Shown: positions 1 through 64,000 of the stretch, one piece after another
Layout of the letters: the number at the start of each line of letters is the position of its first letter
Numbering within the stretch: position 1 is the first letter of the stretch
Assembly (NCBI GenBank): GCA_965262115.1
Contig: OZ253496.1
Coordinates: forward strand, 1,088,001 to 1,152,000
Direction: 5' to 3'
Source of the DNA: Nitrospinales bacterium
Lineage (GTDB): Bacteria > Nitrospinota > Nitrospinia > Nitrospinales > VA-1
Length of the DNA: 64,000 nucleotides
The notes under the pieces: model-generated
Told to the model about the DNA's origin: nothing
Seen by the model: only the letters and a program-made list of their open reading frames with translations
Database searches by the model: none
Program-made: the position numbers and the translations under genes

Positions 1-327
1 GAAACTCAGCTCAGGATTAATCCTTGCGAAAATGGAATCCGGTTCTCAGCCGTCATCCAGCCCAGGTCATCCCAGAACGAAGTTTCGGGGATTCATAATA
101 ATTCCTTAAAAATTCGATTGACCTCACCACCGGTAGACGGAGCCGCCAACAAAACCTGCGTCAAGTTCCTGGCCAAGTGGCTGGGGGTGAATCCCTCCAG
201 GGTCTGTATCGTCGCGGGACTCAGCAGTAAAAACAAAACCATCGAAATTAACAGGATGGATGAATCTGATTTTCGAGAAAAACTGACCGCTAAAATTCCC
301 AACCTTTTTAAAGAAAATAATTCATGA
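1..327 (+). CDS. DUF167/UPF0235 (YggU-like) protein, 5'-truncated by the window edge
   Basis: Frame 1 is open from base 1: [10 protein letters not shown]...[15 protein letters not shown]...[11 protein letters not shown], the typical UPF0235 motifs. Confidence 0.85.
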
Positions 328-1364
328 TCAAAACCATCGAGTATGTAGACGGAGTGGTGAGGATGATTGATCAGACTCGTCTTCCGGCCGAAAAAGTTTT
401 TGTTGACTGCAAAACTGTTGAAGAAGTTGGGCAGGCCATTAAATCCATGATTATCCGGGGAGCACCGGCCATCGGTGTCGCGGCGGCCATGGGGGTCAGC
501 CTCGGAGCCGATGCGATCACCGCCTCCAACTTCGATGAATTTTACAGCGCGATGGAAAAGCAATGCGACCACCTCGGAAAATCCCGGCCTACCGCTGTGA
601 ATCTCGCCTGGGCCATCAACCGGATGAAACAGCTTGCGAGGGATTCAAAAAACCTTCCTATCCCCGAACTGAAAGCCCGGTTGAAGGAAGAAGCACTCAC
701 CATCCTGACCGAAGATATCAGCATCAACAAGGCAATGGGACAACACGGGCAGACTCTGGTTGAAAACGACAATGTGGTATTGACCCACTGCAACGCCGGG
801 GCTTTGGCGACAGCAGGTTTCGGCACCGCGCTGGGAGTGATTCGCGCATCCATCAACGCGGGGAAAAATATCCGAGTATTGGCTAACGAGACACGGCCTT
901 TCCTGCAAGGGGCAAGGCTAACAGCGTGGGAACTCAAAGAAGATAATATTCCCGTCAAACTTATTACCGATAATATGTGCGGTTTCTTTATGAAAAACAA
1001 GGAAGTCGATCTGGTCGTTGTCGGGGCCGACCGTATTGCGGGAAATGGCGATGTCGCCAACAAAATAGGCACCTATATGGTTGCGGTGCTTGCCAAAGAA
1101 AACAATATTCCATTTTACGTCGCCGCGCCTGTCTCTACTCTGGACCTTTCCCTGGCGTCCGGCGATGAAATCCCCATAGAAGAACGCTCGGCGGAAGAAG
1201 TGGTGAACATCAACAGAAAAAGAATTGCACCCGAGGGCATCGAGGTGGCACATCCCGCGTTTGATATCACCCCCAATAAACTGGTCACCGCTATCATCAC
1301 CGAAGAGGGTATTGCCCGTCCTCCCTTCACCGAGTCGCTCAAGGCGATGGCGCAAAAGAAATGA
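324..1364 (+). CDS. mtnA: S-methyl-5-thioribose-1-phosphate isomerase
   Basis: [53 protein letters not shown] motifs. Confidence 0.96.
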
Positions 1365-2350
1365 GAGCCATAATCCTGGCGGCAGGCTTCGGCACCCGCC
1401 TCAAGCCCCTCACACTGGGCCTTCCCAAACCTATGTTCCCTGTTTTAAACCGGCCCCTTCTGGAACACACACTGAACTTTTTAAGTTCCAATGGCATTCA
1501 AGACATCATTATCAATGTGCATCACCTGCCCGAGAAAATTGTCGAGCATTTCGGCAATGGTGCGGATTTCGGAGTGCGCCTGCAGTTTTCCAGAGAAGAA
1601 GAAATCCTTGGAACCGCCGGCGGACTCAAAAAGGCCCAGTCATTCCTTGAAAAAGAAACATTTTTGGTGATGAACAGCGACGTATTCGCAGATATCGATC
1701 TGGACACAGTCCTCAGTTTTCATAAAGAAAAAAACTCCTGCCTGACACTGGTGGTGAGGAAGGACGCCGAGCCGGAAAAATATGAGCCTATTGAGATGGC
1801 CGATGACGGGCGCATCACACGCTTTGTGAATGCGTCCATTAAAAATCCTCCTGCAACAACCCAAAGGGTCATGTTCACCGGAATACAGATCATGGAACCG
1901 GAAATATTTTCCCGCATACCTGCAGGCAAATTCTATGGTACGGCAGAAGACGTGTTCCCCGCGATGATCGAAGAGGGGCTACCGGTTTATGGAATATTGC
2001 ATAAGAAATACTGGATCGACATGGGGACGCGGGAAACCTATATTCAGGCCCAGGCCGATGCCTTGGAAGGAAAGTTAGCGTTAAAAACCTCGCCATCGAG
2101 AAACCCCGAAGGCCCTCTGGTGGTACCACCGGTTCATATCGGGGAAGACTGCGAAATCTCTAATAACGCACAGGTAGGCCCCTATGCAGTGCTGGGGGAT
2201 GGATGTCGTCTGCGATCAGGTACTGTCGTGGAAAATTCCATACTCTGGGCAGGGGCTACCATCGGTTCCGGCGCCACCGTTAAAAACTCCATTATTGGGA
2301 AGGGAGTCGCTGTAGAAAATGACGCGCAAGTGATAGATGCGTCCTTTTGA
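1361..2350 (+). CDS. NDP-sugar synthase / mannose-1-phosphate guanylyltransferase-like protein with C-terminal hexapeptide repeats
   Basis: [18 protein letters not shown]-terminal motif, left-handed beta-helix tail, ATGA overlap with mtnA. Confidence 0.85.
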
Positions 2351-2391
2351 GGGGAAACATACTCCTAAAGTTTTAACTTCCCCCTGACAAG

Positions 2392-2519
2392 GAGAGCTTT
2401 GCATAAGTCGAAAAATCGAAGAACCGAGATGCTTCGACAAGCTCAGCATGACAATACTGGGCCATTTTGTCATTCTGAGGAGCAAGGTGACGAAGAATCT
2501 TGGGTTATGCAAAGGTCTC
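2392..2519. mobile_element. MITE copy 1 (128 bp)
   Basis: Terminal inverted repeats GAGAGCTTTGCATAA...TTATGCAAAGGTCTC; flanks CCTGACAAG / CCTGAGAAG (9 bp, 1 mismatch); internal REP-like palindromes. Confidence 0.85.
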
Positions 2520-2623
2520 CCTGAGAAGGGGGATTGAGGGGGTTTGCTTTTAGGGACTTGCGGGGTGTGGTTATCACTAAGTTGACACGGATGAAACTTT
2601 CATCCATGCCAACTCACACTTGT

Positions 2624-3301
2624 CTACAAAAGTTTGTGGTTACTCAGCGTCATGGTAGAAACTGAAATCGCGCCTTCTTCGCAGTTGATGATACGGCGCT
2701 GTTTAGGAAGATCCGCTTCCCCCACTCTTGTATATTCATCCGTGTAACTTTCCACATCTTTCAAGCCTTTGGTTTCCGGATTGAAATAGAACACGGAGTA
2801 TTTATGGGTCAGGTATTTGCCATCCTGGTTTTTCCGGCTCTCTTCAATATTGATGGAAAAAGAAAAGCGCGGTGTCTGCCGGTTGATCTGCTGGATTCTG
2901 CCGTCCTTGATGCGGTAGAACGAACTCATGCCGTCTCCGCCCATGACGAGTTTTCTTCCCAACGGGTGCGTGCCATCATCTCCAAAGCTAAGCTTGTATT
3001 TGCCATCTGACTCATCAAAAGAACGCGGACCCCGGTGCATGGCAATCGAAGCCAGATTTTCCGTGAGAAAGCCCTTGGCTTTTTCTTCGCTGATATCGGT
3101 TTCGATTTCTTTGGGACCTTTAACCGTCACCGTGCCCTTTTGTTCATCACCATTTATATTTGCCGTCACATCTGCGGTGAAGCCACCGAACCTGGTCGGC
3201 CATCGGGCGGTGTTGGAAAATACTTCCTGCATCGCTTTGCGTGCCTCGGCATCATCTTCCAATGCAGTTTCGACATCTTTTTCCTTCGTGTAGGTTGCCA
3301 T
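2624..3301 (-). CDS. DUF3386-like protein
   Basis: W..FGGFTADV, HRGPRSF, I.QINR pattern; start placed at MATYTK after an AAGGAG RBS. Confidence 0.7.
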   Translation of the reverse strand: MATYTKEKDVETALEDDAEARKAMQEVFSNTARWPTRFGGFTADVTANINGDEQKGTVTVKGPKEIETDISEEKAKGFLTENLASIAMHRGPRSFDESDGKYKLSFGDDGTHPLGRKLVMGGDGMSSFYRIKDGRIQQINRQTPRFSFSINIEESRKNQDGKYLTHKYSVFYFNPETKGLKDVESYTDEYTRVGEADLPKQRRIINCEEGAISVSTMTLSNHKLL

Positions 3302-3395
3302 GCAAAATCTCCTTAAAAACGAAAAGAGCCTGTCCAAACTTCGGAGCAAACTTATGAGTCATAAAAAAATTGTATGAGAATCAGACGATTATACC

Positions 3396-3794
3396 TTATT
3401 TTACCGCTACGCTGATATCAGGAATGCCTTTTTTTTGTAACAGGCCCATGACCTGAATCACATCACCATAAGGAAGGGATTTATCAGCTCGGATGGTGGC
3501 GCTTGGCTTTTTGTCCTTGAATTGCATTTTTGCAAGGGTTGTTTCCAGCCCCAGAAGGGTTACCGGTTTGCCCCCGAGAAAGATTTTTTTGTCTTTCAAC
3601 ATCTCAACCTCCAGGGTTTTAGTGCTTTCATCAAGGACGGAGGACTTGGAAGTCGGTAAATTAATATCCATCTTTCGGCTGAAGTCCACAAACACTGTGG
3701 ACACCATAAAGAAAATAATAAGCAGGAACACCACATCAATCATGGGGGTCATATCCAACGCGAAATTATCTTCTTCTTCTTTTCTGAACTGCAT
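3396..3794 (-). CDS. exbD: Biopolymer transporter ExbD/TolR
   Basis: DMTPMIDVVFLLIIFFMV and IRADKSLPYG motifs. Confidence 0.9.
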   Translation of the reverse strand: MQFRKEEEDNFALDMTPMIDVVFLLIIFFMVSTVFVDFSRKMDINLPTSKSSVLDESTKTLEVEMLKDKKIFLGGKPVTLLGLETTLAKMQFKDKKPSATIRADKSLPYGDVIQVMGLLQKKGIPDISVAVK

Positions 3795-3835
3795 GTGGTG
3801 AATCCCTTTAAACAAAAAGACCAATGCCTGAACGG

Positions 3836-4603
3836 TCAGCCAACGCTTGAGGTCTTTTCAGGTTTTTCCCTGGACGGTCCTGAGGTCGCAGGTTTGGCCT
3901 TTCGAATGCCATCGTAGGAAAGCTCTTCAATGAGTTGGAAGGAAATTTCTTCCATCTCGAAAACATAGCGGTCAATTTTTCCTCGGAAATAGTGATAAAA
4001 GGCCAAAGCCGGGATACCGACCACCATTCCCGCTGCGGTTGTGATCAACGCTTCGGATATGCCACTGGCCACAAGGCCGGGATTTCCGGTACCGCTGAGA
4101 GAAATCACATTGAAGGCCTTGATCATTCCGAATACAGTTCCCAAAAGGCCCATCATCGGAGTGATGTTCGCTACCGCGCCCAGCACCCGGAGATTCGAAT
4201 TCATCAGAGACGCCTCATGCTGGCCAGCGCCTTCAATCGCCCGTTCAATTTCATCAAGCTTGCCTCCCACCCGTAACACCCCCACCTTCAAAATCCGTGA
4301 AAGCGAATTGTCATAAGAGTTGCACAACTGCAGAGTTTTTTGTATGTCCTTCCAGTCCCACTGGTTCCGAACATTTTGAAGAAAGTTAGAGTTGATGATA
4401 TTTTTTCTTCTCAGGTTATAAGCACGCTCGATGGCAATCCCCAGCATGAGTACCGAGGCAAAAAGGATGGGATACATCATGAACCCGCCTTTTTCGAAGA
4501 TGGAAAGCAATTGCCACGAATCGGCGGAGGCCTGGTCTGCGGCAAAAACGAGCCCAGGAAACCCAAACAGGTTTAACAGTGCAATTTTAAAAATTCGTTT
4601 CAT
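3836..4603 (-). CDS. exbB: MotA/TolQ/ExbB proton channel protein
   Basis: PMMGLLGTVFGMIKAF and GISEALITTAAG motifs; adjacent to exbD. Confidence 0.88.
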   Translation of the reverse strand: MKRIFKIALLNLFGFPGLVFAADQASADSWQLLSIFEKGGFMMYPILFASVLMLGIAIERAYNLRRKNIINSNFLQNVRNQWDWKDIQKTLQLCNSYDNSLSRILKVGVLRVGGKLDEIERAIEGAGQHEASLMNSNLRVLGAVANITPMMGLLGTVFGMIKAFNVISLSGTGNPGLVASGISEALITTAAGMVVGIPALAFYHYFRGKIDRYVFEMEEISFQLIEELSYDGIRKAKPATSGPSREKPEKTSSVG

Positions 4604-4782
4604 AATGATGGCAATTTTTTGAAGAACTTCCCCATCCAAAAAATAAGAATATCGTCGAAGTTATAGCATGAAGTTTTCTCGATAAGCAAGGAGATTTAAA
4701 GTCCCGAAAAATGATTAAGCTCTTTAAATATAAGGTTTTTTAGTATATATTCGGGAACAACCTGCAACCATTAAACACCGTA

Positions 4783-5547
4783 ATGTCACCATTTAACCTG
4801 TCCTCAAAATTAGTTTCTTATTTCACTTTGGTTTCCGTGTTGGCGCTTTTTTGGGGCTGCGCCACCACAAAAAAGGAAAAGAACTATTCCGCAGGCCAAT
4901 TATTGCAACAAAGCAAGCGACTTGCCAAAAAGAAGGAAACCGAAGAGGCCAAAGCCAAAGTCCAGCAGTTGCTGGAAGATTATCCGGACAGCAAAGAGCG
5001 AGTAGCAGCCACCATGTTGCTCGCAGACATTCATTTCAATGCGAAAGAATATGAAGAGGCAAAATTTCACTACCAGAAGTTTACCGAACTCTATCCTGCC
5101 CACCAGTTTGTCGACCGAGCACATTATTATAAAACCATGTCCAATTTCAAGCTGATCGATTTGGCTTCCCGGGACTTAACGCCGGTTAATTCGGCACTGG
5201 AAGGCTTTCGGCGCTTTGCACAAGATTTCCCCCAAAGCTCTTACGCAAAAAAGGCAAAAATAAAAATCACCCAGTGTCTGGATGTCCTGGCGCAAAACAT
5301 GTTTGAGATCGGCAAGTTTTATTACCGCACCGGCTCCTATCAGTCGGCAATCCAAAGGCTCAAGCGCTTGAAGGTGGAATATCCCCAAAATTCCTATATT
5401 CTTGAAGCAGAGTTTTTGTTAGGCGAATCCTATTATAAGGAACAAAATTTTTCTGAAGCCCGCACTTATTATAAAAACGTTATTAAGAAATCTCCTCGAA
5501 GCGAGTTCGCGAAAGAGGCACGACTTCGCTTGAGAGCCCTGCGCTAA
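4783..5547 (+). CDS. bamD: Outer membrane protein assembly factor BamD (TPR lipoprotein)
   Basis: Lipobox LFWGC, TPR repeats, F.ELYP.H, SRD.T, EIGKFYYRTG.Y.SAI.R. Confidence 0.85.
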   Translation: MSPFNLSSKLVSYFTLVSVLALFWGCATTKKEKNYSAGQLLQQSKRLAKKKETEEAKAKVQQLLEDYPDSKERVAATMLLADIHFNAKEYEEAKFHYQKFTELYPAHQFVDRAHYYKTMSNFKLIDLASRDLTPVNSALEGFRRFAQDFPQSSYAKKAKIKITQCLDVLAQNMFEIGKFYYRTGSYQSAIQRLKRLKVEYPQNSYILEAEFLLGESYYKEQNFSEARTYYKNVIKKSPRSEFAKEARLRLRALR

Positions 5548-5559
5548 ACTCAAAAAACT

Positions 5560-6450
5560 ATGCCAAAGACCACCACACGCAAACCGGCAAAAACAAAGCG
5601 CGCTTCCACGGAGACGAACAAGGGGACCAACCATGACCCGCTCACCCAGTACATGGAAGAGATCAGCAAGATCAGGATTCTTACTCGGGAAGAAGAAATC
5701 AAACTGGCAAAATCCATTAAAGCCGGAGACCCTAAAGCCATTCAGGAAATGGTACGTCGAAATTTAAAATATGTAGTGACCGTGGCCAATAAATACCGGG
5801 GGCTGGGCATTTCACTCCAGGACTTGATTGAAGAAGGAAATATTGGATTGATCCAGGCCGCCAAACGTTTTGACGTTTCCAGGAATGTCAAGTTCATCAC
5901 CTATGCGGTATGGTGGATCAAGCAGGCTATCATGCACTCCCTCGCCGAACAGTCCGGCACGGTCAAGCTTCCCGTCAAGCAGGCCGGGAAAGTCCTCAAA
6001 ATCAACAAAAGAAGTCAGCAAATGGTGCAGGATCTGGAGCGCGAACCGACCCAGTCTGAACTGGCAAAGAGCCTGGGGTATGGGGATGAGGAAATCAACT
6101 CCATCATGCGCGCCTACCGGACCCACCTTTCTCTCGATTCTCCTTTAAAAGATAGTGAAGACACGCCCTATCTAGATCTTCTGGAAAACAAGGACCTCAT
6201 CCCCTACGATGACCAACTCATGCAGGCATCGCTCAGCGAAAAGGTAGACCAATTACTGGAAGACCTCTCGGAAAGAGAAGCCAGAATTCTCAAAATGCGT
6301 TTCGGTTTTTTGGACGAAGTAAAAACATTGGAGGAAATCGGAAAAGATATCGGCCTTTCCCGCGAGCGGGTGCGACAAATCGAAAAAAGGGCCAAATTAA
6401 AATTGAAGTCCAAACTGCAAAACGAATCCTGGGTCGACGAAGAAGAATGA
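5560..6450 (+). CDS. RNA polymerase sigma-70 factor, RpoD/RpoS-like, lacking region 1.1
   Basis: DLIEEGNIGLI.A..RFD, KFITYAVWWIKQ, TLEEIG...GLSRERVRQIE. Confidence 0.92.
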   Translation: MPKTTTRKPAKTKRASTETNKGTNHDPLTQYMEEISKIRILTREEEIKLAKSIKAGDPKAIQEMVRRNLKYVVTVANKYRGLGISLQDLIEEGNIGLIQAAKRFDVSRNVKFITYAVWWIKQAIMHSLAEQSGTVKLPVKQAGKVLKINKRSQQMVQDLEREPTQSELAKSLGYGDEEINSIMRAYRTHLSLDSPLKDSEDTPYLDLLENKDLIPYDDQLMQASLSEKVDQLLEDLSEREARILKMRFGFLDEVKTLEEIGKDIGLSRERVRQIEKRAKLKLKSKLQNESWVDEEE

Positions 6451-6459
6451 CCCTTTATT

Positions 6460-7050
6460 ATGCTGACTGAAATTTTACCTCTTTGTCTGGTCTCGTATTT
6501 GATCGGATCCATTCCTTTCGGCGTCGTGCTGGCACGAGCCAGGAACATGGACATCCGTGAACACGGCAGCGGCAATATCGGCGCCACCAATGTGGCCCGG
6601 GTAATGGGTAAAAAAGCCGGACTGCTGGCCCTGCTGGGAGATGTACTGAAAGGGCTCCTCGTTGTTTTTGGCGCCGGATCGCTGTACGAAAAACCAATGC
6701 TGATCGCCCTCGCCGGACTCATGGTTTTTCTCGGCCACCTCTACTCCATTTTCCTGAAGTTCAAGGGCGGCAAAGGAGTCGCCACCAGCCTAGGCCTGTT
6801 TTCATATATCATGCCTTGGGCGACCCTGTGCGCGGTCGGGGTGTTTTCCGTCTGCCTGTGGGTTTCAGGCTATGTTTCCATAGGGTCAATCATGGCGGCG
6901 ATTTCCCTGCCCCTGTTTGCCATTTTTTTTAAGCTGCCACTTCCCTATATTTATCTTGCAGTCATTGTCGGCTTGTTCACCGTGCAAAGGCATTATGGCA
7001 ACATTCTTCGCCTCATCGAGGGAACCGAATCGAAGTTTATTAGAAAATAG
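6460..7050 (+). CDS. plsY: Glycerol-3-phosphate acyltransferase
   Basis: YLIGSIPFG, GSGNIGATNV.R, FKGGKGVAT, H..NI.RL..GTE. Confidence 0.96.
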   Translation: MLTEILPLCLVSYLIGSIPFGVVLARARNMDIREHGSGNIGATNVARVMGKKAGLLALLGDVLKGLLVVFGAGSLYEKPMLIALAGLMVFLGHLYSIFLKFKGGKGVATSLGLFSYIMPWATLCAVGVFSVCLWVSGYVSIGSIMAAISLPLFAIFFKLPLPYIYLAVIVGLFTVQRHYGNILRLIEGTESKFIRK

Positions 7051-7053
7051 AAT

Positions 7054-7081
7054 TTGACAATCACGTTTGAGGAAATATAAT
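7054..7081 (+). promoter_or_regulatory. sigma-70 promoter of the tRNA pair
   Basis: TTGACA-16 nt-TATAAT, 35 nt upstream of tRNA-Gly. Confidence 0.75.
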
Positions 7082-7116
7082 TGGCTTTCGGGTGTTCCAT
7101 CCAAGACAAATAAAAT

Positions 7117-7191
<75 letters not shown>

Positions 7192-7216
7192 TTTTTCCAT
7201 CGTTATAACCAAGCAG

Positions 7217-7290
7217 GGCGCCGTCGCCAAGTGGTAAGGCAGAGGTCTGCAAAATCTCTATCGGCGGTTCGAGTCCGCCCGGCGCCTCCA
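7217..7290 (+). tRNA. tRNA-Cys(GCA)
   Basis: GGCGCCG/CGGCGCC acceptor stem, GCA anticodon, U73 and CCA. Confidence 0.97.
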
Positions 7291-7570
7291 TTTTCTCCCT
7301 CCCCCCTCTTTAGAATCTTTAAAAAAAAATCAGCTCCTCAGAAGCTCTGACCTACTAAGCCCCTCTTTTTCTCTCCCGATTTTCGAAAAAGCTTCCACTA
7401 CTTTCTAATCAGATTCTAATTTTTTGCAAAATCAGGGCTAAAGCTCTTTAGAACTATTGCCGAAACTTACTAAAACAAGTCTTTTGTGACCTCGCATTTA
7501 GCGAAAGGAAGGTTGTTCATGGTAAGCAAGTTTGGCCTAAGCATAAAGTCAAAATCGGTGTACAAGCCTA

Positions 7571-8053
7571 TTGAACGCTGGCAGGAAGATTTTTCGTTTG
7601 AAATCCAGGGAAATTCCTGCCGATCCCAATGTGGACCGCAGGGACTTTTACCGACTTCTAGCAGATAATCAGGAGCCTCTAGACCTTTGTCTTACCTTGC
7701 AGGATGAGCGGGTGTTCTGTACAAGCATTACCGACTTAAGCGCCAGCGGCTTTGGTTGCAATATCAAAGGGCTCGCCCGGATTCACGCCGGGCAACCTAT
7801 TACGTCCGTATTTGTCCTGCCTCTGGAAGAACCTCGCATCATCAAATCGGAAGTTTTTCTGGTCTCTGTGCAAAAAGGGAATGATGAAGGTGACATTTTC
7901 CGGTTTCGCTTCTTTGAAGGAATGAAAGACGAGGACCGCGACCTGATTCACCGGTATATCGTGCTAAAACAGTTTAAGACTCTGGAAAAAATGAACCAGG
8001 CAAACTCATGGCAATATGACGAGGATTACCCGGAAGCCTCAACCGGGGATTAA
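7571..8053 (+). CDS. PilZ-domain (c-di-GMP-binding) protein
   Basis: RRDFYR (RxxxR) and DLSASG (DxSxxG) motifs. Confidence 0.8.
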   Translation: MNAGRKIFRLKSREIPADPNVDRRDFYRLLADNQEPLDLCLTLQDERVFCTSITDLSASGFGCNIKGLARIHAGQPITSVFVLPLEEPRIIKSEVFLVSVQKGNDEGDIFRFRFFEGMKDEDRDLIHRYIVLKQFKTLEKMNQANSWQYDEDYPEASTGD

Positions 8054-8989
8054 TGCCTCCACAAAATTTTCCGCAATAAATTCCTGCAAATCTTCCGGCT
8101 TCTCGCCCACTCCTACAAATCGAACCGGAAGTTTCAAATCGCCCGTTATATTGAACAACACCCCACCCTTTGCCGTTCCATCCAACTTGGTCATCACCAA
8201 CCCATCCACTTCCAGCGCTTTATTAAATAATCGCGCCTGAGAGATGCTGTTTTGCCCGATGGTCGCGTCCAGAACCAGCAAGGTTTCATGAGGGGCTCCC
8301 GGCAAGACTTTTCCAATCACCCGTTTTACTTTTTTCAATTCTTCCATCAGGTTGGTATTGGTTTGCAACCGCCCTGCCGTGTCAATGATAACCAGATCCA
8401 TCTCACGTACCACTCCGGCCTGAACCGCATCGTAAGCGACGGCAGAAGGATCCGCGCCGCTCTTCTGGCTGATGCAGGGGATGTCTGATCTCTCCGCCCA
8501 AACCTGCAACTGGTCAATAGCAGCAGCCCTGAATGTGTCTCCGGCCGCCAGCAAAACTTTTTTGCCCTGCTGCTTCCAATGCCGGGCCAGCTTTCCGATG
8601 GTGGTGGTTTTGCCCGAACCATTCACCCCCACAACCAGTATCACAAAGGGCTGGTGTTCTGAAAACGACATGGGCTTCTGGTTTTGCGATAGGACATGGA
8701 CCATGCGTTGTTTTAATTGTTCCAGCACTTCCTTGTTTTCACGAATCCGGTTCTGGGAAACTTCGCGTTTTAAGTCCTCCAGAATGAAGGAGGTGATCTG
8801 CATGCCCACATCGGCGATGAGGAGAGTTTCTTCAAGTTCTTCCAGTAGTTCCGGTCCAACTTTCGCCCTGCCGTGAACAATATTGTCAAAGCCCCCTGCC
8901 AGATTCGAGCGGGTCTTTGACAGCCCGGATTTCAGTCGGGCAAAAAACCCTGATTCAGGGTCATTTTCTGCCGCTGATTCGTCAGCCAT
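8039..8989 (-). CDS. ftsY: Signal recognition particle receptor
   Basis: GVNGSGKTTTIGK, DTFRAAA, DTAGR, TKLDGTAKGG; start MADES follows GGAG. Confidence 0.96.
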   Translation of the reverse strand: MADESAAENDPESGFFARLKSGLSKTRSNLAGGFDNIVHGRAKVGPELLEELEETLLIADVGMQITSFILEDLKREVSQNRIRENKEVLEQLKQRMVHVLSQNQKPMSFSEHQPFVILVVGVNGSGKTTTIGKLARHWKQQGKKVLLAAGDTFRAAAIDQLQVWAERSDIPCISQKSGADPSAVAYDAVQAGVVREMDLVIIDTAGRLQTNTNLMEELKKVKRVIGKVLPGAPHETLLVLDATIGQNSISQARLFNKALEVDGLVMTKLDGTAKGGVLFNITGDLKLPVRFVGVGEKPEDLQEFIAENFVEALIPG

Positions 8990-9016
8990 TCCATTCTCCA
9001 TTGTCTTCATACCCCT

Positions 9017-9056
9017 GTTATGCCCTCTTCATTAGCTTTTATGCCTCGAAGGGGTA
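9017..9056 (-). repeat. 40-nt element copy
   Basis: Reverse complement TACCCCTTCGAGGCATAAAAGCTAATGAAGAGGGCATAAC; sits in the loop of ATACCCCT/AGGGGTAT. Confidence 0.7.
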
Positions 9057-9434
9057 GGAGGGGTATTAGTGGGTGGGTATCTTCACAAGTCCACCAACTC
9101 TTGTCAAGACGAATCCCAAAAGGCAAAAAACATTGCCCCGCTTCTCCCGGACCCCTATAACCCCCAACAAATCAACCCGTCAGAATTCCACCAAAACCTT
9201 TATTATTAAGGTTTTAATTGATTTTCAGCCGTTATGAGCATTAGACTCTTTTCGTCAGGAGCACCCTTTTCCGGTGCCGGTAAAAAAGCGGAGAGTCTCC
9301 ATAAACACCATTGAGCCTGTAACAAAAATATTGTACGCCCAGTAGAGGAAATCTATGAAAGCAGCCGTTTGTAATGTTGTCATCCTCAAGGAGCCGAAGG
9401 ATCTCAAAGTCCCTCATCAATCAAAAGGCTAGAT

Positions 9435-9472
9435 TACTCGTTCCGGGCACGAAAGCTTAAGTGAAACATCAT
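9435..9472 (+). repeat. 40-nt element copy within a degenerate GTCAT...ATGAC REP pair
   Basis: TACTCGTTCCGGGCACGAAAGCTTAAGTGAAACATCAT. Confidence 0.65.
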
Positions 9473-9549
9473 GTCTTCACTTTGTTCAGAATGACGTCCG
9501 AAAATAGTTTTTCAGTACCCTGCTGGTACTCAGAAATGTCAAAAACTGG

Positions 9550-9873
9550 ATGATCCGTCTGACCCTTGAGAATTTGGATGGGAAGGCACGGGTCGATCTA
9601 CCGGGACAGGATGTTTCCGCCAAAGATATGGAGGATATGGACCGACTGAATCAAACCTATTCTTACGGTACGGGATTCTTTTCAGCCGAATCAATTGCCA
9701 CCGACTTGATAGAAAAACTCAGGGGCGAACACTACGATCTGGTCCCGGTTACCACCAACCACCCGCAAGGTTACCAGAATGTTCTGGAAGTTGCGCAAAT
9801 GATTCTGCCCGAAGAAATTTTATATATCTATCCCGAAGGCCACCTGCAACCTGTCTCGCCTGTAGCAATTTAA
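9550..9873 (+). CDS. Hypothetical protein
   Basis: 107-aa ORF with protein-like composition filling an intergenic gap. Confidence 0.6.
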   Translation: MIRLTLENLDGKARVDLPGQDVSAKDMEDMDRLNQTYSYGTGFFSAESIATDLIEKLRGEHYDLVPVTTNHPQGYQNVLEVAQMILPEEILYIYPEGHLQPVSPVAI

Positions 9874-9895
9874 CACCTGGAAAAAATACTACGTA

Positions 9896-11068
9896 TCAAG
9901 ACGATTTGGATTCCGCCTGAGGAAGGTTGGGTTTGGGATTGATCATATCTTTCTTACTGAGAATGTCGATGAGGTTTTTATCCCGGCAGGCGACGGCAAT
10001 ATCGATCAATCCATCGCCATTAAAATCCGCCACTGCCATGCCCTGGGGATGCTCATCGACCCGATGGTAAATAGGAGGATAGGTGAAGGTTCCGTTTCCC
10101 CTGCCAAGGGAAACACTAATCATGTCATCGGTGGCATTGGAGACGGCTATATCCTCAAAACCATCACCGGTAAAATCGGCAGCCACGACATATTTCGGAA
10201 AATTCCCCGAAGCAAAATCCCGCAATGAATCGAAAGTCTTATCACCTTTGTTTATAAGCGTGGTCAGAGCATGCAGAGAGTTGCTGGAAGTCACAAATTC
10301 CTTCAACCCGTCATTGTTCACATCCAGGCTGACAATGGTGAGGGGCTGTTTCCCGCCTTTAAAGACTTTTGAGCTTTCAAATTTTCCATCGCCCTTGCCC
10401 CAGAGAACCTGAACACCGGTAAATGCATTGCCCGCCAAAGCTACAGCGATATCTGTCTTTCCATCCTGATTGTAATCGTCGACAACAACTCCTGTCGGCT
10501 GCCCCTTGACAGGCATGGAATCCGGATCAGAAAAAACCCCATTGCCTTTCCCCAGCATCACAACCACATTCGAAAAGCGCATGGTGATCACCAGGTCAAT
10601 TCTCCCGTCAGAATTAAAATCTCCAGATGACATGTTGATGGGAATTTTTCCTGGCTTAAGCACTTGGCTGGTTTTTTGGAAACTTCCCAACCGCGTGTTC
10701 AAAAAAATCTGGATGGTCTGGTCAGCATAATTGAGCACTGCAATATCTGTGTAACCGTCTTCATTGAAATCTCCCGAAACCAGACAAATCGGGTCTCTAC
10801 CGGTTCTATAAACAAGCTGATCCCTGAAAGTCCCATCGCCCATTCCCTTAAAAAAATAAAAAGAATCCCCGCCAGTATTGGTCACAACCAAATCCGGAAC
10901 TTTGTCGCGGTTAAAATCATCGGTAATGAGAAAAGAAGGTTCTTTTCCCGTATCCATGGAATAGCTCAAGGCAAAAATGCGGGGCATTTTTTTCCGGGCC
11001 TTGGGAGGAGGACACCCCAGCAGGACAAAAACCATCAGGAACGCAATTATTGAATAATGTTTTTTCAT
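9896..11068 (-). CDS. FG-GAP/VCBS repeat lipoprotein (beta-propeller)
   Basis: Lipobox LLGC; about 7 DFNxDGxxDIAV repeats. Confidence 0.9.
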   Translation of the reverse strand: MKKHYSIIAFLMVFVLLGCPPPKARKKMPRIFALSYSMDTGKEPSFLITDDFNRDKVPDLVVTNTGGDSFYFFKGMGDGTFRDQLVYRTGRDPICLVSGDFNEDGYTDIAVLNYADQTIQIFLNTRLGSFQKTSQVLKPGKIPINMSSGDFNSDGRIDLVITMRFSNVVVMLGKGNGVFSDPDSMPVKGQPTGVVVDDYNQDGKTDIAVALAGNAFTGVQVLWGKGDGKFESSKVFKGGKQPLTIVSLDVNNDGLKEFVTSSNSLHALTTLINKGDKTFDSLRDFASGNFPKYVVAADFTGDGFEDIAVSNATDDMISVSLGRGNGTFTYPPIYHRVDEHPQGMAVADFNGDGLIDIAVACRDKNLIDILSKKDMINPKPNLPQAESKSS

Positions 11069-11769
11069 GAAGCTCCGTTGAAAAAAAGGAGAGTACCACA
11101 GGAACCCTGGGGAAACAATGTTACACAGCCGGGCTGGGAAAGCAGAAAAGCATGGATCGTGAGACCCATGCTTTGCATGAACTCCTCTCCAGGATAAAGA
11201 CGCGTGATCACCGTATTCAAAAAGTCCGGTTGCCGGTATGGGGTGCCCTGCTCAAAGATTCTGCAAGTTCCATCATTGAGGCCAAAAGCCCCTGCCACAA
11301 CCGCGCTCTTGATGTTTTCGCCCTCGCTGTAAATAAGCACTCCGTCAGGGTTGACTTCAATCGCCGTCACGCGGTTATGAACCACTTGGGCACCAGCCTT
11401 CTGAGCCTCTTCGAGCATGAAGGCATCAAATTTGGAACGTTTCACAGAAGCCGACCGGCCATGCTCTTCCCCGACCAAATCCGGGCTCAACAAATCAGAA
11501 TGCAGGCAATAACCCTCAATTTCATTGAGCGCCAGACTTTCCGGTAAAGCCAGATCCAATTCATTTTTAAGGATGTCCTAGAAAGGCGGAGAGAGCACGC
11601 CAATATACTGATTATAGTGACGCTGCTCTGCGAATTTTTTATGCTCGAGCAACACCACATTTATTTCCCTGCTCAACCGTCTGGCTTCTCTTAAGAGAGT
11701 CATAGCACAGGCCGATCCGCCGGGGCCTCCCCCAACAATACAAACTGTATCTCCATCATTAATGAGCAT
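11065..11769 (-). pseudogene. FAD-dependent oxidoreductase (geranylgeranyl-reductase-like), disrupted
   Basis: IVGGGPGGS Rossmann start; in-frame TAG at 11578-11580; R.KFD.F.LE.A...GA continues in the same frame; C-terminal half missing. Confidence 0.75.
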
Positions 11770-11786
11770 CAGGTCTTTATCCTGTT

Positions 11787-13319
11787 TTAATCCGGGATCG
11801 CTTGCAGACTTTTTTTCCTGAAAAACTCCAGCATTCCCTTAAAAATATAGGAGTGGAAGGTTGACATAGCCACCCAGTAAAGTTTTCCCCAAAAAGGTTT
11901 GGGAATGAAATGCGCCTTCAACGTCAAACGGGTTCCCCCGTTCTGATCCGGATCGAGCTGGAACTCGAGCCAGGACAGGCCCGGAGTGATCATTTCTGCC
12001 CTCAACAGCAGTCCGCGGTTGAGTTCCAGCTTTTCCACTCTCCAGAAATCTACCGAATCCCCAACGCGAAGATTGGCCGGGTCGCGCCGACCTCGTTGCA
12101 ATCCCACTCCCCCCAGGAGTCGGTCAATGAGACCGCGAATTCCCCAAAGGATGTTGGCGTGGTTCCAGCCATGCTTGCCCCCGATCTGACAAATCACCGG
12201 GAATACCTGCTCCGGAGTCGCCGGAATATCTATTCCATGTTCGTCAATGACGAACTCGGAAGCCTCAAACTGATACAGAGGCAAAAGGTCACTCATATTT
12301 TCAGGCGGAACATCACTCCAATGCGAAAATACTCTCGAGCTTTTTTCTTTCTCCTGAGCCCATTTTACGGCTGTTATAAAATCCAGCGGTTCGAAGGGAA
12401 GAATGGTTGAGATTTCGTTATCCACACACACCACGTCAGTTTTAAGGCTGCTCAGTAAAAGCGAAGTAATATTTACCGGAATGGAAATAAAACAATGAAG
12501 CCAGTAAGCATAAAGTCGGCACATCCAGTCAACAGGAATGGGCACCCAGGAAACATCAATGAAACGGATCAGCCGATTCAAGATTTTAGCAAAACGTAAA
12601 ATCATTTCCTTATAGGGCAATACATCCTTGCCACCGATTTGGAAAACACGTGACTCCAGGCCCGGAGTTTCCATAATACCGACCAGATATTTGACGACAT
12701 CCCGGATCGCGACAGGCTGGCAGATGGAATTGAACTCCGGTAAAAAAGGAATGAAACGGTTGTTCAAAGTCAGCGATTTCATCAATTCATAAGACGCGCT
12801 TCCAGCACCAACGATAATGGCCGCCCGAACCTGGATGGTCGGAACACTGCCCTGTGACAATATATTCCCGACCTCCATTCTGCTTCTAAGGTGCGGCGAC
12901 ATGCGATCATCTTTTTCTCCCAGTCCGCCCAGGTAGATGACCCGTTTCACGCCATGGTGTTCAGCCGATTCCCGGAAGTTTTTTGCGGCCTGCTGGTCGT
13001 TTATTATAAACTCCTCCTTTTTCAACCTCATGCTGTGAATTAAATAATATGCATAGTCAACATCCTTCAAGGCGGGGAGCAACTCTTCCCTGTTCAGGCA
13101 ATCGGCATAAACATGTTCGACGCGAGGATGCGTCAATAGTGTCGGGCAACTGATATTTCTGTACATACACCGGACAATATAGCCTCTTGAAACCAGTTCA
13201 GGAATTAACCTGTGCGCCACATACCCGGTTGCCCCGGTCACAAGAACCCGTGTTCCTTCTGGCCAGGGGCAGGTGTGAAGATCATCACAATAGTGGTAAT
13301 TGACTTTTTCCGGATCCAT
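11787..13319 (-). CDS. NAD(P)-binding SDR-like protein with C-terminal DUF2867 (YbjT-like)
   Basis: VLVTGATGY, YYLIHSM, HLRSR.EVG, GGVGL.RGRR, GD.VDFWRVE. Confidence 0.88.
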   Translation of the reverse strand: MDPEKVNYHYCDDLHTCPWPEGTRVLVTGATGYVAHRLIPELVSRGYIVRCMYRNISCPTLLTHPRVEHVYADCLNREELLPALKDVDYAYYLIHSMRLKKEEFIINDQQAAKNFRESAEHHGVKRVIYLGGLGEKDDRMSPHLRSRMEVGNILSQGSVPTIQVRAAIIVGAGSASYELMKSLTLNNRFIPFLPEFNSICQPVAIRDVVKYLVGIMETPGLESRVFQIGGKDVLPYKEMILRFAKILNRLIRFIDVSWVPIPVDWMCRLYAYWLHCFISIPVNITSLLLSSLKTDVVCVDNEISTILPFEPLDFITAVKWAQEKEKSSRVFSHWSDVPPENMSDLLPLYQFEASEFVIDEHGIDIPATPEQVFPVICQIGGKHGWNHANILWGIRGLIDRLLGGVGLQRGRRDPANLRVGDSVDFWRVEKLELNRGLLLRAEMITPGLSWLEFQLDPDQNGGTRLTLKAHFIPKPFWGKLYWVAMSTFHSYIFKGMLEFFRKKSLQAIPD

Positions 13320-13353
13320 ACCTGAAATATATCCCCAACCGCCGAATTCGCAA

Positions 13354-13525
13354 GCCCCCGGCGTAGCCGCCGGTGGCAAATTGCAATGGATTTAAATTGC
13401 TTTCAACCGGTTAGCTCGGCTTAAAGAGGTGTTGTCCACTGGGTCCAGCGTCACGCAGGCAAAGCGAAAGAGATCATTCAGCCGAGACAACTCTTTGCTT
13501 GCTTAATAAAGCCATTGCCCTTTGG
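13354..13525. repeat. REP/REPIN-like long imperfect palindrome
   Basis: CCGGCG..CGCCGG hairpin plus GCAATGG/CCATTGC and CTCGGCT/AGCCGAG inverted arms; 13468-13523 matches 52304-52359 at 46/56. Confidence 0.6.
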
Positions 13526-13533
13526 CCCCGCTC

Positions 13534-14364
13534 CTAGCGGGAGAAAAAGGGGTTGTGGCGTTTTTCTTCGCCAACGGTGGTCGCAGGGCCATGGCCGGGG
13601 AAAAGGCGCGTGTGGTCTGGCAGAGTCAAAAGTCTTTGGGCGATGGAATCGTACAGCCCAGACCAGGAGGAGTTGGCGCGTCCCATGGAACCGGCGAAGA
13701 TGGCATCACCGGAGAAAACCGTGTCATGGATTTTATAGGACACTCCGCCTGAGGTGTGACCGGGCGTGAAAAGAACTTCTATATTTAACTGGCCCAGTTT
13801 TATTGATTCTCCATCCTTTAAAAACTTAAAGTCACGGCTGCCTGAGGGGCGAGGTTCTTTTTTATCAATCCAGGCGGGACAGTTATAGGTTTTATCCAGG
13901 AGTTCCAGTCCCCCGGCGTGGTCAAAGTGGGCATGGGTTAAAAGGATTTTTTCCGGGTGAAGTTTCAGCTCTTTGGCTTTCTTAATGATCGCCTCCGGAT
14001 TCCCTCCCGTATCAATCACCGCAGAGGTTTGTGTAGCCTTGCAAATTACCAGATAACATTTAACGGGATAGGTTCCGACAAACACATCCAGGCAGACCGT
14101 ATCGAAAGGGGCGGGATCCGGCTCAATAGGTTTGGGAGCCCAGGTCGCATTCGCGACCGCGATCAACGATGGAGCATGAAGGCCCAGAACTTCAGCAAGA
14201 TTTTTTAAGACACCCTCTTCCGGAACAAACTCATAACGCTCCATCCGGGAAATATCACCCACACTGATTCCCGAAGCATAAGCCAAGTCAGACTGGCGCC
14301 AGCTTTTGCCATCTCTGGCCTTTTCCAGTACGTCTCCCAATTCATCTTCCAAAGGTCCTGACAT
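13534..14364 (-). CDS. XRE-type HTH fused to an MBL-fold (glyoxalase II-like) hydrolase
   Basis: N-terminal QSDLA..SGIS...ISRMER helix-turn-helix; THAHFDH, TPGHT, FSGD and PGHGP motifs. Confidence 0.85.
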   Translation of the reverse strand: MSGPLEDELGDVLEKARDGKSWRQSDLAYASGISVGDISRMERYEFVPEEGVLKNLAEVLGLHAPSLIAVANATWAPKPIEPDPAPFDTVCLDVFVGTYPVKCYLVICKATQTSAVIDTGGNPEAIIKKAKELKLHPEKILLTHAHFDHAGGLELLDKTYNCPAWIDKKEPRPSGSRDFKFLKDGESIKLGQLNIEVLFTPGHTSGGVSYKIHDTVFSGDAIFAGSMGRANSSWSGLYDSIAQRLLTLPDHTRLFPGHGPATTVGEEKRHNPFFSR

Positions 14365-14420
14365 AAAACCTCCTATTGGGAAATTATACTAGAAATTTTG
14401 CCAAATCAAACAAGCTTCCA

Positions 14421-15251
14421 TCAACCTTCTTTCTGTTCAGCCGGCTTCAGTTCCTTCCACTGAGTATCCTCACTTGAGGAGGCTGGCCCGGCTGAGGAAA
14501 ATACATAAACCATCCCCACCATGACTCCCCCACCCACCATATTTCCGAGTGTCACAAACACCTGATTGTGAAAGAAACCTGTAAGTGATACTTCCGCTCC
14601 ATGCGGCAGCAACAATGCCAGGCTCATCAGCGACTGGTTGGCGATACTGTGTTCGTATCCACTACCAATAAAAGCAAACAGGCACCAGAATATCATGATC
14701 AGTTTGGCAGTCTCGTCCCCGTTTCGGTTGGCGATCCAGACCGCCAGACACACCAGCCAGTTACACAAAATACCCCTGAAAAAAGCTTCTTGCGCACCGA
14801 GGGCCATTTTCGCTCCTGCTACTTTGACAATCAGGGCCTGAGCTTCGGCAGACAGGCTTCCCCCCTGCACCACCAGCCACGCAAAAAATACAGAACCCAG
14901 AAGATTACCGATAAAACATAGCGCGAACAATTTGAATATGGCGTTGAAACCTACCCGGTTTTTCAGTTTACCCACGGCAAAAACCATGTTATTGCCAGTG
15001 AACAGTTCCGAACCGGAAAAAACAACCAGGCTCAAAGCCACACCAAAACTAGCACCCATGATCAGTTTCATGAAGGGTGCAAACTGCGTTCCCGCCAAGG
15101 GAGCCCCTACCGAGAAAATTAAAACAATGCCAAAGCCTAGATAGGCCCCAGCCAGGGCAGACAGAGCCAGGTATCCCGGAGGGAAACGGTTCATGGCCTT
15201 GATTTTCTTTTCTGCGGCAAAAGCCAGTTTTCCTAAATCATTTTCGAACAT
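14421..15251 (-). CDS. nirC: Formate/nitrite transporter
   Basis: GSELFTGN, GILCNWLVCLA and GYEHSIAN motifs; directly downstream of nirA. Confidence 0.9.
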   Translation of the reverse strand: MFENDLGKLAFAAEKKIKAMNRFPPGYLALSALAGAYLGFGIVLIFSVGAPLAGTQFAPFMKLIMGASFGVALSLVVFSGSELFTGNNMVFAVGKLKNRVGFNAIFKLFALCFIGNLLGSVFFAWLVVQGGSLSAEAQALIVKVAGAKMALGAQEAFFRGILCNWLVCLAVWIANRNGDETAKLIMIFWCLFAFIGSGYEHSIANQSLMSLALLLPHGAEVSLTGFFHNQVFVTLGNMVGGGVMVGMVYVFSSAGPASSSEDTQWKELKPAEQKEG

Positions 15252-15279
15252 TTCAGGTTTCCTTTCTATCAGTCAATTT

Positions 15280-16872
15280 CTAATGCGTGGTTTTTATTTC
15301 TTCCAGCACATTAGTTTCTGTTTGCTTTTGCGGTTTCGTTAGCAAAGGCGTGTCACGTCTTCTTGCATATTTTTTTCCCTTGATCGGGTACATTCTTTCG
15401 CGAGTGTGGTAGGGAACCACGAATTCCAAAACCTGTGCCAACTGATCACAGGGAACATCTTCCATGACCTTTACGGACAGTTTGGGATCAATTCCCGTTC
15501 GGCCGCCCATAAAAATATCCACCCCCTCAATCACTTCATTGCCGCGGCGCATCTTTTTTCCGAGCAGTCCAATATCCGCCACCAGATGGTTGCCGCATCC
15601 CGCCGGGCATCCCGACCAATGCATATTGATCGGTGCGGTGCCCGGGAGCTTGCCTTCAAGTTGCGCGGCAACCTTTAAAGCCATCGACTTGGTTTCAATT
15701 ACCGCCAAGTTGCAATAATCGCTTCCCACACAACTCACCAATCCCTTAAGAATACTGGAAGGGTGATAAGTGAACTCTTTGACCAACGCCTCTTCAAGCA
15801 TGTCCCCCAATTTCTGATCGGAAATATTGGGAATGATCAGGGAATTGGAATGGGAAAATCGTATTTCTCCGTTTCCATATTTTTCCGCAAGTCGGGCCAG
15901 CCCCTGCAACTTGTCAGCCTGAATACGTCCGACGGGAACCTTCAGCCCGACATAGTTCATCAAGGTCTGCTTCTGCCGGTAGGAACCAATATGTTCCGAT
16001 TTTTCGTTGCCTCTCAAATCCACGCCAGCGGAGGTCAACGGCCTTCCCAGCCTCTCTTCCAACGCCAAACGGAATTTCTCTTCCCCCCAATCTTCTATCA
16101 GAAAGGCCAGACGGTTTTTACTTCTCACATCTCGACTGCCGTGGTCGCGGTACAAAAGGATCAGCGCCGAACACACTTCGACCACTTCTTCGGGACGGAG
16201 GAAAACATCCAAAGGAGTGGCGATGCGGTAGCCCCCCGACCCCAACTTTCCACCCACCAGAACATTGAAACCATAAACCGGGCCGTTTTCTTCAATGGCC
16301 GGTACCAGCGCCAGGTCCTGGGTTTCCGCATGCACACAGTCATCCGGGCAACCACTCAATGTTATGTTGAACTTTCTTGGCAGATTGGAAAACTCCGGGT
16401 TGCCGACGATATGCTCGTTCAATGCCTTGACCAGCGAATAGGCATCGACCTTCTCCTTCGGATTCAAACCTGCTACCGGACATCCCATAATGTTGCGGAC
16501 ATTGTCCATTCCGGTTTGGGACGAGGTCAGTCCTACCTCTTCGAGCAGGTCGAAAACCTTGGGAATGCTTTCAATTTTTAGATGCCGTAATTGCACCTGT
16601 TGGCGGGTGGTGATGTCAATCATCCCATTACCGAAGGTAGCGGCTATAAACGAAAGAGCCCTGACCTGATGAGAAAAAGAAAGTCCATTAGGAATCCTCA
16701 CCCGCAACATAAAAAATCCTGGAGTGGGATTGCGCAAAAACAGTCCATACCATTTGAGACGCTGGATGTCCTCTTCGCTGATAGACTCCCAACCTTCTTT
16801 CGCAAAACGATGGAGTTCGCTTTTGATTTTCAAACCGTCTCTTTCAGATTTTATCAGTTCTATTTTGTTCAT
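15280..16872 (-). CDS. nirA: Ferredoxin-nitrite reductase (siroheme)
   Basis: LKWYGLF, TTRQ, GMDNVRN, LPRKFN, C.G..YC and SGCPAGC siroheme/[4Fe-4S] ligands. Confidence 0.92.
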   Translation of the reverse strand: MNKIELIKSERDGLKIKSELHRFAKEGWESISEEDIQRLKWYGLFLRNPTPGFFMLRVRIPNGLSFSHQVRALSFIAATFGNGMIDITTRQQVQLRHLKIESIPKVFDLLEEVGLTSSQTGMDNVRNIMGCPVAGLNPKEKVDAYSLVKALNEHIVGNPEFSNLPRKFNITLSGCPDDCVHAETQDLALVPAIEENGPVYGFNVLVGGKLGSGGYRIATPLDVFLRPEEVVEVCSALILLYRDHGSRDVRSKNRLAFLIEDWGEEKFRLALEERLGRPLTSAGVDLRGNEKSEHIGSYRQKQTLMNYVGLKVPVGRIQADKLQGLARLAEKYGNGEIRFSHSNSLIIPNISDQKLGDMLEEALVKEFTYHPSSILKGLVSCVGSDYCNLAVIETKSMALKVAAQLEGKLPGTAPINMHWSGCPAGCGNHLVADIGLLGKKMRRGNEVIEGVDIFMGGRTGIDPKLSVKVMEDVPCDQLAQVLEFVVPYHTRERMYPIKGKKYARRRDTPLLTKPQKQTETNVLEEIKTTH

Positions 16873-16929
16873 GGTTCCTCAACATTAGAAAATGATAGAC
16901 CTTTCCCATCGAAGGTATACAGAAGGCAG

Positions 16930-16945
16930 TACAATTAACGTGCCA
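16930..16945 (-). promoter_or_regulatory. Putative sigma-54 (-24/-12) promoter of nirA
   Basis: Minus strand TGGCACGTTAATTGTA: GG-N10-GT, about 60 nt upstream of the ATG. Confidence 0.55.
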
Positions 16946-17095
16946 TTTAGGAAAAATGGTCACTATGGCTTTTATTGATATAAGGTTAGGTCGATGGAGA
17001 CATTAATTTGTGGCAAGACAAATTGCTCAAAAAACAATCAAAGCAATTTTCTACTGCCATATAATGTGTCATCTGGAAATGCCTGAAAATGCCGT

Positions 17096-18919
17096 TTATT
17101 GCGGCAATTGCAGAATGGGGGTGTAGGGGCGCAGAAGTTTTCGAGTCCACCAGGAGCCGTCCCGGTTCCGGGTCTCAAAGTCTGAAAACCTGTAATCGTA
17201 GACCACCGCCTGCATGTATTTTGGGGGACTATCGGGAAACGGGTTTTTCTCCAGCAAGCCAATCACAACAGGTGAGCCCTGCAAAAGACGGATCATGAAC
17301 TGGACCAACCAGGGATTTCTTTCATAATTGCTGAGCGCGGCGAACCACATTTGCCAATCCAATCGGGGCTGGTGCGGGGCGACAAATTCCGGTTTTTTTA
17401 CCACATCGCCCGGTTTCCATTTGAATTCATAAGGAAACCAGTTCTCGCGGTCATCACTTCCCAGAATAATAATTTCCGGCCTCGATGTAGTCATCACTGC
17501 AAACAGACCGTAGGAGTTGAACAGGTGAAGAGGACGAATTGCATTGGCGATGAAAATATAAATGGCGGGGTAATTGCCGGAAGTAACGAGCAGGGGAACT
17601 GTATAAAGCATGATGGAGATCGCCAACGCTGCTACTCCCGCCCCTGCAAAAAATATTTTCTTCCACACAGAAACCGACATCGTGTCTTTCGACCTCGCAG
17701 ATTTCATCGGGAGCCATCTTGAGAGAATCGTATCATCCAGCAGAAGCAGGCACATGGCCAGAGTCAATAAGTTAAAGAAACAATAATTGCCGGTCAGGAA
17801 AATCAACATCTGATGAAAAACCAGTACGGCACAACCCATGTAGCGAATGCGTCGGGGACCAAAAATCAAAAATACTGCCCCAAGCTGAATGATGAAAGTG
17901 CCGACGACAGAAAACTCATGGAACCCATGAGGCAGCTGATGCGCATACCAACCTACCCAGGTTGGAAGCGGTTGGGTTTCGTAGTGGTAATAGAGTGCGG
18001 TGAAATCTCTCCAAGTGGAGTCCTGACTGATTATTTTGACCAACCCGGAAGAAAAAACAACGCGAAACAACAGAAACCGAAAGAGAAAAAGAACTGTCGC
18101 GGAGGGCGGGGATGCCCCTCTAACCCAAGGAACCAGGAAGAGTGCCAGAAATCCCATTTCAAGAAGCAGAGTGTCCCATTGGAATCCTAAAAAGGGTTGC
18201 GCCACATGGAAAAGAGAAAGATAAAATCCCCACGCCGCCAATAAGGCCCAGCCCACTTGGCGGTTGGCCATGACCAACATGGAGGCCCCCACGCCAAACA
18301 AACAGACCGCCTGCAAAAATCCATCTCCGGCATGAAACCAGAACAAGGTAGGAACTTTCCAAAAACGTTCCGGCCCCCAATGTGCCGCTGCATCTTTTAA
18401 ATGCGTCTCAACCGGATGAATGCCTTCGTGTCCAATCAGTCCTTCAACTTGAGTCCAAAGAGATAAAAAGGCCAGCAAATAAACCAGGCCGAGAAGAAAG
18501 AGAAACACCCGCCGGGCCAGAAACCAGGTGGGAGCTTCCGTGGAGCCTCCCCAAACCCAGCGAGTGAGAGCGCTAAAGAAACTTCGATTTTCGGCAATCT
18601 GTCTGTAACCCCACTCTGAAACCGGGGCGAATCCTGGAATATTTTCATAAGCCCTGAGAAGCCACTTCCCGTTAGGGGCATAAGCCAGGGTCTTAAAAAC
18701 AGCCTTAGCTCCTGAGCAAAAACTTCCATCAGGATCGACGAAATAGACAGAGAATGCAAAATGCTCGGGAGAAATCTGCGGGTAAGATTCGCCAGCCTCC
18801 TGAGAAGAACGGTAAACCACCGCGCCTTTCGTAAGAGGGCTCCAGCGCGCTACCCATAAACGACAAAATCCGCAATCGCCGTCATAGATCAAAACCGGTT
18901 TATCGTTTGTACTTTCCAT
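17096..18919 (-). CDS. DCC/DUF393 thiol-disulfide domain fused to lipase maturation factor (LMF1) family membrane protein
   Basis: YDGDCGFC; FQWD.LLLE.GF, HYETQPLP, NSYGLFAVMT and APHQPRLDWQMWFAAL. Confidence 0.9.
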   Translation of the reverse strand: MESTNDKPVLIYDGDCGFCRLWVARWSPLTKGAVVYRSSQEAGESYPQISPEHFAFSVYFVDPDGSFCSGAKAVFKTLAYAPNGKWLLRAYENIPGFAPVSEWGYRQIAENRSFFSALTRWVWGGSTEAPTWFLARRVFLFLLGLVYLLAFLSLWTQVEGLIGHEGIHPVETHLKDAAAHWGPERFWKVPTLFWFHAGDGFLQAVCLFGVGASMLVMANRQVGWALLAAWGFYLSLFHVAQPFLGFQWDTLLLEMGFLALFLVPWVRGASPPSATVLFLFRFLLFRVVFSSGLVKIISQDSTWRDFTALYYHYETQPLPTWVGWYAHQLPHGFHEFSVVGTFIIQLGAVFLIFGPRRIRYMGCAVLVFHQMLIFLTGNYCFFNLLTLAMCLLLLDDTILSRWLPMKSARSKDTMSVSVWKKIFFAGAGVAALAISIMLYTVPLLVTSGNYPAIYIFIANAIRPLHLFNSYGLFAVMTTSRPEIIILGSDDRENWFPYEFKWKPGDVVKKPEFVAPHQPRLDWQMWFAALSNYERNPWLVQFMIRLLQGSPVVIGLLEKNPFPDSPPKYMQAVVYDYRFSDFETRNRDGSWWTRKLLRPYTPILQLPQ

Positions 18920-19064
18920 AAGTGCTTCCAGAAACGAGCCCTGCTTTCGGACTGGCGACTCCTAAAATTTTTCTTTGTCAGAGAGTCTCTTTAATATTAT
19001 AGCCTTTATCCCAAGCCCATTTTCTCCACAAAATAGCCCATGAACCCGGCAGCCCCCTATTTCC

Positions 19065-19193
19065 GAGACCTTTGCGTAAGTCTATAAAGCAGAAAAGCGA
19101 GATGCTTCGACAAGCTCAGCATGACAATAAAAGGCTATCTTGTCATTCTGAGGAGCTATTGCAACGAAGAATCTTGGGTTATGCAAAGGTCTC
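19065..19193. mobile_element. MITE copy 2 (129 bp)
   Basis: GAGACCTTTGCGTAA...TTATGCAAAGGTCTC with a perfect 9-bp duplication CCTATTTCC. Confidence 0.9.
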
Positions 19194-19352
19194 CCTATTT
19201 CCCTGAAAGAATTTTCACAAATAGGCGGTTCTGACTTGCGTTCCGGGCCAAGCTGAGATAGCTTCTCTACTTTACCCATTGCTAAAATGTAAGATATCGA
19301 ATTATTAGAGGCACCCCTTAAAAGCATCTTTGATCGTTTCAGGAAGGATTCA

Positions 19353-20870
19353 ATGGCTGATTTCACACGCGAAGAAGTTGAAGAGAAGTTGGAGGAATAC
19401 TCCAAACTGCTTGCATCCCGAGAAGAGGAAGACGAGTTCATAGATGATGAACCCGATGAAGAAAATGAAGAAGCTGTCAGTGAGGAAGAGGAAGGTTCTG
19501 ACCAAGAGGAAGACCCCGACTCAGATGATAATCAGGAAGATGAAGCCATCGAGGAAGAAGAACCCGGTTTGGAAACTATTTTTGAGGAAAAGGACCTGTC
19601 CGGACTGGATCTCTCGGGACTTAATTTCCTCGGCATCAGCCTGAAAAAAACCAATTTAAAAAACACCAATCTATCCGAATGTACGCTCGCAGAATCGAAT
19701 TTGGACCAGGCCAATCTGGATCAGGTCAACCTCAGCGACGCAGATTTGGAAAATATTAGTTGCCTGGAAGGCGTGATGACCCGCGCCAATTTGGAAGCTG
19801 CAAACTTTCAAGGCGCCAAACTTCTGGGAACCGATTTTAGCAAATCCAATCTGGAAAGGGCAAATTTCAGAAGGTCCAAATCCATGGAAACCAAGCTGGT
19901 CCAATGTAATCTTAATGATACCGATTTCAGCAACTCAGATTTCTCGCGGACAAACCTGAAGGACGCTAAATTTACAGATAGCGACCTGAGCCGGGCCCGG
20001 TTCAATGGTGCTGACTTTGAGGGAACCGATTTCACCGATTCCCGGTTGAGCATGGGAGTCTTTTTTGAGGCAAACTTTAAAACCGCAAACCTCAATCGAG
20101 CCTTGATAAAAGGAGCGAAACTCGCGGGAGGAAATTTTTTCGGTGCCCAACTCACCCGCGCGGATATCACCGGAGCAGATCTCACCGGTGCCAGCTTTCA
20201 CAATGCAGATTTGAGCCGCGCTAAACTAAATGGTGCCATACTAAGAAGAACGGACCTTAAAGATTCGGATTTATCCGAAGCGGATTTAAATATCGCAGAC
20301 CTCACAGGGGCTAACCTGGTTGGGACAAAATTGTCCGGCGCCAATTTAGACCGCATTAAATTGAACCAGGCCAAATTAAATGGCGCGCAATTGAGTGGAG
20401 CACGGATGACCAAGGCCAAATTAACGCAAGTTGATTTGACCGGGGCAGATTTGAGTGGGGCCAACTTGACCGGGGCAGAATTAAATGAAGGTATTCTGGA
20501 GGGGGCTGATCTCAGCAGGGCAAACCTGACGGAAGCGATTTTGATAGATGCCAACTTGAAAAATGCTTTCCTGACTGGAGCTAATCTTCAAAAAGCGAAT
20601 CTGGAAGGAGTCAATCTGGAAAGCGCAGACATGGCTGGAACAAAATTGAGAAAAGCCAATTTACAGAACGCAAACTTGAAGCAGGTAGATTTACGGCGGG
20701 CTGATTTGGAATACGCCAACTTCTCCAATGCAAAGCTGAACTCGGCAAATTTTACAGGGGCTAAAATGAGCGAGGGCCTGTTCATAGGAGCCGACCTGAC
20801 AGGAACTAAAATGGACTCTGCCGATACCACGGACACCCAGTTTCAGGGAGCGATCGGATTTAAAACTTAA
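19353..20870 (+). CDS. Pentapeptide-repeat protein with an acidic N-terminal tract
   Basis: About 420 aa of A(D/N)Lxx repeats after a D/E-rich segment. Confidence 0.93.
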   Translation: MADFTREEVEEKLEEYSKLLASREEEDEFIDDEPDEENEEAVSEEEEGSDQEEDPDSDDNQEDEAIEEEEPGLETIFEEKDLSGLDLSGLNFLGISLKKTNLKNTNLSECTLAESNLDQANLDQVNLSDADLENISCLEGVMTRANLEAANFQGAKLLGTDFSKSNLERANFRRSKSMETKLVQCNLNDTDFSNSDFSRTNLKDAKFTDSDLSRARFNGADFEGTDFTDSRLSMGVFFEANFKTANLNRALIKGAKLAGGNFFGAQLTRADITGADLTGASFHNADLSRAKLNGAILRRTDLKDSDLSEADLNIADLTGANLVGTKLSGANLDRIKLNQAKLNGAQLSGARMTKAKLTQVDLTGADLSGANLTGAELNEGILEGADLSRANLTEAILIDANLKNAFLTGANLQKANLEGVNLESADMAGTKLRKANLQNANLKQVDLRRADLEYANFSNAKLNSANFTGAKMSEGLFIGADLTGTKMDSADTTDTQFQGAIGFKT

Positions 20871-21074
20871 CCCCCGATCCCAAAATATTCCCGCCTTTAT
20901 CGGTTATCCTAAATAAATAATCCTGCGGCGCAAATATTTCAATCAAAAATAATTCCAGAATTTTGTCAAAATTTTATATCTAAAATTAGCACAATTAGCT
21001 TTGATTCTTGGCCGAAAATCGTTTATTTCCAGGCTATATTTTTCGTTAGTTTTAAATAAACCCTACAAAAAAAT

Positions 21075-21441
21075 ATGTTCAAATCTATCCTGTTAGCCAG
21101 TTTCTTCCTCTCGATGTCTCTAAATTTCGCATCTGCCAATTCACTGGAAAGCTCTTAGGATTGAGGGAGTGAAGTTTTTGGATGATATCCCCGAAGTAGA
21201 ATGGTATCGGGTGGATGGAAGAACCTTGATCATAGGGTGGAAAGGTATTCCCCACCTTTTTCCCCACACAAACCGGAAAGCTGCGAGACGGGCAGCCATA
21301 GCTACCGAAAAGGAAATCCATGTCTGGGCGGTCCGTCATAATCAGAAAAAATGGACGGTAGGCAGCGGAAAATCTCATATCTGCTCTGTTTCAGCGAAAA
21401 ATGGGCGGGTAAAAACTGATACCTGCCCTTTTTCAAAATAA
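21075..21441 (+). pseudogene. Secreted hypothetical protein, frameshifted
   Basis: Signal peptide MFKSILLASFFLSMSLNFASA from 21075 is out of frame with ORF 21169-21441. Confidence 0.5.
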
Positions 21442-21800
21442 ACCCTATCCTCTCCCGACTAACCTCCTTAATTTTTTCCAAGTATTTTATTATTCTTCCC
21501 TGTTTTTTTAAGACTTCGGGAAATATTTTGCATCTAAAAGGAGTATCTATAAACCATGGATCGCAAAATAAATGAAAACCCACTCTTTTTCCCATGATGG
21601 ACGTTCCAGAATGAGAGCCCGGCCCCTCACTCTTAAAGAGGTGCTCCGTTTAAGAGACGGAATGGAAATCCCCAAAACCCTGCCCTACCAGATACTAAAA
21701 ACTTCCAACAATGAAAAAATTCTACTGGCCTTAAACTAAGACTCTATTCCCTTGCATACCCACAAACCTAATACTCACTGACATCTGAAAACCCCGACCC

Positions 21801-22007
21801 ATGGAAAAACTGGAAGCTGTGCAGAAAGTGTTGCGATTCAGCAATTCCATAAGGGAATGGTGTGAAGGTGACCATGCCGTCTATTTTGATGATTTTGACG
21901 AACAAAACGTAGACAATTATGATCCCGGAGGATATGGGGATATCGCCGATGAAATTATAGAACGTGGAATCGCAGAAAACCTTCTCGAAGAGGATGAGGT
22001 GGATTGA
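21801..22007 (+). CDS. Small acidic hypothetical protein
   Basis: 68-aa ORF with ATG start and protein-like composition. Confidence 0.6.
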   Translation: MEKLEAVQKVLRFSNSIREWCEGDHAVYFDDFDEQNVDNYDPGGYGDIADEIIERGIAENLLEEDEVD

Positions 22008-22439
22008 CCCGCGGCGGATAAGTGCGCACTCCTTTTTTTCTGAATTCCGGGCACAACAGAATTTACTGCCAGCAAATCGCAGACCGAAAAGGCCCTCATT
22101 GGCTTTTTTCCGTCCACCCGAAAAACTTTAGTCATTAAAAAATAATTATGGCAAAATATAAGGCCCGAGTAGCTTCGGCAAGCTTCGCACATCCCTGCTC
22201 CCATTTAAAAATCCGTTGCAATAGGTACGCAGAACAAGTTATCAAGAAAAATCTTTTATATCAATGTGTTACGCAACTATCTCTCTTAAAAAAGTCCGGA
22301 TCTCTGTAAGGGTTTTCCATGAAACCCGACAAAAATTTAATATATAAAAGATTTTATTATAGAATAGTTCAACTAGGATGGGTTCAAAATAGCATGCCCC
22401 GGCAAGGACTGTTGCATAGTAATTCTCAGGAGATAGACA

Positions 22440-23498
22440 GTGAATAACCGCTCCAAAATTCTTCAAGACGTTCAAAACTATTACGGAAAAATTCTTAAAA
22501 CCAAAAATGACCTTCAGACCAGCGCCTGTTGTGCGGCAGACACCATGCCTGCCTACCTGCGTCCTTACCTGAAAAATATACATGCGGAAGTGCAATCCAG
22601 GTTTTATGGTTGCGCTTCCACGTTCCCTTCAAGCCTTCGTGGAAAAACCGTAGTGGATCTCGGTTGCGGTTCCGGACGCGATTGCTACTTGCTGGCTCAG
22701 TTAGTAGGCCCTGATGGCATGGTCATCGGCATCGACATGACCGATGAACAACTGGCGGTTGCAAGAAAACATATTGATTTTCATACGCAAAACTTTAACA
22801 TGGAAAAACCTAACGTCGATTTTCGCAAAGGCTGGATTGAAGACCTCACTTCGGCAAACTTGGAGGACAATTCCGTAGATGTAATTATCTCCAACTGCGT
22901 GATCAACCTGTCTCCCGATAAGGAAAGTGTATTTCGTGAAATTTTCCGGGTTCTCAAACCCGGCGGAGAGCTGTATCTTTCAGACATTTTTTCCGGACGA
23001 CGGGTGCCGGAACCCTTGACCACGGACCCGATTTTACTCGGCGAATGCCTAGGCGGTGCCCTATACATGGAAGACTTCAGGCGTATGTTGAGAAACGCAG
23101 GTTCTCTTGATTACCGGGTGGTTTCCAAAAATCCGCTCACTCTCAACAACGAGGACATCCAGCGCAAGGTCGGCATGATCGATTTTTTTTCCATGACCGT
23201 GCGTAGCTTTAAATGCGAGTTCGAAGACATTTGCGAAAACTTCGGCCATGTCACCTACTATAAAGGCAGCATTCCCGAATTCCCGCACGGGTTCACCCTT
23301 GATGACCATCATTATTTTCAGACCGGAATTCCCGTACCGGTTTGCGGCAATACCAGCAAGATGCTGAGTGAAACCCGGTTCGGCGAGCATTTTAATGTCG
23401 TTGGAGATTTCTCCACCCACTACGGACCTTTTGACTGCAATACACCCCAACCTCAAGAAGGCATCTCCTCCGCCAACGGCAACGGTGCCTGCTGGTAA
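22440..23498 (+). CDS. arsM: Arsenite methyltransferase-like SAM-dependent methyltransferase (AS3MT/ArsM type)
   Basis: YYGK.L....DL.TSACC, FYGC, DLGCGSGRDC, ISNCVINL and GECLGGALY. Confidence 0.8.
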   Translation: MNNRSKILQDVQNYYGKILKTKNDLQTSACCAADTMPAYLRPYLKNIHAEVQSRFYGCASTFPSSLRGKTVVDLGCGSGRDCYLLAQLVGPDGMVIGIDMTDEQLAVARKHIDFHTQNFNMEKPNVDFRKGWIEDLTSANLEDNSVDVIISNCVINLSPDKESVFREIFRVLKPGGELYLSDIFSGRRVPEPLTTDPILLGECLGGALYMEDFRRMLRNAGSLDYRVVSKNPLTLNNEDIQRKVGMIDFFSMTVRSFKCEFEDICENFGHVTYYKGSIPEFPHGFTLDDHHYFQTGIPVPVCGNTSKMLSETRFGEHFNVVGDFSTHYGPFDCNTPQPQEGISSANGNGACW

Positions 23499-23518
23499 CC
23501 CGGCGAGCCGCCGGTGGC

Positions 23519-23558
23519 TGTAATAATTCCATCATCGACTTCATGCCCCGTAGGGGTA
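23519..23558 (-). repeat. 40-nt element copy, filled site
   Basis: Reverse complement TACCCCTACGGGGCATGAAGTCGATGATGGAATTATTACA; empty homologous site at 13357-13387. Confidence 0.8.
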
Positions 23559-23612
23559 AAATAGCAATAACTCTCTCTGGCTGATAAAAAATTTTCTCGG
23601 CTTATTAAAGAG

Positions 23613-23888
23613 TTATCGGGGTATGTCACATTCCTGCGGATTTAAGTCGTAGTTTTTATAAAGCTCACGCAAGCGCTTGCGAACCGTGATGCTGTTTTCA
23701 GAATCCTTTTTCTCCTCCCAAATCTGTTGCGCCTTGCGGGCCGCCAGAATCGCCTTGCGCCCTTCATTCAAACCGTCAAAAGCCTTGCTCATATTGAAAT
23801 AGGCGTTGGCATCCTGCGGATTTTTTTTCACCGCTTTCTTATATTCCACCAGGCCTTTCTCATAGATCGCTTTCACCACAACCCCCAA
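23613..23888 (-). CDS. TPR-like hypothetical protein, possibly a fragment
   Basis: YKKAVKKNPQDANAYFNM TPR-like helix pair. Confidence 0.55.
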   Translation of the reverse strand: MGVVVKAIYEKGLVEYKKAVKKNPQDANAYFNMSKAFDGLNEGRKAILAARKAQQIWEEKKDSENSITVRKRLRELYKNYDLNPQECDIPR

Positions 23889-24037
23889 ACAGACGATTAA
23901 TCTCCACTACAAAATAAAACTCCCCATCTTTCCTGTCAACCCCGGCAGAGAGGTGAAAATTTCATCAGGCTTTACGTCAACATATCGCGCATGTATCCTG
24001 GTTTATATTTTTCTAAGAAATTAAAGAGGATGGGTAA

Positions 24038-24304
24038 ATGGCAAGCCAGATCATCGATATTCTATGCGGTCAGTGCGGGACTTTTATGCTTCGATACCAG
24101 AAAAAAGGATCGGGACAGTTGATAAAAATTTATATCGACCGGATCGTCGAACCGGATTCTCTTGCGCGGTTAAAATCCATCACCAGCAAATCAAATCTCC
24201 CTCCATTAGCCTGCATAGAATGTGGCAACCGGATAGGACTGACCCAGGAAGGAGGAACTTACCGAATGATAAAAGGATCGTTCAGAAGAAAAGGCGTGAA
24301 ATAA
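24038..24304 (+). CDS. Small zinc-ribbon hypothetical protein
   Basis: CGQC...Y.K.G.G.L...Y.DRI...CIEC; RBS GAGG. Confidence 0.7.
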   Translation: MASQIIDILCGQCGTFMLRYQKKGSGQLIKIYIDRIVEPDSLARLKSITSKSNLPPLACIECGNRIGLTQEGGTYRMIKGSFRRKGVK

Positions 24305-24329
24305 ACGGGCAACCTGCACTTTTTAAAAT

Positions 24330-25175
24330 TCAAATTCTTCGGACAAAATAATGGTGCACCATTAAAGTTAAAAAATATTGAACAGCCATAACCCAGGCAA
24401 AAGAGACCAAACTGGTTGAAAGGATTCCAAGAACAGCGAACAGGGCAAGCAGAAAAAGTGGGAGGTCAAGCCCATTCCAACGCCAAAGCAGCAGCAGGAT
24501 TTTTATTTTCTCGTAGCAGGCTTGGCGTTGCTCAAAGGTCAAGTCCGGTTGCAGGTCTTGATCCCGAGCTTCCACAAGACGCAAAAAACTCCATTGGCCC
24601 CGAAAAAATAATTGCTGCGCCTGCATATAATAAAAATAAAGCACCCGCACCCCCGACATTTTAGTCCGAAGCTTTTGGCGGGTATTTTGAATTTCTCGTT
24701 CCATACCATCATAGCCATGTAATAGTAAGGTGACCAGACTCTGCTTGCAATAATCGTAAGAAATGGCCCGCACAATAATCAGTCCCGCAATGATTTTCAG
24801 GACTTGTCCGTGTTCTGGAAAACCTTTGATGAGCCCAACCACCACTGCAAGGTAGGCAAAATAACCGGCGATGCCATCAATCAACCTGCCCCATTCGCTG
24901 GCCATGCCCTTGGCCCTGGCCAACTGCCCGTCTACGCAATCCAGCACCAAAGTGACTTCCAGTAAAATTCCTCCCAGAATCATGGATGCCGGACTGGCAA
25001 AGCTGAATGCGTAACCGGAAGCAAACCCCACCAGAACAGAAAAATAAGTCACCTGATTTGGGGTCACTGGAGTGTCCTTCAAAAAAGCCACAATCTGCTT
25101 CGCAATCGGATCTTGAATATAACGATTGACCGGCTCCACCATATCTACGGGTGCGCGGCTCGATGTATCACTCAC
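24330..25175 (-). CDS. CDP-alcohol phosphatidyltransferase family protein
   Basis: TPNQVT and DCVDGQLAR......EWGRLID signature. Confidence 0.9.
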   Translation of the reverse strand: MSDTSSRAPVDMVEPVNRYIQDPIAKQIVAFLKDTPVTPNQVTYFSVLVGFASGYAFSFASPASMILGGILLEVTLVLDCVDGQLARAKGMASEWGRLIDGIAGYFAYLAVVVGLIKGFPEHGQVLKIIAGLIIVRAISYDYCKQSLVTLLLHGYDGMEREIQNTRQKLRTKMSGVRVLYFYYMQAQQLFFRGQWSFLRLVEARDQDLQPDLTFEQRQACYEKIKILLLLWRWNGLDLPLFLLALFAVLGILSTSLVSFAWVMAVQYFLTLMVHHYFVRRI

Positions 25176-25178
25176 ATC

Positions 25179-26186
25179 CTATAACCATTTTTCCTGTTGA
25201 TACCAGTTGATCGTCTCGGTCAGTCCTCGATTCAATTCATACTGAGGTTCAAAGTCAAACGCTTTAAAAAACTTTGCCGGTGACGCAGACCATGAACTTT
25301 GCCGGATATCAATCATCCTCTGCCGATCAAACAACGCGGGCTTGGAACTGAAGCAAGCCAAAACCTCAAAGAACAAAGCTACCGGAATCAACATCCCTTC
25401 AGGAATTTTCAGGATTTTCATCCTAACATTCATAATACGTGCACACTCTTTTGCGACCTGTTCCCAGGCATGAACATGGCCGTCTGTAACAAAATAGCTA
25501 CGGCCTGCCTGTTTGGAGGGGTGGCAAGCTTGGAGCATTGCCTGAACCAGATCGGCAACATAAATCAGAGAAAGTTCTTTGCCCGCCCGGCCAATCTGCA
25601 GCCCCCATCCTTTCTGGATCAATTTGATGAAAGTAAAAAAGTTTTCTTCCCGGGGACCATACACCACCGGAGGGCGTATAACGGTAACAGGCAGTGACCC
25701 CGAGTACTGCAAAGCAATTTCTTCCCCCCCAAGTTTTGATTGCCCGTAAAAAGTCACAGGCTTGCAAGGGGTGGTTTCATCAACGAGATTGCCCTGGGTG
25801 CTGGGGCCAGTTGCCGCCAGACTGCTAAGATGAATAATGCTTTTGATCCGGCCTCCACGCTTCTGGCATTGCTCATACAAGTTTGAGCAGGCAGTGGCAT
25901 TAACTTGAAAATAGCCGGAACGGGATTTTGCCTTGGTCAGTCCTGCACAGTGGAAAATGTAGTCCAACTCTTCCAAAGGGGGGATTACAAAATCCGGTCG
26001 CGCCAGATCCACCCTGTGAAGATGAACCCTCGAAGCATCCAGCCATTTGAGGTCAGAGGATTCCCTCACCAGTCCATGAACCGTGCAACCAGAGGCCAAA
26101 AGCTGGTCTACCAGATGACTGCCGATGAAACCATTCGCGCCCGTAACCAGAGCCGTGGCCCCTTTAAGATGTGATGAGGCGTTCAT
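25179..26186 (-). CDS. NAD-dependent epimerase/dehydratase, candidate ceramide reductase (CerR-like)
   Basis: VTGANGFIG, HCAGLTKA, SSLAA.GP, YGQSK; operon context. Confidence 0.8.
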   Translation of the reverse strand: MNASSHLKGATALVTGANGFIGSHLVDQLLASGCTVHGLVRESSDLKWLDASRVHLHRVDLARPDFVIPPLEELDYIFHCAGLTKAKSRSGYFQVNATACSNLYEQCQKRGGRIKSIIHLSSLAATGPSTQGNLVDETTPCKPVTFYGQSKLGGEEIALQYSGSLPVTVIRPPVVYGPREENFFTFIKLIQKGWGLQIGRAGKELSLIYVADLVQAMLQACHPSKQAGRSYFVTDGHVHAWEQVAKECARIMNVRMKILKIPEGMLIPVALFFEVLACFSSKPALFDRQRMIDIRQSSWSASPAKFFKAFDFEPQYELNRGLTETINWYQQEKWL

Positions 26187-27285
26187 AGATGCGATGTCTT
26201 TTATAAATAGTTCCCCCTATCCGGTACATCGGTTCGAGAATGCCTTTGTTATCCTCCAGCAACCAGGATATCTCACACCATTTAATCTTTTTTTCCAGAG
26301 ACAACCTGTAGATTTCGTAATAAAGCCAGGCATCAATTCCCAGCCTGCGGTATTTTTTCTTCACACCCAGCGTCAGCACCCGAAAAACATCAATTTTATT
26401 TTTCTTCCATAAGAACCAAGCCCAGCCAAAGGGAAACAGGCTTCCATCCATTCCCTTAAGCACTTGATTGACATCGGGAAGGGCCAGGGAAAAACCCGCC
26501 GGTTCGCCCTTTACTTCGGCAATCAAGCAAAATTCAGGATGTATGAAGGATTTCATTTCCCTTGCAGAAAATTCAAATTCTTTTTGAGTCATAGGAACGA
26601 ATCCCCAATTCAGACCCCACGCCGAGTTGTAGATATCCCAAAGAATGGAAATTTCTTTATCAAATCGGCTGAGATCCAAACATCTGACGGTGAAGCGATT
26701 CCTTTGTTTCAACTTTTTCGCGGCGCGCTCCAGATAATCCGGAACCTTAACAAAGTCCAGCCGTAACGCTAAAAGATCTTTGGCCTTTTGCAAACCCCAC
26801 GCCTCAAAATGTTTCCCATAATATTCTGGGTTATAGGGGATGCCAAACATGGTGGGAGAGTCAAACCCCTCTATCAGCAAGCCGCACTCATGGTTCGTCG
26901 ACAAGTTCATCGGCCCCATAAGACGGGCATGTCCTCTTTCCTGACACCATTGATAAGCCTTGTCCAGTAAAAGCCGGGAGAGACTCGGGTCATCCCCCGA
27001 CTCAAACATGCCAAACATGCCGACAGACTCTGAGTGAAGATCCTGATAGTTCCGATCATGAACCAGAGCGATCCTCCCTACCGGTGACTGGTTGTCATCC
27101 ACCGCCAGAAAAAGATCGTCTTCCGCATGTTCGAAAAACGGGTTGATGTCGGGATTCAGGAATGTTTTACGTTCCCGGATAAGAGGAGGAGTCCAGCATG
27201 GCTGGTCTTTATAAATTTTCCAGGGAAGGCGGACGAACCGATCCAAGTCCTGTCGGGTTTCAACCTTTACGAGTTTAAAACCCAT
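26164..27285 (-). CDS. GNAT acyltransferase, candidate bacterial ceramide synthase (CerS-like)
   Basis: PW.IY..., NPFFEH, GP.N.STN.E.GLL..GF, YNP.YY, WGFVPMT, E.SWLLEDN; adjacent to spt. Confidence 0.8.
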   Translation of the reverse strand: MGFKLVKVETRQDLDRFVRLPWKIYKDQPCWTPPLIRERKTFLNPDINPFFEHAEDDLFLAVDDNQSPVGRIALVHDRNYQDLHSESVGMFGMFESGDDPSLSRLLLDKAYQWCQERGHARLMGPMNLSTNHECGLLIEGFDSPTMFGIPYNPEYYGKHFEAWGLQKAKDLLALRLDFVKVPDYLERAAKKLKQRNRFTVRCLDLSRFDKEISILWDIYNSAWGLNWGFVPMTQKEFEFSAREMKSFIHPEFCLIAEVKGEPAGFSLALPDVNQVLKGMDGSLFPFGWAWFLWKKNKIDVFRVLTLGVKKKYRRLGIDAWLYYEIYRLSLEKKIKWCEISWLLEDNKGILEPMYRIGGTIYKRHRIYERLITS

Positions 27286-27287
27286 TA

Positions 27288-28619
27288 TTACCTGGGGATG
27301 ATGCCGAGCTTTGTCCCCAGTTTCCTGAATGAACCAAGGACTTTGTCAAGATCCGTTTGGTCATGGGCAGAGGTATAGCTGGTCCGGATCATGGCATTGA
27401 GGGGTGGCACGACCGGCGACACCGCGACTCCGGCAAAAACACCGTCATCAAAAAGGAGCCTGTTCAAATAAAGTGTGAGGGCCTCTTCTCCTATTTTTAT
27501 GGGGACTATAGGAATAGAATTGTTAGTCACCTGAAAACCCATATCAAAAAAACCTCTTTTTATATAAGCGGTATTTTCCTGCAACTTTTTGATGCGTTCC
27601 GGCTCATTGATCATGATATCCAGACCCATAATGACCCCAGCAACCGATGCAGGCGGCAGGGCCGCAGTAAAAATAAACGCCGAGGCTTTATGGCGAATGA
27701 ACTCGGTGATCTTGGACTTTGCGGAAATAAATCCACCGATGGACCCCAGGCTTTTGGAAAACGTTCCCATATAAATATCTATTTCGTCTTCCAGATTGTA
27801 GTAGTTGGCGACACCCCTGCCACTTTCACCCATGACACCCAGGCCGTGAGCTTCATCAACCATGACGTTGGCCCCGTAGTCTTTTGCGAGTTTCACAATA
27901 GCTGGAAGGTTGGCAATATCACCGCTCATACTGAATATACTGTCGGTAATAATTATCTTGCCTTCAACATCCGAATATTCTTTTAAATAATATTCCAGAT
28001 GATCCATATCATTATGCTGATAGCGGACGGTCTTTCCCGGTGCCACCCCACACCCTTCATAGATACTGGCATGGTTTTCCCGATCCGAAAAAGCTACATC
28101 CTTTCTCCTCAGGAGACAAGCAATAGTTCCCTGATTTGCCTGGAATCCCGTGGACATGACAATGGTATCTTCTCGGCTCAAGAAAGAGGAAAGCTCCTTT
28201 TCCAGAGTCTTATGCAGATTGAAAGTACCATTGAGAAAACGGCTACCAGTACAACCGATGCCAAATTTTTCCAATGCCTCCCGAGCCGCTGAAATCACGC
28301 GAGGTTCCTGGGCCAGCCCGAGATAATTATTGGTAGAAACGGAAATGACTTGCTTCCCGTCAATGACAACATGGCATCCATCAATTTCCTGGATTTCCCT
28401 GAAATACGGATAAATCCCCAGCTCCTTGGCCTGCTCCGGGGCAAAGTAGCCAAAGCATTTTTCCAGAATCCCTTTTTCTTTACTGTTGGGAGGGCGCAGG
28501 TGGGAATTTTCAAAATCAAACTTCTTTTTCAATAAAGAGGTGATTTTACTCTTCTTTAAATGAGCAGGTTCTTCGTCGTCACTTTCAAGTTCATTGAGCA
28601 GGGTAAAAGGTTTTGTCAT
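27288..28619 (-). CDS. spt: Serine palmitoyltransferase (alpha-oxoamine synthase family)
   Basis: GIYPYFR, TNNYLGL, GCTGSRFLNGT, HASI, DEAHG and GTFSKS (PLP lysine). Confidence 0.8.
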   Translation of the reverse strand: MTKPFTLLNELESDDEEPAHLKKSKITSLLKKKFDFENSHLRPPNSKEKGILEKCFGYFAPEQAKELGIYPYFREIQEIDGCHVVIDGKQVISVSTNNYLGLAQEPRVISAAREALEKFGIGCTGSRFLNGTFNLHKTLEKELSSFLSREDTIVMSTGFQANQGTIACLLRRKDVAFSDRENHASIYEGCGVAPGKTVRYQHNDMDHLEYYLKEYSDVEGKIIITDSIFSMSGDIANLPAIVKLAKDYGANVMVDEAHGLGVMGESGRGVANYYNLEDEIDIYMGTFSKSLGSIGGFISAKSKITEFIRHKASAFIFTAALPPASVAGVIMGLDIMINEPERIKKLQENTAYIKRGFFDMGFQVTNNSIPIVPIKIGEEALTLYLNRLLFDDGVFAGVAVSPVVPPLNAMIRTSYTSAHDQTDLDKVLGSFRKLGTKLGIIPR

Positions 28620-28669
28620 AAGTTTCTCACCAGAAATTTATAAAAAAATTTAAACCATGATCTATAGTT

Positions 28670-29725
28670 TCAGACGGCGGCATGCTTCCACAATTGATTC
28701 AGCGCTGGAAGCAATCCCCAGCAAACGGTTTGACCGTATAAGGAGTTCTCGCCCTGATCCCGAATCAGTCGGCGATGCGCCTCTCCCAATGCGTGATAAG
28801 GCAGATCGGGAAACAGGTGATGCGTCGCATGAAAGCGAAGACCCACTGGCGCCCATAAAGGAGTCATCCATCTATTCCCGGGGATATTGACCGAGTCCAG
28901 CATTTGACTTGGGTAGCTCATCGCATTTTCCTTGGGGTTTTGATAGCGGTGAGCCCCCAAGGTTCTGATGGAATTAATCATAAAAATCAACGCTCCAACA
29001 CAGTACCACAGGAACAGGGTCATCGCAGGAATAATTTTTGCCAGGATGGCCCCCAAAAATGCCCAGGCAAAAAGACACGCCAAAAACTCCTGGATTTTCC
29101 AACCTTCCATATTCTTCCAGGAAGACTCCGGCCGCCGATAATCCAGATCGATAACCAGCGCTGACATCCTGGCCATCAGGAATGATCTCAGCCTTTTATT
29201 GACCAAAGATAATGGAGTTAAAACGGAAAAACGCGCTAAAAATAAAATCGGAACCAAAAAAGAAAAAAGAACATGAATGACAATCCATCTTCTTCCTTTT
29301 AAAGCGAAGGGAAAATATTCCCCATCTTTTTCAGTTCCATAAAAATTCTGTTTATGGTGATCTAAGTGAACGAACTGATAAAGAAAAACGGGAACCATAA
29401 GAGGGAAACCACAAAGTATATTCCAGACCCAACTGAACATCTTGAAGGCGCCCTTTTTGAAATGAACAATTTCATGGATGAATAAAACCGCCCGATACAA
29501 AGCCAGGCAGGAGAGAGTCACAAAAAGAATTTGCCGGGAAGAAAAAACCGGAGCCATGAAGGCAAGAACAAAAGCACCCCACCCAAGAATGGCGCTAAAC
29601 AAAAAATCCAACCAGTAAATAATGGGATTAGGCCGAAAGAGATCTTTCACCAGTTCTCTTGCCCTGCCCATCGGGAAACTTTCTCGCTCCTGCTGTAAAT
29701 TTTCATGGGCCTGTTGAGTCAACAC
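28670..29725 (-). CDS. Membrane His-box fatty acid desaturase/hydroxylase (CerH-like candidate)
   Basis: HEIVH, HLDHH and HATHH His boxes; immediately upstream of spt. Confidence 0.8.
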   Translation of the reverse strand: MLTQQAHENLQQERESFPMGRARELVKDLFRPNPIIYWLDFLFSAILGWGAFVLAFMAPVFSSRQILFVTLSCLALYRAVLFIHEIVHFKKGAFKMFSWVWNILCGFPLMVPVFLYQFVHLDHHKQNFYGTEKDGEYFPFALKGRRWIVIHVLFSFLVPILFLARFSVLTPLSLVNKRLRSFLMARMSALVIDLDYRRPESSWKNMEGWKIQEFLACLFAWAFLGAILAKIIPAMTLFLWYCVGALIFMINSIRTLGAHRYQNPKENAMSYPSQMLDSVNIPGNRWMTPLWAPVGLRFHATHHLFPDLPYHALGEAHRRLIRDQGENSLYGQTVCWGLLPALNQLWKHAAV

Positions 29726-29752
29726 AGTGGTCCTGTTTGTAATTACGGGTTG

Positions 29753-30091
29753 CTAATTTTTTTCCGCGCAGGATACGCACAGAACATTTTCCGGCATGAG
29801 CATGATACGTCCTTCTGGAATCGGGTTGGCACAACGGGCGCAGATTCCAAAATCCGGCAAGTCCACCTTGCTCAGAGCTTTTTCAAGCTTAAGCAGCTTG
29901 GACTTCGACGAATTCAACGAAGCCTCGCTTATGCCCTGACTGCCGAGTGCCTCCATTCGAGTGAGACGGCCTATGGCGTTGTCCGGAGCAACTGGCTTGG
30001 AGGTTAGGGTGAAAGTTTCTATCAGGTGCTTTTGCACCTCGATCTCCTCAACGATTTTCTTTTTAAGTTCCGCTCTACCTTCATCATCCAT
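29753..30091 (-). CDS. TraR/DksA C4-type zinc finger protein
   Basis: GRLTRMEA, FGICARC...I...R...P....CVSC. Confidence 0.88.
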   Translation of the reverse strand: MDDEGRAELKKKIVEEIEVQKHLIETFTLTSKPVAPDNAIGRLTRMEALGSQGISEASLNSSKSKLLKLEKALSKVDLPDFGICARCANPIPEGRIMLMPENVLCVSCAEKN

Positions 30092-30124
30092 ACACGATCC
30101 TACCATTAATGCGTAAAATTCGGG

Positions 30125-30922
30125 CTATTTTGAGGCAGGAACAAATCCGGACATCGCGCATCTCTGCGCCAACAAGGGAGTGAAACGGTCAGTATCCTGG
30201 GAAAGCTCTTCCATAAACTCATTAGCCAGATTCTGGTCTTCAAAGCATTCATAAATATCATCCAGAAATCCGCCGCGCAAAAGCGGATGTTCGAGGAAAT
30301 CCCGTCCGGACCGGGTAAAAATTTCCAACGGCCATTCGGTCACCTCGACCTGCTCCAGACCCAGTTCCTCCAGCCATTGTTTTGCCTGATTGGCGGAAGG
30401 ACGTTCCTCTATATACTCCGCCAAGGATTTTCGTTCCTTGACCAGGTTTCCTCGTTTCATCTCCTCGTCCACGAGGTTCCATAAAGAGTCAAAGTTTCCC
30501 AGCGAGGGAAACGTCAGCACAATTTGTCCACCTGGCTTTAAGAATCGGACCAGATTGCTGAGAGCCTCAAAACGATTCGGGCGAAAAAACATGAAAGAGA
30601 GGTTGCCGGTGATGCAGTTAAAATTGGGAAGTATCGGGGGCAAAAAACGCATGTCCCCCACCTCAAACTGCAACCAGGGCAGATGCTGGCCTTGAATTGA
30701 CCGGGAACGAAGCACCTGGGACTGATGGATATCAATAGCCAGAACGCTTCCTTGAGGTCCTACCTGTTCCGCCAGATGAAACGCCGGGATCCCTCCCCCG
30801 GCAGCGATGTCCAGCACCGAGTCACCCGGATTTAACTGCAGTTTATGCATTAACAGTTGTGCAAAAGGGGTGGACCAGGGGTCGTTTTCAGGCAAAGGCC
30901 AGGATGGGGTCATGAGATTCAC
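30125..30922 (-). CDS. Class I SAM-dependent methyltransferase
   Basis: VLDIAAGGG, AIDI, GDM and LKPGG motifs. Confidence 0.85.
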   Translation of the reverse strand: MNLMTPSWPLPENDPWSTPFAQLLMHKLQLNPGDSVLDIAAGGGIPAFHLAEQVGPQGSVLAIDIHQSQVLRSRSIQGQHLPWLQFEVGDMRFLPPILPNFNCITGNLSFMFFRPNRFEALSNLVRFLKPGGQIVLTFPSLGNFDSLWNLVDEEMKRGNLVKERKSLAEYIEERPSANQAKQWLEELGLEQVEVTEWPLEIFTRSGRDFLEHPLLRGGFLDDIYECFEDQNLANEFMEELSQDTDRFTPLLAQRCAMSGFVPASK

Positions 30923-30953
30923 TTTCTATTCCACCTGGCCTCGCCCGGTGGAC

Positions 30954-31073
30954 GTGATATTTGTGATGTCCTTTTCGTTAAACTTCATGCCCGGCACGGG
31001 TACTTCCTAAGCTCTTACCCGTTCCGGGCATGAAGGCAAGTGTTGGATATGCCACATGTGCCCCGCAGAGGTA
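30954..31073. repeat. Three nested 40-nt element copies
   Basis: Copies at 30963-31002 (-) and 31016-31055 (+) interrupt a third (-) copy whose pieces sum to 40 nt. Confidence 0.75.
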
Positions 31074-31173
31074 AATGGGAAAAATATCTATTGCCGGACA
31101 GATACTCATTCAATACCTAAGTCAATCCGGTTATGATTGAAACAATATTATTCTACCGGATAAACAATCCCGC

Positions 31174-31965
31174 ATGGGTATTTTTACGGATGACAAGCTC
31201 CCCGACTCATACGCCCTCTGCCTTCTTGGCCACGGAAGTCGGGACCCCGAAGGCATTGAGGAATTCCTGATCCTGTGGAAAAAATTGCGCGAAAGAAATT
31301 TTTGTCAGATCACTGAAGCCGGATTTCTGGAATTCTCCAAGCCCACTGTCGCCGAAGCTTTATCCACATGCCAGAGCAACGGCATTAAAAACATTATTAT
31401 ATTGCCGAGTATTTTATTTTCCGGTGAACACACGCAAAGAGATATCCCGGACACAATCCGCGAAGTATGCCGAGACCATCCTGAAATCAATCTAATTTTT
31501 TCAGAGCCACTGGGTACGCAACCTGAGATTATAGAAGTCTGCCAGGTACGCATCAAGGAAGGCGAAAAACTTTCCCAAAAATCCATTCTCCGGTCAGAAA
31601 CATTGCTCATGATCGTGGGCCATGGAAGCCGCGACACAGATTTTAACTCTCAAGTCGACAAAAACCTGTTCCAGTTGGGGGAAAAACTGGGCTTCGGCAA
31701 AACCATTATCTGCTTTGCAGGAACCTCTCAACATTCTCTGGAAGACATGCAAGAAAAATTTGACCCGCAAGGATTTCACCGTGTCATTCTATTGCCCTTT
31801 TTTTTGTTCACTGGCGTCTGGGTCAAACGCGTACATGGCCTTGCCGACACTTTTCAGAAAAAATACCCGGATATCGAATTTCTCAAAGCCCCCTGCCTCA
31901 AGCATCATGATATAATTGTAAATACATTGATTCAACGTGCAAGGAAAAGTGTTTTTAACAAGTAA
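31174..31965 (+). CDS. cbiX: Sirohydrochlorin (cobalto)chelatase, two-domain CbiX type
   Basis: Two GHGSRD motifs, FLEF..P, LF.G.H...DIP, PFFLFTG. Confidence 0.85.
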   Translation: MGIFTDDKLPDSYALCLLGHGSRDPEGIEEFLILWKKLRERNFCQITEAGFLEFSKPTVAEALSTCQSNGIKNIIILPSILFSGEHTQRDIPDTIREVCRDHPEINLIFSEPLGTQPEIIEVCQVRIKEGEKLSQKSILRSETLLMIVGHGSRDTDFNSQVDKNLFQLGEKLGFGKTIICFAGTSQHSLEDMQEKFDPQGFHRVILLPFFLFTGVWVKRVHGLADTFQKKYPDIEFLKAPCLKHHDIIVNTLIQRARKSVFNK

Positions 31966-31982
31966 GTCTGAATTGAAAGGTA

Positions 31983-32606
31983 ATGTTTTTTATGATCAAA
32001 GAAATCCTACCTAATTTATATAACTGGAGCGAATACTCCGAAGAAAAAAAACTGGACTTTAATGGTTACCTGATAATTGGAAAGGACGAGTCCGTTATTA
32101 TAGATCCTCCTGATTTAGGAAAGGATGATAAGGAAGAATTAGACAACCTTATAAATAGTCATTCATCCTGCCCGTTAAGGGGAATATTGTTGACCAATGT
32201 TCACCATGAAAGAGCCAGCAGTTTATTAAAAAATCGATTTTCTGTCCCGGTTTGGGTGAATGCGCTGGACAAAGAAGCGTTGGAAGTGCCCACCGATAAA
32301 ACCTTTCAGGGAGGAGACAATTTGTTTTGCGGTATCCAGGCGATTCAATTGGGCCATCAAAAGTCACCGGGTGAAACGGCTTTTTATATGACAGACCAAA
32401 ATATCATGCTAGTGGGAGATGCTTTGATCGGCAAAGTTCCTGGTCAGGTAAATATGTTACCCTCAGACAAATACCAAGACCCTGTAAAAGCCAAGGCCGG
32501 TTTGAATCGACTGATGGATTTTGAATTTGAAACATTATTAGTTGGAGATGGGGTGTCAATATTAAAGGCTGCTAAAGAAGCTGTGAAGACTTTTCTTGCT
32601 AACTGA
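31983..32606 (+). CDS. MBL-fold protein
   Basis: IIDPP, LTNVHHER, SPGE, VGDALIG and LLVGDG; degenerate metal motif. Confidence 0.75.
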   Translation: MFFMIKEILPNLYNWSEYSEEKKLDFNGYLIIGKDESVIIDPPDLGKDDKEELDNLINSHSSCPLRGILLTNVHHERASSLLKNRFSVPVWVNALDKEALEVPTDKTFQGGDNLFCGIQAIQLGHQKSPGETAFYMTDQNIMLVGDALIGKVPGQVNMLPSDKYQDPVKAKAGLNRLMDFEFETLLVGDGVSILKAAKEAVKTFLAN

Positions 32607-32681
32607 CTTATAAAGCCAATATCAGTTTAGTTTTTTTGGGCTAACAGGAAATGCGGGTCGTCAGGTTTAGGAAGAAACATT

Positions 32682-33452
32682 ATGATCTGGGTTTTGTCGC
32701 AAAATCATATCTTGAAAAATTGCATGGGCGGGTTAGCCGTTTTATTCTTCCTTGCCGTTTCGCCCCCGGCTCAATCGCAAACCTCAATATTCCCAGACAT
32801 GGTACGGATCGAAGCAGACTGTTTCATCATGGGAAGCGAGGAGTTCATCGTCGAGGAACCGGAGCACAAGGTTTGCCTCAATGCCTATTACCTTGAAGTT
32901 CACGAAGTCACCCAGAAAAAATTTGAGAGCGTCCTGGGCTACAACCCGTCCCATTTCAAAGGGCCGGACCTGCCGGTGGAAAACATTTCATGGCCTGAAG
33001 CCGACAATTATTGCCGAACCTTCGCGGGTCGGCTCCCGACCGAAGCAGAGTGAGAATATGCTGCGCGGGCAGGCTCTACTGCCGCTTTTTCCTGGGGATG
33101 GGACATGGACGACGCCTCCGCCTGGCATCGGGGCAATTCGCAAAACGGCACACACCCGATAGGACAAAAAAAGGCTAATCCCTTAGGCTTTCACGATATG
33201 AACGGCAATGTCTGGGAATGGGTCGGCGACTGGTACCGCGAAGATTATTATGAGGTGAGCGCCCTGTCGGAACCGGCGGACAATCCACTGGGACCCACCA
33301 CCGGACAGTTTGTCATCCTTCGCGGCGGTTCGTTTGAGGATGAAGCTTATTTTCTAAGATCGGCCTCTCGCTACTGGTATCCACCCACTCTGAAACACCA
33401 CAACCTAGGGTTTAGATGCGCCCTCAATCCGCCACAGGAGAATCCACAATGA
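32682..33452 (+). pseudogene. FGE-sulfatase (SUMF1-like) domain protein with an in-frame TGA
   Basis: RLPTEAE*EYAARAG, where W is expected, at 33051-33053; DMNGNVWEW, RGGS and GFRC follow in frame. Confidence 0.85.
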
Positions 33453-33825
33453 GAAAGATTGTTCCTCACCAGCATTCTTTTATCCCTTCTTCTCAGCCCA
33501 CAGGAAGGCTGGGCGGAAACGGTGGAGGTAGAAATCATCAAATCGGTGTTCATTCCCGCAGTCATTAAAGTCAAGAAAGGCGATACGATTCGGTTGGGTC
33601 AATACGGAAGAGCTTCTGCACACAGTAACGAGCGGAAAGGCACCCCAGTCTGACGGCAAATTCAACGCCGCCTACGTTAAAAAAGATTTTGAGGTCACCC
33701 TCGATAATGCAGGGTTCTTCGATTATTACTGCGAACTGCACCCGGCCATCATGCGTGGGGTGGTTATCGTCGACCAGACATCGCCCGGTGGAAATGAGAA
33801 ACCCACTAGCGGTGGCAGCAGATAA
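33449..33825 (+). pseudogene. Plastocyanin/amicyanin-like cupredoxin, frameshifted
   Basis: KGDTIR then a shifted frame WVN...HTVT...YYCELHPAIM.G with type-1 Cu ligands H, C, H, M; second shift near the start. Confidence 0.8.
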
Positions 33826-33838
33826 CACCGTTGCACAT

Positions 33839-35452
33839 TCAGGTATTGCTCACACCTCCATAAGAAATTCCCGACAGGTTCGCCATATTCTGGTCCCAAG
33901 TTGTCAAGTCATTGAGTTGGAATTCATTGACATGTCTGTGACCACAAGCTCTTGCCATTACGTTTATCAACTCAACGGATGCCTAAAAAAAGTTTTTGAG
34001 ACGGTTGGCAGATTCTTCAACGATCAACCTTTGCCTCAGGTGATCTTTCTGAGTAGCAATGCCAACGGGACAATTGTTGGTGTGGCAGGCCCGCATTCCT
34101 ATACAACCGATGGCCTGTATGGCCGAGTTGGAAAGGGCAATCGCATCCGCCCCTAAAGCAAGAGCCTTGGCAAAGTCGGCGGGGATTCTTAATCTGCCCG
34201 TGATGATTAACGTCACATCTTTTTCCCACAGGCTGTCTAGGTGGCACCTTGCTCTGGCTAGAGCCGGAATGGTGGGAACAGAAATGTTGTCGCGAAAAAG
34301 AAGCGGTGCCGCTCCCGTTCCACCACCACGTCCATCAAGGATAATGTAATCGACGCCAACTTCTATAGCAGCATCAATATCCTTTTCAATATGCTGTGCC
34401 GAGAGCTTATATCCAATAGGAATACCTCCGGTTGCCTCTCGAACTTGGGCCGCAAACTCCTTGATCGGTTTGATATCTGTCCAATCAGGAAAACGCGGTG
34501 GAGAAATTGCGGCCTCCCCTTCTTTTAATCCTCGCACCTCAGCGATTTTCCCCGTAACTTTATGTCCAGGCAAGTGACCACCAGTGCCGGTCTTAGCGCC
34601 CTGCCCCCCTTTAAAATGAAACGCCTGACATTGTTTAACTTTATCCATCGAATACCCGAATCGGCCGGAGGCAAGTTCGTAGAAATATCTGCTGTTGGCA
34701 CCCTGCTCTTCAGGAAGCATTCCGCCCTCCCCGCTACAGATACCGGTACCTGCCATTTCCGCACCCATCGCCAATGCGATTTTGGCTTCTTCAGAGAGCG
34801 CTCCGAAACTCATATCAGAAACAAATAAAGGAATGTCCAACTTAAGGGGTTTACATGCTCTGGGACCTATAACAACTTCTGTGCCGACCGGCTCATCATC
34901 CAACAAAGGCATGGTCGCTAATTGCGCCGTGACAAATTGGATATCTTCCCATTTTGGAAGCTCCTGCCGAGGCACACCCATCGCCGCAACGCGACCATGG
35001 TGCCCCAGTTTGGATAAACCATCTTTGGCCAGTTTCTGAATAAAACCCGTATGCGGTTCTGCATCTGTCCCGTGAATGTCCACATAGAGCCCCAAGTATT
35101 CGTCTCGATTGTAAGGCTGTGGATTTTCTTTCTCCCATTCTAATATTTCTGTTTCATCCACCAGAACATGGCCATCCTCGACCCAGGCAGAGAATTTTTG
35201 CAATCTTTCGTCATTGTCATATTCGCTGATGCCGGTTTCATATTTAAAATCCCATTGATGAACGCCGCAAATGAGATTTTGGCCTTGGATATGTCCATCC
35301 GCCAGTAGCGCACCGCGGTGAAGACATCGTCCGTATAAAACAGAAACCTCGTTATCATAACGAACAGCGACCAAGTCCACGTTCGCCACCAAAGCATAGG
35401 AAGGTTCACGAACTTTCAAGCCACTCCAGTCAGCAATCACTACCTTTTTCAT
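33839..35452 (-). pseudogene. Rieske-domain-fused FMN glutamate-synthase-related protein with an in-frame TAG
   Basis: CLHRG...CGVH Rieske; MSFGALS, GQGAK.G.GG.LPG.KV, CIGMRACHTNNCP; TAG at 33983-33985 followed in frame by ASVEL..VMARACGH. Confidence 0.85.
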
Positions 35453-35651
35453 TTAGTTTTCCTCATATTTGAGTTACTCCGGAAAGTAAACTATCATCAT
35501 TTCTGTCTATATTCCAAATTAGGTAAGTTTTGAACATATCAATTCTCAAAGTTTGTCGAAAAAGCGAAAAGATTCTTACATTGATTTCATCAATAAAAAT
35601 TGCGATTATTGGCCTAATTTAAATCATCCGCGCTAAAACTGAGGAACGATT

Positions 35652-36215
35652 ATGAGTGAGGAACTGATAGCAAACCTTGGGCCCTTGGCCCCACTGGCAG
35701 GCACCTGGGAAGGCAATAAGGGAGACGATATTGCCCCCGACGAAAACCCCAGGGAAATAGAGAACAATAAATATCGCAAGCGATTAGTGCTGGAGCCTTT
35801 CGATCCGGTCGATAACCACGCGCAGACTCTTTACGGATTGAGGTATTCGACCACAGCATGGCGGTTGGACAAAGACAAACCCTTTCATGAAGAATTGGGG
35901 TACTGGCTTTGGGATCCTGCAGAAAAACAGGTGCTTCGATGTTTCATCGTACCCCGTGGCGTGACGGTGATCGCAGGCGGCACGGTGGAACCGGATGCAC
36001 GAGAATTCAAATTAGCCGCCGATGCGGGATCGGAAACTTACGGCATCTGCTCCAACCAGTTCCTTGATCGGGAATTCAAAACAATTCGCTATGATCTGAA
36101 GGTTACCATCCACGATGAAAACAGCTTCAGTTATGAAGAAGACACTCAACTCCAGATCAAAGGCCAGAGCGAACCGTTTCACCACACCGACAAAAACACC
36201 CTGAAACGGGTCTGA
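35652..36215 (+). CDS. Nitrobindin/DUF1794 heme-binding beta-barrel protein
   Basis: LGPLAPLAGTWEG, FHEE.GYWLW and C-terminal HTDKNTL. Confidence 0.8.
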   Translation: MSEELIANLGPLAPLAGTWEGNKGDDIAPDENPREIENNKYRKRLVLEPFDPVDNHAQTLYGLRYSTTAWRLDKDKPFHEELGYWLWDPAEKQVLRCFIVPRGVTVIAGGTVEPDAREFKLAADAGSETYGICSNQFLDREFKTIRYDLKVTIHDENSFSYEEDTQLQIKGQSEPFHHTDKNTLKRV

Positions 36216-36339
36216 ATATCAACAGATATGGCCTTAGTTTATTGGAATATATCGGCAGAAGGGAATATATTAATTATAGAAATTGTTTCCTTAATATAGA
36301 GGAGCCTATTTCTTCTAAAACCCGATACCAAAAAGAGCC

Positions 36340-36819
36340 ATGCTGATTTCGCCAATAGACCGTAATAAAGAACCGGATCCGGAGAAACATATAGGCCGGA
36401 TCAATTCTCCTTACTGGACCCTGCCCAGCTATGGCAGATTGGGTGCTCCTCAAAACTTCAATCCATCCCATTCCGGTGAAGGCATCATATTAAGGGTGAG
36501 GGATGCCCGCCTGAATGAGCGGCGCAAACATCTTTCCCCACATGAATCACCGGCACAGGAACGGCGCCAAAGAAATAACCGTACGCACAATGCCCACCCT
36601 TCCAACCATCACGTTCTGGTTATCGCTCTCGAACGCAAAGCCGGAGAGCCCGACCCTTGGAAAGCCGGAGACCGCGTGTCCGTCGTTTCCAAATCCCAAA
36701 CCACGGCTCCGAATCCTCAAAGTAATGCACAACCCGACACCCCAAAACCTCCTTTACTGACCAAAGATGAGGGAGACTATGTTTTACACCTCAGCAAAGA
36801 TCATCCCCCTGAAGTTTAG
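36340..36819 (+). CDS. Hypothetical protein
   Basis: 159-aa ORF filling the gap; ERR motifs, low-complexity tail. Confidence 0.5.
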   Translation: MLISPIDRNKEPDPEKHIGRINSPYWTLPSYGRLGAPQNFNPSHSGEGIILRVRDARLNERRKHLSPHESPAQERRQRNNRTHNAHPSNHHVLVIALERKAGEPDPWKAGDRVSVVSKSQTTAPNPQSNAQPDTPKPPLLTKDEGDYVLHLSKDHPPEV

Positions 36820-37084
36820 CGTTTCTGTTTTATTGAAAACCAAGAACAGCAGCCATTCCCCTCCTCTGCATCCTGCGCACAAGGCATGTTCCATAAAAAA
36901 TTGAAATTTCCCTGGCCATGATTCGCGCCTGAAAAACAATTGGCTCGGTCAAAAATTTCCTTGATCCTTCACTTATTTGTAATGTTTTGGTACCTTCATA
37001 CGACTGTATGTGAACTGATATTCATCAAGTGGCTTTGTCTAACCATTAGCTGGCTTCAGAAAAAAATTAGCCGAGGAAAAGGAT

Positions 37085-39220
37085 ATGAAAAAAATAATTA
37101 TACTAGGGCTCATTGGCGGTTTATTTTGGGCTTTTTCCTACTTTGATCTCGGTCATTACTTAACCCTTGAATATATAAAAGAGCAGCAAACCAATTTCTC
37201 AGCTTTTTATAAGGAAAACACTTTATTAGCGATTAGTGCCTATTGCGCAGTTTATATTGTGACGACGGCTCTTTCCCTTCCAGGAGCCGCCCTCATGACA
37301 TTGCTTGGCGGCGCTTTGTTCGGGTTGGTGACCGGAACGATTCTGGTTTCATTTTCCAGCACCATCGGCGCGACTCTCGCTTTTCTGGTCTCACGTTTAC
37401 TACTCCGAGACTGGGTTCAAGGTAAGTTTGGCAGTCACCTGAAATCATTCAATGACGGTATCCAAAAGGACGGAGCTTTTTATCTGTTCACACTCCGATT
37501 GATTCCTGCCGTTCCCTTCTTCATCATTAATCTGGTCATGGGTCTGACCCCCATGAAGACGTTATCATTTTTTCTGGTGAGCCAGGTCGGAATGCTGGCA
37601 GGCACCCTTGTTTTTGTAAATGCTGGGACACAACTCGCTCAAATCGAATCTATCGGGGGCATTCTTTCCGCAGAAATTATCTTTTCATTTGTCTTGTTAG
37701 GGATTTTCCCGTTGCTGGCCAAAAAACTTATAAGTTTCTATAAAGGAAGAAAAGTTATGAGTAAGTTTAAAAAACCAACATCCTTCGATTACAATATGGT
37801 GGTGATCGGGGCTGGGGCCGCTGGCTTGGTCACCAGCTATATCGGGGCAGCAACCAAGGGAAAAGTTGCATTAATAGAAAAACACAAAATGGGTGGGGAC
37901 TGCCTGAATACGGGGTGCGTCCCCAGTAAAGCGCTCATCCGGTCAGCCAAATTCATGGCCGATGCCAGGAAATGCCAAAAACTCGGATTCAAAAGCGCCC
38001 AGATTGAATTTGATTTTGCCGATGTGATGGAGCGGGTCCAACGGGTCATCAGAACCATTGAGCCGCATGACTCCATCGAGCGATACACCTCTTTGGGAGT
38101 CGAATGCCACACCGGCGAAGCCAAAATTTTGTCTCCTTACGAAGTGTCGGTGAATGGGAAAACTCTCACCACAAGGAATATTGTCGTTGGAACCGGAGCT
38201 CGCCCTGCCATTCCCGCGATTGAGGGCATTGAAGATGTCGCCTACCTGACCTCAGATACCGTTTGGGATATTCGCGAAAAACCGGAAAAGCTGCTGGTGC
38301 TGGGTGGTGGACCTATTGGTTCTGAACTGACCCAGGCGTTTGCCCGGCTGGGATGTTCCGTGACCCAGGTTCAGCGTAACAAGCAGCTGATTCCAAAAGA
38401 AGACCCTGAAATATCACAAATGGTTTTAGAAAGTTTCCAAAGCGAAGGAATCAATGTATTGACAGCACACACTCCCAAAAAATTCTTCAAATGCGATGGA
38501 AAAGATTTTCTGCAATGTGAGAATAATGGCAACTCTGTGGAAGTCGAGTTTGACACCCTCCTGATCGCACTGGGAAGAAAAGCCAACACAGCAGGATTTG
38601 GGTTGGAAGAACTAGGCATTGAGTTGACCCCCCAGAAAACAATAAAAGTTGATGCATACATGAAAACCAACATCCCAAATATTTATGCCTGTGGGGATGT
38701 TGCCGGACCCTACCAGTTCACCCATATAGCAGCCCACCAGGCATGGTATTGCGCGGTCAATTCGATGATAAGCCCCTTCTATAGTTTTAAAGTCGACTAC
38801 AGCACCGTTCCATGGTCAACTTTTACCGACCCGGAGGTGGCTCGGTCCGGACTGAATGAACTGGAAGCCAAGGAACAGGGAATCCCCTATGAGGTCACCA
38901 CTTATGGGATTGATGATCTGGACCGTGCTATTGCAGATGAAGCGGCGCATGGAATTGTTAAAGTGTTGACGGTCCCAGGAAAAGACAAAATCATCGGTGT
39001 CACCATTGCGGGACTACATGCCGGCGATATCATTTCAGAGTATGTCGCCGCGATGAAAAATGGATTTGGCATGAACAAAATCCTCGGTACGATTCACATC
39101 TACCCCACCCTGGCAGAAGCGAATAAATTCGCCGCCGGTAACTGGAAAAAGAATCAGGTTTCAGAAAGCACTTTGGCCTGGGGGGAGAGAATCAACCGCT
39201 GGCGGAGAGATTATTTTTAG
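37085..39220 (+). CDS. TVP38/VTT (DedA-like) membrane domain fused to pyridine nucleotide-disulfide oxidoreductase
   Basis: LSLPGA..., LRLIP.VPF..IN; GAGAAG, GGDCLNTGCVPSK and HIYPT. Confidence 0.9.
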   Translation: MKKIIILGLIGGLFWAFSYFDLGHYLTLEYIKEQQTNFSAFYKENTLLAISAYCAVYIVTTALSLPGAALMTLLGGALFGLVTGTILVSFSSTIGATLAFLVSRLLLRDWVQGKFGSHLKSFNDGIQKDGAFYLFTLRLIPAVPFFIINLVMGLTPMKTLSFFLVSQVGMLAGTLVFVNAGTQLAQIESIGGILSAEIIFSFVLLGIFPLLAKKLISFYKGRKVMSKFKKPTSFDYNMVVIGAGAAGLVTSYIGAATKGKVALIEKHKMGGDCLNTGCVPSKALIRSAKFMADARKCQKLGFKSAQIEFDFADVMERVQRVIRTIEPHDSIERYTSLGVECHTGEAKILSPYEVSVNGKTLTTRNIVVGTGARPAIPAIEGIEDVAYLTSDTVWDIREKPEKLLVLGGGPIGSELTQAFARLGCSVTQVQRNKQLIPKEDPEISQMVLESFQSEGINVLTAHTPKKFFKCDGKDFLQCENNGNSVEVEFDTLLIALGRKANTAGFGLEELGIELTPQKTIKVDAYMKTNIPNIYACGDVAGPYQFTHIAAHQAWYCAVNSMISPFYSFKVDYSTVPWSTFTDPEVARSGLNELEAKEQGIPYEVTTYGIDDLDRAIADEAAHGIVKVLTVPGKDKIIGVTIAGLHAGDIISEYVAAMKNGFGMNKILGTIHIYPTLAEANKFAAGNWKKNQVSESTLAWGERINRWRRDYF

Positions 39221-39238
39221 GTGGGTGAAAGCCAAACT

Positions 39239-39961
39239 CTAAACGAAAAGGCCATGGGTAATACTGGTCTCGAATATAATGCCCGCCCCAAGAAACAGCG
39301 TTGCCAATCCGATGAAAACCTGTAATCCCTGGTAAGTGCGGTTTGCGGCAAATTCAGAATACCGCAGAGGGATAACCATCATGATGGAAAGCAGGGCCAT
39401 ACCAACGATTGACCCGACTCCAAACAAAAATATGTAAACAAGCCCTGTTCCAATGGATGAAACGGAATTGAGGCTTAATAATATCAAGGCGGCGGAGCCT
39501 GCCATTCCATGCATCATCCCTACCATTAAAGCTCGCCCGGAGAACTGTTGTGAGTGGGTGTGCTGATGAGGGTTGCCTTGATGATCGACTTTATCCTGCG
39601 CATGGGAGTGAAAATGCAGATGAATGATTCCATCTGCATGGCGATGCGCATGAAGATGGATTCGCTTCTTGATGATTTCCTTTATGACTGCTCCGCCCAT
39701 GAACACCAGCATGCACCCAACAAAAAACTCCAAGGTAAGGGCCAACTGCTCGGGAATCATCGTGTCAACCATCAAGACGACCGAACCGAAAACAAATAAT
39801 GTGATCGTGTGCCCCAGGCCCCATGTCGCTCCCAGCGCAAGGCCCTCCCTGAGGGATGTCGCCTTCGAAGCCAAAGAAGCAACAGCAACAACATGATCGG
39901 CTTCCAAAGCATGCTTCAGACCCATCAGGAATCCAAGCAATAATATATTTATAAGTGTCAT
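39239..39961 (-). CDS. Nickel/cobalt permease (NiCoT/UreH-like)
   Basis: HALEADH, WGLGH, His-rich loop and GMMHGMAGS. Confidence 0.82.
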   Translation of the reverse strand: MTLINILLLGFLMGLKHALEADHVVAVASLASKATSLREGLALGATWGLGHTITLFVFGSVVLMVDTMIPEQLALTLEFFVGCMLVFMGGAVIKEIIKKRIHLHAHRHADGIIHLHFHSHAQDKVDHQGNPHQHTHSQQFSGRALMVGMMHGMAGSAALILLSLNSVSSIGTGLVYIFLFGVGSIVGMALLSIMMVIPLRYSEFAANRTYQGLQVFIGLATLFLGAGIIFETSITHGLFV

Positions 39962-40130
39962 TAACTATTCTGTTTCAGGGGCAAGCTTTTCAGGTTTAAT
40001 TCCTGACTTTATCTGGTTATGGCAGGTATTACAAGCAGAGCAATAGGGGATGTTCCTTAAATATAAATGCCTCGGTGGATTGAACCTATCAACTTAGAAA
40101 AGTAGTCTTCGTTGCCCCTCTGGCAAGAAG

Positions 40131-40176
40131 TGGTGAGCCGTCTCGGGATCGAACCGAGGACCTACTGATTAAGAGT
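40131..40176 (-). repeat. att site: 46-bp exact copy of the 3' part of tRNA-Lys
   Basis: Identical to 48616-48661. Confidence 0.92.
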
Positions 40177-40806
40177 TAAAAACAGCCACTTTTTATAACC
40201 GCTTGGCTTAGAGGCGGTTTCCCTCATTTGTTAATTTTTTAACCATTTAGAAACTGTCACTTAATTCTATTGAGTCCATTAATTCTGCCTGGAGAGCAAA
40301 TTTCTATCAAGGTTTTATCAAGGTCGTTTTTCTCCCATACCATTTCTCCCATACCAACTGAATAGCTATCAATTGGCCCAAACTTTTTACCCTCCGACTC
40401 CCTGCTCCCAAATCTGATGTAGGGTATTTTTTTATACTTTGATTCCAGGCTGGTTTTCCGTATCCCCCTTATTTTAAAGTCTTGCCAGTTCTTCCATTAG
40501 TTCTAGTAAGCCCAAGGCTTCCGCCTTAGTAGTCAATTTCTATCATAATTTTATCGTACATAACTGGCTCAGGTTTCTGGGGCAGGTCAGAATTATAATG
40601 AGGTTGGAAATGTTATAAAAAGGTGGTTTCCTATATTTTATTTGTAAAAATTGACTACATGCCGAATTCAGGTCGCACAGGATAACGATTTGTGGGATAC
40701 ACCTGCAAATTATTCATCTTTTTTACTTTTTCGACTTGTTTATGAGTACGACCGTAGTAAATAAATTTGATGCTGGTGTACTCAAAAACTCTAATTTAAC
40801 AGCCTA

Positions 40807-41922
40807 TCAAGGCATCTTGGTGATTTGTTGCATAATTGGACTGCTGTTTTTCAACCAGTCGAAACGTTTTCTGGACATATAAACGATATGGTCGGTGGCA
40901 GTTAGCATCAGGTCATTTTCCGGATTGAGGCTCAGCTTTTCTCCGTCTTTACTTTTGAGCCCTAAAATCTCAACCGGAAGTTTTAGCTGAATGGCCGCGA
41001 TCTTTAAACTTCCAATGCTAAACTCCCGATCATTCCCCTCCCAGGATTCCACTGGCGAATGGCTGATATAAATCTGATTGCCCTCGGCATTGGAGGACAG
41101 TTCCCGGTAAATTTGATACAAGCCGGGGTCTTCCAATTCCTGCACCAAAAGTCCCATTTGCAAGTCGGTGGTGCTGATGCCGCCATCGATGCCGAAGGTG
41201 CTGAGGTTGTTCAGGGTTTCGGCACGGCTACAGGTCATGACCGTGACGACTTGCGGCCAGTTTTTTTCGATGAGACCGGCTGTCAGGGTATTGGTGTCGT
41301 CCATCGCCGGGTCAGAGGCGGAAGAGGTGAGGACGCAAGCTTTGGACTGGGCCGCGTTGGCCCGTTGCAAAGTTTCCAAAGCCGATGGCAGGCCCATGAT
41401 AAATGCATCTATTTTACGAACCAAAAAATCAGGTATTTCTTTATCCCGGTTGGGTAAATTTGCCGTCACGATCACGCGGGGAATATCCTTGAAATCGGGA
41501 CTGTGGTCCAGCTCTTTCAATAATTCCGTTGTCTCCGCATAGGAAGGAACGTTCACAATGATCAAATGTCCTTTGCCTGTGTAATTGCCCTCGCCTTTCA
41601 TTTTTTTCATCCTCCTTTGCATGGCCCGTTCCAGAATGATCCCGGTCAAAACCCCAAAACAACCGATTCCTAGCATCGAGGTCACAACCGTGGTCCATCG
41701 TCCTTCAGGGGTCGCCGCTGAAATATCCCCATATCCGATCGTTGTTAAAGTGATGTATGCCGTCCACAGGCCGTCTGAAAAGGTCATATCCTTTTCGTAG
41801 GTCGACAGCACGAACGCAAAAATCAGAATCATTGAAAAAAAGATCAAGCCTAGGACGGAAAGCAACCGGATTTCCGGTTGCCTGAATTTTCTCAGGATGC
41901 GTTTAAATGGATAAAAAAACAT
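40807..41922 (-). CDS. Two-TM potassium channel with RCK-like domain
   Basis: TLTTIGYGD selectivity filter; HLII and RA.A RCK-type cytoplasmic domain. Confidence 0.88.
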   Translation of the reverse strand: MFFYPFKRILRKFRQPEIRLLSVLGLIFFSMILIFAFVLSTYEKDMTFSDGLWTAYITLTTIGYGDISAATPEGRWTTVVTSMLGIGCFGVLTGIILERAMQRRMKKMKGEGNYTGKGHLIIVNVPSYAETTELLKELDHSPDFKDIPRVIVTANLPNRDKEIPDFLVRKIDAFIMGLPSALETLQRANAAQSKACVLTSSASDPAMDDTNTLTAGLIEKNWPQVVTVMTCSRAETLNNLSTFGIDGGISTTDLQMGLLVQELEDPGLYQIYRELSSNAEGNQIYISHSPVESWEGNDREFSIGSLKIAAIQLKLPVEILGLKSKDGEKLSLNPENDLMLTATDHIVYMSRKRFDWLKNSSPIMQQITKMP

Positions 41923-42030
41923 GTTATCGATTTCCGTCCAAAAAGGCTCATTAAAGAACTTATTATAGCGGTTTACTCTAGAGAAGAAAAACTCTCATAT
42001 AAAACAAACGTATGTTTTATCCTTACGGTG

Positions 42031-42059
42031 TTGACACGGCGGGTTATATTTTATAGGGT
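42031..42059 (+). promoter_or_regulatory. Putative sigma-70 promoter
   Basis: TTGACA-17 nt-TAGGGT upstream of ORF 42104. Confidence 0.5.
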
Positions 42060-42103
42060 GATCAGCGGAAGGATATGTACCTTAATAGTTTGATTTTCTA
42101 AAA

Positions 42104-42841
42104 ATGCATCGAGGCAACCTTTTGACCGAGTTCAAACCATTGTTCAGGGAGACAGGGAGGTTTTCTCTTCTGCCTTTCTTACTTACCGCTCTTCTTTTCC
42201 AGGGTTGCGTGGTCGCACAGAATCCGGTAAAGAAAATTCAGAGTGAACTGAAAGGCGAGAAGGAATACGCCATTATTCTGAATGACATGCGCGAGGAGGG
42301 CAACTTCTTTCCATCCTACTACCACCAATACCGTGTTGATGTGGGAGAACGAAAATCCGTGCGTTCCTTCGTGGAAGTGGACAAATCGTATTATCAAAAA
42401 AATCAACCGTATCTCGGCATGGTCTTGGCCTCCAAAACCGTCGATGGCGCTGTCTCCACCACGCCCTTTCCAAACGGTTACCAATACGTTGGCAATTCCC
42501 AGTATGGCCGCTGGCGGGACAACAGCAGCGGTGGAAGTATGTGGGAGTTTTACGGAAAATACATGTTGATGTCCCAGATGATGAACTGGGCCGGGTTCGG
42601 GCTCAGCCGAAACCACTATAGCAATTATTCCTCTTTTCACAACGCAGGTAGGCCCTATTATGGGCCGAGGCAGGAATATGGGACCGCCGGGACGGTGACG
42701 AAAAAGCAAAAACCTAATTTTTTCAAAAGAAAAATGGCCAAAAAAGCCAGGTCACAATCCCGCTTCCAGAATAAAGTTAATCAACGCATGGGGCGGAGCA
42801 AAAACACCTTTAGAAGTCGCGGGTTCAGTTTCGGTAAATGA
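42104..42841 (+). CDS. Lipoprotein with G/Y/S/R-rich basic tail (analogue of YjfM/DUF1190)
   Basis: Lipobox FQGC; YVGN..YG.W, WEFYGKY; C-terminal RSRGFSFGK. Confidence 0.7.
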   Translation: MHRGNLLTEFKPLFRETGRFSLLPFLLTALLFQGCVVAQNPVKKIQSELKGEKEYAIILNDMREEGNFFPSYYHQYRVDVGERKSVRSFVEVDKSYYQKNQPYLGMVLASKTVDGAVSTTPFPNGYQYVGNSQYGRWRDNSSGGSMWEFYGKYMLMSQMMNWAGFGLSRNHYSNYSSFHNAGRPYYGPRQEYGTAGTVTKKQKPNFFKRKMAKKARSQSRFQNKVNQRMGRSKNTFRSRGFSFGK

Positions 42842-43689
42842 TTATGAATCTAGATCACATTTTGTCTTCCTTGGTTTACTTGGCCGCCTGTTTTGTTGTC
42901 TTTGTAGCCGGACACCTGGTGTTTAATCTTTTCCGGCGGAACTATGACGTCAAAAATGAACTGTTGGAAAAAGACAATGCGGCGTTCGCCCTGGTGCTGT
43001 GTGGTTATTATCTGGGATTAACATTCTCCATCGGCGGAGTGATCGCCGGGCCATCCGCCGGGATGGAAAGTGACTTGATCGATATTCTGATTTACGGGCC
43101 TTTGGCGATTTTATTGCTCAACCTCTCGGCTTTGATCAACGACCGCTTCATTCTTTCCGAGTTCGATATTCGCAAGGAAATTTTGCAGGACCAAAATTGC
43201 GGCACAGGCGTAGTCGAGTTCGCCGTTTTTGTTGCGACTGGACTCAATATCTTCGGAGCGCTATACGGTCAGGGTGGGTCAATTTTTACCGCTATTGCTT
43301 TCTGGGCTTTGGGGCAGACCGTTCTCGTCCTTGTTGGCAAGTATTATAACCTCATCACAAAATATAATATTCACGAGCATATTGAAAAAGACAATGTTGC
43401 CGTGGGTATCGGCTTTGCCGGAGCTCTGATAGGCATCGGAAACCTGCTACGTGCAGCTTCCGCCGAGCATTTTATTTCCTGGGAGGCCAACTTAACGACC
43501 TTTGGCCTTTACATGGTAGTGGGGCTCATTCTGCTTCCCGTTGCGCGCCTTCTCACAGACCGCATTCTTTTACCTGGACGCAGCTTGGCCGACGAGTTGG
43601 TCAACCAGATGAAACCCAATCAAGGCGCGGCTTTCTTGGAAGCCTCCTCCTACATCGGCGCCTCTTTCCTGATCACTTGGTGCATTTAA
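42838..43689 (+). CDS. Tandem DUF350 (YjfL-like) membrane protein
   Basis: Repeated EL.EKDNAA, EI..DQN.G.G and HIEKDNVAVG units between TM helices. Confidence 0.8.
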   Translation: MIMNLDHILSSLVYLAACFVVFVAGHLVFNLFRRNYDVKNELLEKDNAAFALVLCGYYLGLTFSIGGVIAGPSAGMESDLIDILIYGPLAILLLNLSALINDRFILSEFDIRKEILQDQNCGTGVVEFAVFVATGLNIFGALYGQGGSIFTAIAFWALGQTVLVLVGKYYNLITKYNIHEHIEKDNVAVGIGFAGALIGIGNLLRAASAEHFISWEANLTTFGLYMVVGLILLPVARLLTDRILLPGRSLADELVNQMKPNQGAAFLEASSYIGASFLITWCI

Positions 43690-43717
43690 AGCTGGGTCTT
43701 TTTAGTCACTGTTAATC

Positions 43718-45295
43718 ATGTCGACACCCGCCATAGATAACTCCGGTAAATCCAAGCTCCGCCGTTTGAGTTTTATTTTGAAAATCTGCGTCTTTACAAC
43801 CGGATGCGCGGCGATGGTGACCGAATACACATTAGCCACCCTGGCCAGCTACCTTTTAGGCGATTCCATTCGGCAATGGACAATAGTGATCTCCCTCATG
43901 TTGTTTTCCATGGGGCTGGGAAGCCGGTATAGCCGTAAATTTGAGGCACAACTACTGGACCGCTTTGTGCTGATCGAATCCGGCCTGTCGTTCCTGTGTA
44001 CGTTTTCCGCCATGTTCTGTTTTTGGATTTCGGCTTACACGATGCATTTCGGGCTTGTGGTATATGCCATTGCCTGCATGATCGGGTTTATGACCGGACT
44101 CGAGATTCCGTTGATCACGCGGATCAATCAGTCCTTTGAATCGTTACGGGAAAATATATCCTCGGTCATGGAATACGATTACTACGGCGGTTTGTTAGGC
44201 GGTGCCTTGTTTGCCTTTGTTCTGCTGCCATTTCTTGGGCTGACTTATACGCCTGTCCTCATTGGCAGCCTCAACCTACTGGTGGCTTCACTTATACTCT
44301 GGTACTTCCCAGATCGCTTGGCGCGGCCACGCATCCTCAATATCCAATTTGCAGCTTTGTTTATGACTGCGATCCTGGCCTTTGCGGTCGCCAAACCCAT
44401 TATCCTATACGGCGAACAGCACAAGTATAAGGATAAAATCGTTTACCAGGAACAAACCCGGTATCAGAAAATTGTCGTCACTCAATGGAAAGACGATTAT
44501 TGGCTTTTTATAAATGGGAGCACCCAATTCAGCACCTACGACGAGGAAAGATATCATGAACCCCTGGTACACCCCTTGATGGGGTTGATTAAGGAACGCA
44601 AGGATATCTTGCTCCTGGGAGGGGGAGATGGGTTTGCCGCCAGGGAAATCCTCAAATATCCCGATATGGAAAATCTCACCCTGGTCGATCTTGATCCGGC
44701 CATGACCCGGCTGGCCCGGCAGGATAAGATTTTTCTTGGTATCAATCAGGGCTCGCTCAACGACCCTCGCGTCCGTGTGGTCAATCAAGACGCCTATCAA
44801 TTCATAAAAAACTCCGGCAATCTGTACGATGCCGTTATCGTCGATCTTCCCGATCCTAAATCGGTTTCGTTGTCGCTCCTTTATTCGCTGGGGTTTTACA
44901 AGATGGTTGAGAAGCATCTAAAACCTTTTGGCGCCATGGTCACGCAAAGTACAAGCCCGTTGTATTCTCCCGAAGCGTTTCTTTGCATTAAAAAAACCAT
45001 GGAGGCCGCAGGCTTCTCGACCATCCCTTACCAGAATTCCGTGCCCAGCATGGGCCAGTGGGGATGGGTCCTTGGAGTCAGACAGAAAACGATGCCTGCA
45101 CAGCGCCTCAAACAAGAACTTTTGATGGTGGGATTCGCGGACATCGAGACCCGTTTTTTAAACCAGGGTGCTATGATCTCGATGGCGCATTTCGGCAAGG
45201 GGTTGTTTGAAAAAGAGGCCCAAATCGAACCCAACACCCAATTTGATCACAATATCTTGAAGTATTACCGGCAGGGCAATTGGGATGTGTATTGA
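43718..45295 (+). CDS. speE: Membrane-fused polyamine aminopropyltransferase (spermidine synthase-like)
   Basis: 7-TM N-terminus (ASYLLG, GLEIPL); YHEPLVHP, LGGGDG, VDLD and DLPDP. Confidence 0.85.
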   Translation: MSTPAIDNSGKSKLRRLSFILKICVFTTGCAAMVTEYTLATLASYLLGDSIRQWTIVISLMLFSMGLGSRYSRKFEAQLLDRFVLIESGLSFLCTFSAMFCFWISAYTMHFGLVVYAIACMIGFMTGLEIPLITRINQSFESLRENISSVMEYDYYGGLLGGALFAFVLLPFLGLTYTPVLIGSLNLLVASLILWYFPDRLARPRILNIQFAALFMTAILAFAVAKPIILYGEQHKYKDKIVYQEQTRYQKIVVTQWKDDYWLFINGSTQFSTYDEERYHEPLVHPLMGLIKERKDILLLGGGDGFAAREILKYPDMENLTLVDLDPAMTRLARQDKIFLGINQGSLNDPRVRVVNQDAYQFIKNSGNLYDAVIVDLPDPKSVSLSLLYSLGFYKMVEKHLKPFGAMVTQSTSPLYSPEAFLCIKKTMEAAGFSTIPYQNSVPSMGQWGWVLGVRQKTMPAQRLKQELLMVGFADIETRFLNQGAMISMAHFGKGLFEKEAQIEPNTQFDHNILKYYRQGNWDVY

Positions 45296-45319
45296 GGATG
45301 TAATTTAAACATTGAGCCC

Positions 45320-45874
45320 CTATAATTCACCCGGTAGGATATTGGTGAATTGATATTCCTCGACCTTGAATCCGACTTGCATGTCGAATTTGGTCTCGCC
45401 CCATTGTTCGATGGTGAGGAATTGTTCTTCCGCCTCATCTTCGTAATCCCAGGAGACAAAACTCAGGGCTTCCCCCGATCCGCCGCGAAAAAACTCGCCG
45501 ATATCGTCTTCCTCGAAAGTGAATTGTTTCCCCTGAAACACGACCGCCTCTGGCGGGTCTTCGTTGCGCTCGATTTCACCTGCAATGTCGCCTTCCAACT
45601 CCGAGATGGGGAGTTTACGGCACATGCTCCATTCGACTTCGCCATCTTCCTGGGTGCGCTCCAAAAACCAGGTTTCGTCGCCGGCCTTTAGTTCCCATTC
45701 GTCTGTGACACCGCCTTCGTTCCACTGGTATTTGTTGTATCCGGCGACACAGTAGGTTTGCATATCGTAATCGACCATGAAACCTGTTTTGAGTTTGGAG
45801 AGCACCAGATCTTCAATACGGAATTCTTTTTTGCCAAGCTCTTCTTTTTTCTTTTTGAAAAAATCAAAGACCAT
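45320..45874 (-). CDS. DUF4178 domain protein
   Basis: Acidic; EW.L, Y...E....FLTIEQW; downstream of the PspA gene. Confidence 0.7.
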   Translation of the reverse strand: MVFDFFKKKKEELGKKEFRIEDLVLSKLKTGFMVDYDMQTYCVAGYNKYQWNEGGVTDEWELKAGDETWFLERTQEDGEVEWSMCRKLPISELEGDIAGEIERNEDPPEAVVFQGKQFTFEEDDIGEFFRGGSGEALSFVSWDYEDEAEEQFLTIEQWGETKFDMQVGFKVEEYQFTNILPGEL

Positions 45875-45876
45875 GA

Positions 45877-46587
45877 TTATTTGAGCTTCATTTTAGCTTT
45901 AAGGGCGGCAAGGCTGTCAGAGGCTCCTGGCATGGACGAACCTTCACCCAGGGCTTTATTGATCTCATCATCAATGCTCTGTCCCGAATCGGCCATCTCA
46001 CCGTAGGCTTTAGACAAAGATTCGTCTTCCTCGACTTTGTCGCGCATTTTTTCAAGCATGACTATGGTGCTATCGGACCCGACTCTAGCAATTTGCGCAT
46101 TCAGCTTTCGCGTGGCAGCGGCGGTTTTGGCACGAGCACGCAGGGTGACCAGATCATTTTCGTAACGCTGAACGGTAGTGCGTAGTTTGTCCACGTTGCG
46201 TTGTAATTGAAGAACCATGCTTTCCTGGGAGGTCACCTCCTTGCTGAGCCGTAAGGCTTCTTTTGCTGCATCTTCTTTGCGCGAGAGAACCTCGGTTGCC
46301 AGCCTCTCAGCTTCAGACATTTCCAGTGATCCCTGCTCGGCTTTTTGCAACAGAGCCATAGCCTTACTTTCGTAATCTGCCGCAAGCTTCTTTTTGTTTT
46401 CCGCATCGTTTCTCATACGGATCACAATGCTTTTAACTTGCGCCAGGCTTTTCATGGATTCTTCCAAATCCTTTTTAAGTTCACGAATGCCCTGCTCAGT
46501 CATTTTGATAGGGTCTTCGAACTTGTCCACCGCAGAATGCGCCTCGGCCTTGCCCAGCCGCAGTATTCTTGTAAATAATCCGGTCAT
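45877..46587 (-). CDS. pspA: PspA/IM30 (bacterial ESCRT-III-like) protein
   Basis: GLFTRI...., EDP.KM.EQ.IRE, LRAR...A.A, coiled coil, LAALKAKM. Confidence 0.9.
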   Translation of the reverse strand: MTGLFTRILRLGKAEAHSAVDKFEDPIKMTEQGIRELKKDLEESMKSLAQVKSIVIRMRNDAENKKKLAADYESKAMALLQKAEQGSLEMSEAERLATEVLSRKEDAAKEALRLSKEVTSQESMVLQLQRNVDKLRTTVQRYENDLVTLRARAKTAAATRKLNAQIARVGSDSTIVMLEKMRDKVEEDESLSKAYGEMADSGQSIDDEINKALGEGSSMPGASDSLAALKAKMKLK

Positions 46588-46616
46588 TTTTTATCTCTCC
46601 ATTACAAAATTTATGT

Positions 46617-47009
46617 TTACCCGCGCACGAATGAAACCAGTTCGCTTGCATATTCTGCCAGCGCTAAACTCAATGCATCTATGCTTCCTTCCAATTCATT
46701 GCGGTCCAGGTTTTCTAATTGCAGGGTATCCCGGAATAATAGTGTTGTGCCTTCTTCGTCGAGAACAAAAGCACCGTGAACCAAAGTGCGATTGATTTGC
46801 AGAAGACGCTTGTAGAAGTCGGAAGAATCCTGAGGCATGGGGATGATGACTTGCTCAAGAATCAGGATAGGGGCTTCGCAATCAATCACGAGATTTTTGA
46901 TTCCTCGTTCATCATCATCTATAACCACCAACTCTTCCTTAGGGTCCTCATGGCTTATGGCAAACCCCATATCAAGTATAAAATCTTTCATTTTCTCAAA
47001 TTTGGACAT
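46617..47009 (-). CDS. YbjN/CesT-like chaperone-fold protein
   Basis: LL..N..L.HGAF.LD, FRDTLQLENLD; small and acidic. Confidence 0.75.
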   Translation of the reverse strand: MSKFEKMKDFILDMGFAISHEDPKEELVVIDDDERGIKNLVIDCEAPILILEQVIIPMPQDSSDFYKRLLQINRTLVHGAFVLDEEGTTLLFRDTLQLENLDRNELEGSIDALSLALAEYASELVSFVRG

Positions 47010-47021
47010 TATTTTCTCCTC

Positions 47022-47372
47022 TTACTTTTTTTTAAATGCTGAATCCAGAGTGCGATACTCCTGAGTCAATTGGCGGGTGAGTTCCTCGGCAATCTGTTTT
47101 TTCTTCGGATCAGAGCAATGAAGATCCGGGTGGTATTTTTTCATCTGCGTTTTCCATGCATTTTTTATCGTTGCCCGATCAGAGCCAACAGGTATTTCCA
47201 GGTTGGCGTAGTATTTCGCTAAGGGATCAAGAGCCGAATAAGAACTTGTATCTTTCTGATGGTCATTGAAAAGTTCAGGCTCTGGTGATGGGGTATCCAT
47301 TTTAGCCGATTTGTTTTTCTGTACCAAATCGCTCAATTCGGCTCGCGCAATATTGAAAAGACGCTTAATCAT
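47022..47372 (-). CDS. Small J-domain protein
   Basis: YY..LE......IK.AWK...KKYHPD. Confidence 0.85.
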   Translation of the reverse strand: MIKRLFNIARAELSDLVQKNKSAKMDTPSPEPELFNDHQKDTSSYSALDPLAKYYANLEIPVGSDRATIKNAWKTQMKKYHPDLHCSDPKKKQIAEELTRQLTQEYRTLDSAFKKK

Positions 47373-47908
47373 GTTGCCGTCGATAAAACCGGTAAACTAA
47401 TAGTGGTCCGGCTAATAGTGGAAATGTCACTTTCGGGATAAGTATGAACAGTGTAAAAGGTATTTGTATCAGAATTCAATGCCAAACCGGTAAAAGGCAG
47501 TGGCTTTCCTGAGAAACCCGGCACGCCGGGGAATTCATGAGTCAGTACCTGTGGCGGGGAAATCCCGTCTAACGAATTTAAAAATTTATCCATGTCATCA
47601 TACAGGTGGGCGACCTGTTCGACGCTGACCCGGTATGCAAGTTTGCCAGATCGATATTCCCGGTCATGCACGGCATCCGGTTGAATGCATACCTTCTCCA
47701 AGCCGTTCTCGGGTAATTTAGGGTCAAAGCAGGTAATGAATTCGGTAATACAGTTTTTTTCCAGGCGGCTTATCACTCGATGGCTTTTCCCAATGATACT
47801 GACTTCAAGAGACACTCCATTGTCGAGAACCCATTGAGTGCTTTGGAAGACACGCACACTGTAATCGGGTACCTGTTCGTACAGGCTGAAGTAAATCGGC
47901 TCTATCAT
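47369..47908 (-). CDS. DUF2617-like protein
   Basis: IIGKSH, FPG and T.HTYP motifs; operon context. Confidence 0.6.
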   Translation of the reverse strand: MIEPIYFSLYEQVPDYSVRVFQSTQWVLDNGVSLEVSIIGKSHRVISRLEKNCITEFITCFDPKLPENGLEKVCIQPDAVHDREYRSGKLAYRVSVEQVAHLYDDMDKFLNSLDGISPPQVLTHEFPGVPGFSGKPLPFTGLALNSDTNTFYTVHTYPESDISTISRTTISLPVLSTAT

Positions 47909-47995
47909 AGTTTGGAGATAGTTTCAGGCATCGTTCGGTGGTAACATCTGTTTCAGACAATAAAATCCTATCATGTTTTACCTTAAAAATATAAC

Positions 47996-48193
47996 TTGAA
48001 TGAAAATAACATTTTGAACCTTAAAATCCTTCTCCTACTATGCGGTCTGGCGGTGGCGCTGTATTTTTTATGGCCGATCCTTGTAATGGGGATTAAGATG
48101 TATATTTACCAGTTGATGATAGAATACGGATTCTATGTTCTTTTTCTCCTGGGAGGAACTGGTTTCTATTTCTGGCGGCGGCTTAAAGGCTAA
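47996..48193 (+). CDS. Small membrane protein
   Basis: Two hydrophobic segments and a basic C-terminus. Confidence 0.5.
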   Translation: MNENNILNLKILLLLCGLAVALYFLWPILVMGIKMYIYQLMIEYGFYVLFLLGGTGFYFWRRLKG

Positions 48194-48271
48194 CCGATTT
48201 AAAGGGAATATTGTGCGCAGTAAAAGGGTTTTTGCAGGGTGTAGAACGGAGATTTTGTCTACGGAGATGAA

Positions 48272-48526
48272 TTGATGCCAAGTGAAATCTGTAAATCGTG
48301 CGGCAAGCCGATGGTTTCCAAATTTCAGATGAATGCGCAGGTGGATGGAGTGGAGTTGCCCGTGCATTCACCTCTTGAAAGCAATATAGGCTATTGGCAT
48401 TGTGAACCTTGCGATGTCTATGTTTTTCGCGCTGAATACGTTGCAGGAAAGTCAAAATTGTTCCATAAGCGAATCAATATGGCTGTGGAAGGTTTGATGA
48501 AAAAGCAGTGGCAATTTTGGAAATGA
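48272..48526 (+). CDS. Small CxxC...CxxC protein
   Basis: CKSC, CEPC, terminal KKQWQFWK; GGAG RBS. Confidence 0.55.
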   Translation: MMPSEICKSCGKPMVSKFQMNAQVDGVELPVHSPLESNIGYWHCEPCDVYVFRAEYVAGKSKLFHKRINMAVEGLMKKQWQFWK

Positions 48527-48615
48527 TGAGGCCATCATTTATCAATATAGCCATGTTAGGTATGAGGAAAGATTGAAAAGAGGCTGATGGCGTAAGCCAT
48601 TACCCATTGATAAAT

Positions 48616-48691
<76 letters not shown>

Positions 48692-48748
48692 TCACTATTC
48701 GTCTGGATGGAAATACCGGGCCATTCTACCTAATCTGGTTCGATCTGG

Positions 48749-49078
48749 CTAGCCAAATATCCGTACCAACGCATGGTACTGCATCGCACTGATCGTTGCC
48801 GACAATCCACCCGCGATCAACGACAAAAATAAGAATTGATAGGCCTTGTCTTTATCTTCACGCATTTCCACGATATCGATCAGGAACGATATGAAGAGCA
48901 GCCCCAAAAATATCACCTTGGCCACATCCGGGAGAATGGATTCTGCCGCTTGCGCCGCCCCAGCCTGGAGGACCACCGCGCGCTCCTGAAAAATCCCGAT
49001 GCCATAGAGCCCCATCAGCATAAATGCCCAGACCTGCCGCAGGAGTATTTTTGTCTCATCCAGATTGATGCCAGCCAC
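48749..49078 (-). CDS. Hypothetical membrane protein
   Basis: Three TM segments; GAGG RBS before the GTG start. Confidence 0.65.
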   Translation of the reverse strand: MAGINLDETKILLRQVWAFMLMGLYGIGIFQERAVVLQAGAAQAAESILPDVAKVIFLGLLFISFLIDIVEMREDKDKAYQFLFLSLIAGGLSATISAMQYHALVRIFG

Positions 49079-49343
49079 AAAACCTCTTAGAAATCAGTAT
49101 TAAAAATGTTTGCACCCTCTGTAAGCAGGGATCATCTAATAAGGTACCTTAATAGACATAGCCAATAAGGGGTGACTTCCAACGGGTTTGCGGTCGTTTT
49201 CCCCAGCTTCAGCTATGCTATAATTGCACCCGTTTCCAACGTCTTTTAAAGAACATGTTCACGGCCCCCGGTTTTGGGGTTGTTCGGATAGTATAGGAAA
49301 GCACTTTCATTAATTATAATCTTTTTTGAGAAGGAAGCAGATT

Positions 49344-49979
49344 ATGGCTATAAGATTAGGAGATACCGCACCGGATTTCACAGCAGAAACCACCGAGGGC
49401 ACCATTGAGCTGCATAAATACCTGGGCGACGGCTGGGGGGTTTTGTTTTCCCATCCCAAAGACTACACCCCGGTTTGTACTACGGAACTGGGCCGGGTGG
49501 CCAATCTGAAAAGTGAATTTGACAAACGCAATGTCAAGGTTCTTGCCTTGAGCGTAGACCCTGTGGATTCGCACAAGGGATGGATCAATGACATTAACGA
49601 GACACAAGGTTGCACGGTGAATTACCCCATCATTGCCGACCCGGATAAAAAAATCGCTGAACTGTATGACATGATTCATCCGAATGCACTGAACAACCTG
49701 ACCGTTCGATCTGTATTCATCATCGGGCCTGACAAAAAAGTCAAGTTGACGATCACCTACCCCGCTTCAACGGGTAGAAACTTTGCTGAGATTCTGCGTG
49801 TTATCGATTCACTGCAACTCACCGCCAATTATCAGGTCGCCACACCGGTCGACTGGAAACATGGCGATGACTGCGTGGTCGTTCCCGCAATCAAGACGGA
49901 AGATATTCCCGCAAAGTTCCCCAAGGGACACAAAGTGATCAAACCCTATTTGCGCACCACACCGCAACCTGACCTGTAG
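49344..49979 (+). CDS. 1-Cys peroxiredoxin (Prx6)
   Basis: FSHP.DYTPVCTTE, YPASTGRNF.E and ATPVDW. Confidence 0.95.
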   Translation: MAIRLGDTAPDFTAETTEGTIELHKYLGDGWGVLFSHPKDYTPVCTTELGRVANLKSEFDKRNVKVLALSVDPVDSHKGWINDINETQGCTVNYPIIADPDKKIAELYDMIHPNALNNLTVRSVFIIGPDKKVKLTITYPASTGRNFAEILRVIDSLQLTANYQVATPVDWKHGDDCVVVPAIKTEDIPAKFPKGHKVIKPYLRTTPQPDL

Positions 49980-50000
49980 ACGGTTTTGATTTCCAGCATG

Positions 50001-50030
50001 GCCGGGCAGAAATGCCCGGCTTTGTTTTTT
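50001..50030 (+). terminator. Rho-independent terminator
   Basis: GCCGGGCA-GAAA-TGCCCGGC followed by TTTGTTTTTT. Confidence 0.8.
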
Positions 50031-50035
50031 ATGCC

Positions 50036-50926
50036 ATGAGCAATCAAAAGGCCTTGGGCCAAATTTCATACTTGATCCAATTGTTGACCGACCGGGACGA
50101 ATTCGTCCGGGAAAAGGTTCGCCTGCAGTTGATCGAACTGGGGGAAGACACCTTACCCTTTCTGGAAATGGCGGCCCGCAGCGAAGATGCCCCTCTCCGA
50201 GTTCAGGCGCAGGAAGTGATCCGCGCGATTTTTCCAAAAAAGCTGGGGGAAAAGTTCCGGCAATTGACACAAAAAGGACTGGGTCGGGATGTCAACCTGG
50301 AAACAGGAATGCTGTTGATCATGGAATTTGGTTATCCTGATTTTGATCCTGAAGCCTGCAGGGAAAACCTTGATTCCCTGGCACACCAGCTGGAGCAGAA
50401 CCTCGCTCCAGATACTAATCCTTCCCAAACCATTTCCGCATTGACCCGCCTACTTTTCCAACAGGAAAATTTCAGGGGCAACCAGAAAAATTATCTGGAT
50501 CCGGACAACAGTTATCTCAACAAGGTTCTGGAACATAAAACTGGTTTACCCATCACCCTTTCAGCCCTCTGTGTACTGGTTGCGGACCGACTGGGTTTGC
50601 CAATCGTTGGCGTGGGCCTTCCGGGCCATTACATTGCAAAATACAATCTTCCGCAAAACGCGATTTATTTCGATCCGTTCCATCAGGGCCGCCTGCTGAC
50701 CCGCGCGGACTGTATTCAAATTGTTGAACAATTTGGCCAACCTTTTGAAGAACATTTCCTGTCTCAGTCCACGCACCGGGAAACGCTGATCCGAATGATG
50801 AATAATCTGGTTCAGGTGTATCAGAGCTCTAATGAGCCGGAAAAAGCCGCGACCTTATCGGGGTATATCAAGATTCTGTTGAATCCTTCTAAAAATCCCT
50901 TTTCAGAAAACACCCAGGGAATATAA
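50036..50926 (+). CDS. SirB1/YchA-family transglutaminase-like protein with HEAT-like N-terminus
   Basis: F.GN...Y.DPDNSYL..VL....G.PITL, G.G.PGHY, RMMNNL. Confidence 0.85.
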   Translation: MSNQKALGQISYLIQLLTDRDEFVREKVRLQLIELGEDTLPFLEMAARSEDAPLRVQAQEVIRAIFPKKLGEKFRQLTQKGLGRDVNLETGMLLIMEFGYPDFDPEACRENLDSLAHQLEQNLAPDTNPSQTISALTRLLFQQENFRGNQKNYLDPDNSYLNKVLEHKTGLPITLSALCVLVADRLGLPIVGVGLPGHYIAKYNLPQNAIYFDPFHQGRLLTRADCIQIVEQFGQPFEEHFLSQSTHRETLIRMMNNLVQVYQSSNEPEKAATLSGYIKILLNPSKNPFSENTQGI

Positions 50927-51664
50927 ATGCATATTGTTATTTCAGGAGCCGGTTCGGGGATCGGCAGAAGTATTGCTGAAACTCTGGCAGAGCGTGGATA
51001 CTCTCTTATTCTGTTAGGACGCAATCTGGAAAATCTGGAAACCACAAAAAGTTTATTGAAAAACTCCGGACAGCACCAATGCCACACCTGTGATATCAGA
51101 AACTCCGGAGAAATCAGAAAGGCCCTGGCAAATGTTTCTTCTCTATATGCACTCGTCGCCAACGCCGGTATTGGAGGTGAAAACCAATATGCAGACCAGG
51201 ATCGCTGGCAAGAAATTGTTGACACCAACCTGACCGGAACTTATCAGACCATTCAGGAATGCCTTCCCTTTATTAAAAAGGATTCCGCACCGTTCAAAAA
51301 AATTATTATCATCTCATCCATTCTGGCAAGGTTAGGGGTTCCGGGCTATTCCGCGTCTAAAGCGGGGTTGCTGGGGCTCACCCGATCTCTGGCAGCAGAG
51401 TACAGCGGCGATAGAATTCTGGTGAATGCCTTGTGTCCTGGTTGGGTCGATACCGAAATGGCGCAGGAAGGCTTAGAGGGATTTGCCGACGCATTGAAGG
51501 TTTCCAAAGATGAGGCCTATAAAGAAGCTATGAAGCAGGTGCCATTGGGCAAGATGTCCAAACCCGAATAAGTCGCCCAACTGGTTGCCTATCTGGTTTC
51601 TGCAGAACAAACTTCCTTCACTGGGCAAACTCTAGACATAAACAACGGCGCCCTCATGCCCTAA
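50927..51664 (+). pseudogene. SDR oxidoreductase with an in-frame TAA
   Basis: SGAGSGIG, NAGI, YSASK; TAA at 51569-51571 followed in frame by VAQLVAYLVS....FTGQTLDINNG. Confidence 0.8.
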
Positions 51665-51727
51665 ATACCTCAAAGCCAAATAACCCCTCCCCTAAGAAAA
51701 CAATTTCTTACCCATCTTCCTTAAACG

Positions 51728-52255
51728 CTACAGACTCCTCAGGCGAGGATTGTTTTGATCCTTTTCAGAGAGAACGGGATCTGATATCGGCCAGTCAATC
51801 CCAATATCTGGATCGTTCCAGATAATTCCTTTTTCTTTTTCTGCTGAATAGTATTCAGAAACTTTATACAAAAACTCCGCCGTATTACTGAGCACACAAA
51901 ACCCGTGGGCAAAGCCTGCCGGGATATAAAGCTGAAGATAGCTGACCTCCGACAAAATAAAACTCTGCCATTTGCCAAAAGTGGCAGAGCTTTTTCTGAT
52001 ATCCACGACCACATCAAACACTTCACCTTTAACCACTCTGACCAGCTTGGCCTGTTCAGGGTCAACGCGATAGTGGAGCCCCCTTAAAACATTTTTATTG
52101 GAGAGAGATTGGTTATCCTGAACGAATTCTTCCTGGATTCCCAACGCGCGGTATTTTTCCTTTTCATAACTCTCAAAAAACCGCCCCCGGGAATCAAGGT
52201 GAACAGCGGGCTCAATGAGCAAAACCCCTTCAAGTTCAATTTGGTGGGCTTTCAA
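51728..52255 (-). CDS. rfbC: dTDP-4-dehydrorhamnose 3,5-epimerase
   Basis: DSRG.FFE, QDN.S.S, RGLH, QAKLV, GFAHGF. Confidence 0.95.
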   Translation of the reverse strand: MKAHQIELEGVLLIEPAVHLDSRGRFFESYEKEKYRALGIQEEFVQDNQSLSNKNVLRGLHYRVDPEQAKLVRVVKGEVFDVVVDIRKSSATFGKWQSFILSEVSYLQLYIPAGFAHGFCVLSNTAEFLYKVSEYYSAEKEKGIIWNDPDIGIDWPISDPVLSEKDQNNPRLRSL

Positions 52256-52399
52256 AATTTCTCCTGTACAAAAAGTTACCCCTTGGCAGGGAAGGCCGGT
52301 TGCAAGAGATCACCAAGCCGAGACAAATCTTTGCCAGCCCAATAAAACCATTGCTCTTTACCACCGGGCGTTGCCCGGCGCCGAGTGGCCCCTTAGCAG

Positions 52400-52568
52400 G
52401 AGAGCTTTGCATAACCCAAGATTCTTCGTTGCAATAGCTCCTCAGAATGACAAAATGGCCCAGTATTGTCATGCTGAGCTAGTGAATATTCGACCTTTGC
52501 CTTCTTGCCCCGTAGGGGTATCTCGAAGCATCTCGATTCTTCGATTTTTTGACTTATGCAAAGGTCTC
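52400..52568. mobile_element. MITE copy 3 (169 bp, opposite orientation) carrying a 40-nt insertion at 52481-52520
   Basis: Same terminal repeats; perfect 9-bp duplication CCTTAGCAG; exactly 40 nt longer than copy 2. Confidence 0.9.
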
Positions 52569-52864
52569 CCTTAGCAGGGGAAGCAAAAAGAACTTGCCTC
52601 ATTAGCCGTCAATAATTCCCGCCTGCCAGCAAACTTTATTGCACGCTGGCCCCACGCCGAGTGGGCGGAGAACCTCCGCAGGTAACTGGTAATAGCGGTT
52701 AAATGCGCTCTGAAAGTGTGGGGTAGCTATAGAATGTTTGCTCGTTGGCCCCACGCCTAGTGGATTATATAACGCAATTCAGGGCTTAGCAAACAACATT
52801 GAAGATGGGAAACGCCTCTGTTAATATCAGGTTTTACCTTGAAACCTTTTAAGCAAAGCTTCGA

Positions 52865-53593
52865 ATGAGAATAATACCAGCAGTAGATATAAAAGAAGGA
52901 AGGTGTGTGCGCCTTGCTCAGGGAAAAGCGGACCAGGAAACCGTTTATTCTAATGATCCCGTCTCGATGGCCAATCATTGGGATGAAGAAGGGGCGCAGA
53001 CTATTCACGTTGTAGACCTTGATGGCGCCTTCCAGGGCTCACCCATCAACGCTGAAATTGTAAAAAACATTATCTACAGCAGCTCTGTAGATATACAAGT
53101 CGGAGGGGGAATCCGAACTCTTGAAACCATCGAAGCGTATGTTAAAGCTGGCGCATACCGGATTATTTTGGGCACTGTTGCTCAGAAGGAACCGGAGTTT
53201 GTGGAAGAGGCTTGTCGACGTTTCCCCGATAAAATTATTGTCGGCATTGATGCCCGGGACGGTTTAGTGGCTGTGAAAGGTTGGGTGGAAGTTTCAGAGC
53301 AAAAAGCCACCGACCTCGCCCAGAAAATGAAGGGCTATGGAATTGCCGGGTTTATCTTCACCGATATCAGCCGCGACGGCATGCTTCAGGGTCCTAACCT
53401 GGAAAGCATCAAAGAGTTTGCCGAGTCCGCGCAATTACCCGTGATCGCGTCAGGGGGAGTGAGCCGTCTGGAAGACATCACAAACCTGGCCAAGCTGGAG
53501 TCCTATGGTGTTGAAGGCGTGATCATTGGTAAAGCCCTATACGACAAAACCCTTTCCTTCAAGGAGGCGCGAGACGTTCTTCATGCTGGCTAA
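52865..53593 (+). CDS. hisA: ProFAR isomerase
   Basis: IIPAVD...[29 protein letters not shown]. Confidence 0.96.
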
Positions 53594-54428
53594 ACGCATC
53601 ATACCCTGTCTGGATGTCAAAGATGGCCGCGTGGTCAAGGGGGTCAACTTTGTCAATCTCCGCGATGCCGGCGACCCGGTTGAAATCGCTTCTGCCTACG
53701 AACTGGAAGGTGCCGACGAACTCACCTTTTTAGACATCACCGCTTCACACGAAAAACGCGATATTATTCTGGATGTGGTCGCCCGCACTGCCGAAAAGGT
53801 GTTCATGCCTTTGACAGTTGGCGGAGGCGTACGCACTCTGGATGATATTCGAAATCTTTTGAAAGCCGGCGCTGATAAAGTCGCCATCAACACTGCCGCC
53901 GTTAAGGACCCGGATTTCGTACAACGCGCGGCAAAACGTTTTGGCAGTCAATGCATTGTTGTCGCCATTGATGCCAAAGAGGTACAATCTTCCCGGTCTC
54001 AACCTATACATCCCGAATGGGCTTTAGAGCATCCGGAACTGTTACTGGAGCAATCCGATTCATCTCCCGCCTGGGAAGTCTACACGCATGGAGGAAGAAA
54101 CCCGACCGGAATTCATGTTCAAAGATGGGCTCAAAAAATGGACTCTTATGGAGCAGGAGAAATTTTGCTCACCAGCATGGACCGCGATGGCACCAAAGCC
54201 GGGTACGATATCGAACTCAACAAAACGGTTTCAGAATCGGTCACCATTCCCGTTATCGCTTCAGGAGGAGCGGGAACCCTTGAGCACTTATATGAAGGTA
54301 TTGTAAAAGGAAAAGCCTCCGCCGTGCTGGCCGCTTCCATTTTTCACTTTAAGGAATTTACTATTCAGGAAACCAAGGCTTACCTGCAATCCAAAGGTGT
54401 GACGGTCAGACCCGGGCAACCTGCTTGA
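53583..54428 (+). CDS. hisF: Imidazole glycerol phosphate synthase cyclase subunit
   Basis: [40 protein letters not shown]. Confidence 0.97.
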
Positions 54429-55359
54429 CCCCACAGTGTTTCAACTCCAGGGTTTTGGATTTGCTGTCCAGAATCGCGGATGTCTCCAAAGGAAGGGTCC
54501 AGACCTCTTTTCCATGACCTATGGGACAGTGAGTCAAAATCGGGAATCCTGGTTTTGGAAAAAGGTCCGCAAGAATATCTTCAATCGCCCCGTCGCCATT
54601 GCGTTGCGGACGGCAGTTGACCATTTCCCCGAAAATTAACCCGCGCACTCCTTTAAACATCCCCGCATTTTTTAACTGCCACAGCATTCCATCAATCCGG
54701 TACAAAGGCTCGTTGACATCTTCTATCAATAAAATCCTGTTCCGGGTGTTAATTTCATAGGGGGTGTTTAATGAACGGCACAACAATGTCAAACAGCCCC
54801 CGGTAATTTTACCTTGAGCCACTCCTTGGGAAAACACCTTCGCCCTGGGAGAATGAAATACCTTGCCCTTGGCATCGCCGGTCAACAATGCCTTAAATTG
54901 TCGGCGTGACTTTTTCATTTCAGCCCGGCCAAAACTCCCGGCAATCATCGGGCCGTGAAACGCGACCAGCCCGCATTCTTGCACCAGAAAATGGAGTAGC
55001 AAGGTTATATCGCTGGACCCCACCACGACTTTTGCATGAGCTCTTATCTCATCAGGCTTAAGATGAGGGAGAACGCGATTAGCGCCATACCCCCCGCGGG
55101 CGCAAAAAATTGCCCGGACCTCGGGGTTTCTGAACATATCCATGAGATCCTGGGCTCGATCCTTATCGGGGCCAGCCATAAAACGGGAACGGGCATAAAT
55201 ATGCCTGCTCAACAAGGGCTCAAACCCCATGGTGCGGATCACTTCCAATCCGGTTTCCAACTGCCCCCTGTCCACTGGCCCGGCAGGGGCCACCACACCA
55301 ACAACATCTCCCTCTCTCAATGAGGGCGGCCGGATGATGGAACGAAGCGAATTCGACAT
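54406..55359 (-). CDS. ldcA: LD-carboxypeptidase (peptidase S66)
   Basis: ARGGYG, G.SDIT, IEDV.E and GH catalytic motifs. Confidence 0.88.
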
Positions 55360-55420
55360 TACAAATTACCTTTGAAGGATTACAATACCGGCCTCAATGA
55401 ACCTTATCCTTTATTGACAA

Positions 55421-55790
55421 ATGATTTCCGTCACCGCTATCATTCAAGCCGGAATGGGGCCTGCCCGGTTTCCCGGTAAAAGCCTGCGCCCGATTGCAGG
55501 CCTACCCTGCTGGAGCATATCATTATTCGTTTAAAACAGGTGCCGGAAATTGCCGGATTCATTGCGCAAGTCTCCCCCGCCATCTCTTGGCATAGAAAGG
55601 CAACCGGACTCCAGTTTGCTCACTCCTGCAATTTTCCCAAGACAGGTAGGGAATACCTATTGTCCGCAATGTCGGAAACTTCTGCTCGAAAGAATCGGGT
55701 TTCAGGTCTTAAGCCTTCATTTAAAAGGATACCGTTGCCCCTTCTGTAATGTTATGACGCCAAGCCGACGGGTTAATTTTGTTCATAAAA
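55421..55790 (+). pseudogene. Deletion-fused remnants: SpsF-like cytidylyltransferase N-terminus plus AmmeMemoRadiSam radical SAM C-terminus
   Basis: AIIQA.MG..RFPGK.L..IAG.P / LLEHII.RLK joined to EIAGFIA..SP.I.WH and NTYCPQC..LL.ER.GF....CPFC. Confidence 0.6.
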
Positions 55791-55907
55791 CACCATCCCG
55801 ATCATGGCCGTTGGTATAAAAGCAGCCTTCGGTACTATTTCTCGCGAAATTAACGTTCCTGAACAGTCTTTTAGCAATATCCAATTTAAACATTAAAAGA
55901 ACCCCTT

Positions 55908-56409
55908 ATGACTGAAGACCAAAAGAAAAAACTGGAACAACAGCTTTGGAATATCGCCAATACATCACTCAGGAGCAAAATTATCTGGATGCGGTGATCG
56001 GCCTGTCCGCCAATCTGTTTTACGGCACCAGCATTCCGGCCTGTATTCTGGTGTTCAAGAAATGCCGTGTGCATGACGACGATATTCTGTTCATTGACGC
56101 CAGCCAACATTTCGAGAAGGTCGGCAACCAGAACGCGCTGACCGATGACCACGTTGCAAAGATTGTCGAGACCTATCAGAACCGCGAGAACATCGACAAA
56201 TACGCCTATGCAGCACACCACTCTCTGAAGTCAAAGAAAACGACTATAACCTCAATATCCCGCGCTACGTGGATACGTTCGAGGAAGAGGAGCCGGTGGA
56301 TATCGAGGCGGTTGCGGCGGAGCTGAAATCACTGGAAGCAGATATGAAGGATACCGATGCAGCCATTGTCGGATTTTGCAAGGAGCTGAGCATTCCCGGC
56401 CCGTTTTAA
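55908..56409 (+). pseudogene. hsdM: Type I restriction-modification methyltransferase remnant, internally deleted
   Basis: MTEDQKKKLEQQLWNIAN joined to LDAVIGL.ANLFYGTSIP, FIDAS, and frameshifted YNLNI.RYVDTFEEEE. Confidence 0.85.
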
Positions 56410-56415
56410 TGAATC

Positions 56416-56910
56416 ATGAGCGATATGAAAAATAAAGAAGTTGCTATTTATCAGGCTGAAAGTGGCGCGATTCAATTGCGCTCGGATATTGTTGCGGAAA
56501 CGATATGGGCAACGCAAAAACAGATAGCTGATATATTTTGCGTAAAGATACCGGCGATTAGCAAGCACATTAAAAACATACTGGGAGAAAGCGAATTGGA
56601 CTATTCAACTATTTCCATTTTGGAAATAGTTCAACAGAAGGGTCAACGCGAGGTTAAGCGCGAAGTGGAGCATTATAACCTCGATATGCTTATCTCGATT
56701 GGCTATCGTGTTAACTCCAAAACCGCCACCAGATTTTGCCAATGGGCCACCCAAACCCTGAAGCAGCACATCACCCAGGGCTATACCCTTAACCAACATC
56801 TGCTGGATGAAAAACGCATCAGTGCCGAACAAATTATCAATAACACTCAGCAACTCTCGCAGGGCAATAGTCAAATACAGCCCGATGATGTGTTGGAACT
56901 GGTAAAAGCC
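56416..56910 (+). pseudogene. RhuM-family (RhuM-Fic) protein, N-terminal part
   Basis: ETIWATQKQIA.IF, I.KHIKNI, YNLD..ISIGYRVNS..AT.F..WA. Confidence 0.85.
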
Positions 56911-57129
56911 GGTAGAAGCTTGAAGTCCACTTCGCAGGACCCCTTGGCAGCGATGCAAACTCTGATCCTCAATCTCTCCGGGGCATGAATTGATCTTCCC
57001 CTCTCATGAGGGGAGGCAAGGCGTAGCCGCGGAGGGGTGTGGATTATTTTTACGGAATTCATAATCCAACCCTCCCCTAACCCCTCCCTATGAAGGGAGG
57101 GGGGATTTCTGCTTCCGCCTTTCTCAAAG

Positions 57130-57168
57130 TACCCCTGCGGGGCATGAAATTAATGTTGGGAATATCAC
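57130..57168 (+). repeat. 40-nt element copy
   Basis: TACCCCTGCGGGGCATGAAATTAATGTTGGGAATATCAC. Confidence 0.75.
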
Positions 57169-57190
57169 GTCTCCACTACGTTCGCAATGA

Positions 57191-57233
57191 CAACCCAGGC
57201 AACCCAGGCAACCCAGGCAACCCAGGCAACCCC
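57191..57233 (+). repeat. Tandem 9-mer (CAACCCAGG) x4.8
   Basis: Read directly; lies between CGTTCGCAATGAC and CGTTCAGGATGAC REP ends. Confidence 0.9.
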
Positions 57234-57321
57234 ACGTTCAGGATGACGATGCAAGGCTGGGGGTTGCCGGAAGCGCGGCTTTAGCCGCACCGCCTAAACA
57301 CACACTCTTCGCGTCCTCAAA

Positions 57322-59158
57322 TTAAAACCGAACCCTCAGCCCCAGATAACCCGATATGGATTCCGTGCCGCCCGTGCCATTGTGATATTCCACATCGCTG
57401 ACCAGGTTGATCGTTTTCCTGACGGCGTAACGCAGACTGGCACCCACATACCCGGCGGGGATGGTCTCGTCACCCGGCACCCGGTAAGAGATTGAATCAC
57501 CTCCGCCCAGGCTGACACCGGCATTGTCATCACCATAATGCGTGAACGTAGCGCCGCCGCGCACCTCAAGCTCTCCCCGGTCCTCGGTAAAGGATTGCGC
57601 CAGCGCCAGTTGCAGGCGGCTGTCGAAAATATGCACATCCCGGCCATCGAAGCGTAAATCGGAGTTTGCCGTGCCGCTCTCGGTGTAACCGCTGTAATGA
57701 CCGTAGGTATAAGCGGCCCGTGCGCTGGGCCGGAACTCAAAGCCGTCTCCCAGATCATGGGACCACGCAAGGGACAGGGACGGGCTGATATAGAAGCTGT
57801 GGTAACTGCCGTCAGCGGTTCCATCCCCTTCGAGGTTGTCGAACACGGAGCGGTCGCTGTTATGGCTTTCATAGCCGCCGACCACCGATCCGCTCAAGCC
57901 CCAGCCACCACCCAGAATCCGCTCTGCCCGTAAGCGCCGACAAACCCGCTGTTGGTGTCGGTCTCAATCGATCTGGCATCGGTTTCAATGTGCCCACGGC
58001 TGCCCCCGGCAAACAGACCAACACGCTGGCCGCTGTCCAGGCGGATGTCGTAGCCCCCGACCGCGCCAAAACGGTGGCTCGACCAAGCCTGCGCCAGGCC
58101 GTCAGCGTCACGCTCGCTCCCGGCACCGAAAAAAGTACCCCAGCCGCCTGCTGTCCTTCCAGCAGTGCCTCTCATCCCCGCCGGGGGGGGGGGGGGGGGG
58201 GGTTGCCCAACCGCTGAAACACCAACTGGTGGAGCTGACTTGTAGCCGTACCCAGCACCACGCGTTCGGCGGACGAGCCTGTCGGGTCGATCACAGCCAC
58301 GGTATCGCCATTCCGCACGGCCAATTCCCCCAGATTGAAGGTATCAGCCCCCTCAATGGTGTAAGTCCGCGACGGGGCCGCAGCGTTCGTTATAATGTTG
58401 GCAATATCATTGTCGGGAACAAACATAGGGGCAGGGGCGTCAGTGCCATCTATAAGGGGGGCAACTTTCTCTCCCAGATCAATGCGTCCGCGGATTTGCG
58501 CTCCGGGCAGCAGGGTCAGCGTTTGATTTGCGTCATCTCCGCCTCTTATCGCATGGGAACCCGCGCCGGTGGCAGACACGCTGCCGCTGATGGTGATCGC
58601 GCCACTACCCCTCGAGAAAATGCCGTCAGCCATATCCCCGCTCGTTGTGATTGAGCCGCTGTTGACAGCCATCCCTCTACTCCCCCCTTCCGCAAACATA
58701 CCGTGTGCACCGGCCCCTGTGGTTGAAATGGTGCCGCTGTTGGTAGTCGTACCTCCACTCACCCCACCCAAATAAACACCGTGAGCACTCGCCCCACCCG
58801 TTTCTATTGTGCCGATGTTGGTAGTCTTTGCGTTATTGGCAGTCGCGGAAATGCCGTCAGATTCATCGCCTGTGGTTGCTATTGAGCCGCTATTGGTATT
58901 AGTTGCGCCGACACCCTGCGAGAAAATGCCGTAAGCATTATCGCCGCTCGTTGTGATTGAGCCGCTGTTGGTGACGGTATCGGATATAACCGTAGCCGTT
59001 CTAGTCTCCCCCTCAGCAATGGTAACGGATTGCGCGAGCGCATTCCCGGCCCCAAGAAACGTGCAGGAGACGGTGATCACGGCGGCGCAAAACAACCAAA
59101 ATATCCCGCTCTGTTCAACATTTTTCTCTATCCCGCTATTCGATTGCGACACAAGCAT
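57322..59158 (-). pseudogene. Autotransporter (type Va), split by two frameshifts
   Basis: Signal peptide ALA-Q; NSGSITTSGD.A.GI passenger repeats; beta-barrel with YTESG and terminal GLRVRF; frameshifts at the C20 tract and near 57900. Confidence 0.85.
58183..58202 (+). repeat. G20 homopolymer inside the autotransporter
   Basis: Direct count. Confidence 0.9.
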
Positions 59159-59295
59159 TTATCCTCTGACTTTAACATCTGATTAACTCTAACTCTTTTT
59201 ACAAACCCTGATGATTCTAGCATCAAAGGCATGCCTTCTCAAACAACTTAAACAGCCTCTAACCTGCTGTTTCGTATGCCTTAATCATACTGGGT

Positions 59296-59317
59296 GGGGG
59301 GGGGGGGGGGGGGGGGG
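59296..59317 (+). repeat. G22 homopolymer upstream of the autotransporter
   Basis: Direct count. Confidence 0.9.
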
Positions 59318-59389
59318 TAAAACGCCGCCCGGATTCCTTTAAAAACAGCCCAAAACCCGCAAAGAAAAAGCCAACCCTTTAAAGACCTA

Positions 59390-59540
59390 ACTCAAAGCCA
59401 AAGGCGAAGCCGCGATCTGTTTGCGCAGGAGAAAACCAAAGACACATTGACAGGCATTATGGGTAACGTTATGCAGAGTGTGTCTGGTAAGGAGGCCTAC
59501 CCCAGCATTGAAGAAAAAGCGGCACACCTGCTTTATTTTA
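59390..59540 (+). pseudogene. Continuation of the RhuM-Fic gene (start of the Fic/Doc domain)
   Basis: KAKGEA / DLFAQEK..LTGIMGNVMQS..G.EAYPSIEEKAAHLLYF. Confidence 0.75.
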
Positions 59541-59854
59541 GGGGCTGACCCAGATAACGCTATTCAGGTGTTATTATGGTGGTTGTGAGGAAGAGCCGAC
59601 TAAGTAAGTAAGATAAAGCAGGATAGATTGATGGAGCATTTTGTAGCGGGAACAACAGCATGAACAGCAACCGGTTTTTGCGGGGTGAACCGCAAAACGC
59701 TGGCGCGTAAATTCAATGGTGTCCCAAAGGCCCGATTCTGGGTAGATTTGAAGGAATGTGAGCGGCGTTTTAATAACAGTGGTCCGCCAAGCTAATTATC
59801 GTAATTAAAACAATTTGTTAGATAGTATTTGATCTGTTTTGCCGGGTCAGTCCA
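59541..59854 (+). mobile_element. Internally deleted IS1595-family (IS1016-like) element
   Basis: GGGGCTGACCCAGATAA left end and degenerate GGGTCAGTCC right end; RKSRLS, QDRLMEHFVAGTTA, CGVNRKT and LKECERRFN fragments. Confidence 0.75.
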
Positions 59855-59995
59855 AATTTTTAATTGAAAACCATGAATGCCCTGTGATAGTTTTCCCGTA
59901 CGTAAATTTCCTGCATGGTGGTTCACTTCCAGTTTTCTGCTTTACCAAAGAGTTAAAGACCCCTTGGAAAGATTACAGTCATATGGAGAATCGGG

Positions 59996-60931
59996 ATGAT
60001 TGAGGTTGATAATCTTACCAAGTACTATGGGCCAAGAAAGGCCATTAACAATTTAACGTTTCAAATCGCGCGGGGAGAAGTCGTTGGTTTTTTAGGCCCC
60101 AACGGGGCAGGTAAAAGCACGACCATGAACATCCTGTCATGCATTCTTCCTGCATCCAGCGGAACGGCCCGGATTCAGGGGTACGACACCTTTGAGCAAT
60201 CTCTTGAAATCCGAAAAATAATCGGTTACCTGCCAGAGACTCCGCCTCTCTATCCGGACATGAGCGTTCACGATTACCTGGTGTTCGCGGCACAAGTCCG
60301 GGGACTTGCAGGCAAGCAAACCGGGACCGCCGTGGAAAGAGTGCTCGAAAAATGTTCCTTAAAAGATGTCGGTCATCGTATCATCGGGCGGCTCTCTAAA
60401 GGATATCAGCAGCGCGTTGGATTGGCACAGGCCATGGTACACGACCCTGACATTCTTATTCTCGACGAACCCACCCTTGGCCTGGATCCCATTCAAATTA
60501 TAGAAATCCGCAAACTGATTCAAGAGTTGACCGCTTCGCATACCATCATCCTCAGCTCACACATTCTTCCTGAAATCACACAAATATGCCAGAGAGTCAT
60601 CATCATCAATGAGGGTGAAATCGCGGCGGTGGACTCCCTGGAAGGTTTGACCGCCGCACTGAGAAAAAGTGAGCGCCTATCCCTGACTATAAGGAATCAA
60701 GACGATGGAATAGAGGAAAAATTAAATTCTTTAAACCAGGTGCTTTCCGTTTTACCCGGTGAGAAAAACCAATTTCTGGTTGAATGCGAATTGAACTCCA
60801 ACCTTCAGGATGAATTCGCGCGTCTGGCGTTGGAAAACCAATGGGGCCTTGTTGAAATCACACCTATCTCCATGACTCTGGAAGATGTGTTCCTCAAACT
60901 GACCGTTGAAGAAAAGGATGTGAAGGCATGA
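59996..60931 (+). CDS. ABC transporter ATP-binding protein (GldA-like)
   Basis: GPNGAGKST, LSKGYQQR, ILDEPT. Confidence 0.93.
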   Translation: MIEVDNLTKYYGPRKAINNLTFQIARGEVVGFLGPNGAGKSTTMNILSCILPASSGTARIQGYDTFEQSLEIRKIIGYLPETPPLYPDMSVHDYLVFAAQVRGLAGKQTGTAVERVLEKCSLKDVGHRIIGRLSKGYQQRVGLAQAMVHDPDILILDEPTLGLDPIQIIEIRKLIQELTASHTIILSSHILPEITQICQRVIIINEGEIAAVDSLEGLTAALRKSERLSLTIRNQDDGIEEKLNSLNQVLSVLPGEKNQFLVECELNSNLQDEFARLALENQWGLVEITPISMTLEDVFLKLTVEEKDVKA

Positions 60932-61695
60932 GAAACGCATGGATCATTGCTAAGAGGGATTTGGGGTCCTTTTTCAACTCACCCATTTTTTACGTGGTCA
61001 CTACGGTATTTCTAATCCTGTACAGTTTTATATTTTTTAATATTCTGAATTTTTTCAGCTTCCAGAGTTTACAGGCAGGACAACTCCAAGCCATGGGAAT
61101 GAACATAAACCTGAACGAAATGGTTATTGAGCCCAGCCTCCAAAACATGTCGGTGATTCTACTGATGATCATCCCTGTCATCACCATGCGCAGCTTTGCT
61201 GATGAAAAAAAAATGAAAACTTTCCGCCTCCTGCTTTCTTCCCCGGTTCCTCTCAGGGAAATAGTTTTTGGGAAGTTCCTGGCCTGTATGATTGTGGTGA
61301 CAGTGATGATTTTGATCTCCTCTTATTCGGTGGGCTCCCTGTTTCTACTCGGAGAACCCGAGCCCGGTCCTATTGTTACAGGCTATTTAGGGGTTTTATT
61401 GATGGCCGGCTGTTATGTGTCGGTGGGAGTCTTCGCTTCCTCCTTAACAGACAATCAAATTGTCGCCGCCGTTTTGACCTTCGGATTCTCCCTGTTCATG
61501 TGGGTCATCGGCTGGGGAGCTCAGGCTGTAGGAGCCGCTACCGGGCAGATACTGCAATTCCTTTCCATCGTTGACCATTTGGATCGTTTCTTAAAAGGCA
61601 TGATCGATACCAGCGACCTGGTTTATTACCTGAGTTTCATCTTACTCAGCCTTTTCCTCTGCCACCGCGTGCTGGATTCCAATCGATGGAGATGA
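60928..61695 (+). CDS. ABC-2 permease (GldF-like)
   Basis: F.SP..Y, P.ITMR.FA.EKK, SSLTDNQIVA, G.ID..D..YY. Confidence 0.9.
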   Translation: MRNAWIIAKRDLGSFFNSPIFYVVTTVFLILYSFIFFNILNFFSFQSLQAGQLQAMGMNINLNEMVIEPSLQNMSVILLMIIPVITMRSFADEKKMKTFRLLLSSPVPLREIVFGKFLACMIVVTVMILISSYSVGSLFLLGEPEPGPIVTGYLGVLLMAGCYVSVGVFASSLTDNQIVAAVLTFGFSLFMWVIGWGAQAVGAATGQILQFLSIVDHLDRFLKGMIDTSDLVYYLSFILLSLFLCHRVLDSNRWR

Positions 61696-61699
61696 GGAT

Positions 61700-63262
61700 A
61701 TGAAAAAACTTGGACCCATGGCAGGATGGCTGGCTCTGACAACAGGTTTTATTGCCCTGTTTTTATATGTCGTCCTTCCCGACCTCAAAACTGTGTCGGC
61801 CTCACTGGCAGGCGTCTGCCTGATCAACGCAATATTTTTTGGGGTTGCCGAAGGCCCCCAATTAAAGCGAAGCCTTTCCTCGCGTTCTGCGCTATACGGC
61901 GCGAACACCCTGGTAATGACCGCTATATTCATGGGCATACTAATATTTGCGAACCTGCTTGCCTTCCGCCATAAACATCGTTTTGATTTTACGGAAGGAG
62001 GCTACTTCACCCTGGCACCTCAAACCAAAAAGCTTGTCTCCAGTCTTCCGCGCGAGGTGAAGCTGACCGCTTTTTTTCAAACCGAATCCCCTGAAAAAAT
62101 CGCTTTCACTAATTTAATTGCTGGATATCTTGAGGAGACCGATAAAATCAAACTGCAATATGTTGACCCGGATAAAAACCCGGCGGTGACCAAACAATAT
62201 GGCGTTACCACTTATGGAACTGTTGCCCTGGAAAGCGGCACCAAGGAAACCAAAATTCAAAATGCCAGCGAGGAAAACATCACCAACGCGCTGTTAAAGA
62301 TAACTCGCGACGAACAAAAATTAATCTATTTTCTCGAAGGACACAACGAGAGCAAAATAAGCAGCGACGATAACCTGGGCTACTCCACCGCCAAAAAAAA
62401 TCTTGAGCAGGACGGGTTTATCGTGAAACCCCTGCTCCTGCTCCAGTCAGGGGGAGTCCCCAAAGACGCTTCGGTACTGGTTATTCCCGGCCCCAAAAAA
62501 CCGCTTCAGGATGAAGAAAAGGTAATCCTTGAAAACTATTTGAACTCCGGGGGCGCGGTTTTCATGCTTATTGATCCCAAGTCTTCGTCCGGCATGGAAA
62601 CTTTTCTCAAAAAATGGGGCATAGAACTTGGAGAAAATATCGTCATCGATCCTATGTCCAAGCTTTTCGGAGGCGATTTCGCGGCACCCGTGGTCAATCA
62701 ATACACGGTTCATGAAATCACCAGCAACTTTGTTCTGGCAACTATATTCCCGATTATAAGATCTGTCCATGGAGTTCCTGTAGCAGGCATCACCACCACC
62801 GAACTCCTGAAAACCAGCGCTAACAGCTGGGCGGAATCCGACTTCAATTCCGGAACTGTAGACTATGACGAGGATAAGGATATCAAAGGGCCGGTTTCCG
62901 TCTCGGTCATTGCCACAAAAATCCTGGGTGAAGCAAGCTCCAAAATTTCTGATACCTTCAAAAGCGATGCCGAGCCAGAGAAAAATAAACCTTCGGCCAG
63001 ACTTCTGGTGGTGGGGGATTCTGATTTCTCAAATAATCGCTACACCAACTTTTCGGGAAATGGCGATTTCTTTCTCAATGCCGTTTCATGGCTGGCGGAG
63101 GAGGAGCAATTGATTTCCATTCGCCCTAAAGAAAGGAAGAACACACCCATTCAAATAACCCAATCCATGGGGAACGCAATATTCATAATGGGTATCCTTG
63201 TGTTTCCCGGCTTGATTGCCGCAATGGGAATTCGCATTTGGTGGAGGAGACGCCGACTATGA
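61700..63262 (+). CDS. GldG-family ABC auxiliary protein
   Basis: D.T....FTLA.QT, IYFLEGH.E, VGDSDF, N.DFFLNAV.WL. Confidence 0.88.
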   Translation: MKKLGPMAGWLALTTGFIALFLYVVLPDLKTVSASLAGVCLINAIFFGVAEGPQLKRSLSSRSALYGANTLVMTAIFMGILIFANLLAFRHKHRFDFTEGGYFTLAPQTKKLVSSLPREVKLTAFFQTESPEKIAFTNLIAGYLEETDKIKLQYVDPDKNPAVTKQYGVTTYGTVALESGTKETKIQNASEENITNALLKITRDEQKLIYFLEGHNESKISSDDNLGYSTAKKNLEQDGFIVKPLLLLQSGGVPKDASVLVIPGPKKPLQDEEKVILENYLNSGGAVFMLIDPKSSSGMETFLKKWGIELGENIVIDPMSKLFGGDFAAPVVNQYTVHEITSNFVLATIFPIIRSVHGVPVAGITTTELLKTSANSWAESDFNSGTVDYDEDKDIKGPVSVSVIATKILGEASSKISDTFKSDAEPEKNKPSARLLVVGDSDFSNNRYTNFSGNGDFFLNAVSWLAEEEQLISIRPKERKNTPIQITQSMGNAIFIMGILVFPGLIAAMGIRIWWRRRRL

Positions 63263-64000
63263 AGTTTAAAGGAACGGCCCTGATGGCGGCTGTCTTCCTG
63301 AGTCTCGTTCTTTATTATTTTTTCGTTGACCTGCCCGCCGAACAAAAAGAAAAAATCGAAAAAGAGTACGCCGAAAAACTCCTTCCCCTTGAAATGGAAA
63401 AAGTGGTTGAGTTTTCTCTGACTGGCAATAGCGAACCTATAGCCTTAAAGCGCAAAGCTCCGTATAAATGGGATATCATCCGCCCCCTTTCGGCATCCGG
63501 CGACTCACCCGAAGCAGAGGCCTTTATATCAGAAATCGAAAACCTTAAAAAAACCCGGGTGGTGGAAGAAAACCCTAAGGACCTCTCCATTTATGGTCTG
63601 AGTCCCCCAACCCTTAAAATCTATTTCAAATTTGAAAATAAAAATGAGGAAACTTTGTTAATAGGGAACGAAAGCCCTCTGGGGGACCATCTCTACTTCA
63701 AGCGAGAAAACCATCCTGCCGTGATGATGGCTGCTTCATCCCGGTCCCGTTTTGAAAAATCCGTTTACAGTTTTCGCGACAAAACCCTGCTCAACTTCAA
63801 TACGGGTTCCATCCAACGAATACAAATCCTCAGAGAGAAAAATCCTCTGGAATTCAAAAAAACGGGTGCGGTCTGGGAAATATCAGGAGATATTCGTGCC
63901 CGGGGAGACAAGGATGCCATCATGAATTTTCTCCAGGCCATTCAATTTTCCAGAGTCCGTGAGTTTGTCGATGAAAACCCGGACTCTCTCAAATCCTATG
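63259..64000 (+). CDS. DUF4340 domain protein, 3'-truncated by the window edge
   Basis: ATG overlapping the gldG-like stop; N-terminal TM; L..YGL..P motif; frame open to the end. Confidence 0.75.
   Translation, partial: MKFKGTALMAAVFLSLVLYYFFVDLPAEQKEKIEKEYAEKLLPLEMEKVVEFSLTGNSEPIALKRKAPYKWDIIRPLSASGDSPEAEAFISEIENLKKTRVVEENPKDLSIYGLSPPTLKIYFKFENKNEETLLIGNESPLGDHLYFKRENHPAVMMAASSRSRFEKSVYSFRDKTLLNFNTGSIQRIQILREKNPLEFKKTGAVWEISGDIRARGDKDAIMNFLQAIQFSRVREFVDENPDSLKSY

Follow-up and report, generated by a model that had tools for sequence, protein, structure and literature searches.

A gene-less unit of 39-41 nucleotides that inserts exactly into hairpin repeats of Nitrospinota genomes, possibly as a single-stranded circle

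The 64,000-nt window analyzed here, from a Nitrospinales bacterium (contig OZ253496.1, positions 1,088,001 to 1,152,000), raises the question of whether a sequence of some forty nucleotides that carries no gene can move as a unit in its own right and, if so, how. A first-pass annotation, made from the sequence alone, had listed a family of 38-40-nt elements in the window and had read them as a minimal mobile unit or an excision scar. All of the listed copies exist, with ends moved by about one base in the corrected set given below. The fixed length also stands, at 39-41 rather than 38-40 nt because the insert includes one further base 3' of ATCAC. The consensus is TACCCS-TNC-SGGGCA-N-GAA...ATCAC-N', and position matrices place TACCC at one unit end and ATCAC plus one base at the other. 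The window contains seven motif matches, where chance would give 0.20 and none of 100 shuffles reached seven. Tabulated lengths are not broad: 39-41 nt accounts for 229 of the 242 G000 motif matches with an end motif, from a search that admitted a wider range, and for 496 of 514 unique units in a pooled set whose search admitted 38-42 nt only. The G000 motif matches that have no end motif (34/276) are mostly nested or truncated copies. The half described as variable proved semi-variable, with G27, A31, A32, A34 and T35 present in at least 90% of 87 alignment rows of units cut to 39 nt. The marine Nitrospinaceae genome from which the window comes holds about 300 copies, and the unit was seen in 36 of 120 Nitrospinota genomes; exact motif matches number about 200 in G000, 320 in G013 and 90 in G007, and copies number 109 in G019 and 96 in G069. 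An Rfam query at the gathering score gave no match for the unit.

Comparison with related genomes shows that insertion is exact. A 41-nt unit (9016..9056, minus strand; T16 with terminal A) is present in G019 and G006 and exactly absent in G013 and G007. It interrupts, behind base 9, an older and degenerate unit (8991..9065, minus strand, left limit approximate), whose 3' half has no ATCAC end and continues into the start of the ftsY ORF; the ftsY ATG at 9010 is formed by bases 15-17 of the unit. A 39-nt unit (9435..9473, plus strand; C16 with terminal G) sits in a CGTC-type REP at AGAT^TCTT, and G013 has the exact empty site. These are the two of eight window copies with orthologous empty sites, and at such sites the unit enters without duplication, deletion or shared core. 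A third window copy of 40 nt (52481..52520, minus strand; A16 with T40) lies at CGA(G/C)A^AGCTC in the inner REP of a host MITE (52400..52568, ends GAGAGCTTTGC...GCAAAGGTCTC). It is exact against a paralogue, the empty MITE copy at 19065..19193, apart from one substitution 2 nt upstream. Both usual unit sites are vacant in that empty copy, which has a 9-bp duplication at its flanks and serves as an internal control; a 39-nt unit (A16 with T39) lies exactly between 19112 and 19113 on a contig of run X7, which may come from a paralogous locus. The 52481 unit did not insert here alone: it came within the 169-bp MITE, which has a 9-bp target duplication, is absent at the site in G019 and is skipped by contigs of runs X5, X6 and X7.

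The claim that removing a copy restores its host without duplication thus holds at these three sites, while no clean empty site was found for two others. One is a 40-nt unit (23519..23558, minus strand; T16 with A40) that separates two hairpin repeats where a methyltransferase gene ends. Its sequence is identical in G019 and has diverged in place in G013, and G007 and G006 have a different sequence there. The other is a 40-nt unit with T16 and terminal G, a non-Watson-Crick case (57130..57169, plus strand), for which no orthologue was found. The split copy is an outer 39-nt unit in three pieces (30953..31073, minus strand; C16 with G39; pieces 31073-31057, 31015-31003 and 30961-30953). It is interrupted at offset 17 by a 41-nt unit in opposite orientation (31016..31056, plus strand; T16 with A41) and at offset 30 by another in the same orientation (30962..31002, minus strand; T16 with A41). 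The composite is absent as a whole in five of five relatives; one resembling it occurs elsewhere in G013 (L087). The half copy noted at 56971 is a truncated unit (56971..56990, plus strand), cut at 56991 by an IS3-type inverted-repeat end, TGATCTTCCCC, and the same junction recurs at G000 410888 and 1427358.

Beyond the window, paralogous empty sites are unambiguous on both sides (AAAG^AGGG, CTTT^CAGT, GACA^AGCT), and a 41-nt insert at the canonical frameshift/coding junction of a G000 IS3 is missing from the IS3 of four of four aligned relatives. The unit is therefore real and mobile, of fixed length and with asymmetric ends, and enters hairpin repeats, MITEs and its own copies exactly; it is not an ordinary REP or MITE, as had been proposed. 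The excision-scar reading fails, because units are gained at vacant sites, the IS3 frameshift junction included, and no long autonomous or cargo-bearing version was found. Target preference is weak across 87 non-tandem clusters drawn from 546 flank-unit sets (T at +2 in 3/87, C at +5 in 45/87, W at -3/-2). No flank position covaries in Watson-Crick fashion with any unit position, and the variable half shows no complementarity to the flanks. Nested insertions in the unit's own copies lie at offsets 9, 20-21 and 30 on the same strand and 17 on the opposite strand.

How the two ends find each other is suggested by covariation. Base 16 and the last base are Watson-Crick in 439 of 514 unique units, as against a mean of 234 and a maximum of 269 in shuffles, and 75 units break the pair; units share kinship, so these counts are not independent events. 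The pair is kept in 125 of 141 flank families in G000, in 120 of 133 at loci of relatives and in 128 of 147 in a scan of the collection. Its pair-count score is 0.241, compared with 0.087 after shuffling and at most 0.029 after sliding. Five identical variable halves each occur with two different Watson-Crick states, and the switch at base 16 and the terminus must therefore have occurred more than once. Base 6 covaries with base 10; the purine-rich half gave no further covarying stem, leaving one hairpin only. Since base 16 pairs with the terminal base, joining the ends would rebuild a hairpin of 8 bp with a GNA loop and the cut within its stem (-5.9 kcal/mol for the head-to-tail junction on the GNA strand, -3.8 without the junction), and we infer that the rebuilt hairpin points to a single-stranded circular intermediate. 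Which strand folds is ambiguous: the GNA loop and near-invariant A2 and C14 would favor the strand ending GGGTA-3', whereas the excess of T16 with terminal G (49) over C16 with terminal A (11) would favor the opposite one. With an end-pairing helix of just 2 bp and full circles that fold at about 0 kcal/mol (ViennaRNA), a protein would need to hold the circle.

We put at about an even call the proposal that this gene-less unit of 39-41 bases inserts exactly, probably as a circle of single-stranded DNA, by means of a strand-transfer enzyme supplied from elsewhere. A double-stranded circle of only 39 bp is not expected to form. In single-stranded DNA, pairing of bases 16-17 with the final two, stacked on the terminal hairpin, would bring both unit ends together. 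A pair of single-strand cuts followed by an exchange would set the circle free and reseal the donor, the circle junction having the 8-bp stem and GNA loop, with the cut two pairs above the stem base. Running the exchange in reverse, into a single-stranded target with loose preferences (W at -3/-2, not T at +2, C at +5), would produce exact insertion. Once inserted, many copies are multiplied passively by the MITE, CGTC REPs and IS3, and the hairpin is in turn targeted by IS110. The chemistry that fits best, by analogy, is HUH-type transfer through a phosphotyrosine, of the kind used by IS200/IS605 and TnpA-REP; PMC3333891 and PMC8266576 present single-strand circles without target duplication as established for IS608 and proposed for BIMEs. 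A stronger version strikes us as somewhat unlikely: that the circle is about the smallest possible transposition intermediate, with ends self-defined by base pairs, and that an undescribed strand-transfer enzyme inserts it scarlessly with little target specificity and removes it exactly, making it a reversible off-switch in elements it has entered, IS3 (17/17 copies) being an example.

The absence of a candidate enzyme near the window copies, already noted on first reading, extends to whole genomes. The suggested RAYT/Y1 enzyme survives only as a chemical analogy: PF01797 is absent from G000, G013 and G007 (genomes 94-98% complete), and none of 11 Y1 loci in relatives is flanked by units. Seven of 22 genus relatives do carry PF01797, as do three of five others. 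A tblastn search of G000 with 12 HUH proteins of relatives found no Y1 remnant, only matches to the C-terminal helix-turn-helix. On one metagenome contig, a unit lies within a dead Y1 remnant. PF04986 and PF07282 are absent from G000, G013, G007 and G019, and Y1, Y2, TnpB and an intact reverse transcriptase were all not found in G000. IS200/IS605 elements prefer the lagging-strand template. Unit orientation by replichore has no bias (130/261), though passive copying and genome rearrangement could hide one. The enzyme may be a rare visitor, may have been lost, or may lie outside the families searched.

Could the unit instead be an ordinary REP-like repeat, itself immobile, carried by MITEs, REPINs and IS and reshuffled by recombination? 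Many copies are indeed passengers of the MITE with the 9-bp duplication: of its 57 copies in G000, 30 carry units and 36 have the duplication. IS3 and tandem host arrays multiply units too, head-to-tail unit arrays exist, and tandem pairs often have the same hairpin variant. Such carriage explains part of the copy number only. As an account of insertion it is next to untenable, and already refuted, given the exact gain or loss of the unit alone between orthologues, the 87 target clusters and its entry into its own copies at fixed offsets. Another candidate maker or mover is the resident IS110 bridge recombinase, acting by leaving a scar or by recombination at half-matching sites. G000 has about 24 copies of a single IS110 family (316 aa) sited in the unit hairpin (right ends 26/26, left ends 23/24), and a preprint reports single-strand circle excision and half-match insertion for IS621. 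Its crossover, however, is a CT core at unit bases 6-7, away from the unit ends; its predicted bridge-RNA target loop has guides UUUACCCCU and UCCCGAAG, matching the hairpin around that core, and the donor junction of IS110 bears no relation to that of the unit. Fifteen different unit halves lie 3' of IS110, which must therefore have entered pre-existing units. The unit was also considered as an IS110 donor or scar and rejected: its junctions are unambiguous, with no core dinucleotide common to the target or to both ends. The unit-rich G019 and G069 yielded no full-length DEDD domain, and the DEDD copy in G013 and G007 is only broken or distant. The place of IS110 in the hairpin and its matching guides indicate that it preys on the unit and did not make it, and IS110 as maker, largely refuted, is very improbable.

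Capture at DNA breaks would need no dedicated transposase. Small single-strand nucleases associated with the host repeats (Ssn-type GIY-YIG, DUF559) would cut hairpin-rich DNA, and host ligase or repair would seal a self-splinted fragment of 39-41 nt, a route that would account for the missing Y1 gene. SsnA cuts single-stranded DNA at a fixed point next to a hairpin, according to sections of PMC11893778. Ssn-like genes occur in G000, G013, G007, G019, G022, G018, G008, G105 and G069 and were not found in unit-free G009 and G017, and units lie mainly in repeats, often of the CGTC type that borders Ssn genes. Yet those genes are bordered by CGTC REPs of their own, with a unit match at 7 of 18 loci parsed (20 fetched); homologues also occur in unit-free G024, G081, G094 and G097 and were not found in unit-rich G012, G004, G070 and G071. 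Units also enter non-CGTC hosts and the IS3 coding junction, and a nuclease alone leaves the exact, lossless junctions unexplained; we regard break capture as unlikely. An RNA route, in which the unit is transcribed with its host, its ends meet by folding, and it is excised as a small RNA and recopied by a reverse transcriptase in trans, has a slim chance of being right. Pairing of an end with an internal base occurs in self-splicing introns, and removal at the RNA level would permit the 17 of 17 IS3 orfB copies in G000 that carry a unit at a point where it breaks the -1 fusion frame and are nevertheless 99-100% identical. Against this, the sole reverse transcriptase match in G000 is a broken one within the first 100 kb, a gene-poor stretch of low GC, unit orientation is unbiased relative to transcription (87 vs 90), GNA triloops are stable as DNA loops rather than RNA loops, and Rfam matches in the window are three tRNAs only.

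Among the closest known systems are the cyanobacterial SDR1-8 of Nostoc and relatives, which like the unit are very small, gene-less and precisely inserted, without a known enzyme. The SDRs of Elhai et al. 2008 are said to be about 21-27 nt long, to nest in their own copies and in mini-transposons, and to have a structure backed by compensatory changes. Nesting in itself and in other repeats is a trait that the unit appears to share. The unit differs in length (39-41 against about 21-27 nt), in phylum and in its loose target rather than HIP1, and may differ in its terminal base, whose pairing with an inner position lets the junction rebuild a hairpin. SDR5 inserts between bases 3 and 4 of HIP1 (as cited in PMC4390886, PMC5861425 and PMC2884548). 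Portions of PMC3119063 describe Haloquadratum walsbyi SMR-A and SMR-B (80-110 bp, inverted terminal repeats, mobilization called enigmatic) and PATEs, which stem from IS605-type ends and have a palindrome close to each terminus. Like the unit, SMRs have neither target duplication nor transposase and enter palindromes of other mobile elements, and PATEs have a near-terminal palindrome and no inverted ends. The unit is half their size with a single hairpin and no IS605 partner in G000, and has neither the roughly 110-bp length nor the inverted terminal repeats given there for SMR-A. With non-autonomous IS200/IS605 elements it shares the lack of inverted ends and of target duplication, but it has no subterminal hairpin at both ends and, unlike IS608, no conserved 4-5-nt target picked by a guide 5' of the hairpin. 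REPs, BIMEs and REPINs with TnpA-REP (RAYT) are, in passages of PMC3116915, PMC3333891, PMC8266576, PMC6006769 and PMC3733652, also hairpin repeats of 20-40 nt with hundreds of mostly intergenic copies, IS110 targets, and proposed to move by a single-stranded circle and strand transfer. The unit has no GTAG or CGTC tag at the hairpin foot and no flanked Y1 gene, and its ends are fixed, in contrast to the scattered C|T cuts described for REPs. It is mobile as a single unit and not as an inverted doublet; REP singlets, by contrast, are regarded in PMC3116915 as doublet remnants that do not move. In contrast to a MITE, such as its host with the 9-bp duplication, it has neither terminal inverted repeats nor target duplication.

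How repeats of less than 50 bases move is an open question, since SDRs, SMRs and CGTC REPs all have no known enzyme. This family offers sharp ends, hundreds of copies and strain-level empty sites, a covarying pair from which the form of an intermediate and its cut site can be predicted, and a defined 40-mer as substrate for an enzyme hunt. An activity that inserts a short strand with neither scar nor core homology could be useful in genome editing. The nesting of IS110 in the unit, and of the unit in IS3 or a MITE, forms a natural three-tier parasitism, with a bridge RNA aimed at a mobile mini-element instead of a static REP. The IS621 guide model fits the CT core and predicted guides of the G000 IS110, and sections of PMC11208160 score IS621 insertions against REPs; the likeness concerns the parasite of the unit and not the unit itself. 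A homologue of this IS110 in G016, whose insertion site lies beyond the contig end, carries a guide for the CTCC loop variant.

The unit is real, and it forms a many-copy family, as the first-pass annotation had claimed. The motif proposed there matches seven times in the window (G000:C1:1088001-1152000), where 0.20 matches are expected by chance, and a search of the whole source genome (G000, a single contig of 2.68 Mb) with at most one mismatch returned 276 matches. The idea of a fixed length held, although the 38-40 nt first given for it did not: 229 of the 242 matches in this genome that have an end motif measure 39-41 nt, and the end motif lies at that distance from 2% of random positions. 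A looser search recovered 305 units with both ends. The consensus reads T1 A2 C3 C4 C5 S6 - T7 N8 C9 - S10 G11 G12 G13 C14 A15 N16 G17 A18 R19, continues as a purine-rich run in which some positions are conserved, and closes with A Y A T C A C plus a final base. A mini-ORF reading was rejected, as third codon positions are conserved and the 40-41-nt forms break the frame. Fold-back derivatives, in which a reverse-complement copy of the left half comes after that half, lie at G000:C1:898458, 1391199 and 1737978.

What we observe is the exact, coreless insertion of an asymmetric unit of fixed length, with covarying base pairs. The 41-nt unit at window 9016-9056 is missing from the orthologous sites of two relatives (G013 and G007) and present in two others (G019 and G006), and the 39-nt unit at 9435-9473 is missing from the orthologous site of G013. 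A 41-nt unit between ATCTT and CTCG of the G000 IS3 is absent from all four aligned IS3 elements of relatives. Paralogous empty hosts read AGAT^TCTT, GACA^AGCT, AAAG^AGGG, CTTT^CAGT and GAAA^AATA, with unambiguous ends and no duplication. Together with the orthologous empty sites at 9016 and 9435, they bear out the earlier claim of insertion without target duplication. Among the other window copies, the composite at 30953-31073 is absent as a whole in five relatives, and 52481 came in as MITE cargo; in relatives we found no clean empty site for 23519 and no orthologue of 57130. An old degenerate unit at window 8991-9065 (-) has been kept in G019, G013, G007 and G006, and the ATG called for the ftsY ORF (8039-9010) is bases 15-17 of this unit. 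FtsY cluster members mostly have 312-323 aa, and the purine-rich half of the unit may give ftsY a ribosome-binding site or N-terminal codons.

Mutual information across 141 flank families of G000 picks out two Watson-Crick pairs, 6/10 in the stem and base 16 with the terminal base. The 16/terminal pair is Watson-Crick in 125 of these families (states T:A, C:G and A:T), in 120/133 loci of relatives, in 128/147 from the collection scan, and in 98/122 metagenome and viral loci. Pooled, it is found in 439 of 514 unique units, against a mean of 234 and a maximum of 269 in shuffles; since the sets overlap partly and the units are kin, the counts cannot be read as independent events. Five variable halves each recur, unchanged, with two different Watson-Crick states, which speaks for repeated switches of the state or for recombination. 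On an alignment of 87 rows, two of which end short of, or are mis-set at, the true unit end, the named structure scores 0.241, compared with 0.087 when shuffled and at most 0.029 when slid. The units also conserve G17 and the C just before the terminal base. In a head-to-tail joint, such as those of the tandem array at 814859 in G000, the 16/terminal and G17/C pairs lengthen the hairpin to 8 bp, with the junction inside the rebuilt stem, two pairs above its base. The predicted fold of the GNA-loop strand is -5.9 kcal/mol with the junction and -3.8 without it. Against the paired-end reading, base 16 and the terminal base are unpaired in 75 of the 514 units, and whole unit circles fold near zero. 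Moreover, T16 with terminal G (n=49) exceeds C16 with terminal A (n=11), which favours the opposite strand, contrary to a reading on the GNA strand.

Target preferences, taken over 87 non-tandem clusters out of 546 flank-unit sets, are weak but real: T occurs at +2 in 3 clusters and C at +5 in 45, and 45 clusters have A or T at -3 as well as at -2. Units insert into one another at offsets of 9, 20-21 and 30 when the orientations agree and of 17 when they are opposed, and also head to tail. The +2 base tracks the terminal base, with G or A after terminal A and C after terminal G (p = 2e-8 over 284 junctions that are not independent of one another), and hairpin variants associate with particular target sites; we found no base pairing that would account for this. 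Across 132 rebuilt empty sites we saw no fixed structural position within host hairpins, and the units show no replichore bias (130/261). A guide in the variable half was rejected, as identity and complementarity to the flanks do not rise above shuffles. The guide rule of IS608 fits on paper (GAAG with TCAC) and was also rejected, base 20 being G in only 58%.

The host MITE is present in 57 copies in G000, of which 30 carry units and 36 show a 9-bp duplication. An empty copy at window 19065-19193 can be set beside the copy at 52400-52568, which is filled with the 52481 unit. Because the MITE carries many units along, unit copy number overstates insertion events. The MITE ends in GAGA(C/G)CTTTGC and itself carries CGTC REPs; no autonomous partner was found for it, the DDE element at locus L015 having different ends. 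Further short hairpin modules, of which several have TNC/GNA loops, lie at window 13120-13500 and 52300-52760 and in their orthologues. They are gained or lost between relatives as indels of 79, 99, 44 and 33 nt, and may be sibling mini-elements. A 1.1-kb stretch at 57235-58311 has a second copy elsewhere in G000 and adjoins N6-methylase and RhuM-family fragments as well as short tandem repeats; its ORFs at 57336-57872 (178 aa) and 58172-59158 (328 aa) gave no Pfam match.

A unit end precedes all 17 IS3 orfB copies of G000, the unit lying just past the frameshift motif (G000:C1:411121-412410 and 16 further copies). The junction without the unit is a canonical -1 frameshift fusion; with the unit, the -1 frame hits a stop and orfB is in the other frame. 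Identity among the copies is 99-100%, two composite ones show duplications of 3 bp, and tblastn found no other intact IS3 transposase in G000. Despite the broken fusion, the IS3 has spread recently. This hints that it may have used the transposase of an intact copy since lost, or that the unit may be exactly removable.

In ten IS3 copies, an IS110 sits in the IS3-borne unit. This IS621-like element (L011:500-1790, that is G000:C1:120299-121589, with about 23 further copies) has a predicted bridge RNA and encodes a 316-aa protein with DEDD and Transposase_20 domains (24 domain matches in G000). Its right ends run into a unit right arm in 26 of 26 cases, its left ends are preceded by a left arm in 23 of 24, and the crossover is a CT core at unit bases 6-7, with 15 different downstream unit halves. 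The left non-coding end is predicted to fold with an internal loop holding UUUACCCCU and UCCCGAAG. Under the guide model for IS621-type bridge RNAs in PMC11208160, these are the expected left and right target guides for the unit hairpin. Because the ends fall in the unit arms and the predicted guides suit the hairpin, the unit is the target of this IS110. Given where the crossover falls, the coreless unit junctions and the unit-rich genomes with no full DEDD domain, it is not the product of the IS110. Several IS110 copies have swapped flanks, which suggests that rearrangements occurred between them.

No enzyme for the unit was found among the families searched (PF01797, PF04986, PF07282, PF00078, PF00589 and PF01541), in keeping with the remark in the first-pass annotation that no candidate lies in the window. 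Y1 (PF01797) is absent from G000 but present in 7 of 22 genus relatives and in 3 of 5 others, where none of 11 loci has flanking units. G000, G013 and G007 lack the Y1, Y2 and TnpB families. Among five unit-rich genomes, PF04986 and PF07282 gave one match each, both in G069; the IS91 match there is a broken fragment without unit ends. On one metagenome contig (L344:1960-2120, -), a single case, a unit lies within the start of a remnant Y1 transposase gene. Integrase-family matches (PF00589; four) are ordinary, and the G000 ORFs flanked by units or repeats, considered as enzyme candidates, are housekeeping or IS genes. A long autonomous form was looked for and not found in G000, where 7 orphan left and 5 orphan right ends have no cargo. 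Metagenome and viral loci added 31 orphan left ends, again with no cargo and many of them chance matches in GC-rich DNA.

The unit behaves like a non-autonomous single-strand transposon. On the pattern of IS608 and of the circle model for BIMEs (PMC3333891 and PMC8266576), we see about an even chance that it moves as a single-strand circle via phosphotyrosine transfer in trans. The ends of a single strand would be brought side by side, the cut would fall in the rebuilt stem, a unit circle would be the intermediate, and an enzyme acting in trans would perform the strand transfer. It is unlikely that units are instead captured into breaks made by Ssn-type nucleases and then repaired: of the seven GIY-YIG matches (PF01541), the Ssn-like ones go with the CGTC hosts. 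Spread through RNA and a reverse transcriptase is decidedly unlikely, as the sole PF00078 match is a broken locus and the units have no orientation bias relative to transcription (87 vs 90).

That IS110 makes or moves the unit, an idea raised in the earlier annotation, is very improbable: its crossover at bases 6-7 is away from the unit ends, unit junctions lack a core, and no full DEDD domain was found in the unit-rich G019 and G069. Purely passive carriage would suit the 30 of 57 filled MITE copies and the arrival of 52481 within one, but it is scarcely credible when the unit alone is missing at orthologous 9016 and 9435 and from relatives' IS3. The remaining weight falls on mechanisms beyond these five readings.

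On the features that we tested, the unit does not qualify as a REP/REPIN, a PATE, a MITE or an IS110 donor (REP/REPIN as described in PMC3116915, PMC3733652 and PMC6006769; for Ssn nucleases and IS621, see PMC11893778 and bioRxiv 10.64898/2026.08.31.748434, respectively). Closest in kind are very small, enzyme-less mobile repeats, namely the SMRs of Haloquadratum (PMC3119063) and the SDRs of Nostoc, as cited in PMC4390886, PMC5861425 and PMC2884548. In a literature search with most subscription journals outside it, we found no description of the unit in Nitrospina: no paper joins Nitrospina with REPs, and the one that came up for Nitrospina and mobile elements is unrelated.

Cluster members for the window proteins carry the names Nitrospina, Nitrospinae or Nitrospinaceae. 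The both-ends pattern is present in 36 of 120 Nitrospinota genomes and 6 of 30 genera (0 to 332 copies), almost all of them from the source genome's own family, and a reversed-pattern control gave 0 matches. Of the 80 titled loci from a scan of 11/64 parts of the species collection, 79 belong to Nitrospinota; the last one, in another phylum's bin, shares the host repeats and so may be mis-binned. A plasmid collection gave no match. The first 100 kb of G000 (C1:1-100000) is poor in GC and in genes, lacks tRNAs and units, and holds long repeats and a broken reverse transcriptase; it is probably a foreign organism's DNA joined to the contig. Ssn-like GIY-YIG genes occur in several clades across Nitrospinaceae (G000:C1:2573200-2573538, L113; L454-L473), and every clade has a CGTC REP type of its own on both sides of the gene.

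Four viral contigs carry units as well, and on one of them there are six. This 50-kb temperate-phage contig (G120, L451-L453) has an integrase, two DNA methylases and a Thoeris ThsB-like TIR gene, and its six units sit in chromosome-type host repeats. The 32 of its 67 ORFs compared with Pfam include integrase, methylases and terminase, with no HUH, RT or transposase among them. Dense unit clusters in relatives are, where read, tandem expansions of hosts (for two G013 clusters, ORFs were listed only). Long tandem arrays of a half-REP plus a unit, with a period of about 100 nt, occur in both G007 (L091:5470-6130 and 7130-7500) and G013.
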